Shown piece after piece: positions 1 to 64,000 of a DNA stretch of 64,000 nt. The DNA lies in assembly GCA_964187785.1 (NCBI GenBank), contig OZ076409.1, positions 1,798,001 to 1,862,000 of the forward strand. The letters are read 5' to 3'. The stretch is from Amphiscolops sp. MND2022. Its lineage: Eukaryota. Positions within the stretch are counted from its first letter, which is position 1; the number at the start of each line of letters is the position of its first letter. The notes beneath the pieces were generated by a model that was not told the origin of the DNA, did no database searches, and worked only from the letters and a program-made list of their open reading frames with translations. The position numbers and the translations under genes are program-made.

Positions 1-479
1 TCACCACGCCATACTGAAACAATGCTTTTGTGCAGCATGTTCAAATGTCTTTGAACTTGCTGGAATCGGTACAAAGCCGATTCAACTTGCGTTACCTTTT
101 TACCGGTTTCAATTAATAAGTCAAGGAAAGAGTTGCTCCCCAGACAATGACTTGTCTGGTACCTGCTAAAGTAACTTTAATGTTTTGTGAATCCCTTCCT
201 AGGACACTTAGAGTTGAAATAACATGGGAGACAGGCACTGCTCGGGTCAATCAATTATTAAACTTTCACTGCTAGCTGCTGGTTCCTTCATGAGCCGTAA
301 TCTTGTAACTAAGCCATAATTCCCATTCCTGTTAACTTTTTTTAACTTAATCTTCAATGTAAACCAACTTTGCTTTATACTTGAACAACTAATCAATTAA
401 TTGTTCAATCCATTCATCAGCCTTTTATGCTCCCAAGTTAGCAGCCACAAATCACCCTTTGTGCACGCGGGCACAAACA
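1..479 (+). repeat. 5' LTR of BEL/Pao element (partial)
   Basis: Ends ...GCACAAACA; about 97-98% identical to 7987-8466. Confidence 0.95.
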
Positions 480-481
480 TA

Positions 482-495
482 CTCTACCAACTGAG
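482..495 (+). promoter_or_regulatory. Atypical primer-binding-site candidate complementary to a tRNA D-arm
   Basis: CTCTACCAACTGAG, 2 nt after the LTR, is the reverse complement of CTCAGTTGGTAGAG (tRNA D-arm consensus, e.g. tRNA-Tyr). No TGG-type PBS adjacent to the LTR. Confidence 0.5.
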
Positions 496-1182
496 ATTCG
501 CTTTCTTTTCTGGCTGTCTGGAGGAGTGACCGTTGTGAAGTCGTGATCGAAACAACACTTTCGTTTGGTGGAGGACGGCAGGGCAAGGTTCTGGTTTCTT
601 GGACTGGCCTTTTGTTTTTGGGTGGAGCACGTCAACCGTTCCGCTGGAAGATTCAGTCCCTACAACCTTTAGTAGTTCCTCTACTTATTTATTATCTTCA
701 ACTCCATCGTCGCAGCGTTGTTCGTCGCAGTAACGAGTTGGTGTTCGTCGCAGTAACGACATGGGTTTGCGTCGCAGAAACGATGATGAAGAATGCAGTT
801 GCCCGTTCGAGGGTCGTGAGTTGTGAACTTAGAACTTTGTTTTTGGCATCAGCGCCATTTTTTGTCCTTTCGTCTTTCCCTTTAGCCAGCATCAGCGCTG
901 TACGTACTCTCAATTCCGAAAATCTTGCCTTTTGTTTTTTGCTAAATTTTTCTGTGCTGATTCATTCGAATTTTTCTAAAGCCTTTTCCATTTCATTGAT
1001 TAGAAAAGTACTTATTTGAGCAAAACCGCTTTGAAAACTGAAAGCCCATTATTTTGTGCTTTAACTTTTGAACGTTTTTGATTTTTTCCAAACCAAACGT
1101 TAATTTTCGCAGTTTGTATTCATTTTGGGCTCAGTTTTTCACTTTTCCTGTGATTTGCCCTTCGTGCTGTTTTTTCAATTCA

Positions 1183-1313
1183 TCGAGCCCTATGCTCCCT
1201 CATTAATTTTGTTCGAGCCTTATGCTCTGTTAATCTCCTAATCGAGCCTTATGCTGTATTGATCTCTTATCGAGCCATATGCTCTTTCATTCCCTTATTG
1301 AGCCCTATGCTCT
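1183..1313 (+). repeat. Five ~29-bp tandem units in BEL leader, core TCGAGCC(C/T/A)TATGCT
   Basis: Core repeated five times, with variable pyrimidine-rich ~14-nt linkers. Confidence 0.85.
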
Positions 1314-1806
1314 TGTTTCCTTCACGTTACATGTTGCCTTCATTTCCGTGCCTTGCCATTTTAGTAACCCGAATCAGTAGCTAGCTTGGGTTTTCGCAAA
1401 TTTTGGGTGTAGTACCGTGTTTCTCATTTTTCTTCCTTTGTCCTCACATACGGGATAACAAAACAAAGTTAGGACAGAAGTTTTTCTCTCTTTTTTTGTT
1501 TTTGTACGGTAGCACAAGAGGCAGAGGTACAACTGGATGTACTCTAACTTTTGTTTCGGTAGCCTACAAAATTAGTTTCTTTTTCGGAACAAAAGGAGTT
1601 GATAGTGCACAAAGTACTCCGACTCCTGTTGTTTTCGTCTCTGACGGATCGCCCACTGAAACTTTTTTTTTGAATTTGAAACTTTTGAAACATCAGTTTG
1701 AAGTTTGAGGATCGTGCGAGTTCAGCTTTGTGTGTTGATTTTTTGTCAGTGTTTGATAAGCGAGTTTGAAAGATTTTGAAAATAGTTGGTTGAGCGAACA
1801 TTCGAA

Positions 1807-4800
1807 ATGCCAGAAAAGATTGAAAAACTTCTTTTGGATAGAGGAAAGTCTATAAAAAAGTTATTTGAGTCCCTTGATGCTCTCGATGACAATGTCAATC
1901 GAAGTTGCCGAAGAATAAAAATACAGGCCTTGATTGACGAATGTGTCAACTTGCAACATATCGTTGCAGAGAAAAATACAAAGTTGTCAAAAAGTGATTC
2001 CGAAGGTGTTCGCGCAGAAGCAACTGCTAACGCGGAACAAGTGAATGATCGTTGTAAGCAATCGCTTGAAGAAGCACGTAACTATGTCTTTGCGCAGTCC
2101 CCAAAAAGTCCGAAATCAAAACAGTCTACTAAACACTCCAAAACTCTAGTAAAGCTCGCGCCCTAGTTGAATTGCAACTAGAACAAGAGGAGCTGGAAAG
2201 ACAAGCTGAGGCGCAGAAAAAGTTATTAGAAGCTGAAATTCACATGAAAGCCTTACAAATTGAAGAAGCTACGCGTAAAAAGGTACAAGCTGCAAAAGAT
2301 AAAGCTTGTTTAGCCAGCATTGAGGACGATGAGTCAGATAACGATCCGGAAGAGTCAGTGATTTCAGCAAAAGAGAATGCTGCTACTAAAACCGCAAAAT
2401 GGGTCAATGACATAGTAGCAAATCGTGAAAGTACTGAAGTTCGTTCTGAACCGATTTTGTCTTTTGCAAAAACGGCCGTTACCAGTGCTGGCACTTTTCC
2501 TCTTAGTAGTTCTTCAAATTTTGTACCAAACCAGCAAACAACTCAATTGAACTGTACTAGGAATCCACCTCCTGGCTTTGTGAACAAGCCGATCTTTTCG
2601 AATTGTGCCCCAGCTCAAAACGTGCAATTTCACGTTCCAAATTCTTCAACTACTAATGCAGTTCCTACTTTGGTTCCTCCATCGAACCATGCACTTCCAA
2701 CTGTGCAAACTGGATTACCTGCGGCGAACTTACAATCTTTTTTCGATACTCGTTTGTTTCAGGAATCTTTACCAAAACTTAATCTTGAAAGTTTTTCGGG
2801 AGATCCATTGAAATGGCCCGAATGGAAGGGCATGTTCCAATCAACTTGTTGTCATCCATCTGTTTCAAATGATCACAAGATGCGATACTTGAAGCTTTTC
2901 ACAGCCGGGAAAGCCAAAGCGACAATAGAGGGTTTTGGTTTTGGTGGTAATTTTTTCGAGCAAGCTTTCGGTGCCCTGCAGCGACGCTTTGGCTCACCCC
3001 ACTTAGTCGTAGGTGCACAAAGAGACAAGATGAGTAAGCATCCGCCTGTCAAAATGCACAATTCGGAAGCGATCATTGAGTTCTCCCAGGCAGTGGATGC
3101 ATTTGTATCCGTTCTCTCGTCCGAGCAGTATTTTAGTGACTTGCAATCCTCTAGTAATTTGTCTCTTCTTGTGTCTAAACTCTCTATAAATCTTAGAGAA
3201 CAGTGGTTCGCATTCACTGAGAACTCGAAATCTGCAGTGAATTTAGTTAGTTTTCGTGATTGGCTACAGAAGAAAGCGATGATTCATGAACGCTTTCTCT
3301 TATCATCTACAAAGACAGAAAAATGTGAACAAAAACCTGAAAGGGTTCGGAGAGCAAACGTCTTTGCAACTAGTGTCTCCAACTCAACCGATAAACAACG
3401 AAATAACCAAAATTCATGTCCCCTTTGTCAGGGTAGTCATAAACTGTCGAAGTGCGGTGCATTTCTCGGCAAATCTGTTAAGCAACGAAGTACGTTCGCA
3501 CGAGATAGTAAACTCTGTTTTTCCTGCCTTCAAGCCGGTCATATGTCTAAGGATTGTAAGATGGATTTGAAGTGCATCAAAAAAGGTTGCAAAAAGTCCC
3601 ACAATGTTCTTTTACACATTGAAAACAGCGAGAAGTCTGGCAAAGCCACCGGAATAGCTACTGCGTCAGAAAACTCCATCGCTTCTTGTACTGTTGCGCA
3701 AGCTCGCAGAGGAGCCTTGCAGGTATTAGAAATTGGTTTGAGGAATGGTTCCTCTGAAGCAAAGGCTTGGGCACTTTGTGATACCGGGAGTACCCATTCG
3801 TGGGTGTCTGAGAAGTTGCGTTCTGAAATGGGTTTGAAGGGTTCTCATGAAGTTGTTTTTGTTCGCGGTGTTACTGGGACCATTGAAGGTAGCACTCGTT
3901 GTGTAGATTTGGAACTTTTTTCGTTAGAGGATAACAAATTTGTTCCATTGAAATTTTCTGCTTTGGTGAGACCCGGTTTGTACTTGGGCAATGAAAAACT
4001 AGATCTTCGGAATCTCAAACATGATTGCTCGCATCTGAAACATGTTGTTGCTGACGTTATTGATTACTCCAAAATTTCAGTGATCCTTGGTCAAGATGTG
4101 TTCTCAGCCATCTGTCCTATTGGTTATAGTACTTCGGATAAACATTTTCCATGGGCCGTCCAGTTACCTATCGGTTGGGTTGTTAGCGGACCGCTGCCTA
4201 ATTGCAAACAACTGAAGGAAAGTTGTTGCATGTTTTCTTCTACTGAAACCAATTCGGATAAAAGCGATGGATGCGCCGAACATTTGTCATCCCAAGTGTC
4301 AATGTGGTGGGCGCTTGAGTCCTACTCTTCGTTTGTCAATGTACAGCCGAGATCTAAAAGTGACAAACAGGCTTTGAAAATTTTGAACGAGACATGTCAC
4401 TTCAATGGTTCTCGTTATTCAGTTGGAATGCTGTGGCAAGCTGAACACATCAAACTGCCGAATAATTTTGGGCAAGCCAAAGCCCACCTTTTAAGTCTCG
4501 AAAGACGATAAGAAAAAACTCCCGAAATCAAATCTCTTTATTCTGAAACAATAAAAGCAGACCTTGCCAAAGGTTATGTACGCAATCTGTCACTTGAGGA
4601 AGTAAAGTCCACTTTGAATTCGCAACAATGGTATCTTCCTCACCATCCCGTGCAAAATCCACATAAACCTGATAAACTCAGGCGTGTTTGCAATGCTGCG
4701 TGTAGGTTCAGTGGAACTTCTTTGAATGATGTGTTGTTGCCCGGTCCAGATTTGTTGTGCGATCTTATTGGAATTTTGATACGTTTTCGTTTGTTCCCTG

Positions 4801-7636
4801 TTGCAGTGTGTGGAGACATAGAAGCAATGTTCATGCAAGTCGAAGTCCCTGTGCATGAGCAGAATTTTCTAAGATTTTTGTGGCGGGAGGGTGTCTCTGA
4901 TGAGATTGAAATTTTTCAATATACCCGACACATCTTCGGAGCGAAGTCTTCCCCAACTTGCGCTAACTTTGCTGTGCAAAAAGTAGCAAGCGATAACAAA
5001 GATGATTTTCCTCAAGCCGCCGAATCGGTTTTGACTCATTTTATGTCGATGATTTTTTGAAGTCTTTCGCATCAGCCGATAAAGACATTGAAGTCATGAC
5101 TCAGTTAGTTGAGATGATGAAACGGGGTGGGTTCAACTTGACCAAATTCATCACGAATAGCGAATCAGTATTTGAGTCAAAACACGAAGACATAAATTTT
5201 GCAAATCCATCCTTTTCTGACGTTGGAAGTGTTAGCGTTCTTGGGCTCAACTGGGATACGCGAGATGATACTTTTTCTGTGTCTCGTGGTGTTTCGAACG
5301 ACCTTCCGGCCAAGTTAACCCAACGTAAAATTATCTCTTCAGTCTCTTCAGTTTACGATCCGTTAGGCATCGTAGCCCCGTTCACCATTCGCGGTCGTTT
5401 AACCCTAAAAGATTTGTGGTGTTGCATAGGACAGTCATGGGACACTGTCGTTCCGCAAAACATCAATGACTTGTTCCATGAATGGAATGGTGAGAAAGAT
5501 GTCATTCCAAACGTGAAGTTAGCTCGTTGTATTTTTACTCAGTCCAGTCATTCAAACATTGAACTTCACAGTTTTGTTGATGCATCCCAAGCAGCCATGT
5601 GTGTTGTGGTTTATGTGCGAGCCATGTGTAATGAAGAAGTGTTTGTGAATTTTGTAGTCGGGAAGTGCCGCGTTGCACCCATCCGTTCTAGCACGATAGC
5701 GAAGCTTGAGTTACAAGCAGCCTTGATTGGCATGCGACTTTGTACAGCAGTCAAGTCCTTCTTGCCGTTCGATGTTGAACGTTGTTGGTTTTGGAGCGAC
5801 AGTTCCACGGTCATTCATTGGATTTATTTCTCTCACAAAAAACTCGCAGTTTTCGTAGCAAATCGGGTCGCAGAAATCCTCGATAACACAACGGTTGATC
5901 AGTGGCGGTTTGCACCCGGAATTTTGAATCCTGCCGACCTTGGCACGAGAGGATTGAAGTGTAATGAAATAATGAGTACGGAGTGGCTCACTGGAGCCTC
6001 TTTTCTGAAACTTGACCAGAACCAGTGGCCGAAGACAGATCTTCCCATTCAGGAAAATTCATTTCTGACGGCAACAGTCGCCGGTGATTCTCTGTTGTCT
6101 TCACTGTTTTCACACTTGTGGTCCAGGTTTTCGAGTTTTGCAAAACTTTGTCGGATCGTAGCTTACGTCAAACGCTTCAGTGATCGATTATTGTCATCAC
6201 GCGGTGGTAAGCAGTGCGAAGCTCAAGAGAGTAGTTGTTCTCTTTCCGCTCATGAGTTAGCATCGGCCGAACATGTGATTTGGGAACATGTTCAGGCAGA
6301 GTCTTTCAGTAATGAAATCAAAGCGTTGAAAAAAGAGCAACCTGTTGCGAACTCATCCAGGATCGCTCCTTTGCTGCCATTTTTGTCAAGCGGGCTTTTG
6401 AGAGCCCAAGGCCGAGTTCGGAAGGCTTCATTCCTTCCTTTTGAGCAGAAGCATCCTATTATACTTTCTGCCACCCATCCAGCGGTGAAAGCTTTTTTGC
6501 GCAAAGTTCATGTCACCGATAACTTCCATGAAGGCATTGAGTACCTACGGTCAGTAATACAGCAAAGGTTTTGGATCCTCGGGTTGAGGTGTGAACTTAG
6601 ACGGATTAAAATGAAATGTGTTTTGTGTAGTAAACGTCAGCCTAAGTCACTTCAACCGCAAATGGCTGACCTTTCAGTTGAGCGTTTGGGGTTCGATAAA
6701 ATGCCATTCGCTTTCACTGGCATTGACTTCTTTGGTCCATTTGAGATAAAACTTTGCCGTTCGTCGCATAAAGGATGGTGTTGTTTGTTCACGTGCCTCA
6801 CCACAAGAGCCGTGCACATTGAGGTTTGTCATGGTCTCAGTACCGATTCTTGTTTACTAGCCATACAAAGGTTCATTGCTCGCCGAGGTGTACCTTCATC
6901 TTTTGAATCAGATAAAGGCACTAACTTTGTTGGGGCTGCTCGAGAGCTTCGAGAGTTTGCATCTTTGTTGAAAAATGATACAAGTATTCATTCATTTTTA
7001 GCTGAGCGTTCTTGTCATTGGAAGTTTAACCCACCAGCATCTCCTCATTTTGGAGGAGCATGGGAGAGACTCGTCCGGTCTTGTAAGAAGGCAATGTTTG
7101 CCGTGTTGTCGAGCCGTCGTCTCACTGAAGAGACGCTTTCAACCACCATGTGCCTTGTCGAACAAATTCTCAATGCCAGACCGTTGACAGCAATTAGTTC
7201 TGATCCCCAAGACCTTGAAGCATTAACCCCTAATCATTTTTTACTTAATCGCTCGACTGTCGGTTTAACTCTACCTTCAGATTTCTCACATCGCCGTGTT
7301 TTCAAACAAGCCCAATCGCATGTTGACTGGGTATGGAAACGTTGGCTTTCGGACTATGTCCCGCAACTTCAGCGCCGTAGTAAATGGGTTTCTGATTCGT
7401 CTTGTCCCTTGGTTCTTGGTTCACTTGTTTGGATCGTGGATACCGATAGTCCTAGAGGCTCTTATCCATTGGCGCGTGTTGATAAATTGCACTTGGGCGA
7501 TGATGGTCGTGTCCGGTCCGCAACATTAAAAACGAAGTCAGGTTCATTGGTTCGTCCTTTGGTGAAGCTTGTTCCTTTACCAGACATTGGTTCCTGGGAC
7601 CAGGAACGGGGCCTGGATGTTCGGGACACGAACTAA
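1807..7636 (+). pseudogene. BEL/Pao gag-pol polyprotein, disrupted
   Basis: Motifs: CPLCQGSH, CFSCLQAGHMSKDC, CIKKGCKKSH; protease LCDTGS; RT YLPHHPV, DIEAMF, FGAKSSP, YVDD (5042-5053); RNase H FVDASQ; IN GIDFFGP, SDKGTNF, GGAWER. Lesions: frameshift near 2100-2170, in-frame TAA at 4509-4511, frameshift near 5040. Confidence 0.95.
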
Positions 7637-8466
7637 ATTAATCATGCTTTCATAGCAACCTTGAAAGAGGAGTTACTCGGATAACTCTTACGTAACCGTT
7701 CTCTTTGAACATAACAGGTCTTTACCGGTCATTCGGTTTTCGGGCTTTGCTTTTGCATTGATAAAAATGTTTTGCGTTTTACCAACGAACGTACCATTTC
7801 GGTCGTTCGTGCTCTTTTCTGGGTTCAATGCTTACTGTCGCTTACTGAACCCGGTTCTCGTTAGTTTTCGTACATAGATCGAACGTTCGTCGATACATGT
7901 CAATCACTTGAATGACATCTCAACAATTTTCATAGTGAGGTGCCTTCAGTTCAAACGTTACGTAATGTAATCATATTTCATTCAGTTCACCACGCCATAC
8001 TGAAACAATGCTTTTGTGCAGCATGTTCAAATGTCTTTGAATTTGCTGGAATCGGTACAAAGCCGATTCAACTTGCGTTACCTTTGTACCGGTTTTAAAT
8101 AATAAGTCAAGGAAAGAATTGCTTCCCAGACAATGACTTGTCTGGTACCTGCTAAAGTAACTTTAATGTTTTGTGAATCCCTTCCTAGGACACTTAGAGT
8201 TGAAATAACATGGGAGACAGGCACTGCTCGGGTCAATCAAACATTAAACTTTCACTGCTAGCTGCTGGTTCCTTCATGAGCCGTAATCTTGTAACTAAGC
8301 CATAATTCCCATTCGTGTTAACTTTCTTTTAACTTAATCTTCAATGTAAACCAACTTTGCTTTATACTTGAACAACTAATCAATTAATTTTTCAATCCAT
8401 TCATCAGCCTTTTATGCTCCCAAGTTAGCAGCCACAAATCACCCTTTGTGCACGCGGGCACAAACA
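7618..8466 (+). repeat. 3' LTR of BEL/Pao element (849 bp, TGT...ACA)
   Basis: Starts TGTTCGGG after the PPT and ends CAAACA; its last 480 bp match the window start. Confidence 0.95.
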
Positions 8467-8682
8467 ATGAGTCTAGCTCAATTGGACGACCGCTCAACTA
8501 ACCGATTGATAAATTGGAAGACTATCAGCTGTTTCTAAAATATTTTTGGTTGATTCATCTTCGCTGACAGACTCCGATTACGTAATTATTACAAGCTGTG
8601 ACCGGAACTGAAAATGGAATTCCTGCAAAATCGATCAATTGCACAGTCGTCTAACTGAGCGGTCGTCCAATTGAACGGTTCC
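8467..8682. mobile_element. Right part of a MULE-like MITE, probably interrupted by the BEL insertion
   Basis: TCAATTGGACGACCGCTCA (~8478) is inverted relative to TGAGCGGTCGTCCAATTGA (~8656); ends CGGTTCCC. Confidence 0.5.
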
Positions 8683-9319
8683 CATCAATGATAGTAGTCT
8701 CAATTTTGTTATGCAACTATAAGTCGCATCCAATCAAAAGTTAGATGTGCATCAAAATTTTGTATATGAACATGTTTACTATTTCAAATTTTTAAACGAA
8801 TACAAAAAATGAAATGATTTTGAATCAACATCAGCTCAATTTTCTCATTTCTATGAAACCTAATTTCATTCTTTTCAAATTATAAACTCCATTGTAGGTG
8901 TATTTTCGCTGTTCTGAAATTATTTTGTCGCCAAGCCGGTCAAAAACGCCGTAGGCCAATTGACCTAACACCTGTGGCGTGATCAGTAGTAGTACAATCG
9001 TGTAATGACTGGTAAAAAGGGTCGACCCAAGTACGCCAAATTTTTTTCATTCAAGTTCTTAATACTTCAATGTTTCAATCTAAATCAAGCCTTCCGGGAT
9101 ATGCTCGAAACCACTATTGTATGCAATGTTTAGACCGTTTCTCTTGTTACATTGGGGCTGGCGTGATTTGTTTTGATTTTGACCAGGTTCTGTTCTGATC
9201 AGTAATTGGTAGCTGAAAATTCAAGGCTTTATGAATTTTTTTTCTTCTCCTTTTTTCTACAGACTATACGCTCAGAACGAAAGGTCCATTTCACACAAAT
9301 TGTGCATCAGTTCTGCTCA

Positions 9320-10115
9320 CCCAGGTTTTCGATCTTTGCGAATCTGTGCAGATCTGCAGGTTTTTTGCAGATCTTTGCAGATGTGTGCAGATTCGAAAAA
9401 AGCTGACACTCTCAGAAACGAAACATAAACCCCACAGGGACGTCAAACAAATAATAAAAATGTTTAAAGCTGGAGAGAAGTCTCATTTATGTCAAAATGA
9501 TGATGATGATGTTCTGTAGCAATCTGTACAGATCTGTAGAGATTAGAGATCTTTACAGAGCCAAACAATGACCAATAAATTACTATAACGTATTCCAAAT
9601 TAACAGCAATTACTAAAATTACTCCAACAAACTATGTTGCGAAAAATAACAAAAACAACCATTTATCAACACATCGACCAACCCAGAAGGTTGCCACGTG
9701 TCAAATTGTATCTGCCGAAATGAAGTCAATATGGCAAACGAGCCTCTCAAAGTTCAACAACCACTTCTGGAAAATTCAAGTGAAATAGATAAATTACACT
9801 GTTCACCCAATACCGCACTTTCTTCAGTCACCAAAATTACCGTGAAGGGGCAAAATTTCCTTCTCGAGAATTTTGAGTGATGGAGAGTTTCAACTGACTG
9901 ACCCTAGGTCAGCCGAAATACTCGATAAAATAGTTGAAGAAGTCCAAAAATGCAGAAAAACATATTTCTGCCAAAATCTTCAAAGAAAACCTGCACACGT
10001 CTGTAAAGATCTTGCAGATCTGTATGGATCTTCAAGATTCAGTGCAACGATCTTTGCAGAACCCTGCAAAAAATCCTGCAGATCTGCACAGATTCGCAAA
10101 GATCGAAAACCTGGG
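9320..10115. mobile_element. Non-autonomous TIR element (EnSpm/CMC-like MITE)
   Basis: TIR CCCAGGTTTTCGATCTTTGCGAATCTGTGCAGATCTGCAGG with its reverse complement ending at 10115. 2-bp TSD CA. Subterminal TGCAGATCT repeats. Confidence 0.88.
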
Positions 10116-10315
10116 CAGCGTATGTTTCCGTACTTAATTAATTTTTCGTTTTCATTGTTCTTCGGACTTTTCAAAAAGTGGAAAAGTCAGAAAAATCTTC
10201 TGTTTGGATTTTTTGACGCAGTGAACTTTTTCAAGGTTTCTTCAAAAACAAATTTTGAGAAAGTTTGGCGGACATCAAGAGGGAATAAAGAAGAATGAAA
10301 AATAAAAGTTATTTC

Positions 10316-10670
10316 TAGTCGGTGCTTTTCTAGATAAAAGAGTCGACTATAGTCATGGTTTTTCGTGAGTGTTTTTTTTCGATACACCTGATGTGACAAA
10401 AATAGTTCTACCAAAAGGTCTACAAATTTTAAATTGTATCTGTTGGCCCAGGGAACTGAACCAAAAAGGTTTTTCCTTTTCCCTCGCGTAACATACATTA
10501 CCGGGCGAGACTAAAGGGTCCCCCTTCCAGTTTTTTCGGCATTGTGAGACTTTTTCAATTTTTTTTTCATAAAAGGGTCCCCAATTCACCAATACTTCGA
10601 CACCTTGAAGTCTTTTTGCCATTTTTGAGCCTTAGGTAGGGCGTCGACTTGGGCCAGTCCAGGCTTGTTT
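10316..10670 (+). mobile_element. Helentron-associated non-autonomous element (HINE/DINE-1-like)
   Basis: 5' TAGTCGGTGC; 3' GGCGTCGACTT followed by a short stem and CTTGTT. Homologous to copies at 13901, 17038 and 40274. Confidence 0.65.
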
Positions 10671-10679
10671 TTGGATGTG

Positions 10680-10988
10680 GGGAGGCATGGGGTAGTGGTT
10701 AGAGCATTCGGCTTGTAGTGGGGCGGTATCAAAAATAACGCATTTGGTGGAGAAAAGCGAAACAAAAATAGCAACGGTGAGCAGTCAGACCTTTGTGACC
10801 TTGAGCAAGTTACTTTGAAACCACAGCTTCAAGTCGACCATTGCTTGACCACTTGGCTGCAAATACGGTACCATAGTTTGCTATGGGGAGATAGTATCCG
10901 AAAGGGCACCGACTTAGAAAAGCAGAACTGCTTATTCGGCGTCCACCCCGCGGTAATGGGGAAACTAAGTTCTCTCTCTCTCTCTCTC
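10680..10988 (+). mobile_element. tRNA-derived SINE with CORE-like segment
   Basis: A-box-like TGGGGTAGTGG, CORE/MIR-like TGTGACCTTGAGCAAGTTACTT, and a (CT)n tail. Confidence 0.6.
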
Positions 10989-11167
10989 ATAAACATTGTT
11001 TTATATGATAAATAAAAACAATCGTATGACGAATGAACATTCAAAACGGACGACTCATTACATTATTATTATTCATTGTTATATAATATATTGCTTTTGA
11101 CCTCCAAAAAAATAACTTTTCTTATCTAATACATAAGTGGGCTTTTTTCCAGCTTGTTTATGGTTAC

Positions 11168-11365
11168 CCAACCCTGGTAAATGGCCTCTGGATCGTACTC
11201 CCCATTCTGCACCAGCCGGAGCAATTGCCGGACATACCTCCGGGACGCCTCCCAACATCCAGGGTGCGAGCACACGTGATCACAGACGGTGCACGGGTCC
11301 AGAAATTGCGCAAAATGTCGCAACTCGTCCGTGCTCACTTCTCGTTCTGTCGCAATCGTTGTCAT
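11168..11365 (-). CDS. Candidate first coding exon of a host gene (CDHVCSHPGCWEASRR motif)
   Basis: GC-richer island with ATG at 11365, protein-like sequence and a possible GTAAC donor near 11167. Confidence 0.4.
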
Positions 11366-11934
11366 TGCGCAATTTTTTCACAATTTTTTTCACGTGTGCA
11401 TAATTGTTTAATTGGGTAGTAAGCGAAAAGGTTGAGATGGTAGGAATGAAAGTTTGGTGTGTATTTTTGCGGTGCTTGGGTTTCGCGTTTTCATAAATAA
11501 CATCAAATACAATAAATTGATTATTAAATAAATGACAGTTAATTAATTATAATGAATTGTAAATTTAATTCGAGTAATATTTGTAGAGGTAATAGCGGTT
11601 AAGTTAATTAATTAACTAAAGAAACGAATTGATAAACACAATTTCCTATCAATTTTGATTCGAAACTAATGAATTGTTTCTAAAAATGAAGGTATGAAAA
11701 ATAAGTTTGACTAGCTGACTGATTTCGAATAAAACGAATTTTTTCAAACAGCCGGTATACGAGCATCTTTAGATAGCCAGCATTGCAAATGCATGCATTA
11801 TTTTTCATGGTGCATTGATGCATTTTACACCTGTTTAGCAATCTCATACGCAAAAGAATTTTTGCACGTACTTAAAATCCAATTGCAGTTAGTCTATCGT
11901 TTGAAGCTTAAAAACGCACGATGAAAAATTCTGC

Positions 11935-13165
11935 ATTCGATCAAACGTTCAGTCTTAATTGAAGCAGAGCTGAAATATAATTTTGATGGTATTTTGAAGC
12001 AATGGGAAATTGAAGTTGTGGTAGTTTTTGCAGTTCTTTTCATCCCAACAACTATGAAAAACAATTGAATTGATCTTTTTTGTTCCTATTAAAAGGGTTC
12101 TGCTTTTCGGAAAAAAACGTTTCCTCATTTTTGAATAGTTTTGAAAAAGTTCCGGCTTTTTTCTGTTTTCCCCTCCCCACAATCAAAATTTTGAAATGAA
12201 TTTGAAAAAAAAGGTTCGTTTCTCGAACAGGTTAGTTTAAAGTGAAATCTTTTTCTGAAACAAGAAGTTAAATTCTACTGGAAATGGTTTTTTGTTTCAA
12301 AAAAAAACATTTTTCACACACTTTGACTGTGAGTTTGTTCGAATTAACCGTTTTTTTGTGACTCAAAAAAGGAAGCTGTTGATTTCCTAATCAAGAATGA
12401 GTGATTTCATACAGAGAAAAAGTGGGAACCAAATTTGTATCTGGACCATAAACTGTCACACTGAGAACAAATTTAAAATTGAAATTTTGTGGCTTGGTTT
12501 TACGTCTTTTTGGTCCAATATATTTTTTACTTTTTGGCTCTTTTGTGTCCCCCCACCACAAATTTTTTTGGGAAAAATAATGAAAAACATAACAAAAAGA
12601 CTTGAACGCCAACCAGAAAGCTTCAATTTTATATTTATTCTCAGGGTGAGAGTTTAGGATTCAGATACAAACTATTTTCTCACTTTTGCCCTATGTAGTC
12701 ACGCTTTTTTGATTAGGAAATCAACAGCTTACTGCTTCGAGTCATCAATAAACACTTAATACGAACGTAATCATAGTCAAAATGTGTGTGTCAATGTTTT
12801 GTTCAACCAAAACAACTATTCCAATAGACCTTAACTTCCTGTTATGAAAAAAATTTACATTTAATTAGGCTAGTGTGAAGCTTTTGCTCTCAAGGAAATT
12901 TACTTATAAAAATTTTGGAAGTGGGGGAGGACAGAGCCTACTTTTTATCTGAAAAAAAATTGGTGGTGGGGGAAAACAGAAAAGAACCAAAACTCCGAAA
13001 TTTTGTTCGACAGGAGACTAAAAATCCTAATGAAAAACATTTTCCAACCCGATTGATCAACCGATAGTCCGTTTTCTTGGTTTTCGCTTATATTTTGATA
13101 AATATTTTTTTTCCAAGTTTTGCAATCCTCCAGCTTTATACTCAAATGATTGATGTTTATCGAGA
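11935..13165. repeat. Old, diverged foldback (long inverted repeat) element
   Basis: AAGCTGTTGATTTCCTAATCAA (~12373) pairs with TTGATTAGGAAATCAACAGCTT (~12709). Degenerate symmetry extends to about 12230/12870 and beyond; outer ends are approximate. Confidence 0.65.
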
Positions 13166-13900
13166 GAACAGAACTGACAAAAAAGAATCCTATGGGATGT
13201 ATGTTTGGAGATAATTGAACGTTCCTGAAAAACGAAAGTGCCTAACGGTAAATGGCCCAAAACGACCCTAAATTGATCCCGCCCGATCTTTTGAGAGAAA
13301 ATTTCAGAAGAAAACTGAAGGTTTCACCACCGAGGAACACTTTTTTGGAAAAAATTGGAATAGTTTTTGTTAACTACTTTCCTTCATCATAAAAATTCCA
13401 CGAATTTTCTACTGTTAGAGAATCGTTTTTTTGATCGAGGATTTGGTACATGCCAATTATGCTGCCTAAAATAATCAAAGTTGAGCCCATGTTCGTGTTT
13501 TGCTCCAATTTTCAAGAAACCCATATTTAAAAGCAGCCACAAATACCACTTTTTGACATTTTCAAAAGTGGTTTTTAATAGTTTGTTGGAGTTTTGAGTT
13601 AGCTTGTAACTAAAGTTGGAACTCTGTAAAAAAACCTTTTGACCTTAAAATCAAAAAATGAGTGTTTGGCGCTGATGTGACCCTGAAGTGAGAGTACGTA
13701 GGTTCGAACTCCGCGCAGGGCCAAATATTTTTTATGCTTGCAACGATAGAGGAGATCAAAAAGTTACTTTTCAGTTTTTTGGAACTATGAAACATTTTCG
13801 AAGAAAGTTCGGAGCAACATTTGAGTGAGTCGAAGCTCTGAAATGCATGCAGTGGTGCAAAGGAGCCCGAATTAGTTCGTTACAGTTTTTTACTAACATA

Positions 13901-14640
13901 AACAAGCCGGGAATGGATCAAGTCGGCACCCGGTCGAGGTTCAAAAAGTGCAAAGTGTTTGAAATTAAAGTTTTTATCAGATTTACAATAGGATAATCAA
14001 CGGAAATACCCATAGGTTACCCAGATGGAATACTCAAAAAACTCGAAAACTGTCTTCTTCCTTGACTCGAAACACCCAAATTTTGAAAAACATTTTTTTT
14101 CAAAAATTTCATAGTTCCAAAAAACTCAAAAAGGAGGCGGCACTTCAATTTCGTAGAACGCTCTTTCCGAGACAAAAAAGGAAGGAGGTGTCCTTTTATC
14201 AAACGAAAGTTGCCAAAGAAAATCACACGCTGCCGAAAAAAGCCTTAAGTCTTTTCAACATTTATTGAGAAAACTCACACTCTCATCAGTCTTACAGGAC
14301 TAACAAAAATCAAAGAAGTTACCCTTAAGACCACAATCTGAGGTGGTCCTCTATGCTCGCAACACCCTTGGTTTCTGCTAAAAGAGGGGGCACTACTTTT
14401 GAAAAAACTTCAAAAAGAAGTGGCATAGTGCCGAAAAAATCCCAATAGTGGGAGCCTTCGGTCTCCCCTCTACTTTTACGAGCATATGCAATTTGGTTTA
14501 GTTTCGGATACCTAAGCCAAGTGGCAATTAGACGTTACTAAGTAACCACTTAAAGAAATGCGTTAAAAAATCTGTCAGTTCACTGGCTTTGAAAACAATC
14601 CACTGCTATGGTCGGATTTTTATAATCGAAAACGCCGAAT
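13901..14640 (-). mobile_element. HINE-like repeat copy
   Basis: AACAAGCCGGGAATGGATCAAGTCGGCAC at the left end and AACGCCGAAT at the right end. Confidence 0.55.
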
Positions 14641-15000
14641 ATAAATAGAAGGGTCTCTTTTTTCGTTATTGTGATCTTTTCACTTTCAAAAATCCGTGTT
14701 TCAAGCGTAATGCTGGTCCTAACGCTGGATATTGTGTGACTTTTATGGAAAACATTTCGTTATTCTACCATAAGTCTCTTTTTGTTTTTTTTTGACGTTT
14801 CAAGTTAGGGAAAAGCTTTCCTAATCAGAAAGGTTCCTCGTTTCAGTTTTTGCATTCCACGATTTTTGTTTTCGTCTGATATTTTCTGCCCACATTTAAT
14901 GGAGGAGGAAAATCAAAATCCGTGTTTCGTTTTTTTTTCCAAAGTCTGCCAAATCTCCACATTTTGATTCCATTTAGTGAATACTAATTTGGATATTCTA

Positions 15001-15115
15001 GTCACCGTGGCGCAGTTGGTAGTGCGTATGCCTGGTAGACACGAGGTCGTGGGTTCGAACCAGTGCTGTTACATTTTTGGCGGAAATTATCCTAGTGCTT
15101 AGCGGGCGTCTAGTT
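15001..15115 (+). mobile_element. tRNA-derived repeat (Pol III A/B boxes)
   Basis: TGGCGCAGTTGG (A box) and GGTTCGAACC (B box). The tail GGCGGAAATTATCC...AGCGGGCGTCT recurs at ~50250 (+), ~54462 (-) and ~62377 (-). Confidence 0.65.
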
Positions 15116-15817
15116 TAAAAAGAACCCTTTCAGACAGATAACGTTTTTTGAATAAATTTAACCTTGAAAACACATCTATATCTGTGAACAGACAAATTCT
15201 TCTGTTATTACTTTTTTAAATTGACACGGACATTCACAGGCTTTCACACGCAAGTGCACAATCAGCCAATTTTACCATCAGGCAGTTAGGTAAACAAGTG
15301 GTTTTAGGGAACCCGAAAAACTTCCTTCGTCGGCTGTTTGGTTTTTAATACCATTCTCCACCTGATCAGAAAAATCAAAAACAGTGCGTGGTTCCTCAAT
15401 GATGGGAAACTAATTGTTGACTACAACATTAAGTAGGCAAGGTTGAAAAGAAACCACTGAATTGGAAGATACTGTTGATCTTAACATCATACCAACAAAA
15501 ATATATCGTTTTTTAAAATGAAGACGTCGCTGAAAAACGTCGGCAATAACAACAAAAAACGTTCGAGAAGCAGAAGTGAAACAAAAACAGTTATGAGATT
15601 TGCTTAAATTGTCACAAAGTTAACCAGCAAAAATGATATGAAATTGTTTCGAAACGTCCTTGTCTATTTGTTTGTACATCTTTCGAAACAAACCTGTTTT
15701 AAATCGGCAAGGCAGAACCAACCCGGGGTCTACATATTTGAACATCATCGCTCTTTTTTGTTCCAACGCGCAATGTCCATTTCAAAACCTAAAAGAGGTA
15801 AAACTCAAACTACTTAC

Positions 15818-16053
15818 TTTGACATCGAGCTTTCCTGGCATCTCGTACTTAACTACATATCCTTCTTTGCACGTTCCACAAACACCCCCGGGATAGTACT
15901 TGTTGAGAACTTCGGGGCACTTATAGTTCTGCATGAATCCATCGTCCAACTTGTATTTCTGGCGAAACTCCAAGTGGTTGCAAAACAAGTCCACGGAAGC
16001 ATTTATGTCGAAATCTCGTGCTGTCAACCTGCACAAAATGCAAAGTGGTTTTA
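15818..16053 (-). CDS. Candidate internal Cys-rich coding exon, product unknown
   Basis: Acceptor TTTCATCTCAG and donor GTAAGT flank an open frame KPLCILCRL...GGVCGTCKEG...KLDVK. Confidence 0.45.
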
Positions 16054-16191
16054 CTGAGATGAAATTGATGCGGAAACTGAGGTATAGTGGATGATTGGTT
16101 ATCAGAAGACATTCAATCTGATTCAATTTCAACTTTTTGTGACACCTTTTTGCGGTCTTGAGCGAAACATTTCGAAACCACAGCAGTCTTT

Positions 16192-16312
16192 GATTTTTAG
16201 ACGTCATTCTCGAAAGATTTTTAGACGTTATTTCGGAGAGATTTTTAGACGTTATTCCCGACAGACTTTTAGACGTTTTTCCCGAAAGATTTTTAGACGT
16301 TATTTCTCAGAC
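16192..16312. repeat. 24-bp minisatellite, about 5 copies
   Basis: Repeated GATTTTTAGACGTTATT core. Confidence 0.85.
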
Positions 16313-17037
16313 ATTATTCGCACACCTTTATCAAAACTTTCAACGCTGAGCAACGTGACAACTTTCAGAACTTTTTTTCGAAGCAAATAATCTTTGATGC
16401 ATCAAAAATGAGAGCGAAATGACTAGTAAACGTGTCTAGACATTTTTAGAAAGTTTGAACCAACCGTGGTCTAAAAATTGATTATGTAACGATTGCTCCA
16501 GTTTTACATAAAACAGAACAAATTTGTGCCTTGGGTAAAGAGATTGAGATTTTGAAAATTGACTATTTCGTGAGTTGTGCTTTTTTGGTTCACCTAGTAG
16601 TTGAACAAAAAAGTGGAAAGCACAAAATATCCACTCTCCAAAATTGGAATATTTGTCAACAAGACACCGATAATCAGGGATGTAAAATAATGTATTCAAA
16701 TATTATTTTTCAAAAAATAAATGTATTTATTTGTTGTTGGCTAACAATGAATATAATAAATATATTCTCCAATATTGTGTGAAGAAAAAGTATATTGTTC
16801 GAACAAAGACTTCTTGGACTGAATTTATAACTATCAATAATTTTACCAAACTTCCTGACTCGATTGTCTACACGACTAGAAACTAATTCCGAATACTTTG
16901 TAATAGTTGGCCCAAGACATTGCATTTGTGTATCATGTATTTTGCGTATACGATCATAATAATACAATAGTGTTACTACTTGCCAGTGAATATCAAAATA
17001 TATTGGCTCAAAACACCAATAGGTTGGAATAAAAATC

Positions 17038-17441
17038 AACAAGACGGGAACGTCTAAAGTCGGCGCTATATCTAAGGCTCAAAAAGCACAAAGTTGTTAA
17101 AATTGTAAAATGGGGGACCCTTTGGGCTTTTGAAACTTCAGTTTGCTGCAAAATATCAAAAACTTGAAAGGGGATCCTTTGGCGACAAAAAATTGAAAGT
17201 CGCACAGTGCCAAAAAAATTCAAAGGGGGACCCTGTAGTCCCGTCCAGTTTTGTATCTTTCGATAAAAATTGAGTACACGAAAGAAGGACCCTTTGCACT
17301 AACGCCTATGCGTTTCCGTTTGCCGGTCCAGTAGTTTAGTATTTCTGTGGAGTGTCCACTACGCATACATTCTGTGGTCTGACGAAAAAAAACTTGCCAC
17401 TGTAATAGTTGGGGCTCATTTGGTAGAATGCGCCGACTAAA
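17038..17441 (-). mobile_element. HINE-like element (best-preserved copy)
   Basis: Terminal AACA plus hairpin AGACGGGAACGTCT; subterminal IR AGTCGGCGC pairs with GCGCCGACT at the other end; no TSD; A/T-run junctions. Confidence 0.7.
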
Positions 17442-19719
17442 AACATTTTATTTTACAAAACTTAAAATAAATTTATTTTATTCTTTTATTGTCAATTTAT
17501 TCAAATACAAACAATTTTTTTCATCCCTGTCAAAAATCTTTCATTTTCTGTCAATCATTCTCTCATTACGTAACCAAATCGTGAACAAAGAATGATCCGA
17601 ACCTCAAGAGAATGTGTAGACGTTTTTACCAGTCATTCGTTCACACTTCTGATGTGTGAAAGTTCATTTGCTTCGAAGAAAAGACGTCAAAGTGAATGAC
17701 TGACAAGCTGAATTGCAATGTTCAGAGTTGTTTTGAAACATTTGTGGGCAAATATTTGAAACTTTGAGACCTCAAACATTTTCATGTGTTCCGTTTTTTT
17801 TATGGTTCACCGAGTATCCATAAACGATTATTCGAAAAGATCAATACTTACATACGATAAGAAGCCGACAGGACGATGGAATCCTATAAATTGAGAATCA
17901 AAATCGTTCTGTAAGTTCACTATACTTCTGTCGTCTTCAGTACAACAGAATATTTCCAAAATAGACAACCAACGTCAATAAAAGGGCTAACAAGAATACT
18001 ATACCTAAGCTACAGATGTAGAAATAATGAAGATGCCACATACTATAGTATGAAGCGTTCAATATTTTTCCACGAAGATTCATTTCGAAATTTGAATGTC
18101 GGATTGTAAGTGCTGAGTTTGCCATAATGCAAGAAATTTATTCCATCTGATTAGTTTTGTAATTGGATTGTCGTTTTGTAAACGTTCTTCAGGTCTTAAA
18201 CCGTAAATTTTGAATGCGAGAACTGAATTCTTATCAAGGTCATTGCAAAATTATTCTCCGGTTCATTGATTGGATGGCATGGCGGTTTTGCAACTTTTAA
18301 TTAAAACATTTTTCTCAAAAAACAGCGCAAACAGATAGTTTAATGAGAAGAAGAAACCTAGGAAACATTGGACAGAGAAACCCAAGAGGCTTTAGGACGT
18401 TTTGACAGTGAACAAAACTGGAAACCGTCACCACTCATATAAAAAAAGCGTTTACGTGCAAAAAAAACGTAACTAAAAGTTGATGTTCTTAAATTTAGTT
18501 AGCACAAAAATGTTCAAACGTCCATGTTCCAACATGAATCATAAGTTTCATTTTAGAACAGCAGCATATCACGGGTAATGTAAGGAATAGGGTGCAAAGT
18601 GGCGTCACCTAGTCAGGAATACTGGAACTTTTCACATGCTTAAGGGTAATTTTTCAAAGACCGCGGAAATTTAGTACGCTTCCCATGGAAAAATCTTGTA
18701 GAAATACACTGAAGTTTGCACTGTTTCCTTTGAATTTTAAAAAAAAGTTCCCCGCTTTGTCGCAGACACGAACACGTTGTTTTGACAGTAAGTATCTGAA
18801 AGATTTAAAGAGGTCCCAAATGGTCAGAAGGCTTTCGAGCTCGTATAAAAATATAGTTTTCTAAAACTTTATGAACAAAACTAATAAAGGCTGACTTGGT
18901 ATCAAATTTCAAGTTGCAGACGTCTACGAAGTTCTGCATTCAATTTTACATATTGACGAGTCGATTTGGATTGTGAGTTTTAGGAACTTGAAAAGGTTGG
19001 TTCTCCTCGATGGCGGCCTATTCAAGTGTTAAAGCGCTGACTACCAGCTCCTGCGATCATGCACGAAGATTCATGGAACGATTATAGCCGTGTCGTAACG
19101 GTTATCGATGATGAGTCATGCAATGTGACATTTTACAAAGTCACCTTTGTTTGAAAATGCTTGAAATTTTTGCATGCACTTTTAAGTTGCATGCAACTTT
19201 TATTATACTTCTCTATATTTCCTAAAAAATTTTCATGCAAAAGCAATTCCCTGTTGCATTGGACTTTTGTCAAGCTACTTGAAGTAAGCTTATTAAATTT
19301 GGCAGCAGTTTTAGCTTCGAATGCAAAATATCTCCAGTCGCGTAATGAGCTGCAAAGTAGCGTTGTATTTGAGAAGCAATAATTACATCAGATGAGTAAA
19401 TGAGAAAACAAAGTGCAATTAAACATGATCGTGTCGATAACGGAAAAGGAAATATTTTCATTTTTAATTGCAATAGTGTTAACTGCAGTGTAATTCTACC
19501 GCCTAGGTTTCATGAAAATTAACCCTGCATGCAGACTTACAGCATGTTAAAAGTTGTAGCTGCATCGACTAGGCTCAAAAGCCACCGATGGAAATTCCAT
19601 GAGGTCATTCATACTCAAGGGTGTAAAATAAATAAATTATTTAAAAATAATTGCAATAAATATATTCAAATAATTTATTTTTCGGCCTTTTCAATAACAT
19701 TAATATTTATTGTTTCAAA

Positions 19720-19850
19720 TTTTACTTCAGCGAGCACGTCAAACTCAGCTGAACGAATTTTCAGTACTGCAAGATACGTTCATAATGACTATCGAAACAA
19801 ACCAGCGCCACTTTATTTGGAGTCAGATGTTTTTGAAATATATTTCGAGC
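19720..19850 (+). pseudogene. hAT transposase C-terminal dimerisation-domain remnant
   Basis: STSNSAERIFSTARYVHNDYRNK..P.YLE matches the hATC pattern TS...ER.FS.......R..L....LE. Confidence 0.6.
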
Positions 19851-20707
19851 TTCCGGGAAGGAAATACAGTGAAGGAAATTTCGCGAAAGTGAATTCGTTT
19901 CCGCAAGCCCTCTAGCACAATAAATGTACAATAATTTAAATTATTTATTTTCTTGAAAAATAAATATAAATAATTTATTTTCTTGCAAAAATATATTACA
20001 ATAAAATATTTTACACTCTTGTTCATACTTCGCTGTTTTGAAAATGGATGGCATTCCATTACCAAGTCAATTGCTAATCATGGTAATTTGGTTGGTTTTT
20101 GATCCTGGTGTTAAGATTGCCGAAGTCATGATAACAGCATGATGGAAATTTTGTCATGATCTTGGCAAGGTTAACAGGATTAAAAAAGATCAGCGGAAGA
20201 AAGTTCCATTTATCCACCATTACTTCCTTGCTGAAAATACTTGAACTTTTTGCATGCATTTTGATGTTGCCAGCAACTTTTATTATGATGTTCTTAAAAT
20301 AATAGTGAAACTGTCGAATATTTTGCCGTTGTATTGGTCTTTCATCAAGCTGCTTGAACGATTAATCAACGTTTTGGCGGCAGCTTAAAGCATTGAAGTT
20401 TCAATTTAAATGCAACCAAGTTGAAACCAGTTTTACAGCCTTTTTAACGCAAAATTACAATTGTTTGTTGAATGTCATTTTTTGCCACAAGTAGGAAAAT
20501 TAAATTACGGCATTGCCGAAAAATGCCGAAAAGCCGGAAACGATTAACCGAATGCCGAAAATCGGACTGATTTGGAGTTAACTTTTTGTTCCTGGAAAAT
20601 TCAAATGAACAAATTTGTGTATTTTTAAACGTTTTTAAAAGTAAGTATTTTTACGAACTTTCATAAATCTGAATTTGTAGTGAACTGATCATCTTCACGT
20701 TTTTCAG

Positions 20708-21033
20708 ATTCATCGATATGGGCAAGATCAAAACCTCGATGGAAATTCTTCGTGATCAAGCATCCCAGCAGAAGATTCTGTCAGTTTTAAAACCCCTTGT
20801 GTGCGGAGTCGATTTAAGTTTATTGTTCAATTTGTTCCAAGTCGTTCAACAGTAGCTAGACCAAGCATTAAAACATGTCGACGTGATTTTCGAAAAATTA
20901 ATTGAAATAAGTGAGACCAACAATCCTCTGGCGAAATCTGCTTTCAAAAAATTTACAAAAGTACTCGAAAAAACTCTGGTTTGAAAGTCGTCGCTGACCT
21001 GAGACGGGGTGAGAGCTTTTCTGCCCCTTCTCA
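20708..21033 (+). pseudogene. hAT-like transposase remnant, left of the Gypsy insertion
   Basis: KKFTKVLEK(N)SGLKVVADL-like translation that continues after 39108. Confidence 0.45.
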
Positions 21034-21754
21034 TGTAACGGCAACTGCCCATGTCAAAATTTTCGAAGCAAAAATTCGTTCAAATCTGACGTGGCACTCA
21101 AACATGCTTCAGACGAAAGACCTGTCAAAAAAAGCAGATCCGAAATCAGAAATCGCCCCCGCGAGAGAGGACGAAAAGAGAAGACGTAGAAAACAGTCCC
21201 TAGAACACGGTGAAGTGCCCATCTATGGTCTTTGGCGTTTACACTACATAGGTAACAGAAACCGGTGTTCCAGATGCTCGCCTGAAGATCCTGCGGCGTC
21301 CTGTGCGGTGACGAGCGCTAGCGCTGGGAAGCCATGGTCAATTCGCTCCTGCTAAAAACTCAAACTTCTGATATTGTTGTGCTTATTGTGCTTTCCTTGT
21401 TGTAGTAGATTGATATGCTCGAGAGCTGCTCATTTACATCTATGGTTACCCCTTTTTGATGTCGATTTTATCAGATTCTCCAATACTATGGCTCAACATC
21501 CTCCTGTTTTCAGCCCCCTTTTTAAAGGCTAATTGAGCAGTGGTCTTGAGACATGCAAGATGCCCGTTACTTTTAGCAGTTACAGACTAGGACCAGGCCA
21601 GAGAGTTTCCAACAAGACGGTTCCCCCACCTTGGGACTGGCTCCTTCGGAGGGAAAATGAGCTAGGGCCGCGGAGATCTAGGTCCCAGATTATATTCGCT
21701 GTTCTAGTTCCTCCATTCTACGTTGCGGTTCAAGCGCCAGCGCTTATCGTTACA
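21034..21754 (+). repeat. 5' LTR of Gypsy element
   Basis: No differences from 38388-39108 found by eye. Confidence 0.98.
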
Positions 21755-21769
21755 TAGAACCTCATTTTT

Positions 21770-21789
21770 TGGCGACCACAGAGGGATCG
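21770..21789 (+). promoter_or_regulatory. Primer-binding site, tRNA-Arg-like
   Basis: TGGCGACCACAGAGGGATCG; its reverse complement ...TCCCTCTGTGGTCGCCA resembles a eukaryotic tRNA-Arg 3' end with CCA. Confidence 0.75.
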
Positions 21790-22965
21790 TCTTGGGAAGC
21801 TTTCCCTAGCGGTTTTTAAAAGATCTGGCCCCCTGGTAATCAGCGCCAAGCCCGTTTTGACTCTGAAGAAGGAGAGAAAAGCAGAGTTTTGCCCTTTTTT
21901 AGTCGTGTGACATTCTACTGGAACTGGGAGAGGCGTTGAACCAGAGAAAACCCGAAAAAATCACGTTTTCAGGTGCGAAAATGGTATTTTTAGGTGTTTT
22001 GGAAGGAAATCGATATTTTTGTGTGATGTGTTGTGTGCCCATCAGCGGGTATCTTTTTGCAGGTGCTGAAGACCGTAGCACGTGGCTACGGGTGTTTAAC
22101 AGGTTTTGCAAGCTATTTTCAGCCATTTTATGCCATGCAAGAGGGTGACTGGTGGATGGCTGACCATGAACCAGCGAGGCGAAGGGGGAGTCAAATTGTG
22201 TATTGCCTACTTCCTACTCCCATTTCTCGTGGAGACGTCCTAGAGGTATGGTTTTTGGTGGACAGCAAGTGCAATTGCAGACGATGCTAATGGTCCAACC
22301 CGCGTGTCTCTATCTGGTCTGGATGTGGAGAAAAAGCGTGGTGAAGGTGCACCCCCTGTGACCGGACGCGTCGCTCAAATGGCTCATGGTCGGTGAAATT
22401 TTTGAAAATGCACCTTTTTCGACGGGGAATCGTTGGTGCAGGTCAGTAATGTTTTGTTGTAGATGTAACGACACCCTACGAAGTGCTTTTCTGTAAAAAA
22501 GATAGCACTTGCGTGAAAAAACCCTGATTTTGCGTTTTTTTCGTGTTTTTCGTGGTTTTGAGCACTTGTGCTCAACGGAGCCAGGAAAACTTCGTGAAAA
22601 GTGTTGTAAAAAGCAGCTGCAAGGCTCGAGAAAGCTAGTACGAGGCACAGAAGGCCGTAATTTTGCCTTTGGTTGTGATAAAAGTGCCGGTCTAGCACCA
22701 GAAAATTGCAAAAAAGTGGAATTTTGACCAAAATGGCACCCAGAAACACAGGCGTACACTGGTGTAGAAGTATGAAAAAGCAGTGTACGGTGTTTTGTCA
22801 AGCGTAGTAAACCCACAGGACACTAACTGTAACTTTTACAGCGGATTCAGGCAGCCTGGGGCTGACACGGCGCAAAAAAACCGGTAATTTAAGGTGTTTT
22901 TAGGCATAGAAAGTGCATTGTCTGAAAGTCTTGAGGGTGAAGCTTAGTGGACCAGAGCGAGTTTG

Positions 22966-23243
22966 AACGCTCTTATTTTCCGTTCTAGCAATAAAAATAG
23001 CGCATTTTGGTGAAAACCGCGTGCAAAAACTCCTTTTCAGTGTTGAGAAAAGTTGAAAAACCTTGATTTTTAGTCAGTTTCAGGAGTGTCTGAGTACACA
23101 ATTAAAACCCCTTGGGCACTCTGTCTTTTTGTTAGCTAGGAGCTTCCGCGCTCTCATTTTCTGTTTCTATAATAAAAATAACGCATTGTGGTGAAAACCG
23201 CGTGCAAAAACTCCCATTCAGTGCTGAGAAAAGTGGAAAAACG
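22966..23243 (+). repeat. Two ~95-bp direct repeats in the Gypsy leader
   Basis: GGTGAAAACCGCGTGCAAAAACTCC..TTCAGTG.TGAGAAAAGT occurs twice, 180 bp apart. Confidence 0.85.
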
Positions 23244-24461
23244 CACTGGATTTGATCAATTTTCCACAAAACCGGACTGTCTCTGAGCTAGGGTCGGGTC
23301 ATCGATTCCTGAACCCTAGCCAAAAAGTGGTTGCATTTTCGTAACCACCACAAAAAGTAACGTTAGTGCCGAAAATTTGGTGGGCGTATCGTTCCCCAAA
23401 GTCGAGAAAAGCTCTCTGACGTTTTGACTCCAGAGAAGCTGAAAAAGCCGAAAAAATCCAAAACTGCAGGACCGTCAGTGCCTTATACCTAACGGGCACA
23501 ACCAATTGAGGGTTTATCCCAGTGCTACGGATAGTGGGGCGACACGTTGGTCCCATTTTGCCCGCCGTATCACTTTCTGAGGTGATCCTCTTGGTCAATT
23601 TGTGAAAAAAGTAGTCAAAAACAGTGTTTTTTTGTGTACAACGTACATAGTGGGTCGAAACCTCAAATAAGCGCTCGCGCTTCAATTCGACCTTATCAGT
23701 GGCATTGTAGGTGCCCACAGGCATAAACTACCAAGTTTGGTGCCGATCTGTGTGATACTTGTTGAGAAAATAGGAAAAACGCGGCGCCCAAAAAGGTGTG
23801 CAAAAAGGCAGTTTTTTCTTAATTTTTCCAAGTAACCCGGGTACCTTAGCCGACGGGTGGGTCTATATTGCAGCCCACCATCGTAACCTGTGCTAGTTCC
23901 TACGTCGTTGCAGAGAATTTGAGCTTGCTAGCTTCTTTCAGTGGACCGCAATCTTGAAAAAGACGTGAAAAACAGTGTATCCCTGTACATAGTGGTACCG
24001 CACGCCTGTACCTAGGTGGAACTGTGTAGAAGGGGTGCAGCTCAATTCTGTGTTTATTTTCGTAAACCCACGCGTACCTAAAATCCGCTGGTCAAGTTTG
24101 GGCTTGATACGACGCTTCCAGCGCACACACGAGCCTCTTGAGTGTTGTAGTGCAAATTTTGGAAAATCCAAAAAATCTTTGAAATTCTTCCTGTGAGTGA
24201 CCGGAGACGCTTTGCCCTGAACCAGGTTGATTTTCTGGCCCAGTGTGCTTGTGGAAAAGCGCTGTGCAAATTTGAACAGCCTACGAGCCTTAAAACGTAT
24301 TTCGAGAAATTTGGGACGTTGCGAAACAGTCAAATTTCTTAAGTCCACACCGAGACGAACCTAGAGCTAACAGCGACTCGACAAATCCCGCGTTTTTCGA
24401 GGCTTCTTTAAAGGCTACGTCCGAATCGTTGACGCCTGCTCTGCCATTGGCATTGTGTGTA

Positions 24462-27400
24462 ATGGTCCTACCAGGCCTGGAAAAGCTTGACATGAGTTCG
24501 CAGTCATGGGTGACCATAGGATCCACAATGGACGGTTCGCATGTTTCAGACGAAATGTCTGACGAAGTCACTATCGAGCAACAACGAAAGGAGGAACTGG
24601 CCGCCATGGTCCCTCCCTCCGAGGGTTCCGTTGCATCTGGAAGCTCTCGTCGAACCGAACAATGGGTCGAAGAAATCTGTCGTGAAAGAGCCAATGAAGC
24701 AGAAGAAGAGTGGCCCAACTCAAACGTGACCAACGAACTTGCCTCGTCGATGAGCCAAATGACATCCTCCATGGTTCGAAGTGCCACCCGAGACCAAGGT
24801 GTGGACCCGATGTCACCTATCTATCTAGATACTTCTACCGAAGTTGATTTATCCTGTACTAAGGCCACACTAGGGTCCCAGACTGATGGAGCTGCGTATG
24901 CGACGGCCCCTACCATGGTTTCCGGAACGGACTCCCTGTATCTGACCGCCGACTGGACAGCTGAGGACGGGATGCCCTCGGGCGCTCCTTGCGCGAGTAG
25001 CACTCGCAGGAAAGAAGACGTGACGAACCTCTCAGTGCGAGCTACGCATGGCAGTGACGACGGTACTGATGATGTGGCAACCAAGGAAGGAGAGGCTGAA
25101 GTCATCTCTCCTGAGCAATTGAGGTTCACTGCCGCCATTTCCAAAGCAATGTCCAAAGAACTGGCACCGTTACTTGCGGGACGTGACCTGGCTCAAACCA
25201 AACCCAGCGTGTATCGAGGCTCTAAGGACGGGTCTATTGATGGCTGGATCCTAGTAATGCAGCGATACTTAAAGAGAATCCAAACCAAAATCTCGGCCGA
25301 AGATCGGGCCTGGAGCATTATCGGTCACCTCGAAGGTGAGGCTCGCAACTACATCATCAACAAGGCAGAGTCTGAACGTGACACCCCCGAGAAGGTGTTC
25401 GAGTTGCTATCTAGTCGATTTGGCGCGGGAGGAAATCGCATGCAGGTGCGGCAGACCTTCCAAAGCCGCGTCCAACAAGAAAAAGAAGACTGGATGCAGT
25501 ACTTAGACGCTTTAGAGGGTCTCAGGAGCCAAGGGTTCCCGCAAGAAAGTATCACTACTAAACGCTATGAAATCTTGCAACGCTTCATGGAGGGTGTGCG
25601 AGATCCAGTGTTGAGGCGTGAACTTGCTATAGTATACGCCTCGGAAACTTTTCTTACCGAACCCCCTACCGTGGAGTCCTTGCGATTTACCATACGTCAG
25701 CTGCAACGCAATCGTCCCAGACCCACCCAACCTCAACAACCCTATGATCCCCGATTAGCCATGAGGTCTAGACCTCATCCTTTCGCACCACTACCGCCGA
25801 ACAAGATGGTTATGCCGCAGGGCGTCTTGCCACCTCCGGCGCCCCCCCAAAATGTCCCAGCTCCGGCTATCCCAGCTCCCGTCCGAGCGCCAGTAGGTGC
25901 CTGTTTTCACTGTGGGCAAAACGGACATTTTGCTCGCGAGTGCCCCAATCGTGACCAAGCTCGAAAACCAATGACTGCCTCCGAACCAGAGGGCGTGAAG
26001 GTGACCACGGAAGACACGACCGATGGTATCCTTGAAGGTCATCCAGGGATCTATCAATGCGCGAGCTGTGGCCTTTTCGATCAGGCGGAAGTGCAATGTG
26101 GAGAGCACTCCCATGCGCCGAAACCCAATGAAGAGTTGGCCTACAATCGGTGGGCTGAGGTCGAATCAGCTGGCATCGCCGCGCACACCGTGCCTTTGGA
26201 GGATGACCGCGTGTTAATGCTACATCCAGCGGAACCGCCTGCGTTTCACACTCCAATGACATTCACTTGTGGTGCCAAGCAAGTTCAGACCTGCTTGGAA
26301 CCCACAACGTTCGATCCGCAAGGACGTACGCTAATTTCAATTCACCTGTTGCTGGCAGCTGAGCAAACGCGTAGGCCGACGCTAACTCTGGCCAAGCTAT
26401 GGGTCGAGTTGTCTATCCTCTATAAACGAAACGAGTTACCTCGACCGAAAGAATGGTACGCTCCGGGAGAGTCTGCGACTCTGACGACGTATTCCCCAGT
26501 GCCAGTCTGCGCTTCAATGGATGGAGTGGATATGAAATTCGAAGCCTGTGTGGTGGTGGATGTATTTCCCCCTGGCATTTGTCTGGGTCCCCAGGAGCTC
26601 AAATGCTATAACATCAATCACCAGGAGCCCACCGGCGAAGCGCGTATAGATGAGCGTGCGTCGCTCGTAGTCTCTTTCACGGTGCCTCATGCAGCACCTA
26701 TTCCGCTGCGAGGGCTGGTGGACACCGGCTCGGGCGTCTCCATACTGACGTTTTCCGCCTTCAACAGAGTGGCAGCTCGAACTGGAACGGTACTTAAACC
26801 CTACCAAGTTGACCTGTACGCAGCCAACGGGAAGACAATAAAGACCTACGGCCTCGCAGAACACATCCATTTCCAGCTGGGAGGATACGAACTTGAAACT
26901 AACTTTGTGGTGGTAGATGATGCAATGGGTGTGGAAGAGTTCCTGCTTGGCCGGAACTTTCTTCGATCCTACCAGGTGTTAGTGGATCTAACGTCTATGA
27001 AGATTGTGGTGCGAGCACCAGTGAAGCCTGTGTGGCATCATGCTCACGCACAGGTAGGTGACACTTCAATAGCTACTCCAGTCGTTTTGGACAGTGACTT
27101 GGTCCTGCAACCTTTCGAACGAGCGGTGGCTAGGGCCAAGCTCGTCACCAACACTCTAGAGCCGCTGATTTTTCAAAGCGTAGCGCTCAATGCCTCTCTG
27201 TCTGACACTACGTTGCATAATGTCGTCTTTTTAGAGGACAGCGTGGCCACTGTCAGTGAGACAGGAACACTCTTTGTGAGTCTGATAAATCTCACCAGCA
27301 ACCCTCAACGCATGCGGTGTGGTGTACAACTGGGCACCGTAGTACCCGTAACGGTAGTATACCAAGCAGTACCTCAATGTTTGGACTCTCCCACTACAAC

Positions 27401-30041
27401 CCGCACAAAAACTGACGCCGACGACAGTCGTGCAAATTTTGTTCATAAAGTTTATAGTGAAGTGAATCTATCCACTGCTTCTGAGTTAACCTCTTCTTCC
27501 GAATTTGAGTTTTTGTCCTCTACTGACCCTAGCGAGACAGGACTATCGGAGCGCGAGATTCGCAAACGAACGGACCCAGAGCTAATGGCTCCGATTCCTG
27601 GGCCGGAATCTCAGCTCAAGGCGGTCAAGGATTTGTGGGGCGCTAGCGCCTGCGAGTCTCTCCGTAACCTCCTCGATGAATTCGATGAACTGTTCATGAA
27701 ACACAAAGCAGACATCGGTCGGTGCACTATCGCTAAGCACACCGTGGAGGTGGAACCAGGGGCTGTACCGCATCGCGAAGGTGCTCGCCGGATGTCCCCT
27801 GAGAAGGCCGAACGTGCCAATCAGGAGGTACGGAACCTCTTAGCTCTGGGAATGATACAGCCCTCGCTGTCCCCCTGGGCGAGCGGCATTGTAATGGTGA
27901 AAAAGAAAAACGGGGAGTTGCGCTTTTGCTGCGACTTCCGCCCGTTAAATGAGGTAACCATTAAGGATGCTTATCCCTTGCCCCGCATCGATGAAAGCCT
28001 GGCACGGCTAGGCAAAGCAAAGATCTATACCAGCATAGACCTTGCTTGGGCCTTTTGGCAAATTCCCGTGCGAAAAGCGGATCGCCACAAAACCGCTTTT
28101 GCTTGTGAACTAGGACTTTTTGAGTGGCGGCGAATGCCATTTGGTATGTGCAATGCATCTGCCACGTTTCAGCGGTCAATAGCGCGTGCGCTAAGGAATA
28201 TTGTCAATCGTGAGGGCAGCATGGTCATGGCCTACATTGATGATATCGTGATTGCCACGGAGACTGTGGAAGACCATATGGTACGTCTACGTGAAGTCTT
28301 TGAATGTCTCCGTGAAGCCGGTTTCAAAATGCGCGTGGCCAAATGCGATTTCATGAAATCGGAAATCAAGTATTTGGGACGAGTGGTGTCCGCAGAAGGA
28401 GTGAAGCCCGACCCAAAAGCCGTCGTCAAGTTGCGCGATTGGGAAATTCCCCGTAACAAGACGGAGATGCAGAGTTTCCTTGGATTTGCCAACTATTATC
28501 GCGAATTCATTCCTTGGCACGCTAAGCTGGTTGCACCCCTGCACGCCATCACTGGACTGAATGCCACCTTCGCCTGGGGTCCTGAGCAACAAACCGCATT
28601 CAATGAGATCAAAAAAGCCCTAATCGAGGCAACTGCGCTCGCGCAGCCTGATTCCGAAGGAGAGTTTGTGTTGGACACTGACGCTAGTGCTGTCGCCATT
28701 TCGGGTATCCTGCACCAGTGGCAAGGTCCTCCGGGTGAACGACGCCTGAGACCGATAGTTTACGGTAGCAAGAAGCTCACCACCACACAAGCCAAATACG
28801 GAGCCCCCAAACTTGAAATGTTCGCCGCCTACTATTTCATAGTGAAGAACCACAGCTATCTATGTCCCCGGAAATTCACCCTGCGGGTGGACAACCAAGC
28901 TTTGTCCTGGTTGAAAACCTACTCCACGGATCAAGCGCTAATCGGCCGATGGATTATGACCCTGGAGAAATATCACTTTCGCGTGGAACACCGCCCAAGG
29001 ACCCAACATCGAAACGCCGATGGCTTGAGCAAACGAACCAACGAGTACCGATGCCGCGAAAAACAGCTTGCACAGCAGCCAGCTGCGGGCGAACGCTGGA
29101 ACTTTCTTTCAGCTGACGAATTTGATAAACTACCTGTTGCCCCATGGTTCGACCTTCAGGGTCGAGTCATCCCGAACCATCCCGAGTTACCTGCGCACCT
29201 GCAGAACTTGGAGCCTAAGGCTCCCAACCAATTGCTACGCGTGCTTCGCCGCACCAAACGAGCGAGCAGGAGGGACAGACAAGCAGAAGCATTCGCAGCC
29301 CCTTTGCCACCTCCGCCTTCCCTTACTCTGCAACCGCACGAGGATGCCTATCCAGACTACCCTGAGGACTGGATTGATGTGACTGATGAAGCACGCGAAG
29401 ATTATCTATTGCCAACGCATGCCGTAAATGTTCCCTCGCGTACCGTCTATGCTATTGCTGGGGCGAATCCCGTTGCGTTGCAAGGTACTCCCTCGGGTGT
29501 GCGCGACTCAATTATGGCTCTTAAAGATATCAACACTGAACTTCACGAACATGCTCACACCGTGCATGGTATCAAAGATTTGATTCTAGCCCAAAACCGT
29601 AATGTTCATGTGCTAGCACTCAAAAAGTTGGTGCTGAACGAATCTATCGATCATGACGTGTTTCCCGAGAACGTGCGTGAGTTCGCACGCAACTACTACC
29701 GCCAGAAGAAAACCCTCCTGTTTATCAACAAGAATGGTGTACTTTGCGTACAATACCCTCCCAACCAACGTCCCCTGCACGAACGTCCGTGCATGATCGT
29801 CATGCCACAACTGTACCAGCATGAGATTTTATTCCGCGCGCATGACGCCATGGGACATCAAGGTATCTCCAAAGTGGTGGCTAGGATTCAAGAACGTCAC
29901 ACATGGCCTGGTATTCGGCGCAGCGTGGGCCGTTACGTTGGCCAATGCCTCACCTGTCAACAAGTTCGGGATAAGCCTGGTGACGTCCGATTCCATCTAA
30001 AGAACATCCAAAGCGGATACTTCAACGAATTGGTTCAATAA
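24462..30041 (+). CDS. Gypsy Gag-Pol, part 1 (capsid, CCHC, protease, dUTPase-like, RT, RNase H, IN zinc finger)
   Basis: CFHCGQNGHFAREC; LVDTGSG; LRFCCDFRPLN..KDAYPLPRID; YIDD (28233); LDTDAS..NADGLSKR; HDAMGH..CLTC. Ends at an in-frame TAA inside the integrase. Confidence 0.95.
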   Translation: MVLPGLEKLDMSSQSWVTIGSTMDGSHVSDEMSDEVTIEQQRKEELAAMVPPSEGSVASGSSRRTEQWVEEICRERANEAEEEWPNSNVTNELASSMSQMTSSMVRSATRDQGVDPMSPIYLDTSTEVDLSCTKATLGSQTDGAAYATAPTMVSGTDSLYLTADWTAEDGMPSGAPCASSTRRKEDVTNLSVRATHGSDDGTDDVATKEGEAEVISPEQLRFTAAISKAMSKELAPLLAGRDLAQTKPSVYRGSKDGSIDGWILVMQRYLKRIQTKISAEDRAWSIIGHLEGEARNYIINKAESERDTPEKVFELLSSRFGAGGNRMQVRQTFQSRVQQEKEDWMQYLDALEGLRSQGFPQESITTKRYEILQRFMEGVRDPVLRRELAIVYASETFLTEPPTVESLRFTIRQLQRNRPRPTQPQQPYDPRLAMRSRPHPFAPLPPNKMVMPQGVLPPPAPPQNVPAPAIPAPVRAPVGACFHCGQNGHFARECPNRDQARKPMTASEPEGVKVTTEDTTDGILEGHPGIYQCASCGLFDQAEVQCGEHSHAPKPNEELAYNRWAEVESAGIAAHTVPLEDDRVLMLHPAEPPAFHTPMTFTCGAKQVQTCLEPTTFDPQGRTLISIHLLLAAEQTRRPTLTLAKLWVELSILYKRNELPRPKEWYAPGESATLTTYSPVPVCASMDGVDMKFEACVVVDVFPPGICLGPQELKCYNINHQEPTGEARIDERASLVVSFTVPHAAPIPLRGLVDTGSGVSILTFSAFNRVAARTGTVLKPYQVDLYAANGKTIKTYGLAEHIHFQLGGYELETNFVVVDDAMGVEEFLLGRNFLRSYQVLVDLTSMKIVVRAPVKPVWHHAHAQVGDTSIATPVVLDSDLVLQPFERAVARAKLVTNTLEPLIFQSVALNASLSDTTLHNVVFLEDSVATVSETGTLFVSLINLTSNPQRMRCGVQLGTVVPVTVVYQAVPQCLDSPTTTRTKTDADDSRANFVHKVYSEVNLSTASELTSSSEFEFLSSTDPSETGLSEREIRKRTDPELMAPIPGPESQLKAVKDLWGASACESLRNLLDEFDELFMKHKADIGRCTIAKHTVEVEPGAVPHREGARRMSPEKAERANQEVRNLLALGMIQPSLSPWASGIVMVKKKNGELRFCCDFRPLNEVTIKDAYPLPRIDESLARLGKAKIYTSIDLAWAFWQIPVRKADRHKTAFACELGLFEWRRMPFGMCNASATFQRSIARALRNIVNREGSMVMAYIDDIVIATETVEDHMVRLREVFECLREAGFKMRVAKCDFMKSEIKYLGRVVSAEGVKPDPKAVVKLRDWEIPRNKTEMQSFLGFANYYREFIPWHAKLVAPLHAITGLNATFAWGPEQQTAFNEIKKALIEATALAQPDSEGEFVLDTDASAVAISGILHQWQGPPGERRLRPIVYGSKKLTTTQAKYGAPKLEMFAAYYFIVKNHSYLCPRKFTLRVDNQALSWLKTYSTDQALIGRWIMTLEKYHFRVEHRPRTQHRNADGLSKRTNEYRCREKQLAQQPAAGERWNFLSADEFDKLPVAPWFDLQGRVIPNHPELPAHLQNLEPKAPNQLLRVLRRTKRASRRDRQAEAFAAPLPPPPSLTLQPHEDAYPDYPEDWIDVTDEAREDYLLPTHAVNVPSRTVYAIAGANPVALQGTPSGVRDSIMALKDINTELHEHAHTVHGIKDLILAQNRNVHVLALKKLVLNESIDHDVFPENVREFARNYYRQKKTLLFINKNGVLCVQYPPNQRPLHERPCMIVMPQLYQHEILFRAHDAMGHQGISKVVARIQERHTWPGIRRSVGRYVGQCLTCQQVRDKPGDVRFHLKNIQSGYFNELVQ

Positions 30042-32002
30042 GATCATCTGAAAATCTGCCCCTCAGACAGTAATAACACTGGCATCTTGGTCATAATTGA
30101 CCATTTCTCCAAGTTCGCGGAAGCAGTGCCCTGTAGTCATCATGACTACGACGCTGTGACTACCTCTCGGTTGCTGTTACAAAAGTGGTTCGCCCGTCAT
30201 GGCACTCCCACTAGGATGCAGTCTGACAATGCCCCTAATTTGACTGCCGAGGTGTCCAACGAATTCCTAAAAGCAGCCCACGTTACCAAAGTAACCTCTA
30301 CAGCTAGCCATCCGAGAACCCAAGGCTTGGTCGAGCGCCAAAATCGGACGCTGCTGACCCTACTGCGAGTTTTTTGTTCCCGCCGTATGCGCGATTGGGA
30401 CCAATGTCTTGATGAGGTCATGGGTGCCTACAACTCTACGAGGCACGCTACCACTGGCTTCTCACCCTACATGCTGACCCGTGGCGTAGAGAAGGCCATC
30501 CCTCTCACGTTCTTGTATCCCGAGTTTGCAGCCAAATCATTCGAGTCGCATGAGGCGTATGTCGATCATGTATTGGCTCGCCAACAGGAAATACATGACC
30601 TGGTACGGCGTAACACGCACCAAGCCCAATTGCGTCAAAAGTTGAAGTACGACCGTGCTATACAAGCGCGAGCTTACCAAGTAGGCGAGCTCGTCTGGGT
30701 TTTCTGCCGCTACGTACCGCAAAAGGGTTCCCCGAAATTGATGCGTGCTTGGCGAGGCCCGCACAAAGTGGTACAAGTTTTTCAGGACGGTCGTGTCTAT
30801 GTACTAGACACAGGTCAAAAGGTTCATTTTGAACGTCTTAAACCGCACCACAGTGGCCCACTTGAACTTGCTACTGCACACTCGGACAGTGGTGAGGTGG
30901 TGGTCCTTATGGACCCCGAACCTGAACGTTCCGTCGACGTAGTTGATGACGACAAGTCTTTATCGTCGTATAAACCAGAACAACTACTTTCAGAGGCGTC
31001 CGATGCATCTTTGCCCTCACGTCGACGTCACTGGATGGACACTCGACTACGCACGAAACTTCGCGCAGGCGGCTCCCGCCCGCATTATCAGCAATTTGAC
31101 TATTCCACCTCGGGTACAGACGACGAACTATCCGATGCCATGTTGCCAATACCTCCTAATCCCGTTGACGAGGATATGGTGGAGCCTGCGGCTCCTCCGA
31201 CTACGTTGGATCAGTCGATATCCCCTGCCCGTGTACTACCCCAACTGTTCTCTGACCATGAGCGCGTGCGCTCACCGTCTCCGCAGATATCCTCTGAAGA
31301 AGAGACATCGTTACCAGGAACCTCAGCATCCTTGTTGACGAATCCCTCGCTAACCAACTTTCTTAGTAACTATCCCATATGGCCGACCGCCCCTCCGATT
31401 CCCCTCAAATCTGCCAGCAGCGACAGCAACGTTCAGCCCGATCTGCCTGATGCTCCCGAGACTTCGCCAGGAGCGGGGACCGCTCCTTCTTTTAAAAGGG
31501 GGAGGGGGAGACCACCCAAGGCACAGAAGAAACGGCTGATCCGAGCGAAGGCAAGGACGAGGAAGAAAGAAACACCGAGAAATGCCGAAACCGAAACTGC
31601 GATCCAGGCCGAAACGGAAGCTCCCAGAACTGCAGAGACGCTAACAGAAGCATCTGCAACTGCTCTTAGGTATCAACTAAGGAGTAAACGACAGCCGCGC
31701 TACAAGTGTGGAACCTGCGGACTGCGAGATTGTGTCTGCCTATTAGCTGTGAATGAGAACCGGAGGGTTCCCATTGGAGCCCGGGGAGTTCCTCCGGAAG
31801 AGAGAGAAAACTTGGTGTACCGCCTCACGGTGCGGGCCGAAAAAACCTACTCAGCTGTAGAGCGGTCCGGAGACTACCCTGTGGACACTATCCTGGAGAA
31901 GTTGTCACTGCCTGGGGTAGCGAAGGCCCCTTGTCCTAGGTTTAAGGAGTGGACTAGCGATGGAAAGGGCCTGGAGTTTACCCTGCCCACGGTGTTGCCC
32001 CC
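30042..32002 (+). CDS. Gypsy Pol, part 2: integrase core, GPY/F-like module, long extension with AT-hook and Cys cluster
   Basis: Same frame as part 1. DHLK, IDHFSKF, QSDNA, GLVERQN, WRGPHKV..HFERLK, KRGRGRPPK, CGTCGLRDCVC. Confidence 0.9.
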
Positions 32003-33040
32003 GTGCCTAGTAATATTGCTTTTGGACCATTCAATTTTGAAAGAGAACCTGTGCAGATGGTCCGATGCATCACTGCTGACTTGTTATGCGACAAGTATGG
32101 AGTCCAGGTGGAACCAGGAGGGGTATACAGCCCGGCTCCTCACTGGTGGCTGCTGGTAACAGCTCCACGAGTGGAGGCGCTGGTGGAACCGTTGAATCTG
32201 TTATCCTGTCTGGAGAGTCTGAGGACCCTCACCACTGTGGACTTAATACTTTGCTTCCACATCATAGACTGGTACCGAGGCAAGATGAAATTCACGTGGT
32301 GGCTGGAACTAATAATCACATGTTTCGCCACCTATCCCAGAATTCGACTATTAGATGAGTGGACTCACACCTTCGAGATCCCCTTGTTCCCCAAAGCCGC
32401 CCTGGGAACTTTAGATGCGTGGGTAAAGGCCGGCAGCGACAATCGAGCGATGCCCCGCTCAGTATGGCAAGACCTGGCTGCAGTCCAAGGGCGTACCCCT
32501 CGCGTGTGTCTGCCCCCCGATAATGGTCCCGGACGAGAGATTGTTTACCCGGGAGCCCTGTATCCGAACTCAGCCGAACACGTCTCTTACGATGAATCCG
32601 ATTTCTTGCAGGCCGAGGGCGACATAGTGTTAGCATGCCCTGCTGACCTAAAGACCAACTCTGCCGCCCTGCGATATGTGCTGCGGGAGTGCGGCATGGA
32701 AGATGTATTTGCCTTACGACCTAAGGTGGGCGAGATTCTCACTATCCCGCCTGATGTGAACCCCAACCCTAACCAAAGTATTCACTTGTTGATAGTCCGT
32801 GCTAACCAGCGCGCACCGCTGCTGACAGATGACTACTTGCGTTGCATGACGTACTTGATACAGCGCCTGATAGATAAAGGATCCACACGGGTCCACCTAC
32901 CCATTCTGGATCCCGAGAGACCGGCTTTCTCGTTGGTTAACCTGTACCATACTCTAACGAGCATGTTCGAGGGTACTGGTATTCACGTGGTTTTGCATAG
33001 CCGCGTATATGTATCAATATTAACTATAGGGCTGAAGTAG
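32003..33040 (+). CDS. Gypsy Pol, part 3 (after a 1-nt frameshift): ends in a degenerate TARG1/OARD1-like macrodomain
   Basis: Frame change at a C5 run (31998-32002). The last ~140 aa (VSYDESDFLQAEGDIVLACPADL...KVGEIL...IHLLIVR...RVHLPIL...MFEGTGIHVVLH) follow the TARG1 pattern. Confidence 0.7.
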   Translation: MPSNIAFGPFNFEREPVQMVRCITADLLCDKYGVQVEPGGVYSPAPHWWLLVTAPRVEALVEPLNLLSCLESLRTLTTVDLILCFHIIDWYRGKMKFTWWLELIITCFATYPRIRLLDEWTHTFEIPLFPKAALGTLDAWVKAGSDNRAMPRSVWQDLAAVQGRTPRVCLPPDNGPGREIVYPGALYPNSAEHVSYDESDFLQAEGDIVLACPADLKTNSAALRYVLRECGMEDVFALRPKVGEILTIPPDVNPNPNQSIHLLIVRANQRAPLLTDDYLRCMTYLIQRLIDKGSTRVHLPILDPERPAFSLVNLYHTLTSMFEGTGIHVVLHSRVYVSILTIGLK

Positions 33041-33301
33041 CCTTTTCATTTTAGTTGTCCCCATTTTTCCTTTGCCCTCAGTTCTTGCAACAGTTTTTGT
33101 AACAACCTTGGAAGAGCCTTGAAATGCTCTCGAGATGTTAATTTGTCATGTTGTTCACTCAAAGGTTTTGTTCTAGTTCGTTAGTTAGTTAGAGTTAGAT
33201 TTTAAGTTTGTAGTGGCCCCCTTACGGAGCCGATGTTGCCTGGCTGCAATTGAAGGACGAACCGACTCACGGCTCGTTCCAGAGAGAACTTGTCCCTGTA
33301 A

Positions 33302-33323
33302 GTCTAACAGTGGTCCTTTTTAG
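33302..33323 (+). promoter_or_regulatory. Candidate branch point and splice acceptor for a subgenomic ORF2 mRNA
   Basis: GTCTAAC...TCCTTTTTAG ends 12 nt before the ORF2 ATG. Confidence 0.45.
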
Positions 33324-33335
33324 ACCTATGCATTA

Positions 33336-36300
33336 ATGGCCCATTGCCCAAACAATTCAGCGCCTGCAACCGGGTCTAATAGTGCAAGGCCCCAGGAATC
33401 TGCGCGAGCGCAGAGGGTCAATCAGGCCCAATATGTCGAAGAAAGGCTGCGGGACGGTCTTTCGCCAGTAGCCGTAGCTGGGGTGGCCGCCCTACTGACC
33501 CAGCTTGAATCGATGCAAATGCTGCCAAATGCATCTTTGTCAATCACCACGGAGGTGGCAAGCTATCGTCGCACCTTGACGTGCACCAACAATGCCTGGG
33601 ATGGGCACGACCTGACTCACCAGTTCTTGGACGAAAGATCAATCGCAGTGCATGGCCCCAGCCAGGGCACCAGATTCGAACAAGAAACATCACTGCGTAT
33701 GATGCCCGTCAACGTCCCATCGCTGCCTTCCATTGCGGCACCAAATCCAGTGCAGACGACGCCGTATTCTAGCTCGATTGCTTATGGGGCACCATATGGA
33801 ACCCGGGCAACGACGACGCAGAACATTACCAATCAACCTGCCTCAAGTCGGGAGCCCTCGGGGTCCCAACCGCCATCAGTGCCTAATCTAAATCTGATTG
33901 GACGGAGTCCCAGCGAGCAAGCGGTGATTGTGGCCCTGCAGGCTGTCGCCAACTACCCCAACTCCTCTGACTTCGTTCGTGCCGTTGAGCAAAGGATTCC
34001 CGGATTGACACATTACTTGCAAGCAGCCGCTCAGCCCTCGGGCTGCGTCACCCCACCCACCACCCTAGCCGAGACTGTGTCTATGGAAGCAGAAACTACG
34101 GCTGGACCAAGCACCAGCGCCATGACCTATCCCCGTGAGGAAACTGGCCGGAAGCGACTTACTGAGGAAAATATCGTCGCTACACGCCATGATTCCGTGA
34201 CCGACAGTCCGACCAGTCGTCCCCCTCCGGACAAGCGAGCAGATGTACCCCACCAGTCGCAGATGAAAAGTGTGGGTGTCGTGAGGCCTCCATATCGCGT
34301 CGGCCACCTAGGCGTAGGCGCGCCTCAGATGTCCCTGGAAGAGGCCATCAACCGCTACGGCAGTGTGGAAGCGAATCCTGAAACGAGTCCTGTGCCCTCG
34401 GGCACAGGCTCTGCCAACATGTCCTTGGAGGTGCCCGAGACAATCGATGAGACCAATCCTCCCGCCTTTCTTCCCCCGTCCGATGATGTATCCGGCACCG
34501 TGGTGACTGGCGATAGCAAACGCATCTGGATGGCGGCAGAGTGTTTGTACCCGAACACGTGTGCGGTCAGAAGGAGTGCACCGCCGTCTGACGCCGAGCA
34601 GAAAGAAGTGAGCAGAATCACCATTGCGGCTCAGATAACTCGGTCGCTACGTGCCCGTGATGCGGACTTGAGTGAGCAAGCCTGGGAACAGCGTGCTCGA
34701 GAGCAACTGCCCGCGACACCCAACAATTATATGGCTCGCCTGCAGCATGACCTCACCGAGCAATTTCCTGCTAGGTACATGTTGCACGAAGGGGAAACCT
34801 GGGAAGCCAACGCCCGCTATGCTCGCAACATCAAATCAATGAAGCCCCTCCTGAAAGCAGCTCTGCAGCGTGCGCGCTATTGTGTGGCAGTAGATTCGAC
34901 ACTCAGGAGTGATCTCCCCATCGACAACCTTCTGCCCGATGTGCTGGTATTAACAATGCCACTCTCCCGCTTCGCTGAGGTTGCCGAGATGGTCGCGGTC
35001 ATGTACGACCCTAACCTGAGAGGGTCTCTGAGAGAGCCGCCCCCGCGACGTGTAGTCTTCACCAATCTGATCGACCACATGGCTTGTGAAGGGCTGTTAC
35101 GCAACCTGGATGCCCTCATGGCAGATACCCGCAGACCTGGGAGTGTGGCGTCCTTAGTAAACGTGGTTGCAGACGCAATGGAGCGTGCAGCAGGGATCCT
35201 TCGGGGTCGTCTGGGAGCGCTCGCGCTCTTCGCATCCCCGCCGGGATTCATGTATTGGCAACGAAGCTTGCAGCAATTTGTGTACATCCTGTCTGAGGTA
35301 TGCAAAGCGCGCCGAATCGAGTTTGCTATTTGCGCGCCAAATCTGCGGGTTGATCGAGGAGACCTACGCCCCGATGCATTGTCATACCCCGCCTTCTTTG
35401 CTGCCGTGTCAAGAGTACTAATCGCTGTGGAACGATCAGGAAATGCACAACTGACTATCGACGACGCCATACTGTTCGATCATGGAATGTGTATGGGGCG
35501 AATGGCCTTCGACTTGGACGGGAATCGCGTCATGCGAGCATCCAACATGAGTGAACGAGAGGCCGTCCGACGATACAACTGGCTGGTGCGGAAGGACAAA
35601 GAAATTCCCGTACGAGCAGAGCTGGCAGAGCTCGTGAAGGAAATTGAAGCCTGGCCTGCCACACGCACGGTCGAAAGGACCATTCCCCAGATTCGGTTTG
35701 CCGCGGGAATAGAACCCGTCAAGTTGCCCGTGGGCATGAGGTACGTCGTGGCTATAGAGGCGACCAACTTGAAGGCTGAAGTAGATGCCGCCGGAATAAC
35801 GTATGCCGAATGGTATCAGTCCAGATTCGTGGACAGGACCCTGGCCGAGGTAGCTCAAGAGCTTAACTGTCCCTTGGAAGCCTTTTGTACCAGTCTCGGA
35901 CTAGGCTGGAACATCGACGTAATAGCCTCTGAGTACTTGCTCACCAATGTGCAGACCGACAAATTGTTGGAAACCATCGGCGAAGCTACTGTAGGAGAGA
36001 TGTTAGCGCTCGCGCTAGCCATGGGCCCGACGAAGTTTGTGGCAGGTCCCCTTGCTATGCTAGTCGAGTTGGTAGTGTCCAGTGATCTAGTCACCTTCTA
36101 CAGCTACCTGATCCTCGCGCAGGGACAACTACGCAGCCTAACTCGATGGGGCCACCTCCTAAATTCCAAGGACCAGCAAGATTATGTCGCCCAGCTGGAA
36201 CGCATGCGTGCGTCCCTCCAACATTGGTTGTACTCCACCCTAGTGTTCGCCTCTGGCTTGTTCGTAGGCGTGGATCAATCGCAACCCCTCCACCATTCCG

Positions 36301-37616
36301 AGCGTCAACTCCCTGCGGAAACGGCGGGATTCCCCATGCCCCAGCAAATCGCCGATTTGACTCTGGCCGAAGTGGAGGACTTCGTGGCCGTTATGGCTTC
36401 CGTCCTGGCCCCAATCTTCGGTGCGGTCGGTGTGTGCCGGTATCCCACCAAACCACTGGCGAGAACAGTACAGGTGCATATGGTCTCCTTCTGCACCTAT
36501 CTCCAAGGACGGCCCCCACTGACCTATCAGCGAATCGTGCAGGCTGTATTGAGTGGCGAGATGCCGCACGGGTACACCACCTTGAAGTCGGAGAAACAAC
36601 TAGAAGAGAATTTGATGGGTCTGTTGCGTGCCCGCACACGAAAGGCGTGCCCTTTGCCACGAGAATACGGCCCAGTCAACTGGTACTTCGCACCTCTCAG
36701 CCTGAATGGAGTCCCCTTTAGATTCCCCTGGTCGCAGGAGTTCATACGCAAGGTGATCCGTGCCAGCACTAGTGCTGGTCCACCCGTAGATCCCCTGTAC
36801 GCCTTCAAATGCATCACTTTCCCAAATCACTACTGGAAGGAGCCACTGGGATGGCCTAGAGCAAAACCCGTTGGTCGCGCCCCTGAAGCCTTCAATCGAC
36901 AAATCCAGTATATGGAATTGGCTCGAATCCCAAACTGGATTGAAGGAGCAGCTCAGACTCGTCAGAGGAACCTGCAGAGCCGTGTGACTCCGTTCCCAAG
37001 AAAAGCTGCCTGGCGACCGCAAGCCAAGATGACAATGTCAGGGGATATGTCCATCGTCCAACACGATGAGATTAATTCTGTGCTAGGCTCTGAAGCCCGC
37101 GCAGAGTGGGAAGGACATTGTTTGGAGCTGGAAATTGCCAGCTTCCCCAAATGGAAGCGAGCTTGCGAGCTATGGAGTCAGCCTTGCTGGGTCTCCAAGC
37201 GGATATCCTTGGCCGTGGAGAGTAGAGCTGAACTCGAGAGACAACAGGCGTTCGCGCCTACCATGCTGGCACCCACAATGGCCATGTCACTAAGTCAGCC
37301 CATCGACCGGCCCGTGACTCTGGATTTGCCCACTCACATCCTGCAGGCAGAGCCTGTGAGTCCACCATCGACACAAGCCAGTCCTCAGTCATCGCAACCC
37401 CAGACCGGAGAACACGACGCTGAATTGACCCCCAGCACTATCCTGGTGCAACCAATCGCCGATTTAATGCTCCCAGAGGACCTGTCAGACTCGGAAACAG
37501 TAGTGACTGTGGTTCCTGCTCAACGTAGGGCGTCAATTGCGTCGGAAGATGCCAGCAATCCAGGAACTCCCGATGATGCCATAAAGACTCGAACTCGACG
37601 CAGCTCAGCCCAATGA
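33336..37616 (+). CDS. Accessory ORF2 of the Gypsy element, 1426 aa, unknown function, putative degenerate SGNH-fold domain
   Basis: Intact 4.3-kb ORF between pol and the 3' LTR. S/P/T-rich termini, no N-terminal signal peptide, SGNH-like blocks at ~34875-35430. Confidence 0.9.
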   Translation: MAHCPNNSAPATGSNSARPQESARAQRVNQAQYVEERLRDGLSPVAVAGVAALLTQLESMQMLPNASLSITTEVASYRRTLTCTNNAWDGHDLTHQFLDERSIAVHGPSQGTRFEQETSLRMMPVNVPSLPSIAAPNPVQTTPYSSSIAYGAPYGTRATTTQNITNQPASSREPSGSQPPSVPNLNLIGRSPSEQAVIVALQAVANYPNSSDFVRAVEQRIPGLTHYLQAAAQPSGCVTPPTTLAETVSMEAETTAGPSTSAMTYPREETGRKRLTEENIVATRHDSVTDSPTSRPPPDKRADVPHQSQMKSVGVVRPPYRVGHLGVGAPQMSLEEAINRYGSVEANPETSPVPSGTGSANMSLEVPETIDETNPPAFLPPSDDVSGTVVTGDSKRIWMAAECLYPNTCAVRRSAPPSDAEQKEVSRITIAAQITRSLRARDADLSEQAWEQRAREQLPATPNNYMARLQHDLTEQFPARYMLHEGETWEANARYARNIKSMKPLLKAALQRARYCVAVDSTLRSDLPIDNLLPDVLVLTMPLSRFAEVAEMVAVMYDPNLRGSLREPPPRRVVFTNLIDHMACEGLLRNLDALMADTRRPGSVASLVNVVADAMERAAGILRGRLGALALFASPPGFMYWQRSLQQFVYILSEVCKARRIEFAICAPNLRVDRGDLRPDALSYPAFFAAVSRVLIAVERSGNAQLTIDDAILFDHGMCMGRMAFDLDGNRVMRASNMSEREAVRRYNWLVRKDKEIPVRAELAELVKEIEAWPATRTVERTIPQIRFAAGIEPVKLPVGMRYVVAIEATNLKAEVDAAGITYAEWYQSRFVDRTLAEVAQELNCPLEAFCTSLGLGWNIDVIASEYLLTNVQTDKLLETIGEATVGEMLALALAMGPTKFVAGPLAMLVELVVSSDLVTFYSYLILAQGQLRSLTRWGHLLNSKDQQDYVAQLERMRASLQHWLYSTLVFASGLFVGVDQSQPLHHSERQLPAETAGFPMPQQIADLTLAEVEDFVAVMASVLAPIFGAVGVCRYPTKPLARTVQVHMVSFCTYLQGRPPLTYQRIVQAVLSGEMPHGYTTLKSEKQLEENLMGLLRARTRKACPLPREYGPVNWYFAPLSLNGVPFRFPWSQEFIRKVIRASTSAGPPVDPLYAFKCITFPNHYWKEPLGWPRAKPVGRAPEAFNRQIQYMELARIPNWIEGAAQTRQRNLQSRVTPFPRKAAWRPQAKMTMSGDMSIVQHDEINSVLGSEARAEWEGHCLELEIASFPKWKRACELWSQPCWVSKRISLAVESRAELERQQAFAPTMLAPTMAMSLSQPIDRPVTLDLPTHILQAEPVSPPSTQASPQSSQPQTGEHDAELTPSTILVQPIADLMLPEDLSDSETVVTVVPAQRRASIASEDASNPGTPDDAIKTRTRRSSAQ

Positions 37617-38387
37617 ACCCTGCCGCTAATGGGAGCGTTCGCGCTCCCTATAGACTCTAAACTCTACCGAAACTGTGCCTTCAAACTTATCGCTTTAGCC
37701 GGTGCTACCCTTACATGGTGCAAATTTTTGTTCATAGTTATTACTTAGTTATTGTACTGTTAGTAATGCGCTGGGTGTACGGTTAATAGAGTGCACCTGC
37801 CCCAGCTGCTTCGCCTACAAAGTAAAAAAGAATCTATTACCAAAGAAAAACTGTTATTTCTGTTGCGCACCGTTCGCGGTGTTTTTGAGTTGCCATGGTC
37901 TAGAAAAAGTCTTAGCCTTTTAGTTACAATTTTTGCCGTTTTTCCTTGTGTTTTGGTGCTCAAGCACCTTCTATCGACTGTCTAAGGAGTAGCCGAAGCG
38001 GCGCCCTCCCAAAAGAAGTTTTATGTTGTCCGAAATTGATCGAAAACTGTAAATGTCAAGTTGCACAAAAAAGGAAATTTTAGCTGACCTTGGTCGCAAA
38101 AGAAATTTTAGCGAAAACTGCTTGCCCAAACGAGTTTTAACCGACTGAAAACCTTAGCTCTCGAGCTGGTGCTAAAACCTCGTTTGCACTATTTGTAAAA
38201 ATACTAGGCAGTAAAATTTTCTTTGAAAAAAACAGCGAAATTTGTCAAAAATAGTTGCTGAAAAACAAGGACTCGTCCTTGTCCCCTGTGGTGTGGATGA
38301 TGATCCCCAGCATTCTCAGCGATGCCGTTTCCAGACGAGGCCAGATGCCGCTTGCCAGGGACGACAAGCCAGAAGCCCGGGGAGTGA

Positions 38388-39108
38388 TGTAACGGCAACT
38401 GCCCATGTCAAAATTTTCGAAGCAAAAATTCGTTCAAATCTGACGTGGCACTCAAACATGCTTCAGACGAAAGACCTGTCAAAAAAAGCAGATCCGAAAT
38501 CAGAAATCGCCCCCGCGAGAGAGGACGAAAAGAGAAGACGTAGAAAACAGTCCCTAGAACACGGTGAAGTGCCCATCTATGGTCTTTGGCGTTTACACTA
38601 CATAGGTAACAGAAACCGGTGTTCCAGATGCTCGCCTGAAGATCCTGCGGCGTCCTGTGCGGTGACGAGCGCTAGCGCTGGGAAGCCATGGTCAATTCGC
38701 TCCTGCTAAAAACTCAAACTTCTGATATTGTTGTGCTTATTGTGCTTTCCTTGTTGTAGTAGATTGATATGCTCGAGAGCTGCTCATTTACATCTATGGT
38801 TACCCCTTTTTGATGTCGATTTTATCAGATTCTCCAATACTATGGCTCAACATCCTCCTGTTTTCAGCCCCCTTTTTAAAGGCTAATTGAGCAGTGGTCT
38901 TGAGACATGCAAGATGCCCGTTACTTTTAGCAGTTACAGACTAGGACCAGGCCAGAGAGTTTCCAACAAGACGGTTCCCCCACCTTGGGACTGGCTCCTT
39001 CGGAGGGAAAATGAGCTAGGGCCGCGGAGATCTAGGTCCCAGATTATATTCGCTGTTCTAGTTCCTCCATTCTACGTTGCGGTTCAAGCGCCAGCGCTTA
39101 TCGTTACA
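38388..39108 (+). repeat. 3' LTR of Gypsy element
   Basis: Preceded by purine-rich AGAAGCCCGGGGAGTGA; TGTAACG...CGTTACA. Confidence 0.98.
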
Positions 39109-39268
39109 TCAAATTGGAATTCATAGTTTTGCAAGATGTCTTACAGTTGATGTGGGGGGGGGGGGGGGTATTCCTCAATTTTAAGTGCTTTTATCGCTCA
39201 TCGTCCGCACATTCTTGATGAAACATTGTTAAAATTGTTGTCTATCAAGTACAATAGAAGGCTGTAAT
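39109..39268 (+). pseudogene. hAT-like transposase remnant, right of the Gypsy insertion
   Basis: IGIHSFARCLTVDV[poly-G]..SILSAFIAHRPHILDETLLKLLSIKYNRRL* resembles the ..AP.TS.DVER.FS.......R C-terminal pattern. Confidence 0.45.
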
Positions 39269-40273
39269 TCTTGTTTTCCCTTGAAATTGAGAGAAAATGC
39301 TCGTCAAAAAATGCCGAATTTTATTTTTCGTGGTCACGGATTCTTTTAAAGCTGTGAATTGAAAACATCAAATAAAACAAATTATGGATTTTAGCAAATG
39401 TTTCATTTCATCGAACGTTGGGATAAATGTTTCAACAAGCAAAAGCATCATGTGAAGAAATAACGAACAGAAACGGAGGCTAACCATTTTCTGAGATCAA
39501 TCTCTGGAATGGAATTAACGTCGCAATCCGGAGCTCTGGCTAAAACGGCAGCTTTAAATTGATCCAATTTTTCACTTTCCATCTCTAACAAATACCTTTC
39601 GTGAGTAAACTATTTAAACAATTGATATACAATTTTGGAGTCACATATAATAATAAGAGGAACAATTACAATTAATGAAACAATGAAGAATAGGAATACG
39701 ATCTTTGTTTCAATATTTATAAACTTCTGTTCATAACTTTTGCTTTGTAAGCTCGTATGATTTTTGTTTATGGGACAAACAATAATCTTCAAAGTGCCCA
39801 ACCGAAAATCATGGAGAATGTAATAAATGCACGAAAGATTCGATTTATTTGCAAACTAACAAATTTCAACGCTCGCCTAATTTGGAATGGCAAATGATAG
39901 GGGTTCGCTGATCATGAGAATACAAAGCATCGAAAGACATCGAAGATTTGGCTGACACTGTTTCGGTTACATAATATTCAACATTAGCATAGAACGAAGA
40001 TTACCAAATCAATGTTTAAAGCGGACGAGGGCTCTAGTCACTGAAGGTATTGCTTGCAACAAAGACTTCTTAGAAAACCCTGAATTTTATGAAATGAGAA
40101 GCAAATTTGAAACTCAAACTTAAACCAAACAGAAGTGTTCTCAAAGTTTCGTATACAATGTTTGATTTCATCTGAGCGACTTGAACGTTGTGAAATGCTG
40201 TCAGGATTTTTGAAGCTGCAGGGTAGTTTTACAAGAATTTTGCATGCAGGTCCCTGGTTTTCTTTGTTTTATA

Positions 40274-41015
40274 AACAAGCCAGGAACGGCATAAGTCAGC
40301 ACTCCGTTTGAGGCCCAAAAAAAAAAGCAAAAGGACTTCAAAGTGTCAAGTATTCCCTTCCAAAGTACCCGAAAACCCAAAGGGGGATCGAACTCGTGCG
40401 ACGAACCATTTATGCCTTTTTCATACTGTTGCAAAAGATCAAAAAAATGGAGGGGACCCTTTGAAGACATTGGAAATTTTTTGGAAAAAAACGAAAAATG
40501 AGAATTTGGAACAGTCTCATAGTGCCGAAAATGTAAAAGGTAAAACAATTTGGGTTTTTTAACATCCATTCTGTTGCAAATTATTAAAACAATTGAAGGA
40601 GGATCCATTAGAAATATTGAAGAATTTTCGAGACGAAAAACGAAAAATGAGAATTATGAACACTCTCATAGTGCCAAAAAATGTGAAAGGGGGAACCATT
40701 TGGGCTTTTCCAAAATCCATTTGGTTGCAAAAAAGAATTTAAAAATTTAAAAGAACCCTTTTGAAGAGAAACATTAAAAAATTTTAAACATTTTTCACTC
40801 ACAGTGCTGGAAAAAATTCGAAACGAGACAGTCCGGTTTTGAATGTTACGGTAAAAAAATAACTATTATAGTTCAATTTCCTGGGTCAAATGATGCAATT
40901 TGACCCCCTCAAAATGTTGTAGATATTTTGGTAGAACTAATTTGGTCAGTTCGTGTGGATTGAAAAAAAGAGTCACTATAATAGTCGCGTTTCACTTCAT
41001 GAAGCGCCGACTAAA
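40274..41015 (-). mobile_element. HINE-like repeat copy
   Basis: AACAAGCCAGGAACGGC..AAGTCAGCAC at the left end and AGCGCCGACTAAAA at the right end; internal GGGGACCCTTT / CATAGTGCC repeats. Confidence 0.65.
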
Positions 41016-44000
41016 AATTAGACTGCATGCATCTATGTTAAGAGCCATGTTTATTCGACTACAGTTCTTGACGTTGACACTAGAATTAAAACTCCTAAAA
41101 GAATTAAAACTTTTATAGTGAGTAATTGATACCGAAAATAACCGCAAATACCTACCAATGTTGTAATAGCTAACAATTTATATTAAAATATCTGACAAGC
41201 TTGCACAGTGCTGTGATTAAGGAATCATCCCCCAGGCTAATTTGAGATTCCATTTTCTGGAAGCCGGTTCAATAATTAGAAAACCATCAGAAATGAAAGT
41301 TTCTTTTCGTCTTCTGATTTTTGAAATAGGAAAATTTTGCAAATTTCTTTCCAAATTTTAAGGCAATTTTTGGACAGTTTTTGAACAATAATGAATCCAA
41401 AAAGTTTTGAGACGAGCAATTTATGCAATTCTGGCAACTTATGCTTTAAACAGTTTCAAAATTAAGCCAAAATTTTCAAAAATGTCCAATTTTTGACAAA
41501 TAAATTGCAGTTTTTGCAAAATGTTTGAAGTTTCCGACATTGGAATACGCATAGATGTGGAATGTAGAGGTCACAGACTGAACTACTTTAGACAGAGAGT
41601 TGTTTAAGCATATTTAATAACAAACTCTAATTTCTGTCATATTTATGGTATTGCATTACATTACATAGATCTCATTACATTTTGATACTTTGATACAAGA
41701 TAGTTGAAAGAAAGCTCTTTGTCACTTAGATGACCTCAAAAATTAAGCATTTTTGTTCAAAATTTGAGAGTTTAACACAATTTTGTACAAGTTTGAAAAA
41801 TTTTCGTACAAATGAACATCTGCACAGTTCAAACACACAACATTCACTTTATGAGTATAACTTCTATAAGCGAAATCCGAAGTTTAATATTGAAAACTCT
41901 ACAAAAAGGGCAAAAACGCATTTTCTCGATAATTGACTTTTTTGTGCAACATTTCTTCATTTTCTGAAAACTTTGTGGTTGTTTTTACAAAAATTTCAAA
42001 GAAAAACAACAATTTACTAAGCACAATTTTCGAGGGATTTATCTGAGTGTTATAAGAAAAAGGCACGAAAAGGACAGAAGGATTTTTGCATTTTGTTTCA
42101 GTTACTTGATGTTTTTTTGAATAAAAAGTTGACTATATATCTCATTTTTTCAAAGGTTAATAAAATTATTATTCAGGCAAAAAGCCTAGATGAACCAAAA
42201 CAAAATTTCGAAGGTTTCAAATAAAATTCAGAGTGTTTGCGAAAGGAAAGTGTATATCCAAAAAGTAACCAAGTTTTTACTTCTAAAGTATTTGGGCTAG
42301 GAATTTTTTTCGAAGAAAATGTTTGCAGCCTTGCATGGATCTTTTTTGCATGTTTAAAGCTGCTTGGAAATGAACAGGGAATTGATGCCAGGATTTTCCA
42401 AGCTGCAAGGAGTTTTACAACAATTTTTCATGCAGGCTCCCTGAATTTTCTATGTTTTTCTATTCAGTGCCTTTACGACCCAGTGGGTTCCTTCTGTGTT
42501 CTGTTTGTGCCAGACTTGCCGTGGTACCAACCCATTTATGGTTGTCGTCAACTTTTGGCCTGGCGCACTTTGCAAGAACTCAATCCTGTCTGGAACACTG
42601 TGTCGAAGTGTACATGCAAAATGACCATGCAAATCACAGCTGAACCGAAAATCACAACGTGAACGCTTCGGAAAGTAACACCTGTGACCCCTGTGATTTA
42701 AAGAAATTGTAAATTAATAATTAGTTATAACTTATGTTGGTGATTATTCCTGATATTTGAGGACATTATCCAATTACTTTTCGGGTGTCACTTGTGCAAA
42801 TTTTGTATCAATTACATATTTTATTCGACAAAATCATTAAATTTTCATATTCTCTATTTAGTGAAATTTTTCTAAAAATTTAGCTTGCGTGCTTTAATAC
42901 TGCATGTAAAAAATTCCTGGAGTTTCGACCATTCCTGGAGTTTCGACCAGGGAGCAGTCACACCTTTGTGACCTTTTGTAAGTCACTTCGAAATCACAAC
43001 TTTGGGTCGACGGTCTTTTACCACTTGGTACTCTCTAAGGGTTACCAAGAGGAGGCACACTTTTGCATGTTTTGGTGAGTATGAGTATCATGAGAGTTCA
43101 TAAGCAAAATGAACTTTTCTTCGTTTTCTTATTCGCTGAATTGTTTTCAATTAGATGAACCAAAAATCGTCAAAATGAATCATTTTTTAAACTTTTTTCG
43201 GAATTTCGTAGTTCACTGGCTTCTCCCGTGTTCTCAAAGTATGCTGGTGCTGAAATAGGCCGGGTGGAAACGAATTTGCTGCTCAATGACAGTCTTGTTC
43301 CAAAATTGAATTAAACAAAATACGCTGCAAAAATTGTATAATAAAAGTTTGGTCGCTGTTTGTCAACAGAAAAAGTGGTACAAAATTCTTGCCCACGATT
43401 GCTTTAAAGACTACAGCTTTCTTTAAAACCAACTTTACAATGATTCATTCAACTCGTTTTCATTCAGAAAAACGGTTATAATGATTCATTCCGTACTTTT
43501 CTGAAATTTTACGTTTTTCTTCTGAAGTGTACAACGTTTTATTTTCTTCTCAAAAAATTTGCTCATTCTTTTATTCATCCAAACTAAGAACATAACCAAA
43601 AATGACTCACTTTTGACGTATTACACCCAAGTTTCTCGTGATTAAATTTAGCAGGCCATAAGTAATCAACTTTTAGAAAACTTTTGCCTTGCGTTTTGAA
43701 AATTTGAAAAAACTTGCCTGGAAAATATTGATTCCAGCACTAATTGTAGTTTTGCTGAGATACGAAAAACGCCAGACTCACAAAAACAGGAAATCAGTTT
43801 TGAAATTAAAAGACCTCCTTTGTTCAATGATAAGTTTCTTAGTTTTCATGAAATTTTCCGCTTTCAGATCAATTCTGTGCAATTAATCGTTAGAAAATTG
43901 CACCCGTGAAAACTGAATTGTCAACATATAGCAGAAAATAGATGAAACTAAGTTCAAAGTTGCTTTTTTTAGAGTGAAAGTAACGTTACTTTGGCCCAAC

Positions 44001-44048
44001 TTTTTGTGACAGATTGAATTTGATTGCGTTTCTCGAAATCCAACAGAA

Positions 44049-44084
44049 ATGACCGACTCGAATGAGCTAAGCTCAACTCCGAAG
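44049..44084 (+). CDS. Candidate first coding exon of TMEM272-like gene
   Basis: ATG..MTDSNELSSTPK then AAG|GTGAGT; phase 0 fits the exon at 50316. Confidence 0.4.
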
Positions 44085-46395
44085 GTGAGTAAAACTGGTA
44101 CTAAGTGAACCAAAATAAACGGAACGCACAAAATTTTTCGTACTCTCAAAATATCAAGTATATGTCAACAAAATGTTTCAAAACAACTTTGAACGCTGAA
44201 ATTCAGCTTGTCGAACATTCAATTTGACAACATTGCTTTCACACATTCGAGTGTCAGAAGAACTTTCACACTTCAGAAGTGCAAACAAAGTGACTGGTCT
44301 AGAATTTCACTGAGGGTTCAAATCATCTTTTGTTGAAGATTTGATTACGTAATTAGAGCTCCGATTTGAAAGATTGACTGGACCTTGTATACAAATAATA
44401 CAATTTTGAAGAGCGAAATTTTCGTGCGTCCCGTTTTTTTGGTTCACCTGGTACGAAAGTTTTCAGTTTTGCGATTTAATCTCGATGAACCTTTGTCTAC
44501 TGTAGTCATCATTACTTTCGCAACCCGTAAATCACTGTTAGAATTAAATCAGATATTGTTTAATTTGAAGGTGCTAAAGCCGAATTGTTACAGCGCTAGA
44601 TCCGGACTCCGGTAGCAGTGGTTCGAATCACGTACAATTCAAAACTTTGACGTTCATATTTTGGAAAAATTAGTAGCTATTTAGTATTCAGTGTTGTTAT
44701 CTTTGTTGGCAAACATTAATTGATCTTTTGTCATTCGTTTCATTATTTTTTGCAGATTGTTTGGTTTGATTCACCTGTTATTGTAAAGAGCCAAAGTATG
44801 TTACATTATTGGACATCTCTCTTTTCGCCAAAACTCACTAGAAAATCGGTCTTTGGAAATCTCGAAATCTATAGCTCTTTCACTGAGAACAATATCGCCA
44901 AAATGGCAAAATTCAACAAACTGGTCAATCGCAAGAAACTTAGAGTTGTCGATGAAAAAGTTAAGCAGAAAAGTACTCTGAATTCAAGATCAGCTTACTT
45001 GAAAACAACTTTTTTACGCTCTCAATCTATTAAACCGAAAATTTTGGTCTCTAGAAATTTGTACTGTGGAACAATATATACGCTGACACAAGCCTAAGAC
45101 CCGAACATGCTATTTAACTAAACGGGAAGCCGTTTCCGAAAACACTGAAGTAAATTTCGAAAGTCAGAAAATTTATCTATCTCGGCAAGTTTCGAAATTG
45201 GATAAATTTCAGTAGGATTTTGCCATTGGGTCCACAACAGTTCGGAAATCTCAGTATTATGGCAAGACTTTGCCAAAGCTGCCATAACGCCACCCTAAGT
45301 TCTTCATGCTGCTTCTATGCATGCCAGGCTAAATTTTTAGAAAACATGAAAAATTTCGGGAGTCTGATTGCTAGAACTTTGTAGGATTGCAATGCAGCTT
45401 TCACTATTTCAATCAAAACTGAAAACAAATCTACTCCTTGCAATCATTTTTTTGTTCTCACGCATCATCCTTTCAACTTTTCAACTTATGCAGTCACCGT
45501 CATTCAAATCCACGCTGAATATCATATGAGCTACTTTGAAATCTGTAAAGTGACTAAAGCTTAGTGAATTAAAATGGCGGTAAAATTGATAAGCTCTCAG
45601 CAGCATTTAAAAGCCAAATTAATGCATAATATAACTGCAAAAGTTCATGGCTACGAGATGCCGCCAAATTTGGGGTGCATCGTTTAGGCGGGTTGATAAA
45701 ATTCAATCGATTAACTGAAAGTTTGATGCTTGGAAGTTTCTCTGAGATCTCTACGAAATCATGATAAATTAGCCTGGCAACCTTCAAACAAAAACTTCAA
45801 GCAGTTTCAAAAAAATGTGGTTCACCTGCGACAGCATCGAGGGCGAACAAATTGCGACGTTATTGGCACCTCACTATGTTTTCCGAGAAAAAATTGTTTA
45901 AACTTTTCATTTAGCCTGGTATCTGAGTTATCCAAAGTCCTTTTGAAACACTTACGCTTGTTTAGAGTTTGGCGGCGCTGCTACGGGACTTTCGTGACAA
46001 TCTTGTTCAACGTTTAGCTATTCTACCATAACTGTTTTCACCGAGCGTACCATTTGGGGCCCCCTTTATCTGCGATTAACTTCTGAGTCCTTAATGAAAT
46101 GTTCGATTGATAATTTTTGTATCATGAGGCGGACAATTTAATTTCAGAAAGATTGACAAATGAACTTTTGGAATTACTTTTGCAAAAAAATAGTAGTTTG
46201 AGTTGTTATCGGCGCTTCCGACAAAAGGAGCCCGTCTCTAACAGTGGTTAGTTTTTCTTTTCGTCAAACCACAGAGCTTACCTGTACAGAGGGGTCAATC
46301 GGTCTGGGGGAATACAGCGGTCGCGGGTTTGACTCCCTGCTTTAGCCATCAACATTTTCGTGCGTTTGCAAAACTGGAAGGGACTGAAGGGTCCC

Positions 46396-46990
46396 TGTCG
46401 TAGGCGTTGTCACTGTCTTGACAGTTTACTAAAATCTTCCTAGCCAAGCGACCTCGGTGGTTACTGAGTTTCAAACCTGTTTTGAATCAGTTCTATGTAA
46501 TTTTCTAACATTTCTAGCTTTGAGGCTCCTGAGTAGTGCACTTGACAAGTGTTTCACCAAGGTGTTTTTTCCTATAGCCTGCTCGCAAAGTGTATTTTAA
46601 ATGAAAGGAAGGACCTTTTCAGTAATTGCAGAATTTATCTCTGCTGATATTCGAGTCTTTAGGTCAATTTTGACTTCATAAAGTTTCCTTGTAATCTGAC
46701 TAGTAATCGCGATATTAATCATTCTAGCTGTCTCAATAGTTGCATCACTGTTTTCTCTGCTATTTGTATTCAACACAAGTCCTCGCTTACTGCTAACTGG
46801 GTAGGCCGTTTGCTGTAGTCTATCAGACTCAAGGTCGATTTCAATATCACCTTCATCTTGATGATTTGCTATCTCATCTCTTGAGTAACTCCCTAACATT
46901 ACATATATATCTTCCAAGTCTGATATTACGTCTGAGTGTCTCAAACATTTTTCTTGGCCCTTTATCTCCTAGTAGAAGGAATTTGAAATT
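46396..46990 (-). mobile_element. Old LTR/gag-like remnant
   Basis: Coiled-coil-like frame (46597-46944) similar in style to the ORF at 47581-47980; minus strand ends ...CTACGACA at 46396. Confidence 0.35.
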
Positions 46991-47580
46991 TTTGTGCTCT
47001 TTCAGAAGTTTATTGTAGACCAGTTTAAAGTTTTCAACTGGAGTGTCACTAAAGAACCGTGAAACTAATCATTAATAGCTACAATCGTAGACGAGAATAT
47101 TGTTCACGTTTTGAGATTCATTATTCAAAATTGTGTCCCTTGGAAAACAAGGCCCCGCTACAAACAGTGATTGGGGCGAGACAAATTAAATTATGCTTGT
47201 CATCTTACCAAAAGTAGCTGCAAGGGTTTTCATATTAGCCCCTTTGAGGTGACTACATTATTACGTCACCTTATATAAATAGCATAAGAGGAGTAGCGGT
47301 GGAGGAAAAGCGTTGAGCTTTGTAGGTCCGCGAGTTACTTTGAAAGATTTTAATTTCAAAATATTTACATGTTTGTATAACTGACGGAAACACTATACAA
47401 CAACTTCTTTGAGAATAAAGAATAAGAACTACAATTATACCATGATGGACGTCAAGTCTGTCTGGCTAGAGAAGATATATTTATATATATTTGAGCTGTG
47501 TTCTTATTGGCTGATTGATGTCAGGACAGCGTTGGAGGCCAGGATCTATTGGAGTAGATCATTTGAACTCGTTTTCTTTC

Positions 47581-47980
47581 TGTTACGACTAATGTTCGGG
47601 TCGTTTTGAGTTGAATTTATTCTCACCGATTTCGTAGGGGTATAGAAACTTCTAGTTTCCTCTTCTCCCTCTTTCTCGGTATTTTCCCTAATATTTCCTC
47701 TTGTTTCAGGTTTCAGGAGTTTCAACATCTCCTTCTGAGATTCGACAAGAAGATTCTTGATTTCTGAAGTCATTTCCTCCTATAAGGAAGCCCTCAAACT
47801 TTCTAGGAGACTGTTTTCAATCCGGGGGGATTTTGGTCTAGAAGGCCCCGCTACCTCATCGTCCTGGTTTAGAGAACAAGGATTCCTTACTCCTATTGGT
47901 GAAATCAAGCTTTCACTTACGTTCTCACTGGTGCTTTCTTGCTGGTTGTTTCTTCTTTTCTGGCTTCTTGTTGTTGACAT
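47581..47980 (-). pseudogene. gag-like N-terminus encoded inside the LTR
   Basis: MSTTRSQKRR...SLRASL*EEMTSEIKNLL...NDPNISRN; one internal TAG; frame runs to the LTR end. Confidence 0.55.
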
Positions 47981-50041
47981 TTTGCTGTAGAAAAGTTTTA
48001 TCTTGAAGAATTGAATTTCTTTCAGAGAAATTTTCAAGTAGAGTTAGATAGAAAATTAGAGTTTGGTGAAATTGAGAATTCAACTGAATCACACAATTAC
48101 AGAAGACTGAGTCCTCCAGCCAACCAAAATCATCATATATATACCCTCCTAGCATCATTTGATCACGAGTTAGAGGCCTAATTTCCCTCGAACAATTAGT
48201 CATTTCCTGTATTTTCGATGAAAAAATCAATTTGTTTCCAATTTTACGTCGACTTTTCGTCAATTTTTGAGACACGATGATCTTCATCTTTTGTTAGTCA
48301 TCAAGCATAATCATATCATTTGGTCCCGGCGTCCTTTTTATTTCCTCCCAAGCAGGAAGTAGATAATACTTCAGTCTGTCAAACCGGAAATACTTCCCCG
48401 TTTTTCTGCTTTGGTTCGTTAGAAATTGACGCTGAGGTGACGCTGACGTGAACAACTAATGCTTGATTTTGAGTTTTAACTTGGGAAAAAATGCTATGAC
48501 TAATGTTTTCAGCCTTAAAATTTCCAATGATGCTAGGAAAAGTGGAAACGAAAATTATACGATTAGCAACAATTTCTAAATTGAACTCAATTTAGATGGT
48601 TATCAATTAATTAGAACAAGTCAACGAAGCATTAACGTTTACATTAGAGTACTAAACTGATTTAACTGCAACACTTGGCTATTACAAAATTGTCTAAAAG
48701 GTTACGGAAATATGACGTGATAATCATGAAATTTAAAGCGTACAAATCCTCACAATTAAGCCTTCATAAAATTACGAAATTATAGGTTAACGTCCTGACG
48801 TCGTCAATTTAGGTCAACGGAACAACACAACTTGTTACAATGATAGTTACAAAATCTAAGGTATTCAAACGTGGTTTTCGCGTACAATTGGGGCAACAAT
48901 GAACATAGATATAGTGAAAAGATACAAATGTAGACAAAGCATTAGGAAAATATGATTGTTATTAAAATATAGTTCTTTCCAGTTCGTATTTCACTGCTGC
49001 ACAAACACGTCCGAGAAACGACAAGTTATTTGAATAGCATTCAAAGACTGTAATATTTAATACAAAATGTACAGTGACAGCCTTCTCTCCTAGAATAAAC
49101 TGTGACATTAAATGTAAAGAGTAGGAAAGCTCTAATAAGGTTATTTTGTAACGTGATTTTAATCAACTAGCATTCAAATAGACAATTCCTGGGCGTAATC
49201 TATTAGGTTTTGTTCTTATCTTTGTTGAACTTGGTATTGTCCTTAGACGCAACCTTTCCGACAAATCCGTAATACCGATATTCATTTCACTATCCTGAAT
49301 GGACTAAAACCAGCTACTTTGATGGATTTTGGACGTAACGCGGACGTACGTATTAGTATTAGGCTTAATCCGCTGGTATTGGACGTAGCTTTGACGTAAA
49401 TTTGGAGTGAAATCTAGCTAGCTGTTATAGCTGTGACGTAACACTGACGTCTGATTTGGAATACTTTCTACCTTGTTAACTAGTTAGCGGCGGAGTGCTG
49501 ACGTCACGATTATAGTAATATTTGCATGTACCTTTTAATATTTGTTTGTTCAGCGACGCGGTTCCGCCCTATTCTGCATTAATTGCTGTTCAAAGCGCAA
49601 TTAAGTTGCCTTTCTTAGAAAAGGCGTAAATGTTTCGGCGTGCCATCTCGATGTATTTTTTATTTTAGATCTGTTTGTTGTACGTTCCCGATTAACAATC
49701 TTGGATCTGTTTTCGTTTAGATCGGTCTATGGTCTTTATTCCAAGACGTATTCTTAATTAAGTTTTCAGGTTGCGAATGTTTCTATTTTGACGTGATAAA
49801 AGCGTCCTGCCGGAAATGTATGAAATCATTTTGGTTCATTTTGGTTTCTGTTCTTATTTTCGTTTAAACTTTTCGTAAGTTGGACGTTCGTTTTCGTATT
49901 TCTAGTCACTGTTTATTTCAAAGATAAAGTTTTAGAGTTACCAGTTAAAATAAGATTTGGGGAATCTCAGATTGTCTCCATGTCCTCTTCCGATCTTCAG
50001 TCGTCGGCAACCACAAGCCAGACCGGGAGCGGGCTGTGACA
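47581..50041 (-). mobile_element. Long solo LTR (2461 bp) containing the start of a gag-like ORF
   Basis: TGTTACG...CTGTGACA termini with exact 5-bp TSD CTTTC (47576-47580 and 50042-50046). Confidence 0.85.
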
Positions 50042-50315
50042 CTTTCCCTGCATAATTGTATGTCATTCGTTCAATTTGTACAAGTTTCTTATTCTCATCA
50101 TAATTACATTCAGAGCTTCGAAAACAAGCGCTCCCATTGGTCCCAGCACGCTATATCCGAATTTTTGACGTTATATCCGAAGTAAATTGCGTTTTACCAA
50201 GGAGGAGGTAAATTTTTGATCACGTGTCAATTATTGTTAGCCAATTGAAGGCGGAAAATATCCCGGTGCACAGCGGGCATCTTGTAACCTATGATTCTCG
50301 TTGTTTTTTTTTCAG

Positions 50316-50475
50316 GATCCCACCCGACTGGACAGTCCGAGTGTGAACAGAAAGGAGTCGGTGACGTTTGCGCCCCGAGTCACCATACATGGCAGTCCCC
50401 CCAGAGACTCGTCAACATGGAGAGCCAAGTCCGTATCTCCCCGACGAATCACCATCCATTCAAGTAGTCTGCCAG
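50316..50475 (+). CDS. Coding exon of TMEM272-like gene (S/P/R-rich N-terminus)
   Basis: T-rich TTTCAG acceptor and CAG|GTAGG donor; DPTRLDSPSV...SSSLP; phase 0 to 1. Confidence 0.65.
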
Positions 50476-50528
50476 GTAGGTTTGTTTGTAAACAACATTT
50501 ACCAGTTAGCCGTTAAAACAGTTGTAGA

Positions 50529-51358
50529 CCCTGGTTGAAAACAAATACAATTCTTGCAAGATTCTTGCAAGATCTTGACAAAAAATACAAATCTTGCAAG
50601 ATTCTGGCAGAAAATACATTTCTTGCAAGAACCTGACAGAAAAAATATTTCTTGGAAGAATCTTGCAAGATTCTTGCAAGAAATACTTTTTCTGTCAGAT
50701 TCTTGCAAGAAATACATCAAACGAAGAGAAAACTTTTTTTGTCAAAAAACACTACAAGTGACCAACACGGGCGCTGGAGAGTTTTTTGTCCATTTTTCCT
50801 TCTAGAGAGAGACACAACACAAACAGACAAAATCACAGGTGAACGTTTCCTTTCTTACACAAATGGCGCTTTAGGAGCAAAAGAAACTGCATGTTACAGT
50901 TACTAAGTTTTCATACAGTGGACGTTTCCGGAGAAAAAACCACGGCTCTTGCAACTAATTGTTTTTTATCCATTCTTTTTGAACGCCACACTTTTCGTGC
51001 CAAAGTAAAGAGTTCCACAAAGATAGAGTAACTCGACCTTTCAAAAAAATGCCATACGGTTGTCTTTCTGTGAAACTAGAACTTCAAAGGTACGAGGCTG
51101 ACGCATGCTACGAGGACTTTTTGGAACATGCTGAACACAACAAACTAGAAATTGCATATCTTGCAAGAATCTTGCAAGAGAAATGTTTGTCTTGCAAGAA
51201 TCTTGCAAACTAAAGTTTCATCTTGCAAGAATCTTGCAAGATGAGGTATATCTTACAAGAATCTTGCAAGAAACCTGCCAGAAAAATGCATTGTCTTGCA
51301 AGATCTTGCAAAACATCTTGCAAGATTCTTGCAAGATTTGTATTTTTTTCAACTAGGG
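50529..51358. mobile_element. EnSpm/CMC-like MITE
   Basis: CCCTGGTTGAAAA...TTTTCAACTAGGG, 2-bp TSD GA, many palindromic TCTTGCAAGA subterminal repeats. Confidence 0.88.
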
Positions 51359-51384
51359 GAAACAATCCTCCTAGTATTTGTGAC

Positions 51385-51762
51385 CAGGGGTGTTCAATAA
51401 ATTATTTGTTTTTAAATGATCGCAATTAAAATAAAATATAATATTTGTAAAATCGAAATTATTGCATCACGTGAATTGTCTAGATAGAAGGGTAAAAATA
51501 CACTTTCAAATAGTAATGATGTGTTAAAATAATATTGACTTCTGCCTCATCATCTTGAAAGTGTTTTGTTTTTGAAATTTAATGCATCATTTTGGAATGT
51601 TTAAGTGAAATTTTAATAACCTCATTTTTTTAAAGAGATTATTCAGAATTATTGAGAACGCATGAAAATAATTTTCAACAATTTAAATTATTTATTTTTG
51701 GAATTCAAAAATAATTTTTTTTTGGAAAAAAATTAATATAAATATATTATTGAATATCCCTG
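51385..51762. mobile_element. hAT-family MITE
   Basis: TIR CAGGGGTGTTCAATAA / TTATTGAATATCCCTG; exact 8-bp TSD TTTGTGAC. Confidence 0.9.
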
Positions 51763-52343
51763 TTTGTGACCATATCAAATTTTTTATTCGTGCAAAATGT
51801 TTTTTTTTCAATTCTAAAAATAAAGAAAGTCTTTTAGACTGTACGTCTTCTTCGTGGTTTATTGCAAAACATTAAAATGAAAGTGTAATTTATTTTATTT
51901 ACTTTTAAATGTAGTTTTGTAATAATTATCACAAAACTACCTTTAGAAGTAAATTAATATATTGCTCTTTTACTTTTATGTTCTCCGATAAAGCTCGAAA
52001 AAGACATACCCTAGTCCAGATTGCTTGAACTTTTTACATGCTACATGGGAACATGCCGGCTGACTTTTTTTTTACAAAACATGGAGAGTTCAGTGAGCAG
52101 CTTATGTAAAAAAAAGAAAAGTGTATGGAAAACTTTTAAAAGCTTACAATTTTTGTACACTTTTCTATTTTGTACATAAGCTGCGTAGATTGCCAGAAGC
52201 ATTTGGAAAAAATTGGACCTGAATTTCGCGACATTTTCAGCATTTTTTGACTGTTTTTGAAAAGTCTCGATCGCTTTTTTGCTTTCCTTGTTAATTTTTT
52301 TAAGTTTTTTTCTTCGAATATTTTTCAACGAATGTATGTTCAG

Positions 52344-52440
52344 GACGAACGAGTTCTTGGAGACCATGGTCACCCCGAAGCCCCTCCCCCCGCAACATGA
52401 GCACTTCACGGGGGGGCACCTACTACATCTCGGGCTCAAA
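52344..52440 (+). CDS. Coding exon of TMEM272-like gene
   Basis: TTCAG acceptor and GTAAC donor; (G)RTSSWRPWSPRSPSPRNMSTSRGGTYYISGS(K); phase 1 to 2 fits both neighbouring exons. Confidence 0.55.
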
Positions 52441-52496
52441 GTAACCCCCCTCCCCACTCCGCTCCCAACTTTTCCTCAACCCCTTATCTAAAGCAA

Positions 52497-53206
52497 CCCG
52501 TACTGAGATTCCGTTCAATCCCATCGATGGGCATCGCAACTTCTTCCGATGGGCATCGATGAACCATCGATGGTCATCGATGGGATTTGAATTATCGCCT
52601 AGCGCATGGGGGCACTTGTGGAGCATTTTAGGGTTAAATATATCCAATTTTAACCTACTCTCATTTCTTTGTGAGCCTGAGTAAGCTTTCTCGAGCCTGA
52701 AAATCACCTATTTCGGAGCCTTGCCCTTGAATTGTTTGAAAAAAAATTAAAAACCTGGCAAACTTGCAATTATTCGCATGAAAATAAGACGGAATCGAGC
52801 TTCAATTGCTGAGAAAACCATCTGCTTGTAAGAAGAAAAAATCTGAAATATGCAGATATTTGACTCTTAAAATACGTTTTTGTAACAAAAAATTTGGTGT
52901 TTTTTTCTTTGGAAAATCAACAGAAACCGGTTTTTCACAAATAAAAATAATACGGATAACTATGTATAACTTCATTTCTGAATAAAATATTTAGCATCCT
53001 CGAAATCCCAAACAAAGCTTAAATAGACTGAATAACTTGAATGGCGAGTTTTGTTGAAATTTTGAACATGGCCAATTCGAACGAATTTTTGTGATCGAAA
53101 ATTTCGATTCCCATCGATGGGTCATCGATAAACCATTGATGGCTATCGATGGGCCCCATGGGACTGCGATGGCCATCGATGAACTGCGATGGGATCTCAG
53201 TACGGA
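52497..53206. mobile_element. EnSpm/CMC-like MITE
   Basis: CCCGTACTGAGAT...ATCTCAGTACGGA, 2-bp TSD AA, palindromic CATCGATG subterminal repeats. Confidence 0.8.
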
Positions 53207-53419
53207 AAGCCAAATGGATTGAAAAGGGGTGATACAGTAGGTTAACAAACGCCCACAAGTACGTGTTGTTCTGGGGTGGTTGAGTAACCTAATTGGTCAT
53301 ATTGGCGAATTTGAAATACAGGTAACAGAATGACTAGTTTTGATATAAACCTCACCAGCAATAATTTCACGATTGATGCACTATGGTAGTTTCTACAACT
53401 TTCGTTTGACATAATGAAG

Positions 53420-54192
53420 TGTAACGGCAAGCTCTGGTACAGCAATATCAACCGATTTTGCAACTTTGACATGTCGAGAAATTTTGTCAAAAATTCTAAT
53501 CCGATGTGTGACGTGGCACTGAGCATGTGATTGCTCTTTTCGCTGTTTCCACGAAATTGGCAGGTACTTCGACAACAAAGAGCAAGAACGAGCAAAAACA
53601 CGGGCGCGCCGCCATGACAGAAGCCAGAGACGGTAAGAACATCCGAAAATAGACTCTTTTTGAGGTGCTAACACCGGTTTTATCGATTTTCAGCATTATG
53701 CTACCCTATGTAGCGGAAACCGTAAAAATGAGTCTTTTCGCCTAAAGATCTTTGTTTGGTGCTTGGAGCCCCTGCGCCCCAGCTTTTTAGCTGTGTGGTT
53801 TGCCATATTCGTGCCTGTTTTCATGTATTTTCAGTGATTTTGGCTGTATTCAGTAGCGCTAGCGCTAGTTTAGATCTTATTCCCCAATTTTAGATCTTAT
53901 TCATATGTCACCCTGGAACTGGAAATTTACCTTATTCTTGGCATTGTTTTCATATGCTAGTTAAGCGGTGGTCTTTAGAGAGTCAGAAAGATGCCCGTTA
54001 CTATTAGCAATCAAAGACTAGGACCGGTTGGACAGTATTCGTCGAAGCACCCGCGGCCCCGGGACGTATTTCACCCCTGGAGGCAAAATGGATCTGTGGC
54101 GATGGGCGCCTGTCCCGAGCGATTCACCCTTTTCTGCAGGTTCCTCCACCTCTGTTAACGTGTTAAGCGACCGATAACAGCTTGCCGTTACA
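53420..54192 (+). mobile_element. Solo LTR (773 bp) related to the large Gypsy element
   Basis: TGTAACGGCAAGCT...AGCTTGCCGTTACA. Shares TGACGTGGCACT, AGCGCTAGCGCT and AAGATGCCCGTTACT..AGACTAGGACC with 21034-21754. Flanked by AAG on both sides. Confidence 0.88.
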
Positions 54193-55064
54193 AAGAAAAA
54201 CTCCGTGTTTTTTGAAAGTGTTCGAAACGAAATGCGATTGTTTAAATTGAACGGCGTATACACTCTTTTTCTAATTTTTTTGGGCGATGTTTTTCCGACT
54301 AAAAATTTCAGCAGATCAGTGAGATTTAAACCGAGGTATTTACTCTAAAAATTGCTCAAAGCAACTTGACAAAGTTAATTCAAAAACCAGGACATTTAAA
54401 TTTTGAACTTTTTCAAGTTTTAAAATCGTTTTTTTTAAAGTGCTATGACTTTTTTGAAATAGGACGCCCGGTTAGCTTCGGTATATTTTCTGCCCCAAAC
54501 CCTTTAACAGCGACACAATTGTAGGTCTCACAGGTAATCAACAAACTACATGCATAAATTCAGGAATTATGAAAAAAATTGACTCTTTTTGGTTCCACGT
54601 TTACTTATCTGCTCAAAATCACTCGGCCCATCAAAAAACACGGACCACGCTTATTTCTTCCTATTTCATTTGTCCACAAATCGTCCGAAGATGCTTTGCA
54701 AATCCCAATTACGTTTGTCAATATTTCATAGTTAAAAGTTTTGCCTGCAGTGAAAAAAAACGTTGTAGCTATCAACGGAACTAAATTGGTCCAAAGTTTG
54801 ATTTTAAAAATTGGCTAAAACTGCTCTGAAAGTCGATTCCATCCTTTTTTAAAGCCGTGATTACATAACACGAACTCAATTCAGACTCTTGTCCATGAAT
54901 GACGCGAATTGGAAAAAAAATCAAAAAGTGACTGCCTTGAAAGAAGATTTTGGTTATATTGCGCTTCGAATGTAATCAGTGATTTTTTCCTACTCTGTTG
55001 ATGTGGAACTCAGACTATTTGGAATTGTCACGTAAGTTCCGCTGGTGTAAACTGGTCAATTTAC

Positions 55065-55668
55065 GGATGCAGGTCATTTCGCCTAATGCCATTTCGCCTA
55101 ATGCCATTTCGCCTAATGCCATTTCGCCTAATGCCATTTCGCCTAATGCCATTTCGCCTAAAAATTTAGTTGAGTCATTTCGCCTAAAAAAATTAGGCGA
55201 AATGACCAAACGGGAATAACGTCTAAATAATCATGTTTCGAAAAAGGCTTTCTGAAAGCGAAAATATCAAAATGTGGGGCATATGCGGTGTATGCACACT
55301 CGCCCTCACCGTCGCAAAGACCAGCTCCCACTACGATCACTTCGCGATCTCCGTTCCCGCTAGGTCTTTGCTCCTGTTCGACCTCGCTTAGCAAGATGGA
55401 ACATAAGCGGCCCCAAGGGGCCGCGGGGCACTAGAAGGAATGGGACATATCCGAGGCACGTTTTCTATTTTATATCACTTTTTAGTTTTAGATCTTAAAC
55501 GATTTATTTGTTTTCCAATTTCATGTGTTTTTCACGTTTCTGAAAAAAAAATTAGGCGAAGTGACCAAAGTAAAAGACGTTTCGCCTAAAAAAATTAGGC
55601 GAAGTGACCAAACACGTTAGGCGAAATGACTTTAGGCGAAATGGCATTAGGCGAAATGACCATTTCCC
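55065..55668. mobile_element. MULE-like MITE with 15-bp subterminal tandem repeats
   Basis: GG.....GGTCATTTCGCCTAATGCC termini; (CATTTCGCCTAATGC)n; TSD CAATTTAC (8 bp, or 9 bp if the left end is shifted by one). Confidence 0.85.
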
Positions 55669-57646
55669 CAATTTACGAAGCTGTGTCAACTAGTGTAATG
55701 ACTTATCAATGAGTGTAATGTGTGACAAGTGTAAATCTTCCAAAAAAATGTTCTCGCTCTGATTGGACAAAAATCGAACTAGCAGGATCCGGGATGTGTC
55801 TCGTAATGGTATTGAGGAATGAATATGTATCGATGATTTTGAATGAATTAAAGTTGAAACTAACTCTTTTAACTAAATCTTTTAACTATAGGTTTAACTA
55901 TAGGTTCTCACTTTAATCTGAGGTTCAAGCAGTTGACAGGTACTTATTTAAACTATTTACAAACAAGTTCGTCTAGTTAAGTTTCACTCACTATCACATA
56001 CTGACCAGAATCGAGGAAAAGTTGCCTGTTTGAGAGTCGCCGATGCAATTAGACGCAGGAAGCAGGAAGCTAGACGAAATACCCACAGACGCAAATGTGA
56101 GAAAGTTTTGGAAATCACAGTTTATGCTACGTGAGCAGTCAACTTATTTTCCAATTACTTGTTTCGTGAAAAACAAACAATTTCTCACAAATATCTGTTT
56201 TTACAAATGAAATAGTACTCTCTACCTTCAAACAATCTTATGTGTTGGTTTTTTTCGATTCAAAATTAGTCGACTAACACTCTTCTTGAAAAAATGCAAT
56301 TCTCGCAAGATCTTTCGAGCAAGACATTTTGCAAGGCTCTTCCAATGGACAAATTTGGAGGATTTTTGGCTAGGAAGATATTCTTTCGCACAATTGTTGC
56401 AAACGAGAAACTATCCTTTCAGAATATAAGTTTCGATGAGTGCAGATTTTCTCTCAATTCTAAAAAAACGCGAGTTTCAAACGTTTTGGTATGAATCTCA
56501 ACTATTCTTTTCGGTTTTGTTTTTTGAAGGCTAGTTAGACTACTGTTTCGCTGACCTAAAGCTTATCATCTCTAGCGTGAACAGAATGCGGGAACTGGCG
56601 AAAGCCTGTAGCTTCTTCTCTTTCGATTTACCTGTGTGTTTCAGTTTTTTTTAAAAAAAATTAGAATATTGTGGAATGAAGAGCTTTTTGCAATTTTCCA
56701 GCCTAAAGGGACCTTTTAGTTTTTGTGCGGTTTTTGACATTGTGCGGTTTTTCTCAGTATCAAAAAAATCTGATTAATTTTTTTGAGGTTTTGGATGTTT
56801 ACATCGAATTTTTGAGTTGAACTAAGGTTTAATGTTCAACAAGTGTTGAACTTGTTTCTTCCAAGTTTTTTTCAAGTAAGATTATCGCAAGAATTTCATT
56901 GTCGACCACGACAGTCAACGTTTGCGATTAGCAATTCACAGTATCCGTTTCAACCGGAAATGCACCATGGTTCTAAAACTGCTAAAGTGTGTAGCAATAA
57001 ATGCTCGATTCTTATAGAGGTAGGTTTTTTGTGAAATAACACACCTTACACTGTATGGTCCACTTTTTACAAACTTCACGCCTAAGTTCTGAAGAATACG
57101 CAAGGAACCCAACGAAGCAAGGAATCCAAAGAGTACTGCCTTTGAAATTTTGTAGTATTTACCGTATCCGCAAAACTATTCTTTTTGAAAGAGCTTTGAG
57201 TTCAAAAGCCCTCAGAATTCGGCTTTGTGCGACGTTTTTCCGAATTTATTTCTATCAATCAAGATTTTTTTGGTGTTTTTAGTTAACGAAAAGCATTTTC
57301 TGAGCAAGATACGCTTCTTGTGATTTTTTCCGGTATTTCTTTGAGATAATATACTCCAAAACGCCCATAGCATTCAAAAAACTTTGCGCTTTTAAGCCTT
57401 GAGACGTTGTTGTCTTGATTTACAATTACACAACTTGGTGCTAAAAGTTTCGAAAAGTAATTCCAAATTCTAATGTTTTGCTTCTACTTTTTTAGACTTG
57501 ATGAAATTTTGTTTAGGGTTCTTCCGTGCGAAATTTTCGAATATATGACCGAGTTTTGTCAAGAGTCTTTAGGAATCTCACAAAAGTGGATTATTTGCAA
57601 GACAAACAATTTCTAAAACAATAGCGAGCTTTTGGGTATAAGAGCG

Positions 57647-59182
57647 TGATGGAAATATAACCTTAATAATATCTATAATGTACCTTTTTTGTCGTATATA
57701 CTTAACAACGGGCAATATGATGTCATACAAAAAGAATCATGGTTGTGTGCAACTCTACGTTACAATTTTAATCCCTCAACCTGAGTTTGAGCTATCGTCT
57801 TGTTATTATGAGCATCCTGAATCCATACTGTGCATATATGTTTGAAATACGAGCCAGAAAACCCAAGCAGAAGTAATTCACGAGACAGAGGAAAACAAAA
57901 AGACACTGCATTCAAATAAAACGATGCTAAAACGATGAAAACCTTACAACGACGGCCAGTTAAGCCTCACAACGAACAGTCGTGACTTAATTTTCAACTT
58001 CATCACATTTCCATCTCATGAGGCATGCAGTACTACTGGTTCTAAATTGAGAACGATGGAGAACAGATGGTAATTCTCCATCGTTTCTACAACACTCGCG
58101 TTTGACATTTCTCACTTAATCTTCAGACGATCGAAAGACGATGACGATTATTCAACGTCTACACATCTAGTGCTGAAAACCCTATGACGATTACGAAACG
58201 ATGAATTATAACCCTCATCTTTGCTTTGAGACTCCCTTTCACTCTAAATCAATCAATTGAACTGGCTACCCTCAAAAATGTAATTCAGTGATTGTTTTCA
58301 CAACGCTACGACAGACATACACAGGACACACACAACAAGTGGAAAAACGATGTCTGAACGATGAATTTCATTTATCTCACGCAATAGCTGTTCTACTACA
58401 GTCGATTCATCACTTTTACATCGCTCATTTCACAATGCTGTAAATTGATCTCTGAATGCCTAAAATTTCATCTTTTTCATATCTATTGAATATTTCCACT
58501 GTTTGTCGGTGATTCAGAGGTAGTAATTACTCGATGCAGATTACACTCATTTTATATGCATGTAAATTTACTTGAATTTCACTTGGTGCGCATTTATCAT
58601 TGGTAGCCCCTTAACACCAACGACAGAAATCGGTCACGTGACCAAACACCAATTAGCATCTCGTTAGTAAAGCAATTAGAGTACACGGATGGTAACAATC
58701 GAGGCACACCACCTTCCAACGCAGATCTACCAACGAACCACCATTTCACAAAATTGTGTACCGATTACAACACACTGTTACTTAGCTACTGATTTTCCGC
58801 ATTTGTAATTCAACTTTATCCTAAAATACACAATTCAATTCTTATCCAATAAAAAAACTTATATGAGCATTAAATGAGCCAACTTTCATCTAGAAAACTT
58901 ACAAACGGGAAATTACTTAGTAAAGAAAAGCCTAATTCTTCCTCGTGGAACTCTTGCAAATATGGAGAACGTAAATGTCAACGCGAACAAACAATAGACC
59001 TCCTTCTCCCTCATTTCGTGATGAGACCCAACGTGAAAACGAAGGACGCCTTAACAAGCTCCAGAACGAAATGGCTTCAATAAAAGTGATAATGGAGAGA
59101 TTACTAGAGCAAAATAGTGTGAAGGTAAGGCAAGTTGACACTGCATCAACGAAATCTTCGTTCTGTGCGCAGGCGTCTCACA
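57647..59182 (+). mobile_element. Possible old solo LTR ending in a gag-like N-terminal ORF
   Basis: TG...CA candidate ends; ORF MSTRTNNRPPSP...RLNKLQNEMASIKVIMERLLEQN runs to CTCACA; TSD not convincing. Confidence 0.3.
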
Positions 59183-60023
59183 TCGCGCTAATAGGTAGAG
59201 TGACATTTTGCGAAGCCTTGGTTGGAGAACAACATACAGCAATGTATTTCTGAATGTGGGAGATCGCTTGGTAGTTGGCTGCAAGAATAGTAGCGGATAG
59301 TATGTAGACTATCCGGGTTGATTCTCAGTGAACGTTGTAGTACGATGGTATTACGGAGCCGTCACAATCATGCTAAAAATTAAACCGTGATGGTGCTATT
59401 ATTCGTACTACCATTGCCAAGGTTTTACTTCAAAAGTTTTCATTTTCATCTGTTGGCAACTCAAAAGAATCACTACAATTTCAAACCCAAGTAGGAAACT
59501 TACCTCGCAAATAAGTAGAATGATTAGTAAACATTTTATATTAATGACTTGTTTTCAAACCGAGAGGATGAACTATCAAGACGAAACTTTTCCGCTGGAA
59601 GAGTCTCTTCACCATGCTGTCGTACGCTCAAACTCAAATAGCAAAATAAAAATACTTTTATAGAAATCACCAATTATGGGCAATTTCCTGTTGATAATAT
59701 GATAAAAATCAATCGATGTTATTACCGAAGTTACTAAAAACGCTATTGCAAAACTTTAGATCGCCTGGAAAGTATACAGAAATGAATAAATTATGCAACA
59801 TCAGCGCTACGCTATTCTATACTGTCAAAAATATCGTAGAAAACGTGCAGTTTGTTGAACAAATCATAGTTTGAGGTCGAGTATTGATATAGTTTCACTA
59901 AGATAGACGCGATAGGGAATCAACCTTTGCAGTCTTGTGGCACCTAGCGAGTTGCTTCGTTTTCTGTGAATAACTTTTTCAAGCTCTCCGTCGGAATTTA
60001 TTTTTGGCATGTTGTTGCATTCT

Positions 60024-60258
60024 ACTGTTCAATCCTATCTGCGCTTTTTTCAAGGCAAGAAGATGATTATGATTGGGTGATTCCGTGTAAAATTTAGAGT
60101 TTTTGATAGGATACTTACATAAACATACAAACCTTACTTAGTAAGTAAGGTTTGTATGTTTATGTAAGTATCCTATCAAAAATTCTAAATTTTACACGGA
60201 ATCACCCAATCATAATCATCTTCTTGCCTTGAAAAAAGCGCAGATAGGATTGAACAGT
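60024..60258. repeat. 235-bp palindrome (117-bp arms, 1-nt spacer, one mismatch)
   Basis: Centre CCTTACTTA-G-TAAGTAAGG at 60141. Confidence 0.97.
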
Positions 60259-61750
60259 TTTTGCCCGTGAAAAAAATAGACGGAACATGTTCTCTACCCC
60301 CCCCCCCAAACTGAGGGGGGGATAAGACACAAGGTTCAAATACCATTATGTCGACATCGTTTGCGTTGAAATTTTGGTCCAATAAAATAATTGATGGCGA
60401 CATAATCCTATTCATTACATTGACTGTCAGTTAAAAGTTGCTCATTAAATTTTTTAGCGGACAAAATTTGTCCTGAACAAGGGGTGTTGTATACGATTTT
60501 AGCTAGTTCCAAACGTCAATTTCTGCTATTTTAGACAAAAATATCAAAATATTATGGTATTTTTTTACCTGAAGTGTCCAAACAGTTGTAGAAACAATCC
60601 TCTAAGTATTTACATTTCTATAATATTCTTGTATTAGTGAAATAATTTTATTCAAGAACAAAATGTGCTTTCGTGTTGGGGGAAAATTCCCAACAAGGTG
60701 TACCTGGGGGATAGATGACATGGTCCAAACAGACGCCTTTGTATTCGGAGTGTTTCTGTGCTACTGTGAATATTAACAAGATGCAAAATCGGGACCTTCC
60801 TTGAGGTCGAAGTAAGCATCGAGTTGAAAATGGGAAAAGTTGTTTTTAGAAAAAAATTCTGAAAACTTTCTCAGTGCCGAAAAATATGCTACTCAGGCTC
60901 AAAAATACCACAGGATACTTTTTTGCCAAACGAAAAACACTTTCAAAATTTAAAAAAAAACTCAAAGTTAGGAACATTTAGGTCTCTTATATTTCTGGGT
61001 TTACTCATGTTACCTAAGGCCTACTGAATACTTTTGGAAGTTTGGCTAAAATATTGTGAAAAGTGAACCATTCACAGAGAATCTGTGGTCTCGATAAGAA
61101 CTTCCCACTGTAAGATTTTTTCCGGAGTATATCTTTATTAGGAGAAACTATGGATCAAAATTCAAAAAAAATTCCGATCTTTATCAGACTAAGTTTGAGT
61201 CAGTTTTCATGGTATAATACCAAAAACGACCAAAGGATGTGTTTTTTCCGATTTATTCCTGAAGGAAAATCAATGGTTTTCTAGAAACTTCTGGAAAATG
61301 CTGCAAAGTTTAGCGGGAATTTACCTAATAATGGCAAAATTATCAAAAGCCATTTGATGCACTTTTGGGACCATATTTGACGTCCTATATTTTACATTGA
61401 TTAACAGTTAAAAGTTGCTTGTTTTAAATTATGGTGGAGAAAATTTGCATTGAAATAGAGGCTTTCCTATACAATTTTAGCTTGTTCCAGGTGTGGATTT
61501 TTGCTTTTTTGTCAGAAAAATATCAAAAAGTCCGGATAATTTTTTGCTGCAAGTGTTGAAACAACTCTAGAGACAATCCTCCGAGTTTTAAAAGCAATAT
61601 AATTTTTTTTCATTCACCCAAGAAGTTTTTTCAAGCATAAAAGTTGTTGACGCGTTGGGGGCGGGGGTAATAAGCGACGTGCACCCATTGTTCTCAGTTT
61701 CAATGCTCAATGACGTCATTCTCGTTTGACTGCTGTTAGGTTGTTGACAG

Positions 61751-61948
61751 GTCTCCACTGTGCATAGTGTGTTCGTTGATGGCGACGGTTGTGGGGGGTA
61801 CTACCCTGGATGAATGTCCCCTGGAGCCCATGATCCCCGTGTTTGCCCTCATGTTTGGCTGTTTCTCCGTCTTGGTTCACTCTCTCACCTGGATATGGTA
61901 CAAGTTCGAGTACGACGCACTCAGGTTTAGAGGCGACAAGAAAATGAA
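61751..61948 (+). CDS. Coding exon of a TMEM272-like multi-pass membrane protein
   Basis: TTGACAG acceptor and GTGAGT donor. LMATVVGGTTLDECPLEPMIPVFALMFGCFSVL fits the TMEM272-family G...L..CP..P.IP......G pattern between two hydrophobic helices. Confidence 0.72.
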
Positions 61949-61973
61949 GTGAGTTGCGCCCCGGGTTTGGTGA

Positions 61974-62103
61974 CGTGAGTTCGAACCCCGCGCAAGTCAG
62001 TATTGTTTTTGTTGTTTTCAAAAAAAAACAGACCGAATCGATTCGTTCTGTTTTGTTTGAAAACAATAAAACAATACTGACTTGCGCGGGCTTCGAACTC
62101 ACG
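61974..62103. repeat. ~130-bp spacer-less palindrome with B-box-containing arms
   Basis: CGTGAGTTCGAACCCCGCGCAAGTCAGTATTGTTTT pairs with AAAACAATACTGACTTGCGCGGGCTTCGAACTCACG; centre CGAATC|GATTCG at 62039/62040. Confidence 0.92.
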
Positions 62104-62611
62104 ACATTCGGTTTCTAAAGCCTTAACACCAATGCTTCAACAACTAGATTAGTTGTTTATTGGCTTGTCTAACAGATCTTCCAACCGTTATTCCCTGAAT
62201 GGCTTCATTAAGGTTCAAAGGTGTCGTTGCGAAACCTTTGTTTTTTTCAAGTTTTCTGCCAGTCAAAATTCATCTGCCAAGTAGAAAAAAGTTTAATCAG
62301 CGAATCTGAATTGAAAATTTTTAAAACCGCTACTTCAACAAAAGCAAAAGTAGAATGCTTATGCTTGCAAAATTTAACAAGATGCCCGCTGAGCAGCGGG
62401 ATATTTTCCGCCACAAACTGTTCTACAATGACATAATTTTGAGGCAAAAGAATAGCCAATGCACTATGAAAATGCAACGTTCGAAGAGAAGAAAGTTTTG
62501 ATTCATCTTTAGCCCATTTTTAGAGCAAACACCTATTTTATAATCATGCTAAGTACCTAATTGTTTTGTTGTTGACCTATGTGGATACCAGTGCCTAAAA
62601 TACCAAATTAT

Positions 62612-63092
62612 CAGTCGGAGCTTTTCGTCAGGAAAAAAACTACTATGGTCATGACTTTTCGTCAGTATTTTTTTCGATAATACTTGATCTACCAAAAGTT
62701 CTTCAATTTTCCAAGTGACGTATCACTGTCACTTGACCACACTGCCACAACTTTTGAATCATGTTTTTGCAGTTTTCGGAATGATTGAAGAAAATACCTG
62801 TATTCACCTTTTCTGCCTGTGTGCGTCTTTCCGAAACATTCATGTGGTCGAAGGGCAACCCTCACTTTCACAGCTGATTTCGGGTTGAGAAAAAGTTTTG
62901 CGTGCCGAACCCATTTTCAGCACTATGGGGTTTTTCCGAACAGAAATTCAAAAAATGGGTAAAAGTGATTTCCAACTCCGAGGCGTATTTCTTGGGGTAA
63001 TTATTGGCACTGAGAAATGCGTGAAAGGTTGAAACTAGTGTCCTTTGCAAGTTTAAGAAATGAGCGAGGCGGCAACTTGGTCCCGACTTGTA
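62612..63092 (+). mobile_element. Degenerate HINE-like copy
   Basis: CAGTCGGAGCTTTTC...CTATGGTCATG at the start and GGCGGCAACTTGGTCCCGACTTGT at the end. Confidence 0.4.
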
Positions 63093-64000
63093 ATATTATT
63101 GCACATAACGTCACCAAAAGTGTCAAAAATTGGAAAAACTTGATTTTTTTGACAACCTCGGGGTCTTATTGACTACTTGTTTACCATGGAAAGAAAGATG
63201 TCTCCTCTAAAAATTCTAATAGAAACCGAGTTTAGTTGTTGTTTTACAATTACACCATTCTAACCCATGAAATAGCTCGACAGTTTTACAACAAAAATTG
63301 AAACAAAACAACAAAAATTTCTTGATTTTTGCGTAATTCTCAGGTTTTTCTTCCTCCGTGGGGAACTGCAAAAACAGTTTATTTTGGAAGGCGTACTCCA
63401 TACCTAGTAATTTTACTTCGAGCTTTCCGAGTATTAACTATTCTCTCAATTTTGAACGTTTTGGATCTTCTAGCCGAAGAAATTTCTCGGAAATTGTACT
63501 GAAATGGCTTCAAAAACGACAAAAAATTAAAAGTTTGAATTATTTGAGAATTTTTGGGCCAATTCGATGATTTTTTTCTGTTTCAAATTGTTATCTCTCG
63601 ATAAAAGTTTTCTGAAATTACGAATTTTTCCCTTGCTTAACGGTTCTAACGTTCCTAACAACGAAGTCTATCGAGAATTAAACAAAAGTGAATAAACGTG
63701 GTGAAAGTCGGAAAATTTTGGAAAATTGTCTTCTTCGGCGTCAATCCGAGACATTTTTCATTGAAAAAACAGCATTTATCTCCTCACTAAGGCTATTGGA
63801 CAACAACCTCTTTCTTGTTTTGTTGGTGGACGCTTTTCAACTTTCCAATCTACACTTTGTGTCGAAAAGTAGATAAAATTTGCATGAAAATTTTGAAAAT
63901 GAAGAAGTCTTTTTCTTTTCAAAAAACCGCAATGATCTCTTCATAAAAGACTATTGGACAACGAATTCTTGCCTTGTTGAACGTTTTCAACATTCTATTT

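Follow-up and report, generated by a model that had tools for sequence, protein, structure and literature searches.

A giant Ty3/Gypsy-type retrotransposon lineage with 3-bp target-site duplications in Amphiscolops sp. MND2022

The length of the target-site duplication (TSD) made by an LTR retrotransposon is a fixed property of its intasome, and is used both for classifying and for finding such elements. In a 64,000-nucleotide stretch of the Amphiscolops sp. MND2022 genome (the window), an 18.1-kb element has junctions that read TCA-TGTAAC...GTTACA-TCA, while its 4-bp flanks, CTCA and TCAA, are unequal; a solo LTR further along reads AAG-TG...CA-AAG, with unequal 4-bp flanks GAAG and AAGA. A sequence-only reading of the window had taken both as 3-bp TSDs, too improbable for chance, left by a lineage with an unusual integrase stagger, in breach of a rule that LTR elements make TSDs of 4-6 bp. 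The junction letters agree with that account, and the rule stands for other LTR retrotransposons with one published exception, Troyka, according to a 2025 paper (PMC12440569). Do these short duplications record a genuine 3-bp stagger and, if so, what kind of element produces it?

The element is a broken copy of a Ty3/Gypsy-type LTR retrotransposon, and all of its features lie on the forward (+) strand. It is enclosed by TCA at 21031..21033 and 39109..39111, assigned from the flank match and from empty paralogues that are 3 bp shorter. The two 721-bp LTRs (TG..CA; 21034..21754 and 38388..39108) show 0 differences over 721 bp. Their ends were set by flanks that vary among other copies; alternative boundaries (ATGT..ACAT, or one base inward) were ruled out, since both the base preceding TG and the one following CA differ from copy to copy. 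A 15-nt spacer (21755..21769) separates the 5' LTR from an 18-nt primer binding site (21770..21787) complementary to the 3' end of host tRNA-Arg(TCG) plus CCA, and this spacer is 15-16 nt long in all five families described below, in contrast to 1 nt in control Gypsy families. A purine-rich stretch directly 5' of the 3' LTR (38371..38387) is a putative polypurine tract (PPT), similar to one found in all five families.

The first part of Gag-Pol (24294..30041) encodes a PNMA-like Gag with a CX2CX4HX4C knuckle, followed by protease, reverse transcriptase (RT), RNase H and the integrase H2C2 finger, and is closed by a stop within the integrase core. The integrase core, a GPY/F-type C-terminal region (WRGPH) and a linker continue in frame past the stop (30042..32159), and the Pol frame is broken near 32.0 kb. 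The C-terminal part of Pol (31958..33040) carries a macro-like domain: it resembles viral clusters of the Atlas (0.90-0.92), in one of which 14% of members have Macro, and Pfam Macro was found in the relatives P0261 and P0273, while a Pfam search with the window frame itself gave zero matches. Near 24.74 kb the window copy is about 0.8 kb shorter than other copies, and its internal part measures 16.6 kb, compared with about 17.5 kb in most family-A copies. Because this copy is broken yet its LTRs are identical, it was probably inserted by the protein of a sister copy.

Along with the macro-like Pol tail, family A is characterized by an accessory frame of 1426 aa, ORF2 (33336..37616), which matched zero families in a Pfam search and nothing in the Atlas search, and whose 25 homologues are all unnamed. 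Its structure model has a pLDDT of 41.9, and a Foldseek search with it had no match with E at or below 0.001; in a fold comparison the best Z was 6.3, and several SGNH hydrolases appeared at about 5, mixed with unrelated folds. An alpha/beta domain in ORF2 may be SGNH-like.

Assignment to Ty3/Gypsy follows from the Pfam domain order in Pol (PR-RT-RH-IN), from direct TG..CA LTRs together with a tRNA primer site and PPT, and from an H2C2 plus DDE integrase with a GPY/F-type C-terminus, here in a GPH variant. Marks of BEL/Pao or Copia elements (Peptidase_A17, DUF1759 and DUF5641; integrase before RT) were absent from the element in the Pfam search. Within the window, those three Pfam families mark only a neighbouring BEL/Pao element.

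The lineage to which this copy belongs comprises five families, A to E, with RT-RH identities of 73-94% between them. The solo LTR noted above (53420-54192, 773 bp; 53417..54195 with its AAG duplications; + strand) was confirmed as a relative and placed in the second family, B. Its similarity to the window LTR is confined to the start motif and a single stretch of 79 bp (78%), while full-length family-B copies are 93-94% identical to the window element over RT-RH. The five families form one clade in both RT and integrase trees, with FastTree support of 99-100 on subsets smaller than the 104-row RT set and with homologues that are unnamed or generically named. Elements are 15-19 kb long, with LTRs of 710-773 bp, TG..CA termini in every family, an internal region exceeding 12 kb in long copies (deletions make some B and C copies shorter) and a Gag-Pol of about 3,000-3,300 aa with the macro-like domain at its end. 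Elements of the P0091, P0093, P0258 and P0299 types had no match in this genome above 55-66% identity, and scanning metagenome and viral contigs with a single integrase found nothing. An alignment scan returned 80 and 13 loci, among which the sole clear relative, L261 (RT 53%), has one LTR end and a primer site after the element and lacks a flank pair.

The sequence-only reading had called for the flanks of related LTRs to be tabulated and compared with empty sites. Among 69 insertions, drawn from the youngest copies with the highest scores (40 scored out of 2,166-4,113 candidates per LTR search), an exact 3-bp TSD was present in 61 (A 19/22, B 13/14, C 15/18, D 13/14, E 1/1), a 4-bp TSD in one and no match in seven; none had 5-6 bp. 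Outside this table are 26 LTRs lacking a retrieved partner and two entries clipped at the 5' end, a D element and a B LTR. A shuffled null of 20,000 pairings gave a mean of 1.8 exact 3-bp matches and a maximum of 10, so that the claim of matches beyond chance is borne out. Empty paralogues of the flanking host repeat (about 74-86% identical) that carry both anchors have 12 bases between them in 6/6 cases, and the occupied site has 15: exactly 3 bp more. In a search for an empty allele from another individual, one public run with a small word share gave short contigs, none of which spanned the site or showed a joint.

Other LTR elements of the same genome behave conventionally. The BEL/Pao element at 1..8471 (+ strand; its 5' LTR begins before the window and its 3' LTR spans 7618-8466), a control that is not part of the element under study, has an ordinary 5-bp TSD, ATGAG, and unrelated Gypsy families (about 40% RT identity), with TSDs read by eye, have 5 bp in 8/8 evaluable copies, one of nine being not evaluable. 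Host repair is therefore not the cause of the short duplications. The unusual stagger that had been proposed from the window covers five families, is borne out at empty sites, and is not shared by other LTR elements here.

Target-site preference mirrors itself around the central base of the duplicated 3-mer: r is 0.61 at offset 0 and does not exceed 0.26 at eight other offsets. A stands three bases to the left of the duplication in 36/61 and T three bases to the right in 33/61. The symmetry excludes an even stagger. One base beyond the duplication T is scarce (7/61, p = 0.0002), which it is not at the first duplicated base (21/61); the mirror-image depletion of A on the right is weak (15/61, p = 0.13). 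Since retroviruses avoid T at the joining point itself (PMC4422553), the displaced avoidance hints at a shift in register. A rule that a shorter stagger needs a more flexible centre found no support, as central YR steps were not enriched (25/122, p = 0.30).

Several other explanations were weighed. In AT-rich DNA an isolated 3-bp match often arises, and the duplications might be chance matches, or decayed or mis-bounded TSDs of 4-6 bp; this is refuted by the observed count set against the shuffled maximum, by identical LTRs in many copies and by empty sites that differ by exactly 3 bp, and it retains practically no probability. It is scarcely more credible that a cut-and-paste DNA transposase acted on the inverted repeats formed by the LTR ends (11 bp in family B), or that host repair shortened all TSDs. 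CACTA, Harbinger and Zator transposases do make 3-bp TSDs, and the 3-bp TSDs described in PMC12905397 and PMC10741241 belong to DNA transposons, not to LTR elements. The duplicated 3-mers here, however, are diverse (31 kinds among 50) and not TAA/TTA, and in 22 family-A elements LTR differences average 0.8 within an element and 8.4 between elements, a hallmark of retrotransposition; the 5-bp controls largely refute both versions.

That the element or its integrase is a Troyka member or Troyka-derived, with a 3-bp trait already described, is very unlikely, even though Troyka is the sole published LTR group with 3-bp TSDs, is present in many aquatic animals and has rare 4-bp cases (PMC12440569). 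The ends, knuckle and Ty3-aligned GPY/F-type motif of the lineage, the length of its LTRs and long-copy interiors, and the agreement of RT and integrase trees on how the five families group, which gives no hint of a chimera, all speak against it. A little more weight, though still small, falls to an ordinary 5-bp stagger in which a long unprocessed element end overwrote the outer junction base during repair and left an apparent 3 bp. Staggers of 5 bp and 3 bp have one symmetry axis, T avoidance sits one base outside the 3-mer, and the U5 end is odd in that 15-16 nt separate CA from the primer site. Overwriting predicts many altered TG/CA ends, yet both canonical ends are present at 120/120 LTR loci from four LTR searches, with just two further LTRs having clipped starts, and the one of these with both flanks known shows no longer duplication; TSDs of 4-5 bp are also predicted, but 4 bp occurs in only 1/69. 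Furthermore, DDE strand transfer fixes a target base covalently once it has been joined.

It is accordingly considered highly probable that a giant Ty3/Gypsy-type lineage leaves 3-bp TSDs, with an integrase that joins CA-3' ends 3 bp apart as the most likely source. Ordinary reverse transcription and intasome strand transfer would be followed by host filling of two 3-nt gaps, the two CA-3' ends having been joined to host phosphates that lie just 3 bp from each other, a stagger length deduced from the insertion products. The integrase might dock on its target in roughly the manner of a 5-bp enzyme and attack one phosphate further inward on each strand, a tentative proposal in which the candidate cause is an insertion in a loop.

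The integrase model (pLDDT 91.7) has chains of the Ty3 and PFV intasomes as its best matches, with Ty3 the best PDB match both by sequence (E 2e-21) and by fold (E 1e-22); its WRGPH aligns with YVGPF of Ty3, and sister groups carry WRGPF. Lineage integrases carry two extra residues in the loop that precedes core helix alpha-1, an insertion present in 14 of the 15 integrases listed with at least 56% identity, the fifteenth aligning with a 2-residue gap; below 56%, two fragments have it in the same place and two distant proteins have longer segments, out of about 120 rows. Ty3, which makes a 5-bp TSD, has a one-residue insertion at this position. Because the insertion is a single evolutionary event, its correlation with the 3-bp trait has n = 1, and it may be regarded only as a candidate cause of the short stagger. 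More doubtful still is the composite view of an undescribed, very abundant clade of macro-domain giant Gypsy elements that would have gained a 3-bp stagger without Troyka ancestry, kept TG..CA, and come to cut one phosphate inward via the loop insertion with docking unchanged.

These findings bear on repeat annotation. The defaults of LTRharvest are mintsd 4 and maxdistltr 15000 (PMC2253517), and because LTR starts lie 17-18 kb apart in families A and D, these fail on size alone. Troyka and the Kuafuorterviruses were found with LTRharvest defaults, according to PMC11673190, so a 3-bp TSD alone does not always hide an element, and mis-set boundaries are its likelier outcome. The earlier expectation that LTR finders would miss the lineage thus holds for A and D, through size, and not always for the short TSD by itself. 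With default settings (TSD >=4, distance <=15 kb), a repeat group that is abundant in this genome will be lost or given wrong boundaries, which affects both annotation and dating. The determinants of stagger are unsettled even for retroviruses (PMC4422553, PMC5329712), and they could be studied in this clade, where young copies are plentiful, close relatives exist and a candidate residue difference is available. If the proposed reading is correct, this clade and its sister groups without the insertion constitute a natural experiment on what determines TSD length.

Among known systems, Troyka, for which the reference is said to be Kapitonov and Jurka 2008, shares the short TSD. Like the Kuafuorterviruses, it is an LTR retrotransposon with PR-RT-RH-IN order, 3-bp TSDs and an occasional 4-bp exception (PMC12440569, PMC11673190), and 3 bp plus CG ends is used as its clear indicator (PMC12440569). 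The lineage has the TSD hallmark (61/69) and departs from six others described there: termini are TG..CA rather than CG..CG; the knuckle is a single CX2CX4HX4C, the CX2CX8-10HX4C form being absent; the integrase has a GPY/F-type motif where Troyka lacks GPF/Y; LTRs are 710-773 bp and not 100-400 bp; the interior is 16.6 kb in the window copy compared with 1.5-7.7 kb; and ORF2 and a macro-like tail contrast with a mostly single Gag-Pol and no extra large ORF. Because these six differ, the 3-bp trait probably represents a second origin independent of Troyka, set apart by features rather than by a tree including Troyka, which suggests at least two origins of a short stagger. The pairing of TG..CA with 3 bp in a Gypsy-type lineage uncouples the short TSD from CG ends, and no such group was found in the openly accessible literature, Repbase, Dfam and GyDB aside.

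With Ty3/Gypsy elements (Metaviridae; yeast Ty3, PDB 7Q5B) the lineage shares domain order, TG..CA ends, tRNA primer site, PPT and GPY/F-type integrase, and differs in the distance of 15-16 nt from LTR to primer site, the macro-like end of Gag-Pol, ORF2 of family A and the two-residue integrase loop insertion. Because it has 3 bp in place of the 4-6 bp that is typical of, though not a taxonomic criterion for, Ty3/Gypsy, it is filed as a variant rather than an ordinary member. Retroviral intasomes (PFV 4 bp, HIV-1 5 bp, RSV/MMTV 6 bp) have the same fold, presumably the same chemistry, and a target preference that is weakly palindromic, its A/T signal falling three bases beyond the duplication (PMC4422553, PMC5329712); their stagger is longer, and the lineage, unlike them, shows neither T avoidance at the first duplicated base nor central YR enrichment. 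If the proposed reading holds, the lineage would have the shortest-stagger natural integrase of the Ty3/foamy type.

The element at 21034-39108 has two LTRs of 721 bp each, identical to one another, that start with TGTAAC and finish with GTTACA. It is flanked by TCA on both sides with unequal 4-bp flanks, and the solo LTR at 53420-54192 is bordered on each side by AAG, both exactly as the sequence-only reading had claimed. LTR searches of the 1.07-Gb genome covered the family of the window element (A), that of the solo LTR (B) and two found through Pol (C and D); together with one copy of family E, they gave 69 insertions with both flanks. The longest exact match between flanks was 3 bp in 61 of these, 4 bp in one and less than 2 bp in seven, three of which differ by one base. 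Exact target-site duplications (TSDs) of 3 bp were present in every family (A, 19/22; B, 13/14; C, 15/18; D, 13/14; E, 1/1), while flank pairings shuffled over 20,000 rounds averaged 1.8 matches and never exceeded 10. Kept apart from this table were 26 LTRs taken without their partners, as well as a D element and a B LTR clipped at their 5' ends. Because the best 40 of 2,166-4,113 candidates were scored per search, young copies are over-represented. The families are 73-94% identical to the window element in RT-RH, and trees of RT and of integrase both unite them as a single group with good support. The 3-bp footprint is real, lineage-wide and not an artefact.

The insertion site of the window element lies within a dispersed host repeat. 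Among 14 matches to this repeat, eight were screened and six retained both anchors; the anchors are 12 bases apart in all six, versus 10 + 5 bases at the occupied site, and therefore exactly three bases were added. A paralogue of this repeat, L071 (G000:C1:50614963), has an apparent family-C LTR start a few bases from the window insertion point. A short frame at ~19000-19400 carries a motif that we take to resemble the hAT C-terminal dimerisation region, consistent with the hAT-related host repeat proposed earlier. Because the BEL element at the start of the window has a 5-bp duplication, as do all eight readable copies (nine fetched) of control Gypsy families with ~40% RT identity, the short duplication is a trait of the lineage and not of the host. 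The lineage-wide TSD, the empty paralogues shorter by 3 bp and the 5-bp controls in the same genome bear out the proposal of an unusual integrase stagger, and the 3-bp stagger is very likely set by the integrase itself.

The target sites offer some indication of how such a stagger might arise. Over the 61 sites, the symmetry axis is the middle base of the duplication, and A is enriched three bases to the left of the duplication (36 sites) and T three bases to the right of it (33; combined p = 2e-8). An axis on the middle base excludes 4- and 6-bp staggers, although by itself it is also compatible with 5 bp. At the position one base outside the duplication, T is under-represented (7/61), with a weak mirror signal on the right; at the first duplicated base it shows no depletion (21/61). 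Retroviral integration mostly avoids T where the DNAs are joined, and a shorter stagger goes with more central flexibility (PMC4422553). No central YR enrichment was seen over the 61 sites; because of this and the position of T depletion, docking like a 5-bp integrase with the cut one phosphate inward would, in this small sample, fit better than a sharper bend. On the element's sense strand, the middle duplicated base is A in 33 sites versus T in 14 (p = 0.008), which suggests an orientation bias, perhaps tied to the unequal ends.

A natural family-A integrase has a confident predicted fold, matching Ty3 and foamy-virus intasome chains. The loop that leads from the third core strand into helix alpha-1 has two extra residues in all four families where it was covered, and the same insertion is found in P0007, a homologous protein representing the E type. 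This segment is 29 residues long in 14 of the 15 listed relatives at at least 56% identity and 27 residues in nearly all of ~120 more distant relatives, the 5-bp control families among them. The foamy-virus integrase touches the target backbone with the start of helix alpha-1. From these comparisons, the loop insertion is a candidate cause of the 3-bp stagger, but the case for a causal role is weakened because the insertion is a single evolutionary event and Ty3 has one extra residue at this site.

Families A-E have their primer binding site 15-16 nt past the end of the LTR and preceded by a T-run; in the window element, a 15-nt spacer (21755-21769) directly 3' of the 5' LTR is followed by 18 nt complementary to host tRNA-Arg(TCG). 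The corresponding distance is 7 nt in a distant relative (L261:17424) and 1 nt in control Gypsy copies. As judged from sequence, cDNA of families A-E would bear a long extension past CA for integrase to remove. The genome holds 255 instances of the matching tRNA pattern, most of them within one tandem array, and its loci are tRNA-Arg by ARAGORN. The array, at G000:C9:57.54-57.58 Mb, holds ~250 gene copies of the clade's primer tRNA spaced ~173 bp apart.

A macro-like domain at the C-terminal end of Pol (31958-33040), also present in distant metagenomic relatives, is followed by ORF2 (33336-37616; 1426 aa), with a possibly SGNH-like domain, and then a purine tract; in the sister group, one protein (P0100) matches Pfam GDSL. 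The window copy has a stop in the integrase core (30039-30041), a frame break at ~32.0 kb and a loss of ~0.8 kb near 24.74 kb, defects absent from all five other copies examined. Because this broken copy has identical LTRs, it was probably templated by an already defective element using a sister element's protein. Families A and B are 91% identical in DNA over ~1.3 kb of their 5' untranslated regions (23034-24358 versus the comparison loci L104, L105, L108 and L109), while their LTRs are almost unalignable and ORF2 had no match in the family-B copies examined; this pattern suggests recombination between the two. Elsewhere, five family-B-like Pol matches ~14 kb apart at G000:C1:34.05-34.11 Mb suggest a tandem array of such elements. 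The window also contains a 117-bp near-perfect palindrome (60024-60258) and, at 55060-55671 and 50561-51372, MITE-like repeats that have tandem units inside them.

The expectation that LTR finders needing at least 4 bp would miss this lineage held only in part. LTRharvest defaults set a minimum TSD of 4 and a maximum LTR distance of 15 kb (PMC2253517), a distance exceeded by families A and D but not by C (14 kb). Because Troyka-type elements were recovered at these defaults (PMC11673190), misplaced boundaries are a likelier effect of the short TSD than the loss of every copy.

The premise that LTR elements make 4-6 bp TSDs already has a published exception in Troyka, with its 3-bp TSD; all other LTR retrotransposons are stated to make 4-6 bp (PMC12440569). 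The window element has the structural features of Ty3/Gypsy except for the usual TSD length, with a Pfam domain order of Gag knuckle, protease, RT, RNase H, H2C2 finger and integrase core. It resembles Troyka in its 3-bp TSD but differs in having TG..CA rather than CG..CG ends, in lacking the long Gag knuckle, in departing from the GPF/Y-less integrase and simple gene content of Troyka, and in falling outside both Troyka size ranges. No TG..CA Gypsy-type lineage with a 3-bp TSD was found in the papers searched, a scope exclusive of Repbase, Dfam and GyDB, and this TG..CA Ty3/Gypsy-type clade, known from one host genome, is a variant that we have not found described. Judged from features, these differences set the clade apart from Troyka and indicate that its 3-bp footprint is probably a second, independent origin of the trait among LTR elements.

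What the first reader, a model, noticed from the sequence alone, without database searches (positions are those of the whole stretch)
21034..39108. 18-kb Gypsy element with an unusual combination of accessory modules: a candidate new lineage
Seen: LTRs with no visible differences, a 2.7-kb leader, a Gag-Pol of about 2860 codons when its two lesions are repaired, and a separate intact 1426-aa ORF. Established: most Ty3/Gypsy elements are much shorter, and a third ORF is usually Env. Inference: the tandem pseudo-protease, AT-hook plus macrodomain tail, SGNH-like ORF2, 3-bp TSD and displaced PBS together define a distinct retroelement system carrying several enzyme folds that appear catalytically dead.
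Basis: partly seen in the sequence, partly recalled or inferred. Interest (0 to 1): 0.88.

Follow-up and report, generated by a model that had tools for sequence, protein, structure and literature searches.

The report
Giant Gypsy retrotransposon with macrodomain tail
This is a freshly inserted but broken copy of an unusually large jumping gene of an animal genome. Its integrase ends in ADP-ribose-type "macro" domains, and a large second gene has an esterase-like fold; both extras are conserved across a whole lineage of such elements.

Summary
The element is real and lies exactly at 21034-39108. It has identical 721-bp TG..CA LTRs, a 3-bp target duplication (also seen in all 6 other copies examined), a 2.7-kb non-coding leader, Gag-Pol in Ty3/Gypsy order, and an intact 1426-aa ORF2.

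Besides the stop codon and the frameshift, it lacks 834 bp (278 codons) of gag. Four of six other copies carry one uninterrupted frame of 3193 codons.

The Pol C-terminus is a TARG1/DarG-type macro domain (Z 15.4), probably preceded by a second, degenerate one. ORF2 contains an SGNH/GDSL-fold domain (Z 10.2). The "pseudo-protease" is only weakly supported, and no primer tRNA was found for the displaced PBS.

Tail and ORF2 lie side by side in at least four diverged sister families of the same genome, and ORF2 has relatives elsewhere. Both are under strong purifying selection (pN/pS about 0.1-0.3), so they are working parts, not debris. "Catalytically dead" is unproven.

An SGNH ORF3 has a published precedent in bdelloid Vesta elements. 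I found no paper describing a macro domain fused to an LTR-retrotransposon Pol. Verdict: a new variant of a known kind.

The parts
21031..21033 (+). 5' target-site duplication (TCA)
   Evidence: The same trinucleotide lies at 39109-39111. A 3-bp TSD is seen in 7 of 7 copies.
21034..21754 (+). 5' LTR, 721 bp, TG..CA
   Evidence: Identical to the 3' LTR, 0 differences.
21770..21789 (+). Candidate primer-binding site (starts TGG), 15 nt downstream of the LTR
   Evidence: Identical in 7 of 7 copies. An 18-nt form is exact in 5 diverged relatives whose flanks are only 66-82% alike. No tRNA gene was found.
21755..24461 (+). Non-coding leader of 2.7 kb. It holds a 103-nt direct repeat (22959-23061 and 23140-23242).
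   Evidence: No Rfam family and no tandem array.
24462..33040 (+). Gag-Pol gene, broken in this copy: in-frame deletion, premature stop, frameshift
24742..24743 (+). Junction of an 834-bp (278-codon) deletion relative to other copies. The missing part is a predicted coiled-coil-like stretch of the Gag N-terminal region.
   Evidence: Only weak coiled-coil-type Pfam rows match the missing part.
25233..25631 (+). Gag capsid-like region (weak PNMA match)
   Evidence: PNMA E 0.0038, below the curated cut-off.
25899..25949 (+). CCHC zinc knuckle
   Evidence: zf-CCHC E 2.6e-06.
26232..26645 (+). Pre-protease region, a possible degenerate retropepsin-like repeat without a D-T/S-G motif
   Evidence: hhalign against the PR region gives score 20.8, P 0.009, probability 4.4%. 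This is the best of the 9 pairs in the panel (the other 8 scored 8.4-16.2). Pfam and the Atlas give nothing.
26646..27044 (+). Aspartic protease (DTGSG present)
   Evidence: gag-asp_proteas E 1.6e-06; the motif is read.
27897..28379 (+). Reverse transcriptase (YIDD)
   Evidence: RVT_1 E 9.3e-35.
28575..28973 (+). RNase H
   Evidence: RT_RNaseH_2 E 3.3e-22.
29805..29969 (+). Integrase H2C2 zinc-binding domain
   Evidence: Integrase_H2C2 E 2.4e-15.
30039..30041 (+). Premature stop codon inside the integrase
   Evidence: 6 of 6 other copies have a sense codon here.
30084..30443 (+). Integrase catalytic core
   Evidence: rve E 4.5e-07.
31494..31520 (+). AT-hook-like motif (KRGRGRPPK) in a disordered stretch of the Pol tail
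   Evidence: Read and located. RGRP-type repeats are also in the relatives' consensus.
31707..31739 (+). Conserved CxxCx4CxC cysteine cluster
   Evidence: The cysteines are invariant in 11 aligned sequences.
31997..31997 (+). Site of a one-base frameshift
   Evidence: A length difference against 5 of 5 copies that could be anchored.
32009..32362 (+). Tail domain 1: alpha/beta, possibly a degenerate first macro-like domain
   Evidence: pLDDT 66-91 over most of it. PARP14 macro1+2 and the SARS-unique-domain (SUD) chains align across both tail domains, and the PepB N-terminal domain gives Z 6.1. hhalign against the macro domain gives score 18.0, P 0.035, the best of 10 pairs.
32555..33013 (+). 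Macro domain of the TARG1/DarG/Poa1p type
   Evidence: Foldseek: TARG1 4j5s, E 8.7e-10, TM 0.81, rmsd 2.4. VIA: Z 15.4 (2lgr), 14.8 (5m3i).
33336..37616 (+). ORF2, 1426 aa, intact
   Evidence: Homologues of 30-99% identity and 462 library hits.
34710..35447 (+). SGNH/GDSL-fold domain of ORF2
   Evidence: VIA Z 10.2, 181 residues aligned, rmsd 3.8 (1bwp); nearly all of the top 50 chains are SGNH/GDSL proteins. Ser and Asn are conserved, His is not.
35724..36263 (+). All-helical domain of ORF2, confidently modelled; its fold was not matched
   Evidence: pLDDT about 83-93. The fold searches barely tested this part.
36381..36437 (+). Conserved hydrophobic helix (..LAPIFG..) of ORF2
   Evidence: Kyte-Doolittle value 2.28. 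The equivalent segment is present in 4 of 4 diverged ORF2 proteins.
38356..38387 (+). Polypurine-tract region next to the 3' LTR
   Evidence: Identical in 7 of 7 copies.
38388..39108 (+). 3' LTR
39109..39111 (+). 3' target-site duplication (TCA)

Best explanation
SHOWN: The region is one very young, internally defective copy of an abundant LTR retrotransposon family of an animal genome. Full copies are about 18.9 kb and have Ty3/Gypsy gene order.

A full copy has:
- 720-bp LTRs and a 3-bp target duplication;
- a 2.7-kb non-coding leader;
- one 3137-codon Gag-Pol: coiled-coil N-terminus, capsid-like region, CCHC knuckle, protease, RT, RNase H, integrase;
- an integrase extension of about 800 residues: a disordered stretch with an AT-hook-like motif, a Cys cluster, an alpha/beta domain, and a TARG1/DarG-type macro domain;
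- a second gene of 1426 aa with an SGNH-fold domain, a helical domain and one conserved hydrophobic helix.

The tail and ORF2 are conserved, adjacent and under purifying selection in at least four diverged sister families. They therefore serve the element's own life cycle.

INFERRED (mechanism):
- The integrase tail acts at the integration step, on chromatin or on the cDNA. It either reads ADP-ribose marks to tether the pre-integration complex, as chromodomains do in chromoviruses, or removes ADP-ribose put on by a host defence. Split between the two: about 45% tethering, 35% counter-defence.
- ORF2 is not an envelope protein. It is an auxiliary membrane/lipid- or RNA-associated factor, analogous to the esterase ORF1p of CR1/L2 elements and the GDSL ORF3 of bdelloid Vesta elements.

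The window copy cannot make Pol itself. It either acquired its lesions during its own reverse transcription or was mobilised in trans.
For: Anatomy:
-.

Youth and abundance:
- 6 of 7 copies have identical LTR pairs and 1 has one mismatch. Copies differ from each other at 3-11 of 720 LTR positions.
- The LTR query gave 2392 first-look candidates; all 40 that were scored were 98-100% identical.

Intactness elsewhere:
- 4 of 6 other copies have an uninterrupted 3193-codon frame and 5 of 6 an open 1430-codon ORF2.
- 41 of 55 scored ORF2 matches lie in a 1430-codon open frame.

Folds:
- Macro domain.
- SGNH domain.

Conservation:
- The tail is found in 58 Gag-Pol proteins at 29-99% identity.
- Whole polyproteins are colinear at about 47% identity.
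- ORF2 homologues reach down to 30% identity; there are 462 library hits.
- In the same genome, the tail lies directly upstream of ORF2 in loci of three further families, at 85%, 52% and 39-41% tail identity.

Selection, window family against the 81% family:
- ORF2: pN 0.141, pS 0.718.
- SGNH domain: pN 0.097, pS 0.708.
- Macro domain: pN/pS 0.13-0.14. Tail domain 1: 0.09.

Host is an animal:
- A BEL/Pao element lies in the same window. That BEL/Pao is restricted to metazoans is recalled.

Precedents:
- GDSL ORF3 in Vesta elements and esterase ORF1 in CR1/L2 (PMC5408684, passages).
- Macro-domain ORFs in fish epsilon-like ERVs (PMC4977317, one passage).
- Capture of chromatin-reader domains by retrotransposons (bioRxiv 10.1101/2021.11.30.470311, passages).
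Against: - No function was measured.
- The macro domain has no sequence match to Pfam or to PDB chains, and its ligand-binding residues could not be mapped. By eye it lacks the glycine-rich loops of typical macro domains, so ADP-ribose binding is not assured.
- The SGNH domain has no conserved His at the block V position. The nearby His varies between H, Y and F.
- The flanks of the 7 insertion sites are no more AT-rich than the surrounding window (GC 0.37 against 0.38), so the AT-hook-like motif has no visible footprint on site choice.
- The tail model is of low overall confidence (mean pLDDT 52.5); only the two folded domains are usable.
- Expression and splicing of ORF2 could not be examined.
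- Synonymous sites are near saturation (pS about 0.7), so dN/dS values are only upper-bound-like indications.
Confidence: 0.7

Rival explanations
1. ORF2 is a functional substitute for env. It would be a membrane-anchored protein that lets the element leave and enter cells, making this an endogenous retrovirus-like agent (errantivirus-style).
For: ORF2 sits downstream of pol, where env genes lie. One conserved hydrophobic helix is present in 4 of 4 diverged ORF2 proteins. The SGNH fold is also used by viral receptor-destroying esterases (recalled).
Against: The first 440 residues are rich in S, T, P, G, A and Q (52%) and contain no hydrophobic segment, so there is no signal-peptide-like start. 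No viral glycoprotein or fusion fold appears among the PDB or BFVD matches. PMC5408684 argues the same for bdelloid GDSL ORF3s, which lack TM and coiled-coil domains.
Confidence: 0.12
2. The accessory domains are inert passengers. They would be fragments of host genes captured once and now decaying, with no role for the element (the reading 'catalytically dead' taken to its end).
For: There are no Pfam hits for the tail or ORF2. The SGNH domain lacks a conserved His. The pre-protease region has no DTG motif.
Against: pN/pS is about 0.1-0.3 with saturated synonymous sites in ORF2 and in both tail domains. Both parts are retained and adjacent in families down to about 40% identity. Most copies keep ORF2 open. 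Specific motifs are invariant: DS and N in the SGNH domain; CPAD, LLxxR and DPER in the macro domain.
Confidence: 0.05
3. The macro tail is a counter-defence enzyme, not a tether. It would strip ADP-ribose that host ADP-ribosyltransferases place on the element's proteins or cDNA, as viral macrodomains and DarG do.
For: The closest folds are the hydrolase-type macro domains TARG1, DarG and Poa1p, rather than pure readers. That DarG and TARG1 reverse DNA ADP-ribosylation, and that viral macrodomains counter PARPs, is recalled. Position at the end of the integrase puts the domain next to the cDNA.
Against: Catalytic residues could not be mapped. Glycine-rich phosphate-binding loops are not evident by eye. 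No host ADP-ribosylating defence was looked for.
Confidence: 0.3
4. The 18-kb unit is a composite or an assembly artefact. ORF2 and the tail would belong to a second element nested inside an ordinary Gypsy.
For: The length is unusual, and GC is 52-57% inside against 33-40% outside.
Against: Seven copies on different contigs are colinear from LTR to LTR at 98-99% identity, each with its own 3-bp TSD. There are no internal LTR-like repeats. Tail and ORF2 are adjacent in three other families. Single predicted proteins of about 3000 aa span from gag to the macro domain in other assemblies.
Confidence: 0.02

Closest known systems
Ty3/Gypsy (Metaviridae) LTR retrotransposons
   Same: TG..CA LTRs. 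One Gag-Pol with a CCHC knuckle, aspartic protease, RT (YIDD), RNase H, and an H2C2 plus DDE integrase, in that order. A polypurine tract lies next to the 3' LTR.
   Different: About 18.9 kb with a 3137-aa polyprotein, roughly twice the usual size. The TSD is 3 bp rather than the usual 4-6 bp (recalled). The PBS candidate sits 15 nt from the LTR. The leader is 2.7 kb. There is no chromodomain. The integrase is extended by about 800 aa ending in macro domain(s), and there is a second large gene.
Bdelloid rotifer Vesta/Juno LTR retrotransposons and Athena/Terminon elements (PMC5408684)
   Same: A non-env ORF downstream of pol that encodes a GDSL/SGNH-type domain. Such ORFs are said there to lack TM and coiled-coil domains and to play an auxiliary role (passages).
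   Different: The rotifer ORF3s are said to keep all invariant SGNH residues. Here no conserved His is seen, the ORF is 1426 aa with extra helical and disordered parts, and no sequence similarity to known esterase families was detected. 'macro' occurs nowhere in that paper's main text (0 occurrences). Whether the post-protease region here is dUTPase-like, as in those elements, was not resolved.
Esterase ORF1p of CR1/L2/RTEX non-LTR retrotransposons (PMC3905857; Kapitonov and Jurka 2003, as cited in PMC5408684)
   Same: An SGNH-fold protein encoded by a retroelement next to its polymerase gene, and proposed to link the element to lipids or membranes (abstract start; passage).
   Different: A different class of element and a different position (upstream, gag-like). 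Those esterases are described as catalytically active. No sequence relationship was shown here.
TARG1 (C6orf130) / DarG / Poa1p class of macro domains
   Same: Fold: TM 0.81, rmsd 2.4 A over 145 columns, E 8.7e-10. VIA gives Z 15.4, 14.8 and 12.6 over 138-142 residues.
   Different: 13-14% identity and no HMM-level sequence match. It is fused to a retroelement integrase and probably duplicated in tandem. Catalytic residues were not mapped.
Macro-domain and CNPase accessory ORFs of fish epsilon-like endogenous retroviruses (Basta et al. 2009, as cited in PMC4977317)
   Same: A macro domain carried by a reverse-transcribing LTR element (one passage).
   Different: There it is an additional ORF of a retrovirus (Retroviridae). 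Here it is the C-terminus of Pol in a Gypsy-type element. I did not see the primary paper.
Chromoviruses (Gypsy elements with an integrase C-terminal chromodomain)
   Same: A chromatin- or mark-reading module appended to the integrase C-terminus (bioRxiv 10.1101/2021.11.30.470311, passages). This is a functional analogy for the tethering reading.
   Different: No chromodomain is present. The appended module is an AT-hook-like motif plus macro domain(s).
OSK domain of Drosophila Oskar
   Same: An SGNH-like fold that appears among the matches (5a4a, Z 7.2). It is an example of this fold used without hydrolase activity, for RNA binding (recalled).
   Different: Z is lower than for true esterases, and no sequence relationship was found.

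Membership tests
Ty3/Gypsy LTR retrotransposon | Direct LTRs ending TG..CA, flanked by a target-site duplication | tested here: met
   LTRs of 721 bp with 0 differences, and a TCA/TCA duplication. TSD present in 7 of 7 copies. Its length of 3 bp is atypical (typical 4-6 bp, recalled).
Ty3/Gypsy LTR retrotransposon | Pol domain order PR-RT-RNase H-IN | tested here: met
   Pfam coordinates.
Ty3/Gypsy LTR retrotransposon | PBS complementary to the 3' end of a host tRNA, next to the 5' LTR | tested here: inconclusive
   A TGG-initiated 20-mer is conserved, but it lies 15 nt from the LTR. A genome search for the complementary 18-mer gave 5 places, all of them leaders of related elements, and ARAGORN found no tRNA there.
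Ty3/Gypsy LTR retrotransposon | RT/IN sequences group within a named Gypsy clade (GyDB, Repbase, Dfam) | not testable with these tools
   No reference library is at hand. All 120 listed RT-IN homologues are unnamed.
Macro domain (TARG1/DarG-like) | Macro alpha/beta/alpha fold | tested here: met
   (E 8.7e-10; Z 15.4).
Macro domain (TARG1/DarG-like) | ADP-ribose-binding loops and catalytic residues | not testable with these tools
   No residue-level alignment to a solved macro domain could be obtained: the profile search of PDB sequences found none and Pfam found none.
SGNH/GDSL hydrolase | Flavodoxin-like SGNH fold | tested here: met
   VIA Z 10.2-6.6; nearly all of the 50 listed chains are SGNH/GDSL proteins. 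Foldseek alone gave no E <= 0.001.
SGNH/GDSL hydrolase | Block I Ser (GDS-like motif after strand 1) and block III Asn | tested here: met
   'DS' follows strand 79-83 of the model in 14 of 16 aligned rows. The Asn follows strand 136-140 in 18 of 19 rows.
SGNH/GDSL hydrolase | Block V catalytic His (DxxH) | tested here: not met
   The corresponding stretch reads DDA(I/V/T/M). The nearest His varies between H, Y and F across the family. The mapping rests on sequence and predicted secondary structure only.
Retropepsin (for the pre-protease region) | D-T/S-G catalytic motif and retropepsin fold | tested here: inconclusive
   No DTG or DSG is present in the region. hhalign against the true PR gives score 20.8, P 0.009, probability 4.4%.
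Env-bearing Gypsy (errantivirus-like) | Downstream ORF with signal peptide, TM anchor and a viral fusion-glycoprotein fold | tested here: inconclusive
   One hydrophobic helix and no hydrophobic N-terminus. No glycoprotein fold appears among the matches, but only part of the model was effectively tested.

The most novel reading that the evidence does not exclude
A diversified lineage of giant animal LTR retroelements has armed its integrase with tandem TARG1/DarG-type macrodomains. These would erase ADP-ribosylation of the element's cDNA or proteins, or exploit it, making ADP-ribosylation a host defence against retrotransposition and this tail the counter-measure. The lineage has also replaced env with an SGNH-fold, membrane-active ORF2.
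Probability: 0.2. Interest if true: 0.8.

Novelty: new variant of a known kind. Interest (0 to 1): 0.62.

Why it matters
LTR retrotransposons are known to borrow modules that steer integration (chromodomains) or help them move (env, esterases).

A macro domain at the end of an integrase would link retrotransposition to ADP-ribose signalling. That chemistry is used in DNA-damage signalling, antiviral defence and bacterial DarTG systems (recalled). It would also supply a natural, abundant and recently active system in which to test the link.

The lineage shows how large and modular a Gypsy-type element can become: a 3137-aa polyprotein plus a 1426-aa second gene, kept under selection in several co-resident families.

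For genome annotation, these roughly 19-kb units and their unnamed ORFs probably account for thousands of "uncharacterised" gene models. Clusters of 448 to 1094 member sequences were seen.

Tried and rejected
- **Sequence searches of the PDB.** The tail and ORF2 found nothing at E <= 1. A profile of the macro domain found only a chance row, E 1.1. The post-protease region found only a chance row.
- **Pfam at E <= 10.** The pre-PR region, post-PR region, RH-IN linker, tail and ORF2 C-terminal half gave nothing meaningful. No dUTPase, Macro or Lipase_GDSL family appeared.
- **ESM Atlas.** No usable hit for the ORF2 core or the pre-PR region. One search was a size error.
- **Foldseek with the ORF2 model.** No match at E <= 0.001 against either the PDB or BFVD.
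- **Complex prediction, pre-PR with PR.** The window-only job gave 'no answer', score 0.00. This is no evidence either way.
- **RNA evidence.** No RNA holder was listed for 29000-38380, so expression, splicing of ORF2 and transcript ends were not examined.
- **Rfam and Tandem Repeats Finder on the element.** Nothing found.
- **Primer tRNA.** No tRNA was found at the five places that match the complement of the PBS candidate.
- **AT-rich target preference.** Not seen in 7 sites.
- **Earlier findings of this scan.** Nothing on record.
- **Literature.** No paper describing a macro domain fused to an LTR-retrotransposon Pol turned up. Searches were 'LTR retrotransposon'+'macro domain'+'gypsy', 'macrodomain'+'retrotransposon'+'integrase', 'macro domain'+'retroelement' and 'macrodomain'+'LTR retrotransposon'. 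Nothing useful came from '3-bp target site' or 'giant'+'third ORF'. Repbase Reports and most subscription journals are not in that library.
- **Naming the clade.** All 120 listed RT-IN homologues are unnamed.

Full report
**1. What is at the coordinates**

Two direct repeats of 723 bp without a single difference lie at 21033-21755 and 38387-39109. Trimmed to the canonical TG..CA ends, the LTRs are 721 bp (21034-21754 and 38388-39108), flanked on both sides by TCA. The inside has 52-57% G+C against 33-40% around it.

Reading the + strand from stop to stop gives four frames:
- a frame of 1915 codons (24294-30041);
- a frame of 705 codons that continues it after one stop (30042-32159);
- an overlapping frame of 360 codons in another phase (31958-33040);
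- a separate frame of 1430 codons (33324-37616).

Pfam places zf-CCHC, an aspartic protease, RVT_1, RT_RNaseH_2, Integrase_H2C2 and rve in that order. It finds nothing in the last 360 codons of Pol or in ORF2. The gene order is that of Ty3/Gypsy.

**2. The genome and the other copies**

The window lies in an assembly of 1.07 Gb in 1929 contigs. A BEL/Pao element lies at 2133-7636 of the same window (DUF1759, Peptidase_A17, DUF5641). This points to an animal host; that BEL/Pao is confined to metazoans is recalled.

The LTR query found 2392 first-look candidates. The 40 that were scored were all 98-100% identical, and many form pairs about 18,190 bp apart, against 17,354 bp in the window.

I fetched six other copies, in three stretches each, and compared them without joining or altering them.
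- All six carry 834 more bases at window 24742.
- Four of the six have a single uninterrupted frame of 3193 codons. Five of the six have an open 1430-codon ORF2.
- Of 40 scored genomic matches to the deletion junction, only the window copy spans it.

The window copy therefore has three lesions:
- the in-frame loss of 278 codons from the N-terminal part of gag;
- a premature stop in the integrase, where 6 of 6 other copies have a sense codon;
- a one-base frameshift near 31997, absent from the 5 copies that could be anchored.

From the first ATG the family's Gag-Pol has 3137 codons and ORF2 has 1426.

**3. Age and ends**

Six of seven copies have identical LTR pairs and one has a single mismatch. 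Between copies the LTRs differ at 3-11 of 720 positions. The family has clearly been active very recently.

All seven copies have a 3-bp target duplication: TCA, TAA, TAA, GAA, AAA, TTT, AAA. This is shorter than the 4-6 bp I recall as usual for Gypsy elements.

A 20-nt stretch beginning with TGG lies 15 nt downstream of the 5' LTR and is identical in all seven copies. Searching the genome for the complement of its core, with one base chosen to fit a tRNA T-loop, gave five places. All five are leaders of relatives that are only 66-82% identical around the motif, and none holds a tRNA gene. The motif is thus conserved beyond its surroundings, which fits a primer-binding site, but its primer is unidentified.

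The 2.7-kb leader has no + strand ATG-ORF of 70 aa or more outside the LTR in any of the seven copies. It matches no Rfam family.

**4. The Pol tail**

I translated one natural uninterrupted copy without change (P0033). Downstream of the integrase core and its SH3-like end (read by eye), about 800 residues follow:
- a long low-complexity stretch with KRGRGRPPK (AT-hook-like);
- an invariant CxxCx4CxC cluster;
- two folded domains.

An AlphaFold model of the last 494 residues, built with 11 sequences, has low mean confidence (pLDDT 52.5) but two usable domains.

The last domain is a macro domain:
- Foldseek gives E 8.7e-10, TM 0.81 and rmsd 2.4 A to TARG1, with 272 PDB matches at E <= 0.001.
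- The independent aligner gives Z 15.4 (TARG1), 14.8 (DarG), 13.1 (DarTG) and 12.6 (Poa1p).

The domain before it may be a second, degenerate macro-like domain:
- Two-macro chains such as PARP14 macro1+2 and the SARS-unique domain align across both domains, though with large rmsd. The macro-like N-domain of PepB matches it at Z 6.1.
- A profile-profile comparison of the two domains scores 18.0 (P 0.035), the best of 10 pairs (the other 9 scored 8.8-13.3), but with a probability of only 1.5%.
- By eye the two domains share the pattern C-x-(T/A)-A-D-L ... hydrophobic strand ... (I/L)-(I/L)-D-x-x-R.

I call this probable, not shown. No sequence method recognises either domain, so active-site residues could not be mapped.

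**5. ORF2**

The ORF2 family is large. There were 28 hits in the indexed search, from 99% down to 30% identity, and 462 hits at E <= 0.001 in the exhaustive library, mostly fragments. None carries a name.

A model of residues 441-1290, built with 36 sequences, has mean pLDDT 69.4. Two domains are confident: an alpha/beta domain (ORF2 residues about 463-708) and a helical domain (about 801-980).

Foldseek found nothing at E <= 0.001. The aligner that compares the model with about 48,000 representative chains returned a list made up almost entirely of SGNH/GDSL proteins. The top match has Z 10.2 (181 residues, rmsd 3.8), and 17 chains have Z >= 8. The non-catalytic OSK domain of Oskar appears at Z 7.2.

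Across the family:
- the Asp-Ser after the first strand is conserved (14 of 16 rows);
- the Asn after the third strand is conserved (18 of 19 rows);
- so is a PPG after the fourth strand;
- the position of the block V His reads DDA(I/V/T/M), and the nearest His varies between H, Y and F.

The fold is therefore SGNH, the nucleophile pocket is kept, and the classical triad is not.

ORF2 has no hydrophobic N-terminus. It has one hydrophobic helix, conserved in 4 of 4 diverged members. The helical domain and the rest were not effectively tested by the fold searches.

**6. Are the extras part of the element?**

Yes.
- The tail was found in 58 Gag-Pol proteins of 1786-3114 aa at 29-99% identity. Whole polyproteins are colinear with this one at about 47% identity.
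- The same genome holds a family whose ORF2 is 81% identical: 33 matches scored, 17 without stops.
- It holds another at 43%: 32 scored, 16 without stops.
- It holds still more distant ones.
- In the six sister-family loci I checked (two each from three families), the macro tail lies directly upstream of ORF2 on the same strand, at 85%, 52% and 39-41% identity to this tail.
- The two most distant ORF2 relatives match this genome at only 31-34%, so they come from elsewhere.

Between the window family and the 81% family, synonymous sites are nearly saturated while amino-acid change is low:

| Region | pN | pS | pN/pS |
|---|---|---|---|
| ORF2, whole | 0.141 | 0.718 | |
| ORF2, SGNH domain | 0.097 | 0.708 | |
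| Tail domain 1 | | | 0.09 |
| Macro domain | | | 0.13-0.14 |

The tail values come from two loci. Three of the six family loci were in the wrong orientation for my script and were not used, and a fourth (L048) had a tail frame too short to use. Both extras have been kept by selection over a long divergence.

**7. The weaker claims**

*Pseudo-protease.* The 138 residues before the protease have no DTG. Their C-terminal part aligns to the protease's own C-terminal part. That is the best of nine profile pairs (score 20.8, P 0.009; the other eight 8.4-16.2), but with a probability of only 4.4%. Pfam and the Atlas give nothing. A duplication of the protease is plausible but not demonstrated.

*Catalytically dead.* This is an inference I cannot confirm. 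See sections 4 and 5.

*New lineage.* A lineage exists, but I could not compare it with curated TE libraries. All 120 listed RT-IN homologues are unnamed.

**8. How it most likely works**

Shown: a Gypsy-type replication machinery with two conserved additions.

Inferred, the tail:
- It sits on the integrase, combines a DNA-binding-type motif with ADP-ribose-type domains, and most resembles the TARG1/DarG class.
- It therefore acts at or around integration, in one of two ways. It may tether the complex to ADP-ribosylated chromatin, as chromodomains do for chromoviruses; capture of reader domains by retrotransposons is documented in bioRxiv 10.1101/2021.11.30.470311 (passages). Or it may remove ADP-ribose placed by a host defence.
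- Seven insertion sites show no AT-rich bias in their flanks. That neither helps nor excludes tethering.

Inferred, ORF2:
- It lacks the features of an envelope protein.
- It resembles in kind the esterase proteins of CR1/L2 elements and the GDSL ORF3 of bdelloid Vesta elements (PMC5408684, passages).
- I take it to be an auxiliary membrane-, lipid- or RNA-associated factor.

The window copy, with identical LTRs yet three lesions not seen in the other copies examined, was most likely damaged during its own reverse transcription or mobilised in trans. Damage after insertion is possible, but three lesions with no LTR change would be unexpected.

**9. Comparison with what is known, and novelty**

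The core is an ordinary Ty3/Gypsy element.

An SGNH/GDSL ORF downstream of pol is in print for bdelloid rotifers. Macro-domain accessory ORFs are mentioned for fish epsilon-like ERVs (PMC4977317, one passage).

In four literature searches I found no description of a macro domain fused to the Pol of an LTR retrotransposon, of this combination of modules, or of a 3-bp TSD as a family trait. The searched library lacks Repbase Reports and many journals, and I could not query Repbase or Dfam.

I therefore rate it a new variant of a known kind.

**10. What stays open**

- the primer tRNA;
- expression and splicing of ORF2 (no RNA run was listed);
- the folds of the pre- and post-protease regions, the RNase H-IN linker and the ORF2 helical domain;
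- ligand binding and catalysis of the macro and SGNH domains;
- placement in a reference phylogeny.

Noticed in passing
window 2133-7636 (+): A second, unrelated LTR retroelement of BEL/Pao type, in three stop-separated frames. Its matches are DUF1759 gag, a zinc knuckle, an aspartic protease, the Pao peptidase A17, integrase H2C2 and DUF5641.
   Followed up: partly
window 22959-23061 and 23140-23242 (leader): A 103-nt direct repeat, 83% alike and 181 bp apart. One other copy (locus L033) aligns with a gap between window 23060 and 23149 and is about 181 bp shorter overall (LTR spacing 18,007). The number of repeat units in the leader therefore seems to vary between copies.
   Followed up: partly
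window 36381-36437 (ORF2 residues 1020-1038): A proline-containing hydrophobic helix (..LAPIFG..) is conserved in ORF2 proteins that are only 30-43% identical overall. It could be a membrane anchor or an insertion segment.
   Followed up: partly
window 31707-31739: A CxxCx4CxC cysteine cluster, invariant in 11 aligned polyproteins. It lies between the AT-hook-like stretch and the first tail domain and may be a small zinc-binding knuckle.
   Followed up: no
window 23299-23727 (-): A minus-strand ATG-ORF of 141 aa in the leader is open in the window copy and in 4 of 6 other copies (141 aa), and shorter (124 aa) in 2. At 98% nucleotide identity between copies this may be chance.
   Followed up: no
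window 27045-27560 (post-protease) and 28977-29804 (RNase H-integrase linker): Two conserved stretches of about 170 and 276 residues have no Pfam or PDB sequence match. The first sits where bdelloid elements carry a dUTPase (PMC5408684). Neither was folded here.
   Followed up: partly
window 40487-40531 / 40636-40680 and 19152-19206 / 20232-20286: Short direct repeats (45-55 nt, 87-91% alike) in the AT-rich DNA on either side of the element. Their nature is unknown.
   Followed up: no
G000, genome-wide: At least four diverged families of this element type co-exist, each with many copies that carry open ORF2 frames of about 1250-1480 codons. Together they may make up a sizeable share of this genome.
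   Followed up: partly

Follow-up and report, generated by a model that had tools for sequence, protein, structure and literature searches.

A third open reading frame with a predicted SGNH-like domain in an abundant Ty3/Gypsy-type LTR retrotransposon of Amphiscolops sp.

Introduction

Unrelated retroelements have acquired esterase-type accessory genes repeatedly, namely in ORF1 of CR1/L2 elements, in ORF3 of the rotifer Vesta elements and in Athena elements. Bdelloid rotifer Vesta LTR retrotransposons carry a GDSL esterase/lipase as ORF3, and catalytically degenerate GDSL derivatives are found in Athena-L Penelope-like elements/Terminons (Rodriguez, Kenefick and Arkhipova 2017, PMC5408684). 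Among non-LTR elements an SGNH esterase domain is present in ORF1p of CR1/L2/RTEX elements, for example ZfL2-1, whose ORF1p binds lipid and liposomes (Schneider et al. 2013, PMC3905857).

Here we describe an element from a 64,000-nucleotide stretch of Amphiscolops sp. MND2022 DNA (the window; contig OZ076409.1). A preliminary description, made from the sequence alone, had drawn attention to an open reading frame downstream of pol, here called ORF3, and had read part of it as a degenerate, OSK-like SGNH/GDSL fold. We examined this reading by structure prediction, fold searches and comparison of copies across the 1.07-Gb genome.

Results

Structure of the element and its pol gene

The element is 18,077 bp long and is bounded by two identical LTRs, with a TG...CA core at 21034-21754 in the 5' copy. 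The LTRs have a terminal inverted repeat, and TCA at their flanks may be a 3-bp duplication. Pfam domains follow the order zf-CCHC, gag-asp_proteas, RVT_1 (E 9e-35), RT_RNaseH_2 and Integrase_H2C2, and the segments 24294-30041 and 30042-32159 share one reading frame. Direct LTRs together with the order gag-PR-RT-RNaseH-IN place the element in Ty3/Gypsy (Metaviridae-type), and we found no Bel-Pao markers in it. Such markers are present in a neighbouring element at 2133-7636. Its LTRs are identical and candidate copies number in the thousands, and the element belongs to a young and very abundant Ty3/Gypsy-type lineage of an animal genome.

Table 1. Features of the element in the window (residue numbers refer to ORF3).
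Feature	Position	Strand	Basis or remark
5' LTR, 723 bp	21033..21755	+	all 723 bp match 38387-39109 (100% identity)
gag-PR-RT-RNaseH-integrase frame	24294..32159	+	Pfam; broken by one in-frame stop, 30039-30041
Pol C-terminal extension, ~325 aa, no known family	31958..33040	+	out of frame in the window copy
ORF3, 1426 aa	33336..37616	+	open frame of 1426 codons, no stop
N-terminal conserved blocks, residues ~25-110 and ~190-225	33408..34010	+	between-family conservation
Pro/Ser/Thr-rich variable linker, residues ~226-385	34011..34490	+	composition; aligns poorly between families
SGNH-hydrolase-like domain (predicted), residues 512-705	34869..35450	+	AF2 model, fold searches, residue conservation
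SGNH-like key residues	D520-S521 34893-34898; N577 35064-35066; R678-P679 35367-35372	+	
All-helical domain, residues ~784-974	35685..36257	+	predicted, pLDDT 93-98
Hydrophobic helix, candidate membrane segment, residues 1016-1034	36381..36437	+	Kyte-Doolittle (KD) hydropathy; second AF2 model
Conserved C-terminal region, residues ~1035-1290	36438..37205	+	pN; low model confidence
3' LTR, 723 bp	38387..39109	+	identical to 5' LTR

The preliminary description had contrasted an intact ORF3 with a damaged pol. The pol of the window copy does have two lesions, the internal stop and a frameshift from a length difference of one base near 31997, and both are private to this copy. All 28 other copies scored have a sense codon at the site of the stop; of 30 loci retrieved, one lacked an exact anchor match and was left out. 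At the second site, all seven other copies compared differ in length from the window copy and the frame reads through. Because the lesions are confined to one copy, the contrast carries little weight, even though each of its halves is correct. The Pol extension lies in frame with the integrase C-terminus in copies of two sister families, and gave no match in Pfam, NCBIfam, a PDB sequence search or the ESM Atlas.

Conservation of ORF3

The intact frame and the env position noted earlier both hold, with ORF3 lying between pol and the 3' LTR in a stop-to-stop frame of 33324-37616. A run of 1426 stop-free codons has a chance probability of about 6e-24 at the base composition of ORF3 itself. In the three copies whose element context was examined, each from a different family (the window, C4 and C10 copies), ORF3 lies directly downstream of pol. 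It is free of stops in 30/33, 17/33 and 16/32 scored copies of three families, a ranking by protein score that favours intact copies.

ORF3 proteins of different families share 37-43% identity overall. A dN/dS comparison had been proposed earlier; between two families we obtained a pN of 0.141 against a pS of 0.718 (omega ~0.07, with dS saturated), and for residues 510-740, which include the SGNH-like domain, 0.104 against 0.725. This pattern indicates strong purifying selection. The highest pN within ORF3 is 0.217 (residues 121-385), and residues 976-1290 show 0.104. Within families, pN/pS was 0.28 for singletons and 0.05 for shared variants, values biased downward by the pre-selection of copies on protein similarity.

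A homologue search of a library of 1.84 billion proteins returned 463 matches at E<=1e-3. The best match of one relative, P0191, in the present genome has only 29-30% identity, and P0191 therefore comes from another assembly.

Predicted fold of the SGNH-like domain

We modelled residues 460-770 with AlphaFold2 (AF2). The best model had a pLDDT of 77.4 and a pTM of 0.80, with the five models ranging in pLDDT from 58.7 to 77.4. The predicted structure has a three-layer alpha/beta/alpha architecture with a parallel sheet and flavodoxin-like topology, its strands including 515-519, 536-540, 572-576 and 629-633 with helices between them. In an unbiased scan of 48,161 PDB chains the best match was an SGNH/GDSL-type esterase (Z 10.7, rmsd 3.5, 177 residues aligned), a good but not overwhelming score, as the best Z of a model that resembles nothing clearly is usually 7-8. 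There were 27 chains at Z>=8, and the best 50 rows were all esterase, lipase or acyltransferase entries. Re-scored Foldseek matches concur, with a best Z of 10.8 and Z>=8 for 82 chains. The Foldseek lists in PDB and BFVD are headed by GDSL/SGNH entries, with weak E-values (best 6.5e-3 in PDB). The SGNH/GDSL fold call of the preliminary description is thus borne out at the level of predicted structure.

Curated sequence profiles did not recognise the domain. ORF3 matched no Pfam family at E<=1, NCBIfam, PDB sequence searches and the ESM Atlas gave no match, and a PDB profile search returned none. None of 72 ORF3 family members matched Pfam Lipase_GDSL, Lipase_GDSL_2 or OSK at E<=10, and an hhalign comparison with a canonical GDSL esterase of this genome gave a probability of 0.4. 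Profile-based annotation of transposable elements hence misses the SGNH-like domain entirely.

Conserved residues and the question of catalysis

All six motifs quoted in the preliminary description are present, spanning residues 516-684 (nt 34881-35387), and its block assignments fit the model. For block I, V-D520-S521 directly follows strand 515-519, and S521 is conserved in 5/5 sequences of a diverged set. At the block II site, M-P-L-S-R follows strand 536-540; P542 is invariant and no conserved Gly was identified there. For block III, N577 directly follows strand 572-576 and is again present in 5/5 of the diverged sequences. At block V the sequence is D676-L-R678-P679, with an invariant Arg where His-Pro is expected, and we found no other conserved His after strand 5 (H716 in only 30/49). 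Residues D520, S521, N577, D580, R671, R678 and G637 are invariant in a five-sequence alignment reaching down to 24% identity. In a wider alignment the column counts are 38/42 for S521, 50/53 for N577, 50/52 for D580, 49/52 for H581 and 49/57 for R678.

Chains of E. coli TesA aligned over TesA 1..179 to model positions 53..241. The catalytic residues of TesA are Ser10 and His157, so that S521 would fall on the nucleophile and R678 on the His, provided that the alignment is gapless at its ends. On strand positions and alignment end-points, we infer that S521, N577 and R678 are equivalent to blocks I, III and V. Because an invariant Arg replaces the block V catalytic His, the domain most probably does not act as a classical Ser-His-Asp esterase. 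The earlier reading of the domain as inactive is plausible; the putative nucleophile Ser and oxyanion Asn are nevertheless invariant, and together with the nearly invariant D580-H581 pair leave room for genuine catalysis.

The domain might accordingly be enzymatically active, as a hydrolase or acyltransferase whose catalytic set is non-canonical. S521 would serve as nucleophile, N577 as oxyanion residue and a residue such as H581/D580 or one of the invariant Asp 709, 710 and 715 as base, and the substrate in the cycle of the element could be a lipid, the O-acetyl group of a glycan, or an RNA or protein modification. Besides these conserved residues, the low pN of the domain would fit such an enzyme, as would the catalytically intact GDSL ORFs of other retroelements (PMC5408684 and PMC3905857) and of another LTR family in this genome. 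Against it stand the invariance of R678 with no conserved block V His, and the replacement of H581 by Asp in the most distant full-length relative. We regard an active enzyme as possible but rather doubtful.

Regions outside the SGNH-like domain

The preliminary description had also proposed a fold check beyond the SGNH region. A second model, of residues 760-1290, contains a confidently predicted all-helical domain. This domain, searched only as part of the 531-residue model, gave no convincing fold match, and neither did the model as a whole, which is long and partly of low confidence. The C-terminal region has a pLDDT mostly below 60, and its blocks can be aligned in a relative of 24% identity.

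ORF3 has no apparent signal peptide by hydropathy estimate, its first 35 residues being hydrophilic (maximum 9-residue Kyte-Doolittle mean -0.27). Nor is a C-terminal anchor apparent, the last ~135 residues being rich in Ser, Ala and Pro. Both results agree with the preliminary description. There is one strongly hydrophobic internal segment, residues 1016-1034 (19-residue mean 2.28), which falls within helix 254-275 of the second model, lies about 390 residues before the C-terminus and is hydrophobic in both sister families too; it may do no more than pack into the core of the protein. The preliminary description makes no mention of this segment.

Discussion

Collectively our data favour, with a probability of roughly 0.55, a model in which ORF3 is a working gene for a cytoplasmic multi-domain accessory protein whose SGNH domain is non-catalytic and binds a ligand or membrane. 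The protein (ORF3p) would consist of the N-terminal blocks, a disordered Pro/Ser linker, the highly diverged SGNH-like domain, the compact helical domain, the hydrophobic helix, the conserved C-terminal region and a disordered tail. We propose that the SGNH-like domain is a module for binding an anionic lipid or a membrane, in parallel with the ORF1p esterase of L2/CR1 non-LTR elements, which binds lipid. The domain and the hydrophobic helix could jointly bring particles or RNP of the element to membranes, and this recruitment may in turn serve assembly, transport or transfer. The predicted SGNH-type domain appears to have persisted under strong selection after loss of the catalytic His, and the lineage that carries it is thriving at present, which points to a binding rather than a hydrolytic role.

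A different ligand is conceivable. The SGNH-like domain could be a pseudo-esterase that binds RNA, and ORF3p would then be an RNP-assembly or anti-silencing factor. Its counterpart would be OSK of Drosophila Oskar, an SGNH domain that is no longer catalytic and has taken on binding instead. OSK is indeed among the fold matches listed (5a4a, Z 7.9, rmsd 4.3, 163 aligned), and loss of the catalytic His together with the invariant R671 and R678 in the former active-site region would suit RNA binding. However, OSK ranks only 33rd, clearly below the true esterases (7.9 against 10.7) and well below PAF acetylhydrolase. ORF3 is also not matched by Pfam OSK (PF17182), and the earlier "OSK-like" label thus applies only loosely. 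In addition, the element already encodes a Gag with a zinc knuckle, and the one esterase of a retroelement that has been assayed in vitro bound lipids but did not bind oligo(A) RNA (PMC3905857). We therefore consider an RNA-binding role unlikely. In this genome, Pfam OSK does match the canonical esterase that a different LTR family encodes.

Returning to the lipid- or membrane-binding reading, a bolder extension of it is that ORF3p is the founding member of an undescribed accessory family with representatives in two or more animal genomes. In that family the dead lipase fold, a new all-helical domain and the hydrophobic helix would form an envelope-independent membrane machine that docks capsids on membranes or moves them between cells. 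We offer this as a long shot. Drosophila MDG1 elements carry a small FAST-like sORF2; the function envisaged here would run parallel to it with an entirely different architecture.

The SGNH resemblance might also reflect no homology at all, arising from an unrelated three-layer alpha/beta fold or from a prediction artefact. The silence of Pfam, the PDB profile search and hhalign, the Foldseek E-values above 1e-3 in PDB and the spread of the five AF2 models would all allow this. It is nonetheless quite improbable: the best 50 rows of the unbiased scan belong to one fold class, the match spans most of the domain (150-190 aligned residues), and three motif positions coincide both with blocks I, III and V and with the most conserved residues of the family. 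Finally, ORF3 can hardly encode a glycoprotein of the envelope or fusion type, or be a host gene captured recently and drifting neutrally, for although its env position, its hydrophobic segment and six N-x-S/T sequons might suggest as much, its N-terminus is hydrophilic, pN is far below pS between families, ORF3 occupies the same place in the three copies examined from diverged families, and every scored genomic match to three full-length queries is a full-length intronless ORF3.

ORF3p is also a tractable protein with which to probe the lipid/membrane hypothesis for esterases of retroelements. Neither the all-helical domain nor the Pol extension of ~325 aa matched a known family in the searches run.

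Comparison with known systems

The best structural match is PAF acetylhydrolase Ib alpha (1bwp, 1bwq, 1wab and 1vyh; Z 10.7-10.8, rmsd 3.4-3.5 A), over 175-177 residues at model positions 3..240, which reach into the N-terminal part of the model. This enzyme has a full Ser-His-Asp triad. Its identity to ORF3 is 13-14%, and no sequence-level relationship was detected.

Among retroelements, ZfL2-1 ORF1p likewise has an SGNH fold in a non-Gag accessory protein. That protein is encoded upstream of pol and is a small, hydrolytically active coiled-coil dimer (PMC3905857), whereas the domain described here lies in ORF3 and lacks the His. The ZfL2-1 ORF1p structure was not among the matches listed in either structure scan. 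The Athena-L derivatives are similar in being retroelement-borne SGNH derivatives without catalytic residues; they belong to another retroelement class.

Vesta shares with our element a third ORF downstream of pol, a Gypsy-like LTR context and an SGNH-type domain. Its ORF3s are without coiled coil or transmembrane env features, are proposed to be auxiliary factors, have reportedly intact invariant catalytic residues and were recognisable by HHpred (PMC5408684). In contrast, the domain in the present ORF3 is detected by no profile method, has Arg in place of the His, and is embedded in a 1426-aa multi-domain protein. To the GDSL-type ORF3s already published for LTR elements of bdelloid rotifers, the present ORF3 adds a variant.

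Results

The element and its neighbourhood

The block at about 21-39 kb of the window has a GC content of 0.52-0.57, against 0.33-0.40 in the flanks, and is one LTR retrotransposon of 18,077 bp. Its LTRs are identical and have TG..CA ends, hence the element is very young; a possible 3-bp target duplication flanks them. The domains of the long pol frame follow the Ty3/Gypsy order. The gag frame is separated from the 5' LTR by an unusually long leader, which contains a pair of direct repeats. A Bel-Pao-type retrotransposon with frame breaks lies upstream and suggests an animal host. Rfam gave no matches in the window.

Features of the window and of related loci in the same genome (positions without a prefix are those of the window; L054 is another locus, C10 and C11 are contigs)
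Feature	Position	Strand or type	Remarks
Bel-Pao-type retrotransposon	2133-7636	+	DUF1759, Peptidase_A17, Integrase_H2C2, DUF5641
5' LTR / 3' LTR	21033-21755 / 38387-39109	direct repeats	100% identical across 723 bp, TG..CA ends
Leader	21756-24293		~2.5 kb
Repeat pair in leader	22959-23061 and 23140-23242	direct repeats	103 nt, 83% identity, spacing 181
pol long frame	24294-32159	+	zinc knuckle, aspartyl protease, RVT_1 (E 9e-35), RT_RNaseH_2, Integrase_H2C2
In-frame stop in pol	30039-30041		private to this copy
Length difference in pol	near 31997		one base
Pol C-terminal extension	31958-33040	+	~325 aa, conserved; in frame behind integrase in other copies and sister families
Seemingly separate ORF	32057-33040		327 aa
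Pyrimidine-rich tract	33315-33335		ends in AG, ~12 nt upstream of ORF3 ATG
ORF3	33336-37616	+	1426 codons
ORF3 extreme C-terminus	37590-37613		basic stretch, then Ser, terminal Gln
Further ORF3-type open frames	e.g. C11:19350690-19352708 and C10:60868244-60870469		~1432 and ~1451 aa
Canonical GDSL esterase of another LTR family	L054:1054-2607	-	GDS, GTND, DGIHPN motifs intact

Between pol and the 3' LTR lies ORF3, which was open throughout as first described, a run expected by chance with a probability of about 6e-24 at its own composition. Its env position was likewise recovered, as were all six motifs quoted in the preliminary description, at the place given there. The pyrimidine-rich tract just upstream may, judging from its sequence, serve as the splice acceptor of a subgenomic mRNA.

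Predicted fold of the central domain

ORF3 residues 460-770 were modelled with AlphaFold2 on a 72-sequence alignment. The model has a mean pLDDT of 77.4 and a pTM of 0.80, with pLDDT of 86-97 in 10-residue blocks across model residues ~110-270. Strands are predicted at 515-519, 536-540, 572-576 and 629-633, with helices between them. Foldseek found no match to the model in the PDB at E<=1e-3; its list was led by GDSL/SGNH entries, namely 4iyj (E 6.5e-3, probability 0.99) and PAF acetylhydrolase. VIA-align, run as an unbiased scan over 48,161 chains, gave a best Z of 10.7 for 1bwp (PAF-AH Ib; rmsd 3.5, 177 aligned); Z was >=8 for 27 chains and >=5 for 94. By the tool's own caution, a model without a match usually has a best Z of 7-8. 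The best 50 chains listed were all esterases, lipases, acylhydrolases or O-acetyltransferases; 11 have GDSL or SGNH in their titles and the remaining 39 we take to be of SGNH fold. When the Foldseek top 1000 were re-scored, the best Z was 10.8 and 82 chains lay at Z>=8. A viral library yielded GDSL lipases and SGNH tail-fibre esterases of phages, with a best E of 8.5e-4. The Z of 10.7 together with the uniform match list provides good, though not conclusive, evidence for the SGNH/GDSL fold proposed from the sequence.

Conservation at the active-site positions

D520-S521 come directly after strand 1 and N577 after strand 3, the sites of blocks I and III in SGNH enzymes. S521 (38/42), N577 (50/53), D580 (50/52), H581 (49/52), G637 (52/56) and R678 (49/57) are conserved in a wide alignment, and D520, S521, N577, D580, G637, N669, R671, R678, D709, D710 and D715 are invariant in five sequences with identities down to 24%. 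H581 varies among these five, and H716 is poorly conserved. Residues 1..179 of E. coli TesA chains align to model residues 53..241. Taking the TesA nucleophile to be Ser10 and its catalytic histidine His157, and the ends of the alignment to be gapless, S521 would occupy the place of the nucleophile and R678-P679 that of the block V His-Pro. The block assignment made earlier, with Arg in place of the block V His, agrees with this TesA-based mapping. The ORF3 domain, in which the His that defines the SGNH family is missing and Ser and Asn are retained, is regarded here as derived from SGNH proteins and as probably no classical esterase.

The rest of the ORF3 protein

The model obtained for residues 760-1290 (pLDDT 66.9) contains an all-helical domain at ~784-974 with pLDDT of 93-98, and is of low confidence elsewhere. 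Foldseek against the PDB and a wide VIA scan gave no convincing fold match for 760-1290 (best Z 4.8, covering a terminal helix pair only), the helical domain having been searched within this 531-residue model. Two hydrophobic stretches, residues 892-919 and 962-977, had been candidate transmembrane helices and were rejected, as both lie inside the confidently predicted globular domain. Residues 1016-1034 (KD 2.28) form a separate helix in the model, are hydrophobic in both sister families, and are a candidate membrane segment. The N-terminus is hydrophilic, and the linker and tail are rich in Pro, Ser, Ala and Thr. The extreme C-terminus, including that of P0006 and P0025 (representatives of the two sister families), is conserved across the three families, the remainder of the tail being variable between them; it is a candidate short linear motif.

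Mechanism and alternatives

The mechanism that we favour, tentatively and at somewhat less than even odds, is that the SGNH-like domain would act as a non-hydrolytic lipid- or membrane-binding module which, with the hydrophobic helix, would direct particles or RNP to membranes. For the well-supported structural and genetic claims taken together with this putative membrane mechanism, we estimate a probability of about 0.55.

Retention of Ser and Asn would also suit an active hydrolase of a non-canonical kind; with Arg at the block V position we regard this as unlikely. A somewhat smaller chance is given to an OSK-like RNA binder.

A resemblance to the SGNH fold without homology would fit the sequence-level searches. 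Pfam and NCBIfam placed ORF3 in no family. Two sets of family members, one of 72 and one of 5, had only isolated chance matches in Pfam, and none of the 72 matched a GDSL or OSK model even at E<=10. The PDB, searched by sequence and by profile, returned nothing below E 0.3, and the ESM Atlas held no usable match to residues 480-1260. Set beside the uniform fold matches and the conserved Ser and Asn, a resemblance of this kind appears improbable.

ORF3 families and selection

In the genome (1.07 Gb in 1929 contigs) copies of the window's ORF3 are very numerous, with 5220 first-look candidates; scoring covered the best 33. Besides the window's family, there are a P0006 family at ~76-80% protein identity and a P0025 family at ~37-43%, and in all three ORF3 lies downstream of pol and the Pol extension. 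Stop-free copies made up 30/33, 17/33 and 16/32 of those scored in the window's, P0006 and P0025 families, respectively, counts in which intact copies are favoured by the ranking on protein score. Further ORF3-type open frames indicate more than three families of the protein in this genome.

Comparison of the window's ORF3 with a P0006-type copy (Nei-Gojobori) gave pN 0.141 and pS 0.718, with omega ~0.07 and dS saturated; the SGNH region gave pN 0.104 and pS 0.725, and the linker at 121-385 is under the least constraint (pN 0.217). Within the window's family (8 copies) singletons had a pN/pS of 0.28 and shared variants one of 0.05, values biased downward by the choice of copies by protein similarity. 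When all of 1.84 billion representatives were searched with HMMER, 463 proteins scored E<=1e-3; most of these are fragments, and the identities go as low as 27-31%. A longer relative, P0191 (1187 aa), reaches a best identity of only 29-30% in this genome and so comes from another assembly. A 5-sequence alignment used to scan metagenome contigs and viral contigs gave pattern matches and no confirmed relative.

On these comparisons ORF3 is a conserved, selected gene of its lineage. The selection and conservation data exclude a captured gene drifting neutrally, and that ORF3, for all its env position, should be either an Env or such a gene is extremely improbable.

Pol lesions and the Pol extension

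The preliminary description contrasted an intact ORF3 with a pol that has lesions. The lesions are present, but they are private to the window's copy and the contrast is thus no evidence about ORF3. In place of the in-frame stop, a sense codon stands in 28/28 other copies that match the anchor exactly (30 loci were fetched, of which the window itself and one without the anchor were left out). The seemingly separate 327-aa ORF results from the one-base length difference, which is absent from 7/7 other copies; in these pol continues unbroken to ~33040. A programmed -1 frameshift from pol into the frame downstream is rejected, the shift being this private difference. One of the two lesions sits in a short C run. 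Given the identical LTRs, both lesions go back either to a defective template mobilised in trans or to errors of assembly. The Pol extension had no Pfam, NCBIfam, PDB-sequence or Atlas match; by eye it resembles an alpha/beta domain.

Comparison with known systems

A canonical esterase in this genome, from another LTR family, matches Pfam Lipase_GDSL_2 (E 7e-12) and OSK (E 2e-7). Immediately before it, in the same open frame, comes an integrase C-terminal/SH3 domain (Integrase_p58_C, E 5e-12; loci L048-L055), and PF13472 has 39 genomic matches. A pol-esterase fusion of this type was not found in the literature searched. When the ORF3 family profile was compared with a canonical GDSL esterase of this genome, the domain did not align (hhalign, probability 0.4). 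The canonical esterase in another LTR family means that SGNH domains have come into the LTR elements here on two or more occasions, or else in two quite different states.

In PMC5408684, GDSL esterase ORF3s are described for the Vesta LTR retrotransposons of bdelloid rotifers, and catalytically degenerate GDSL derivatives for Athena-L elements; there the authors favour an auxiliary over an env-like role. As context, a 2025 preprint (10.1101/2025.03.14.642691) shows that LTR elements can pass from cell to cell by means of small non-Env accessory ORFs. The open-access literature searched yielded no description of the 1426-aa family or of an SGNH ORF3 with the His-to-Arg change. A GDSL-type ORF3 is therefore already known as a kind, and the His-to-Arg variant found here is new. 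What sets it apart is that this ORF3 is invisible to profile methods and has Arg in place of His, and that its SGNH domain is embedded in a large multi-domain protein of a currently very successful lineage.
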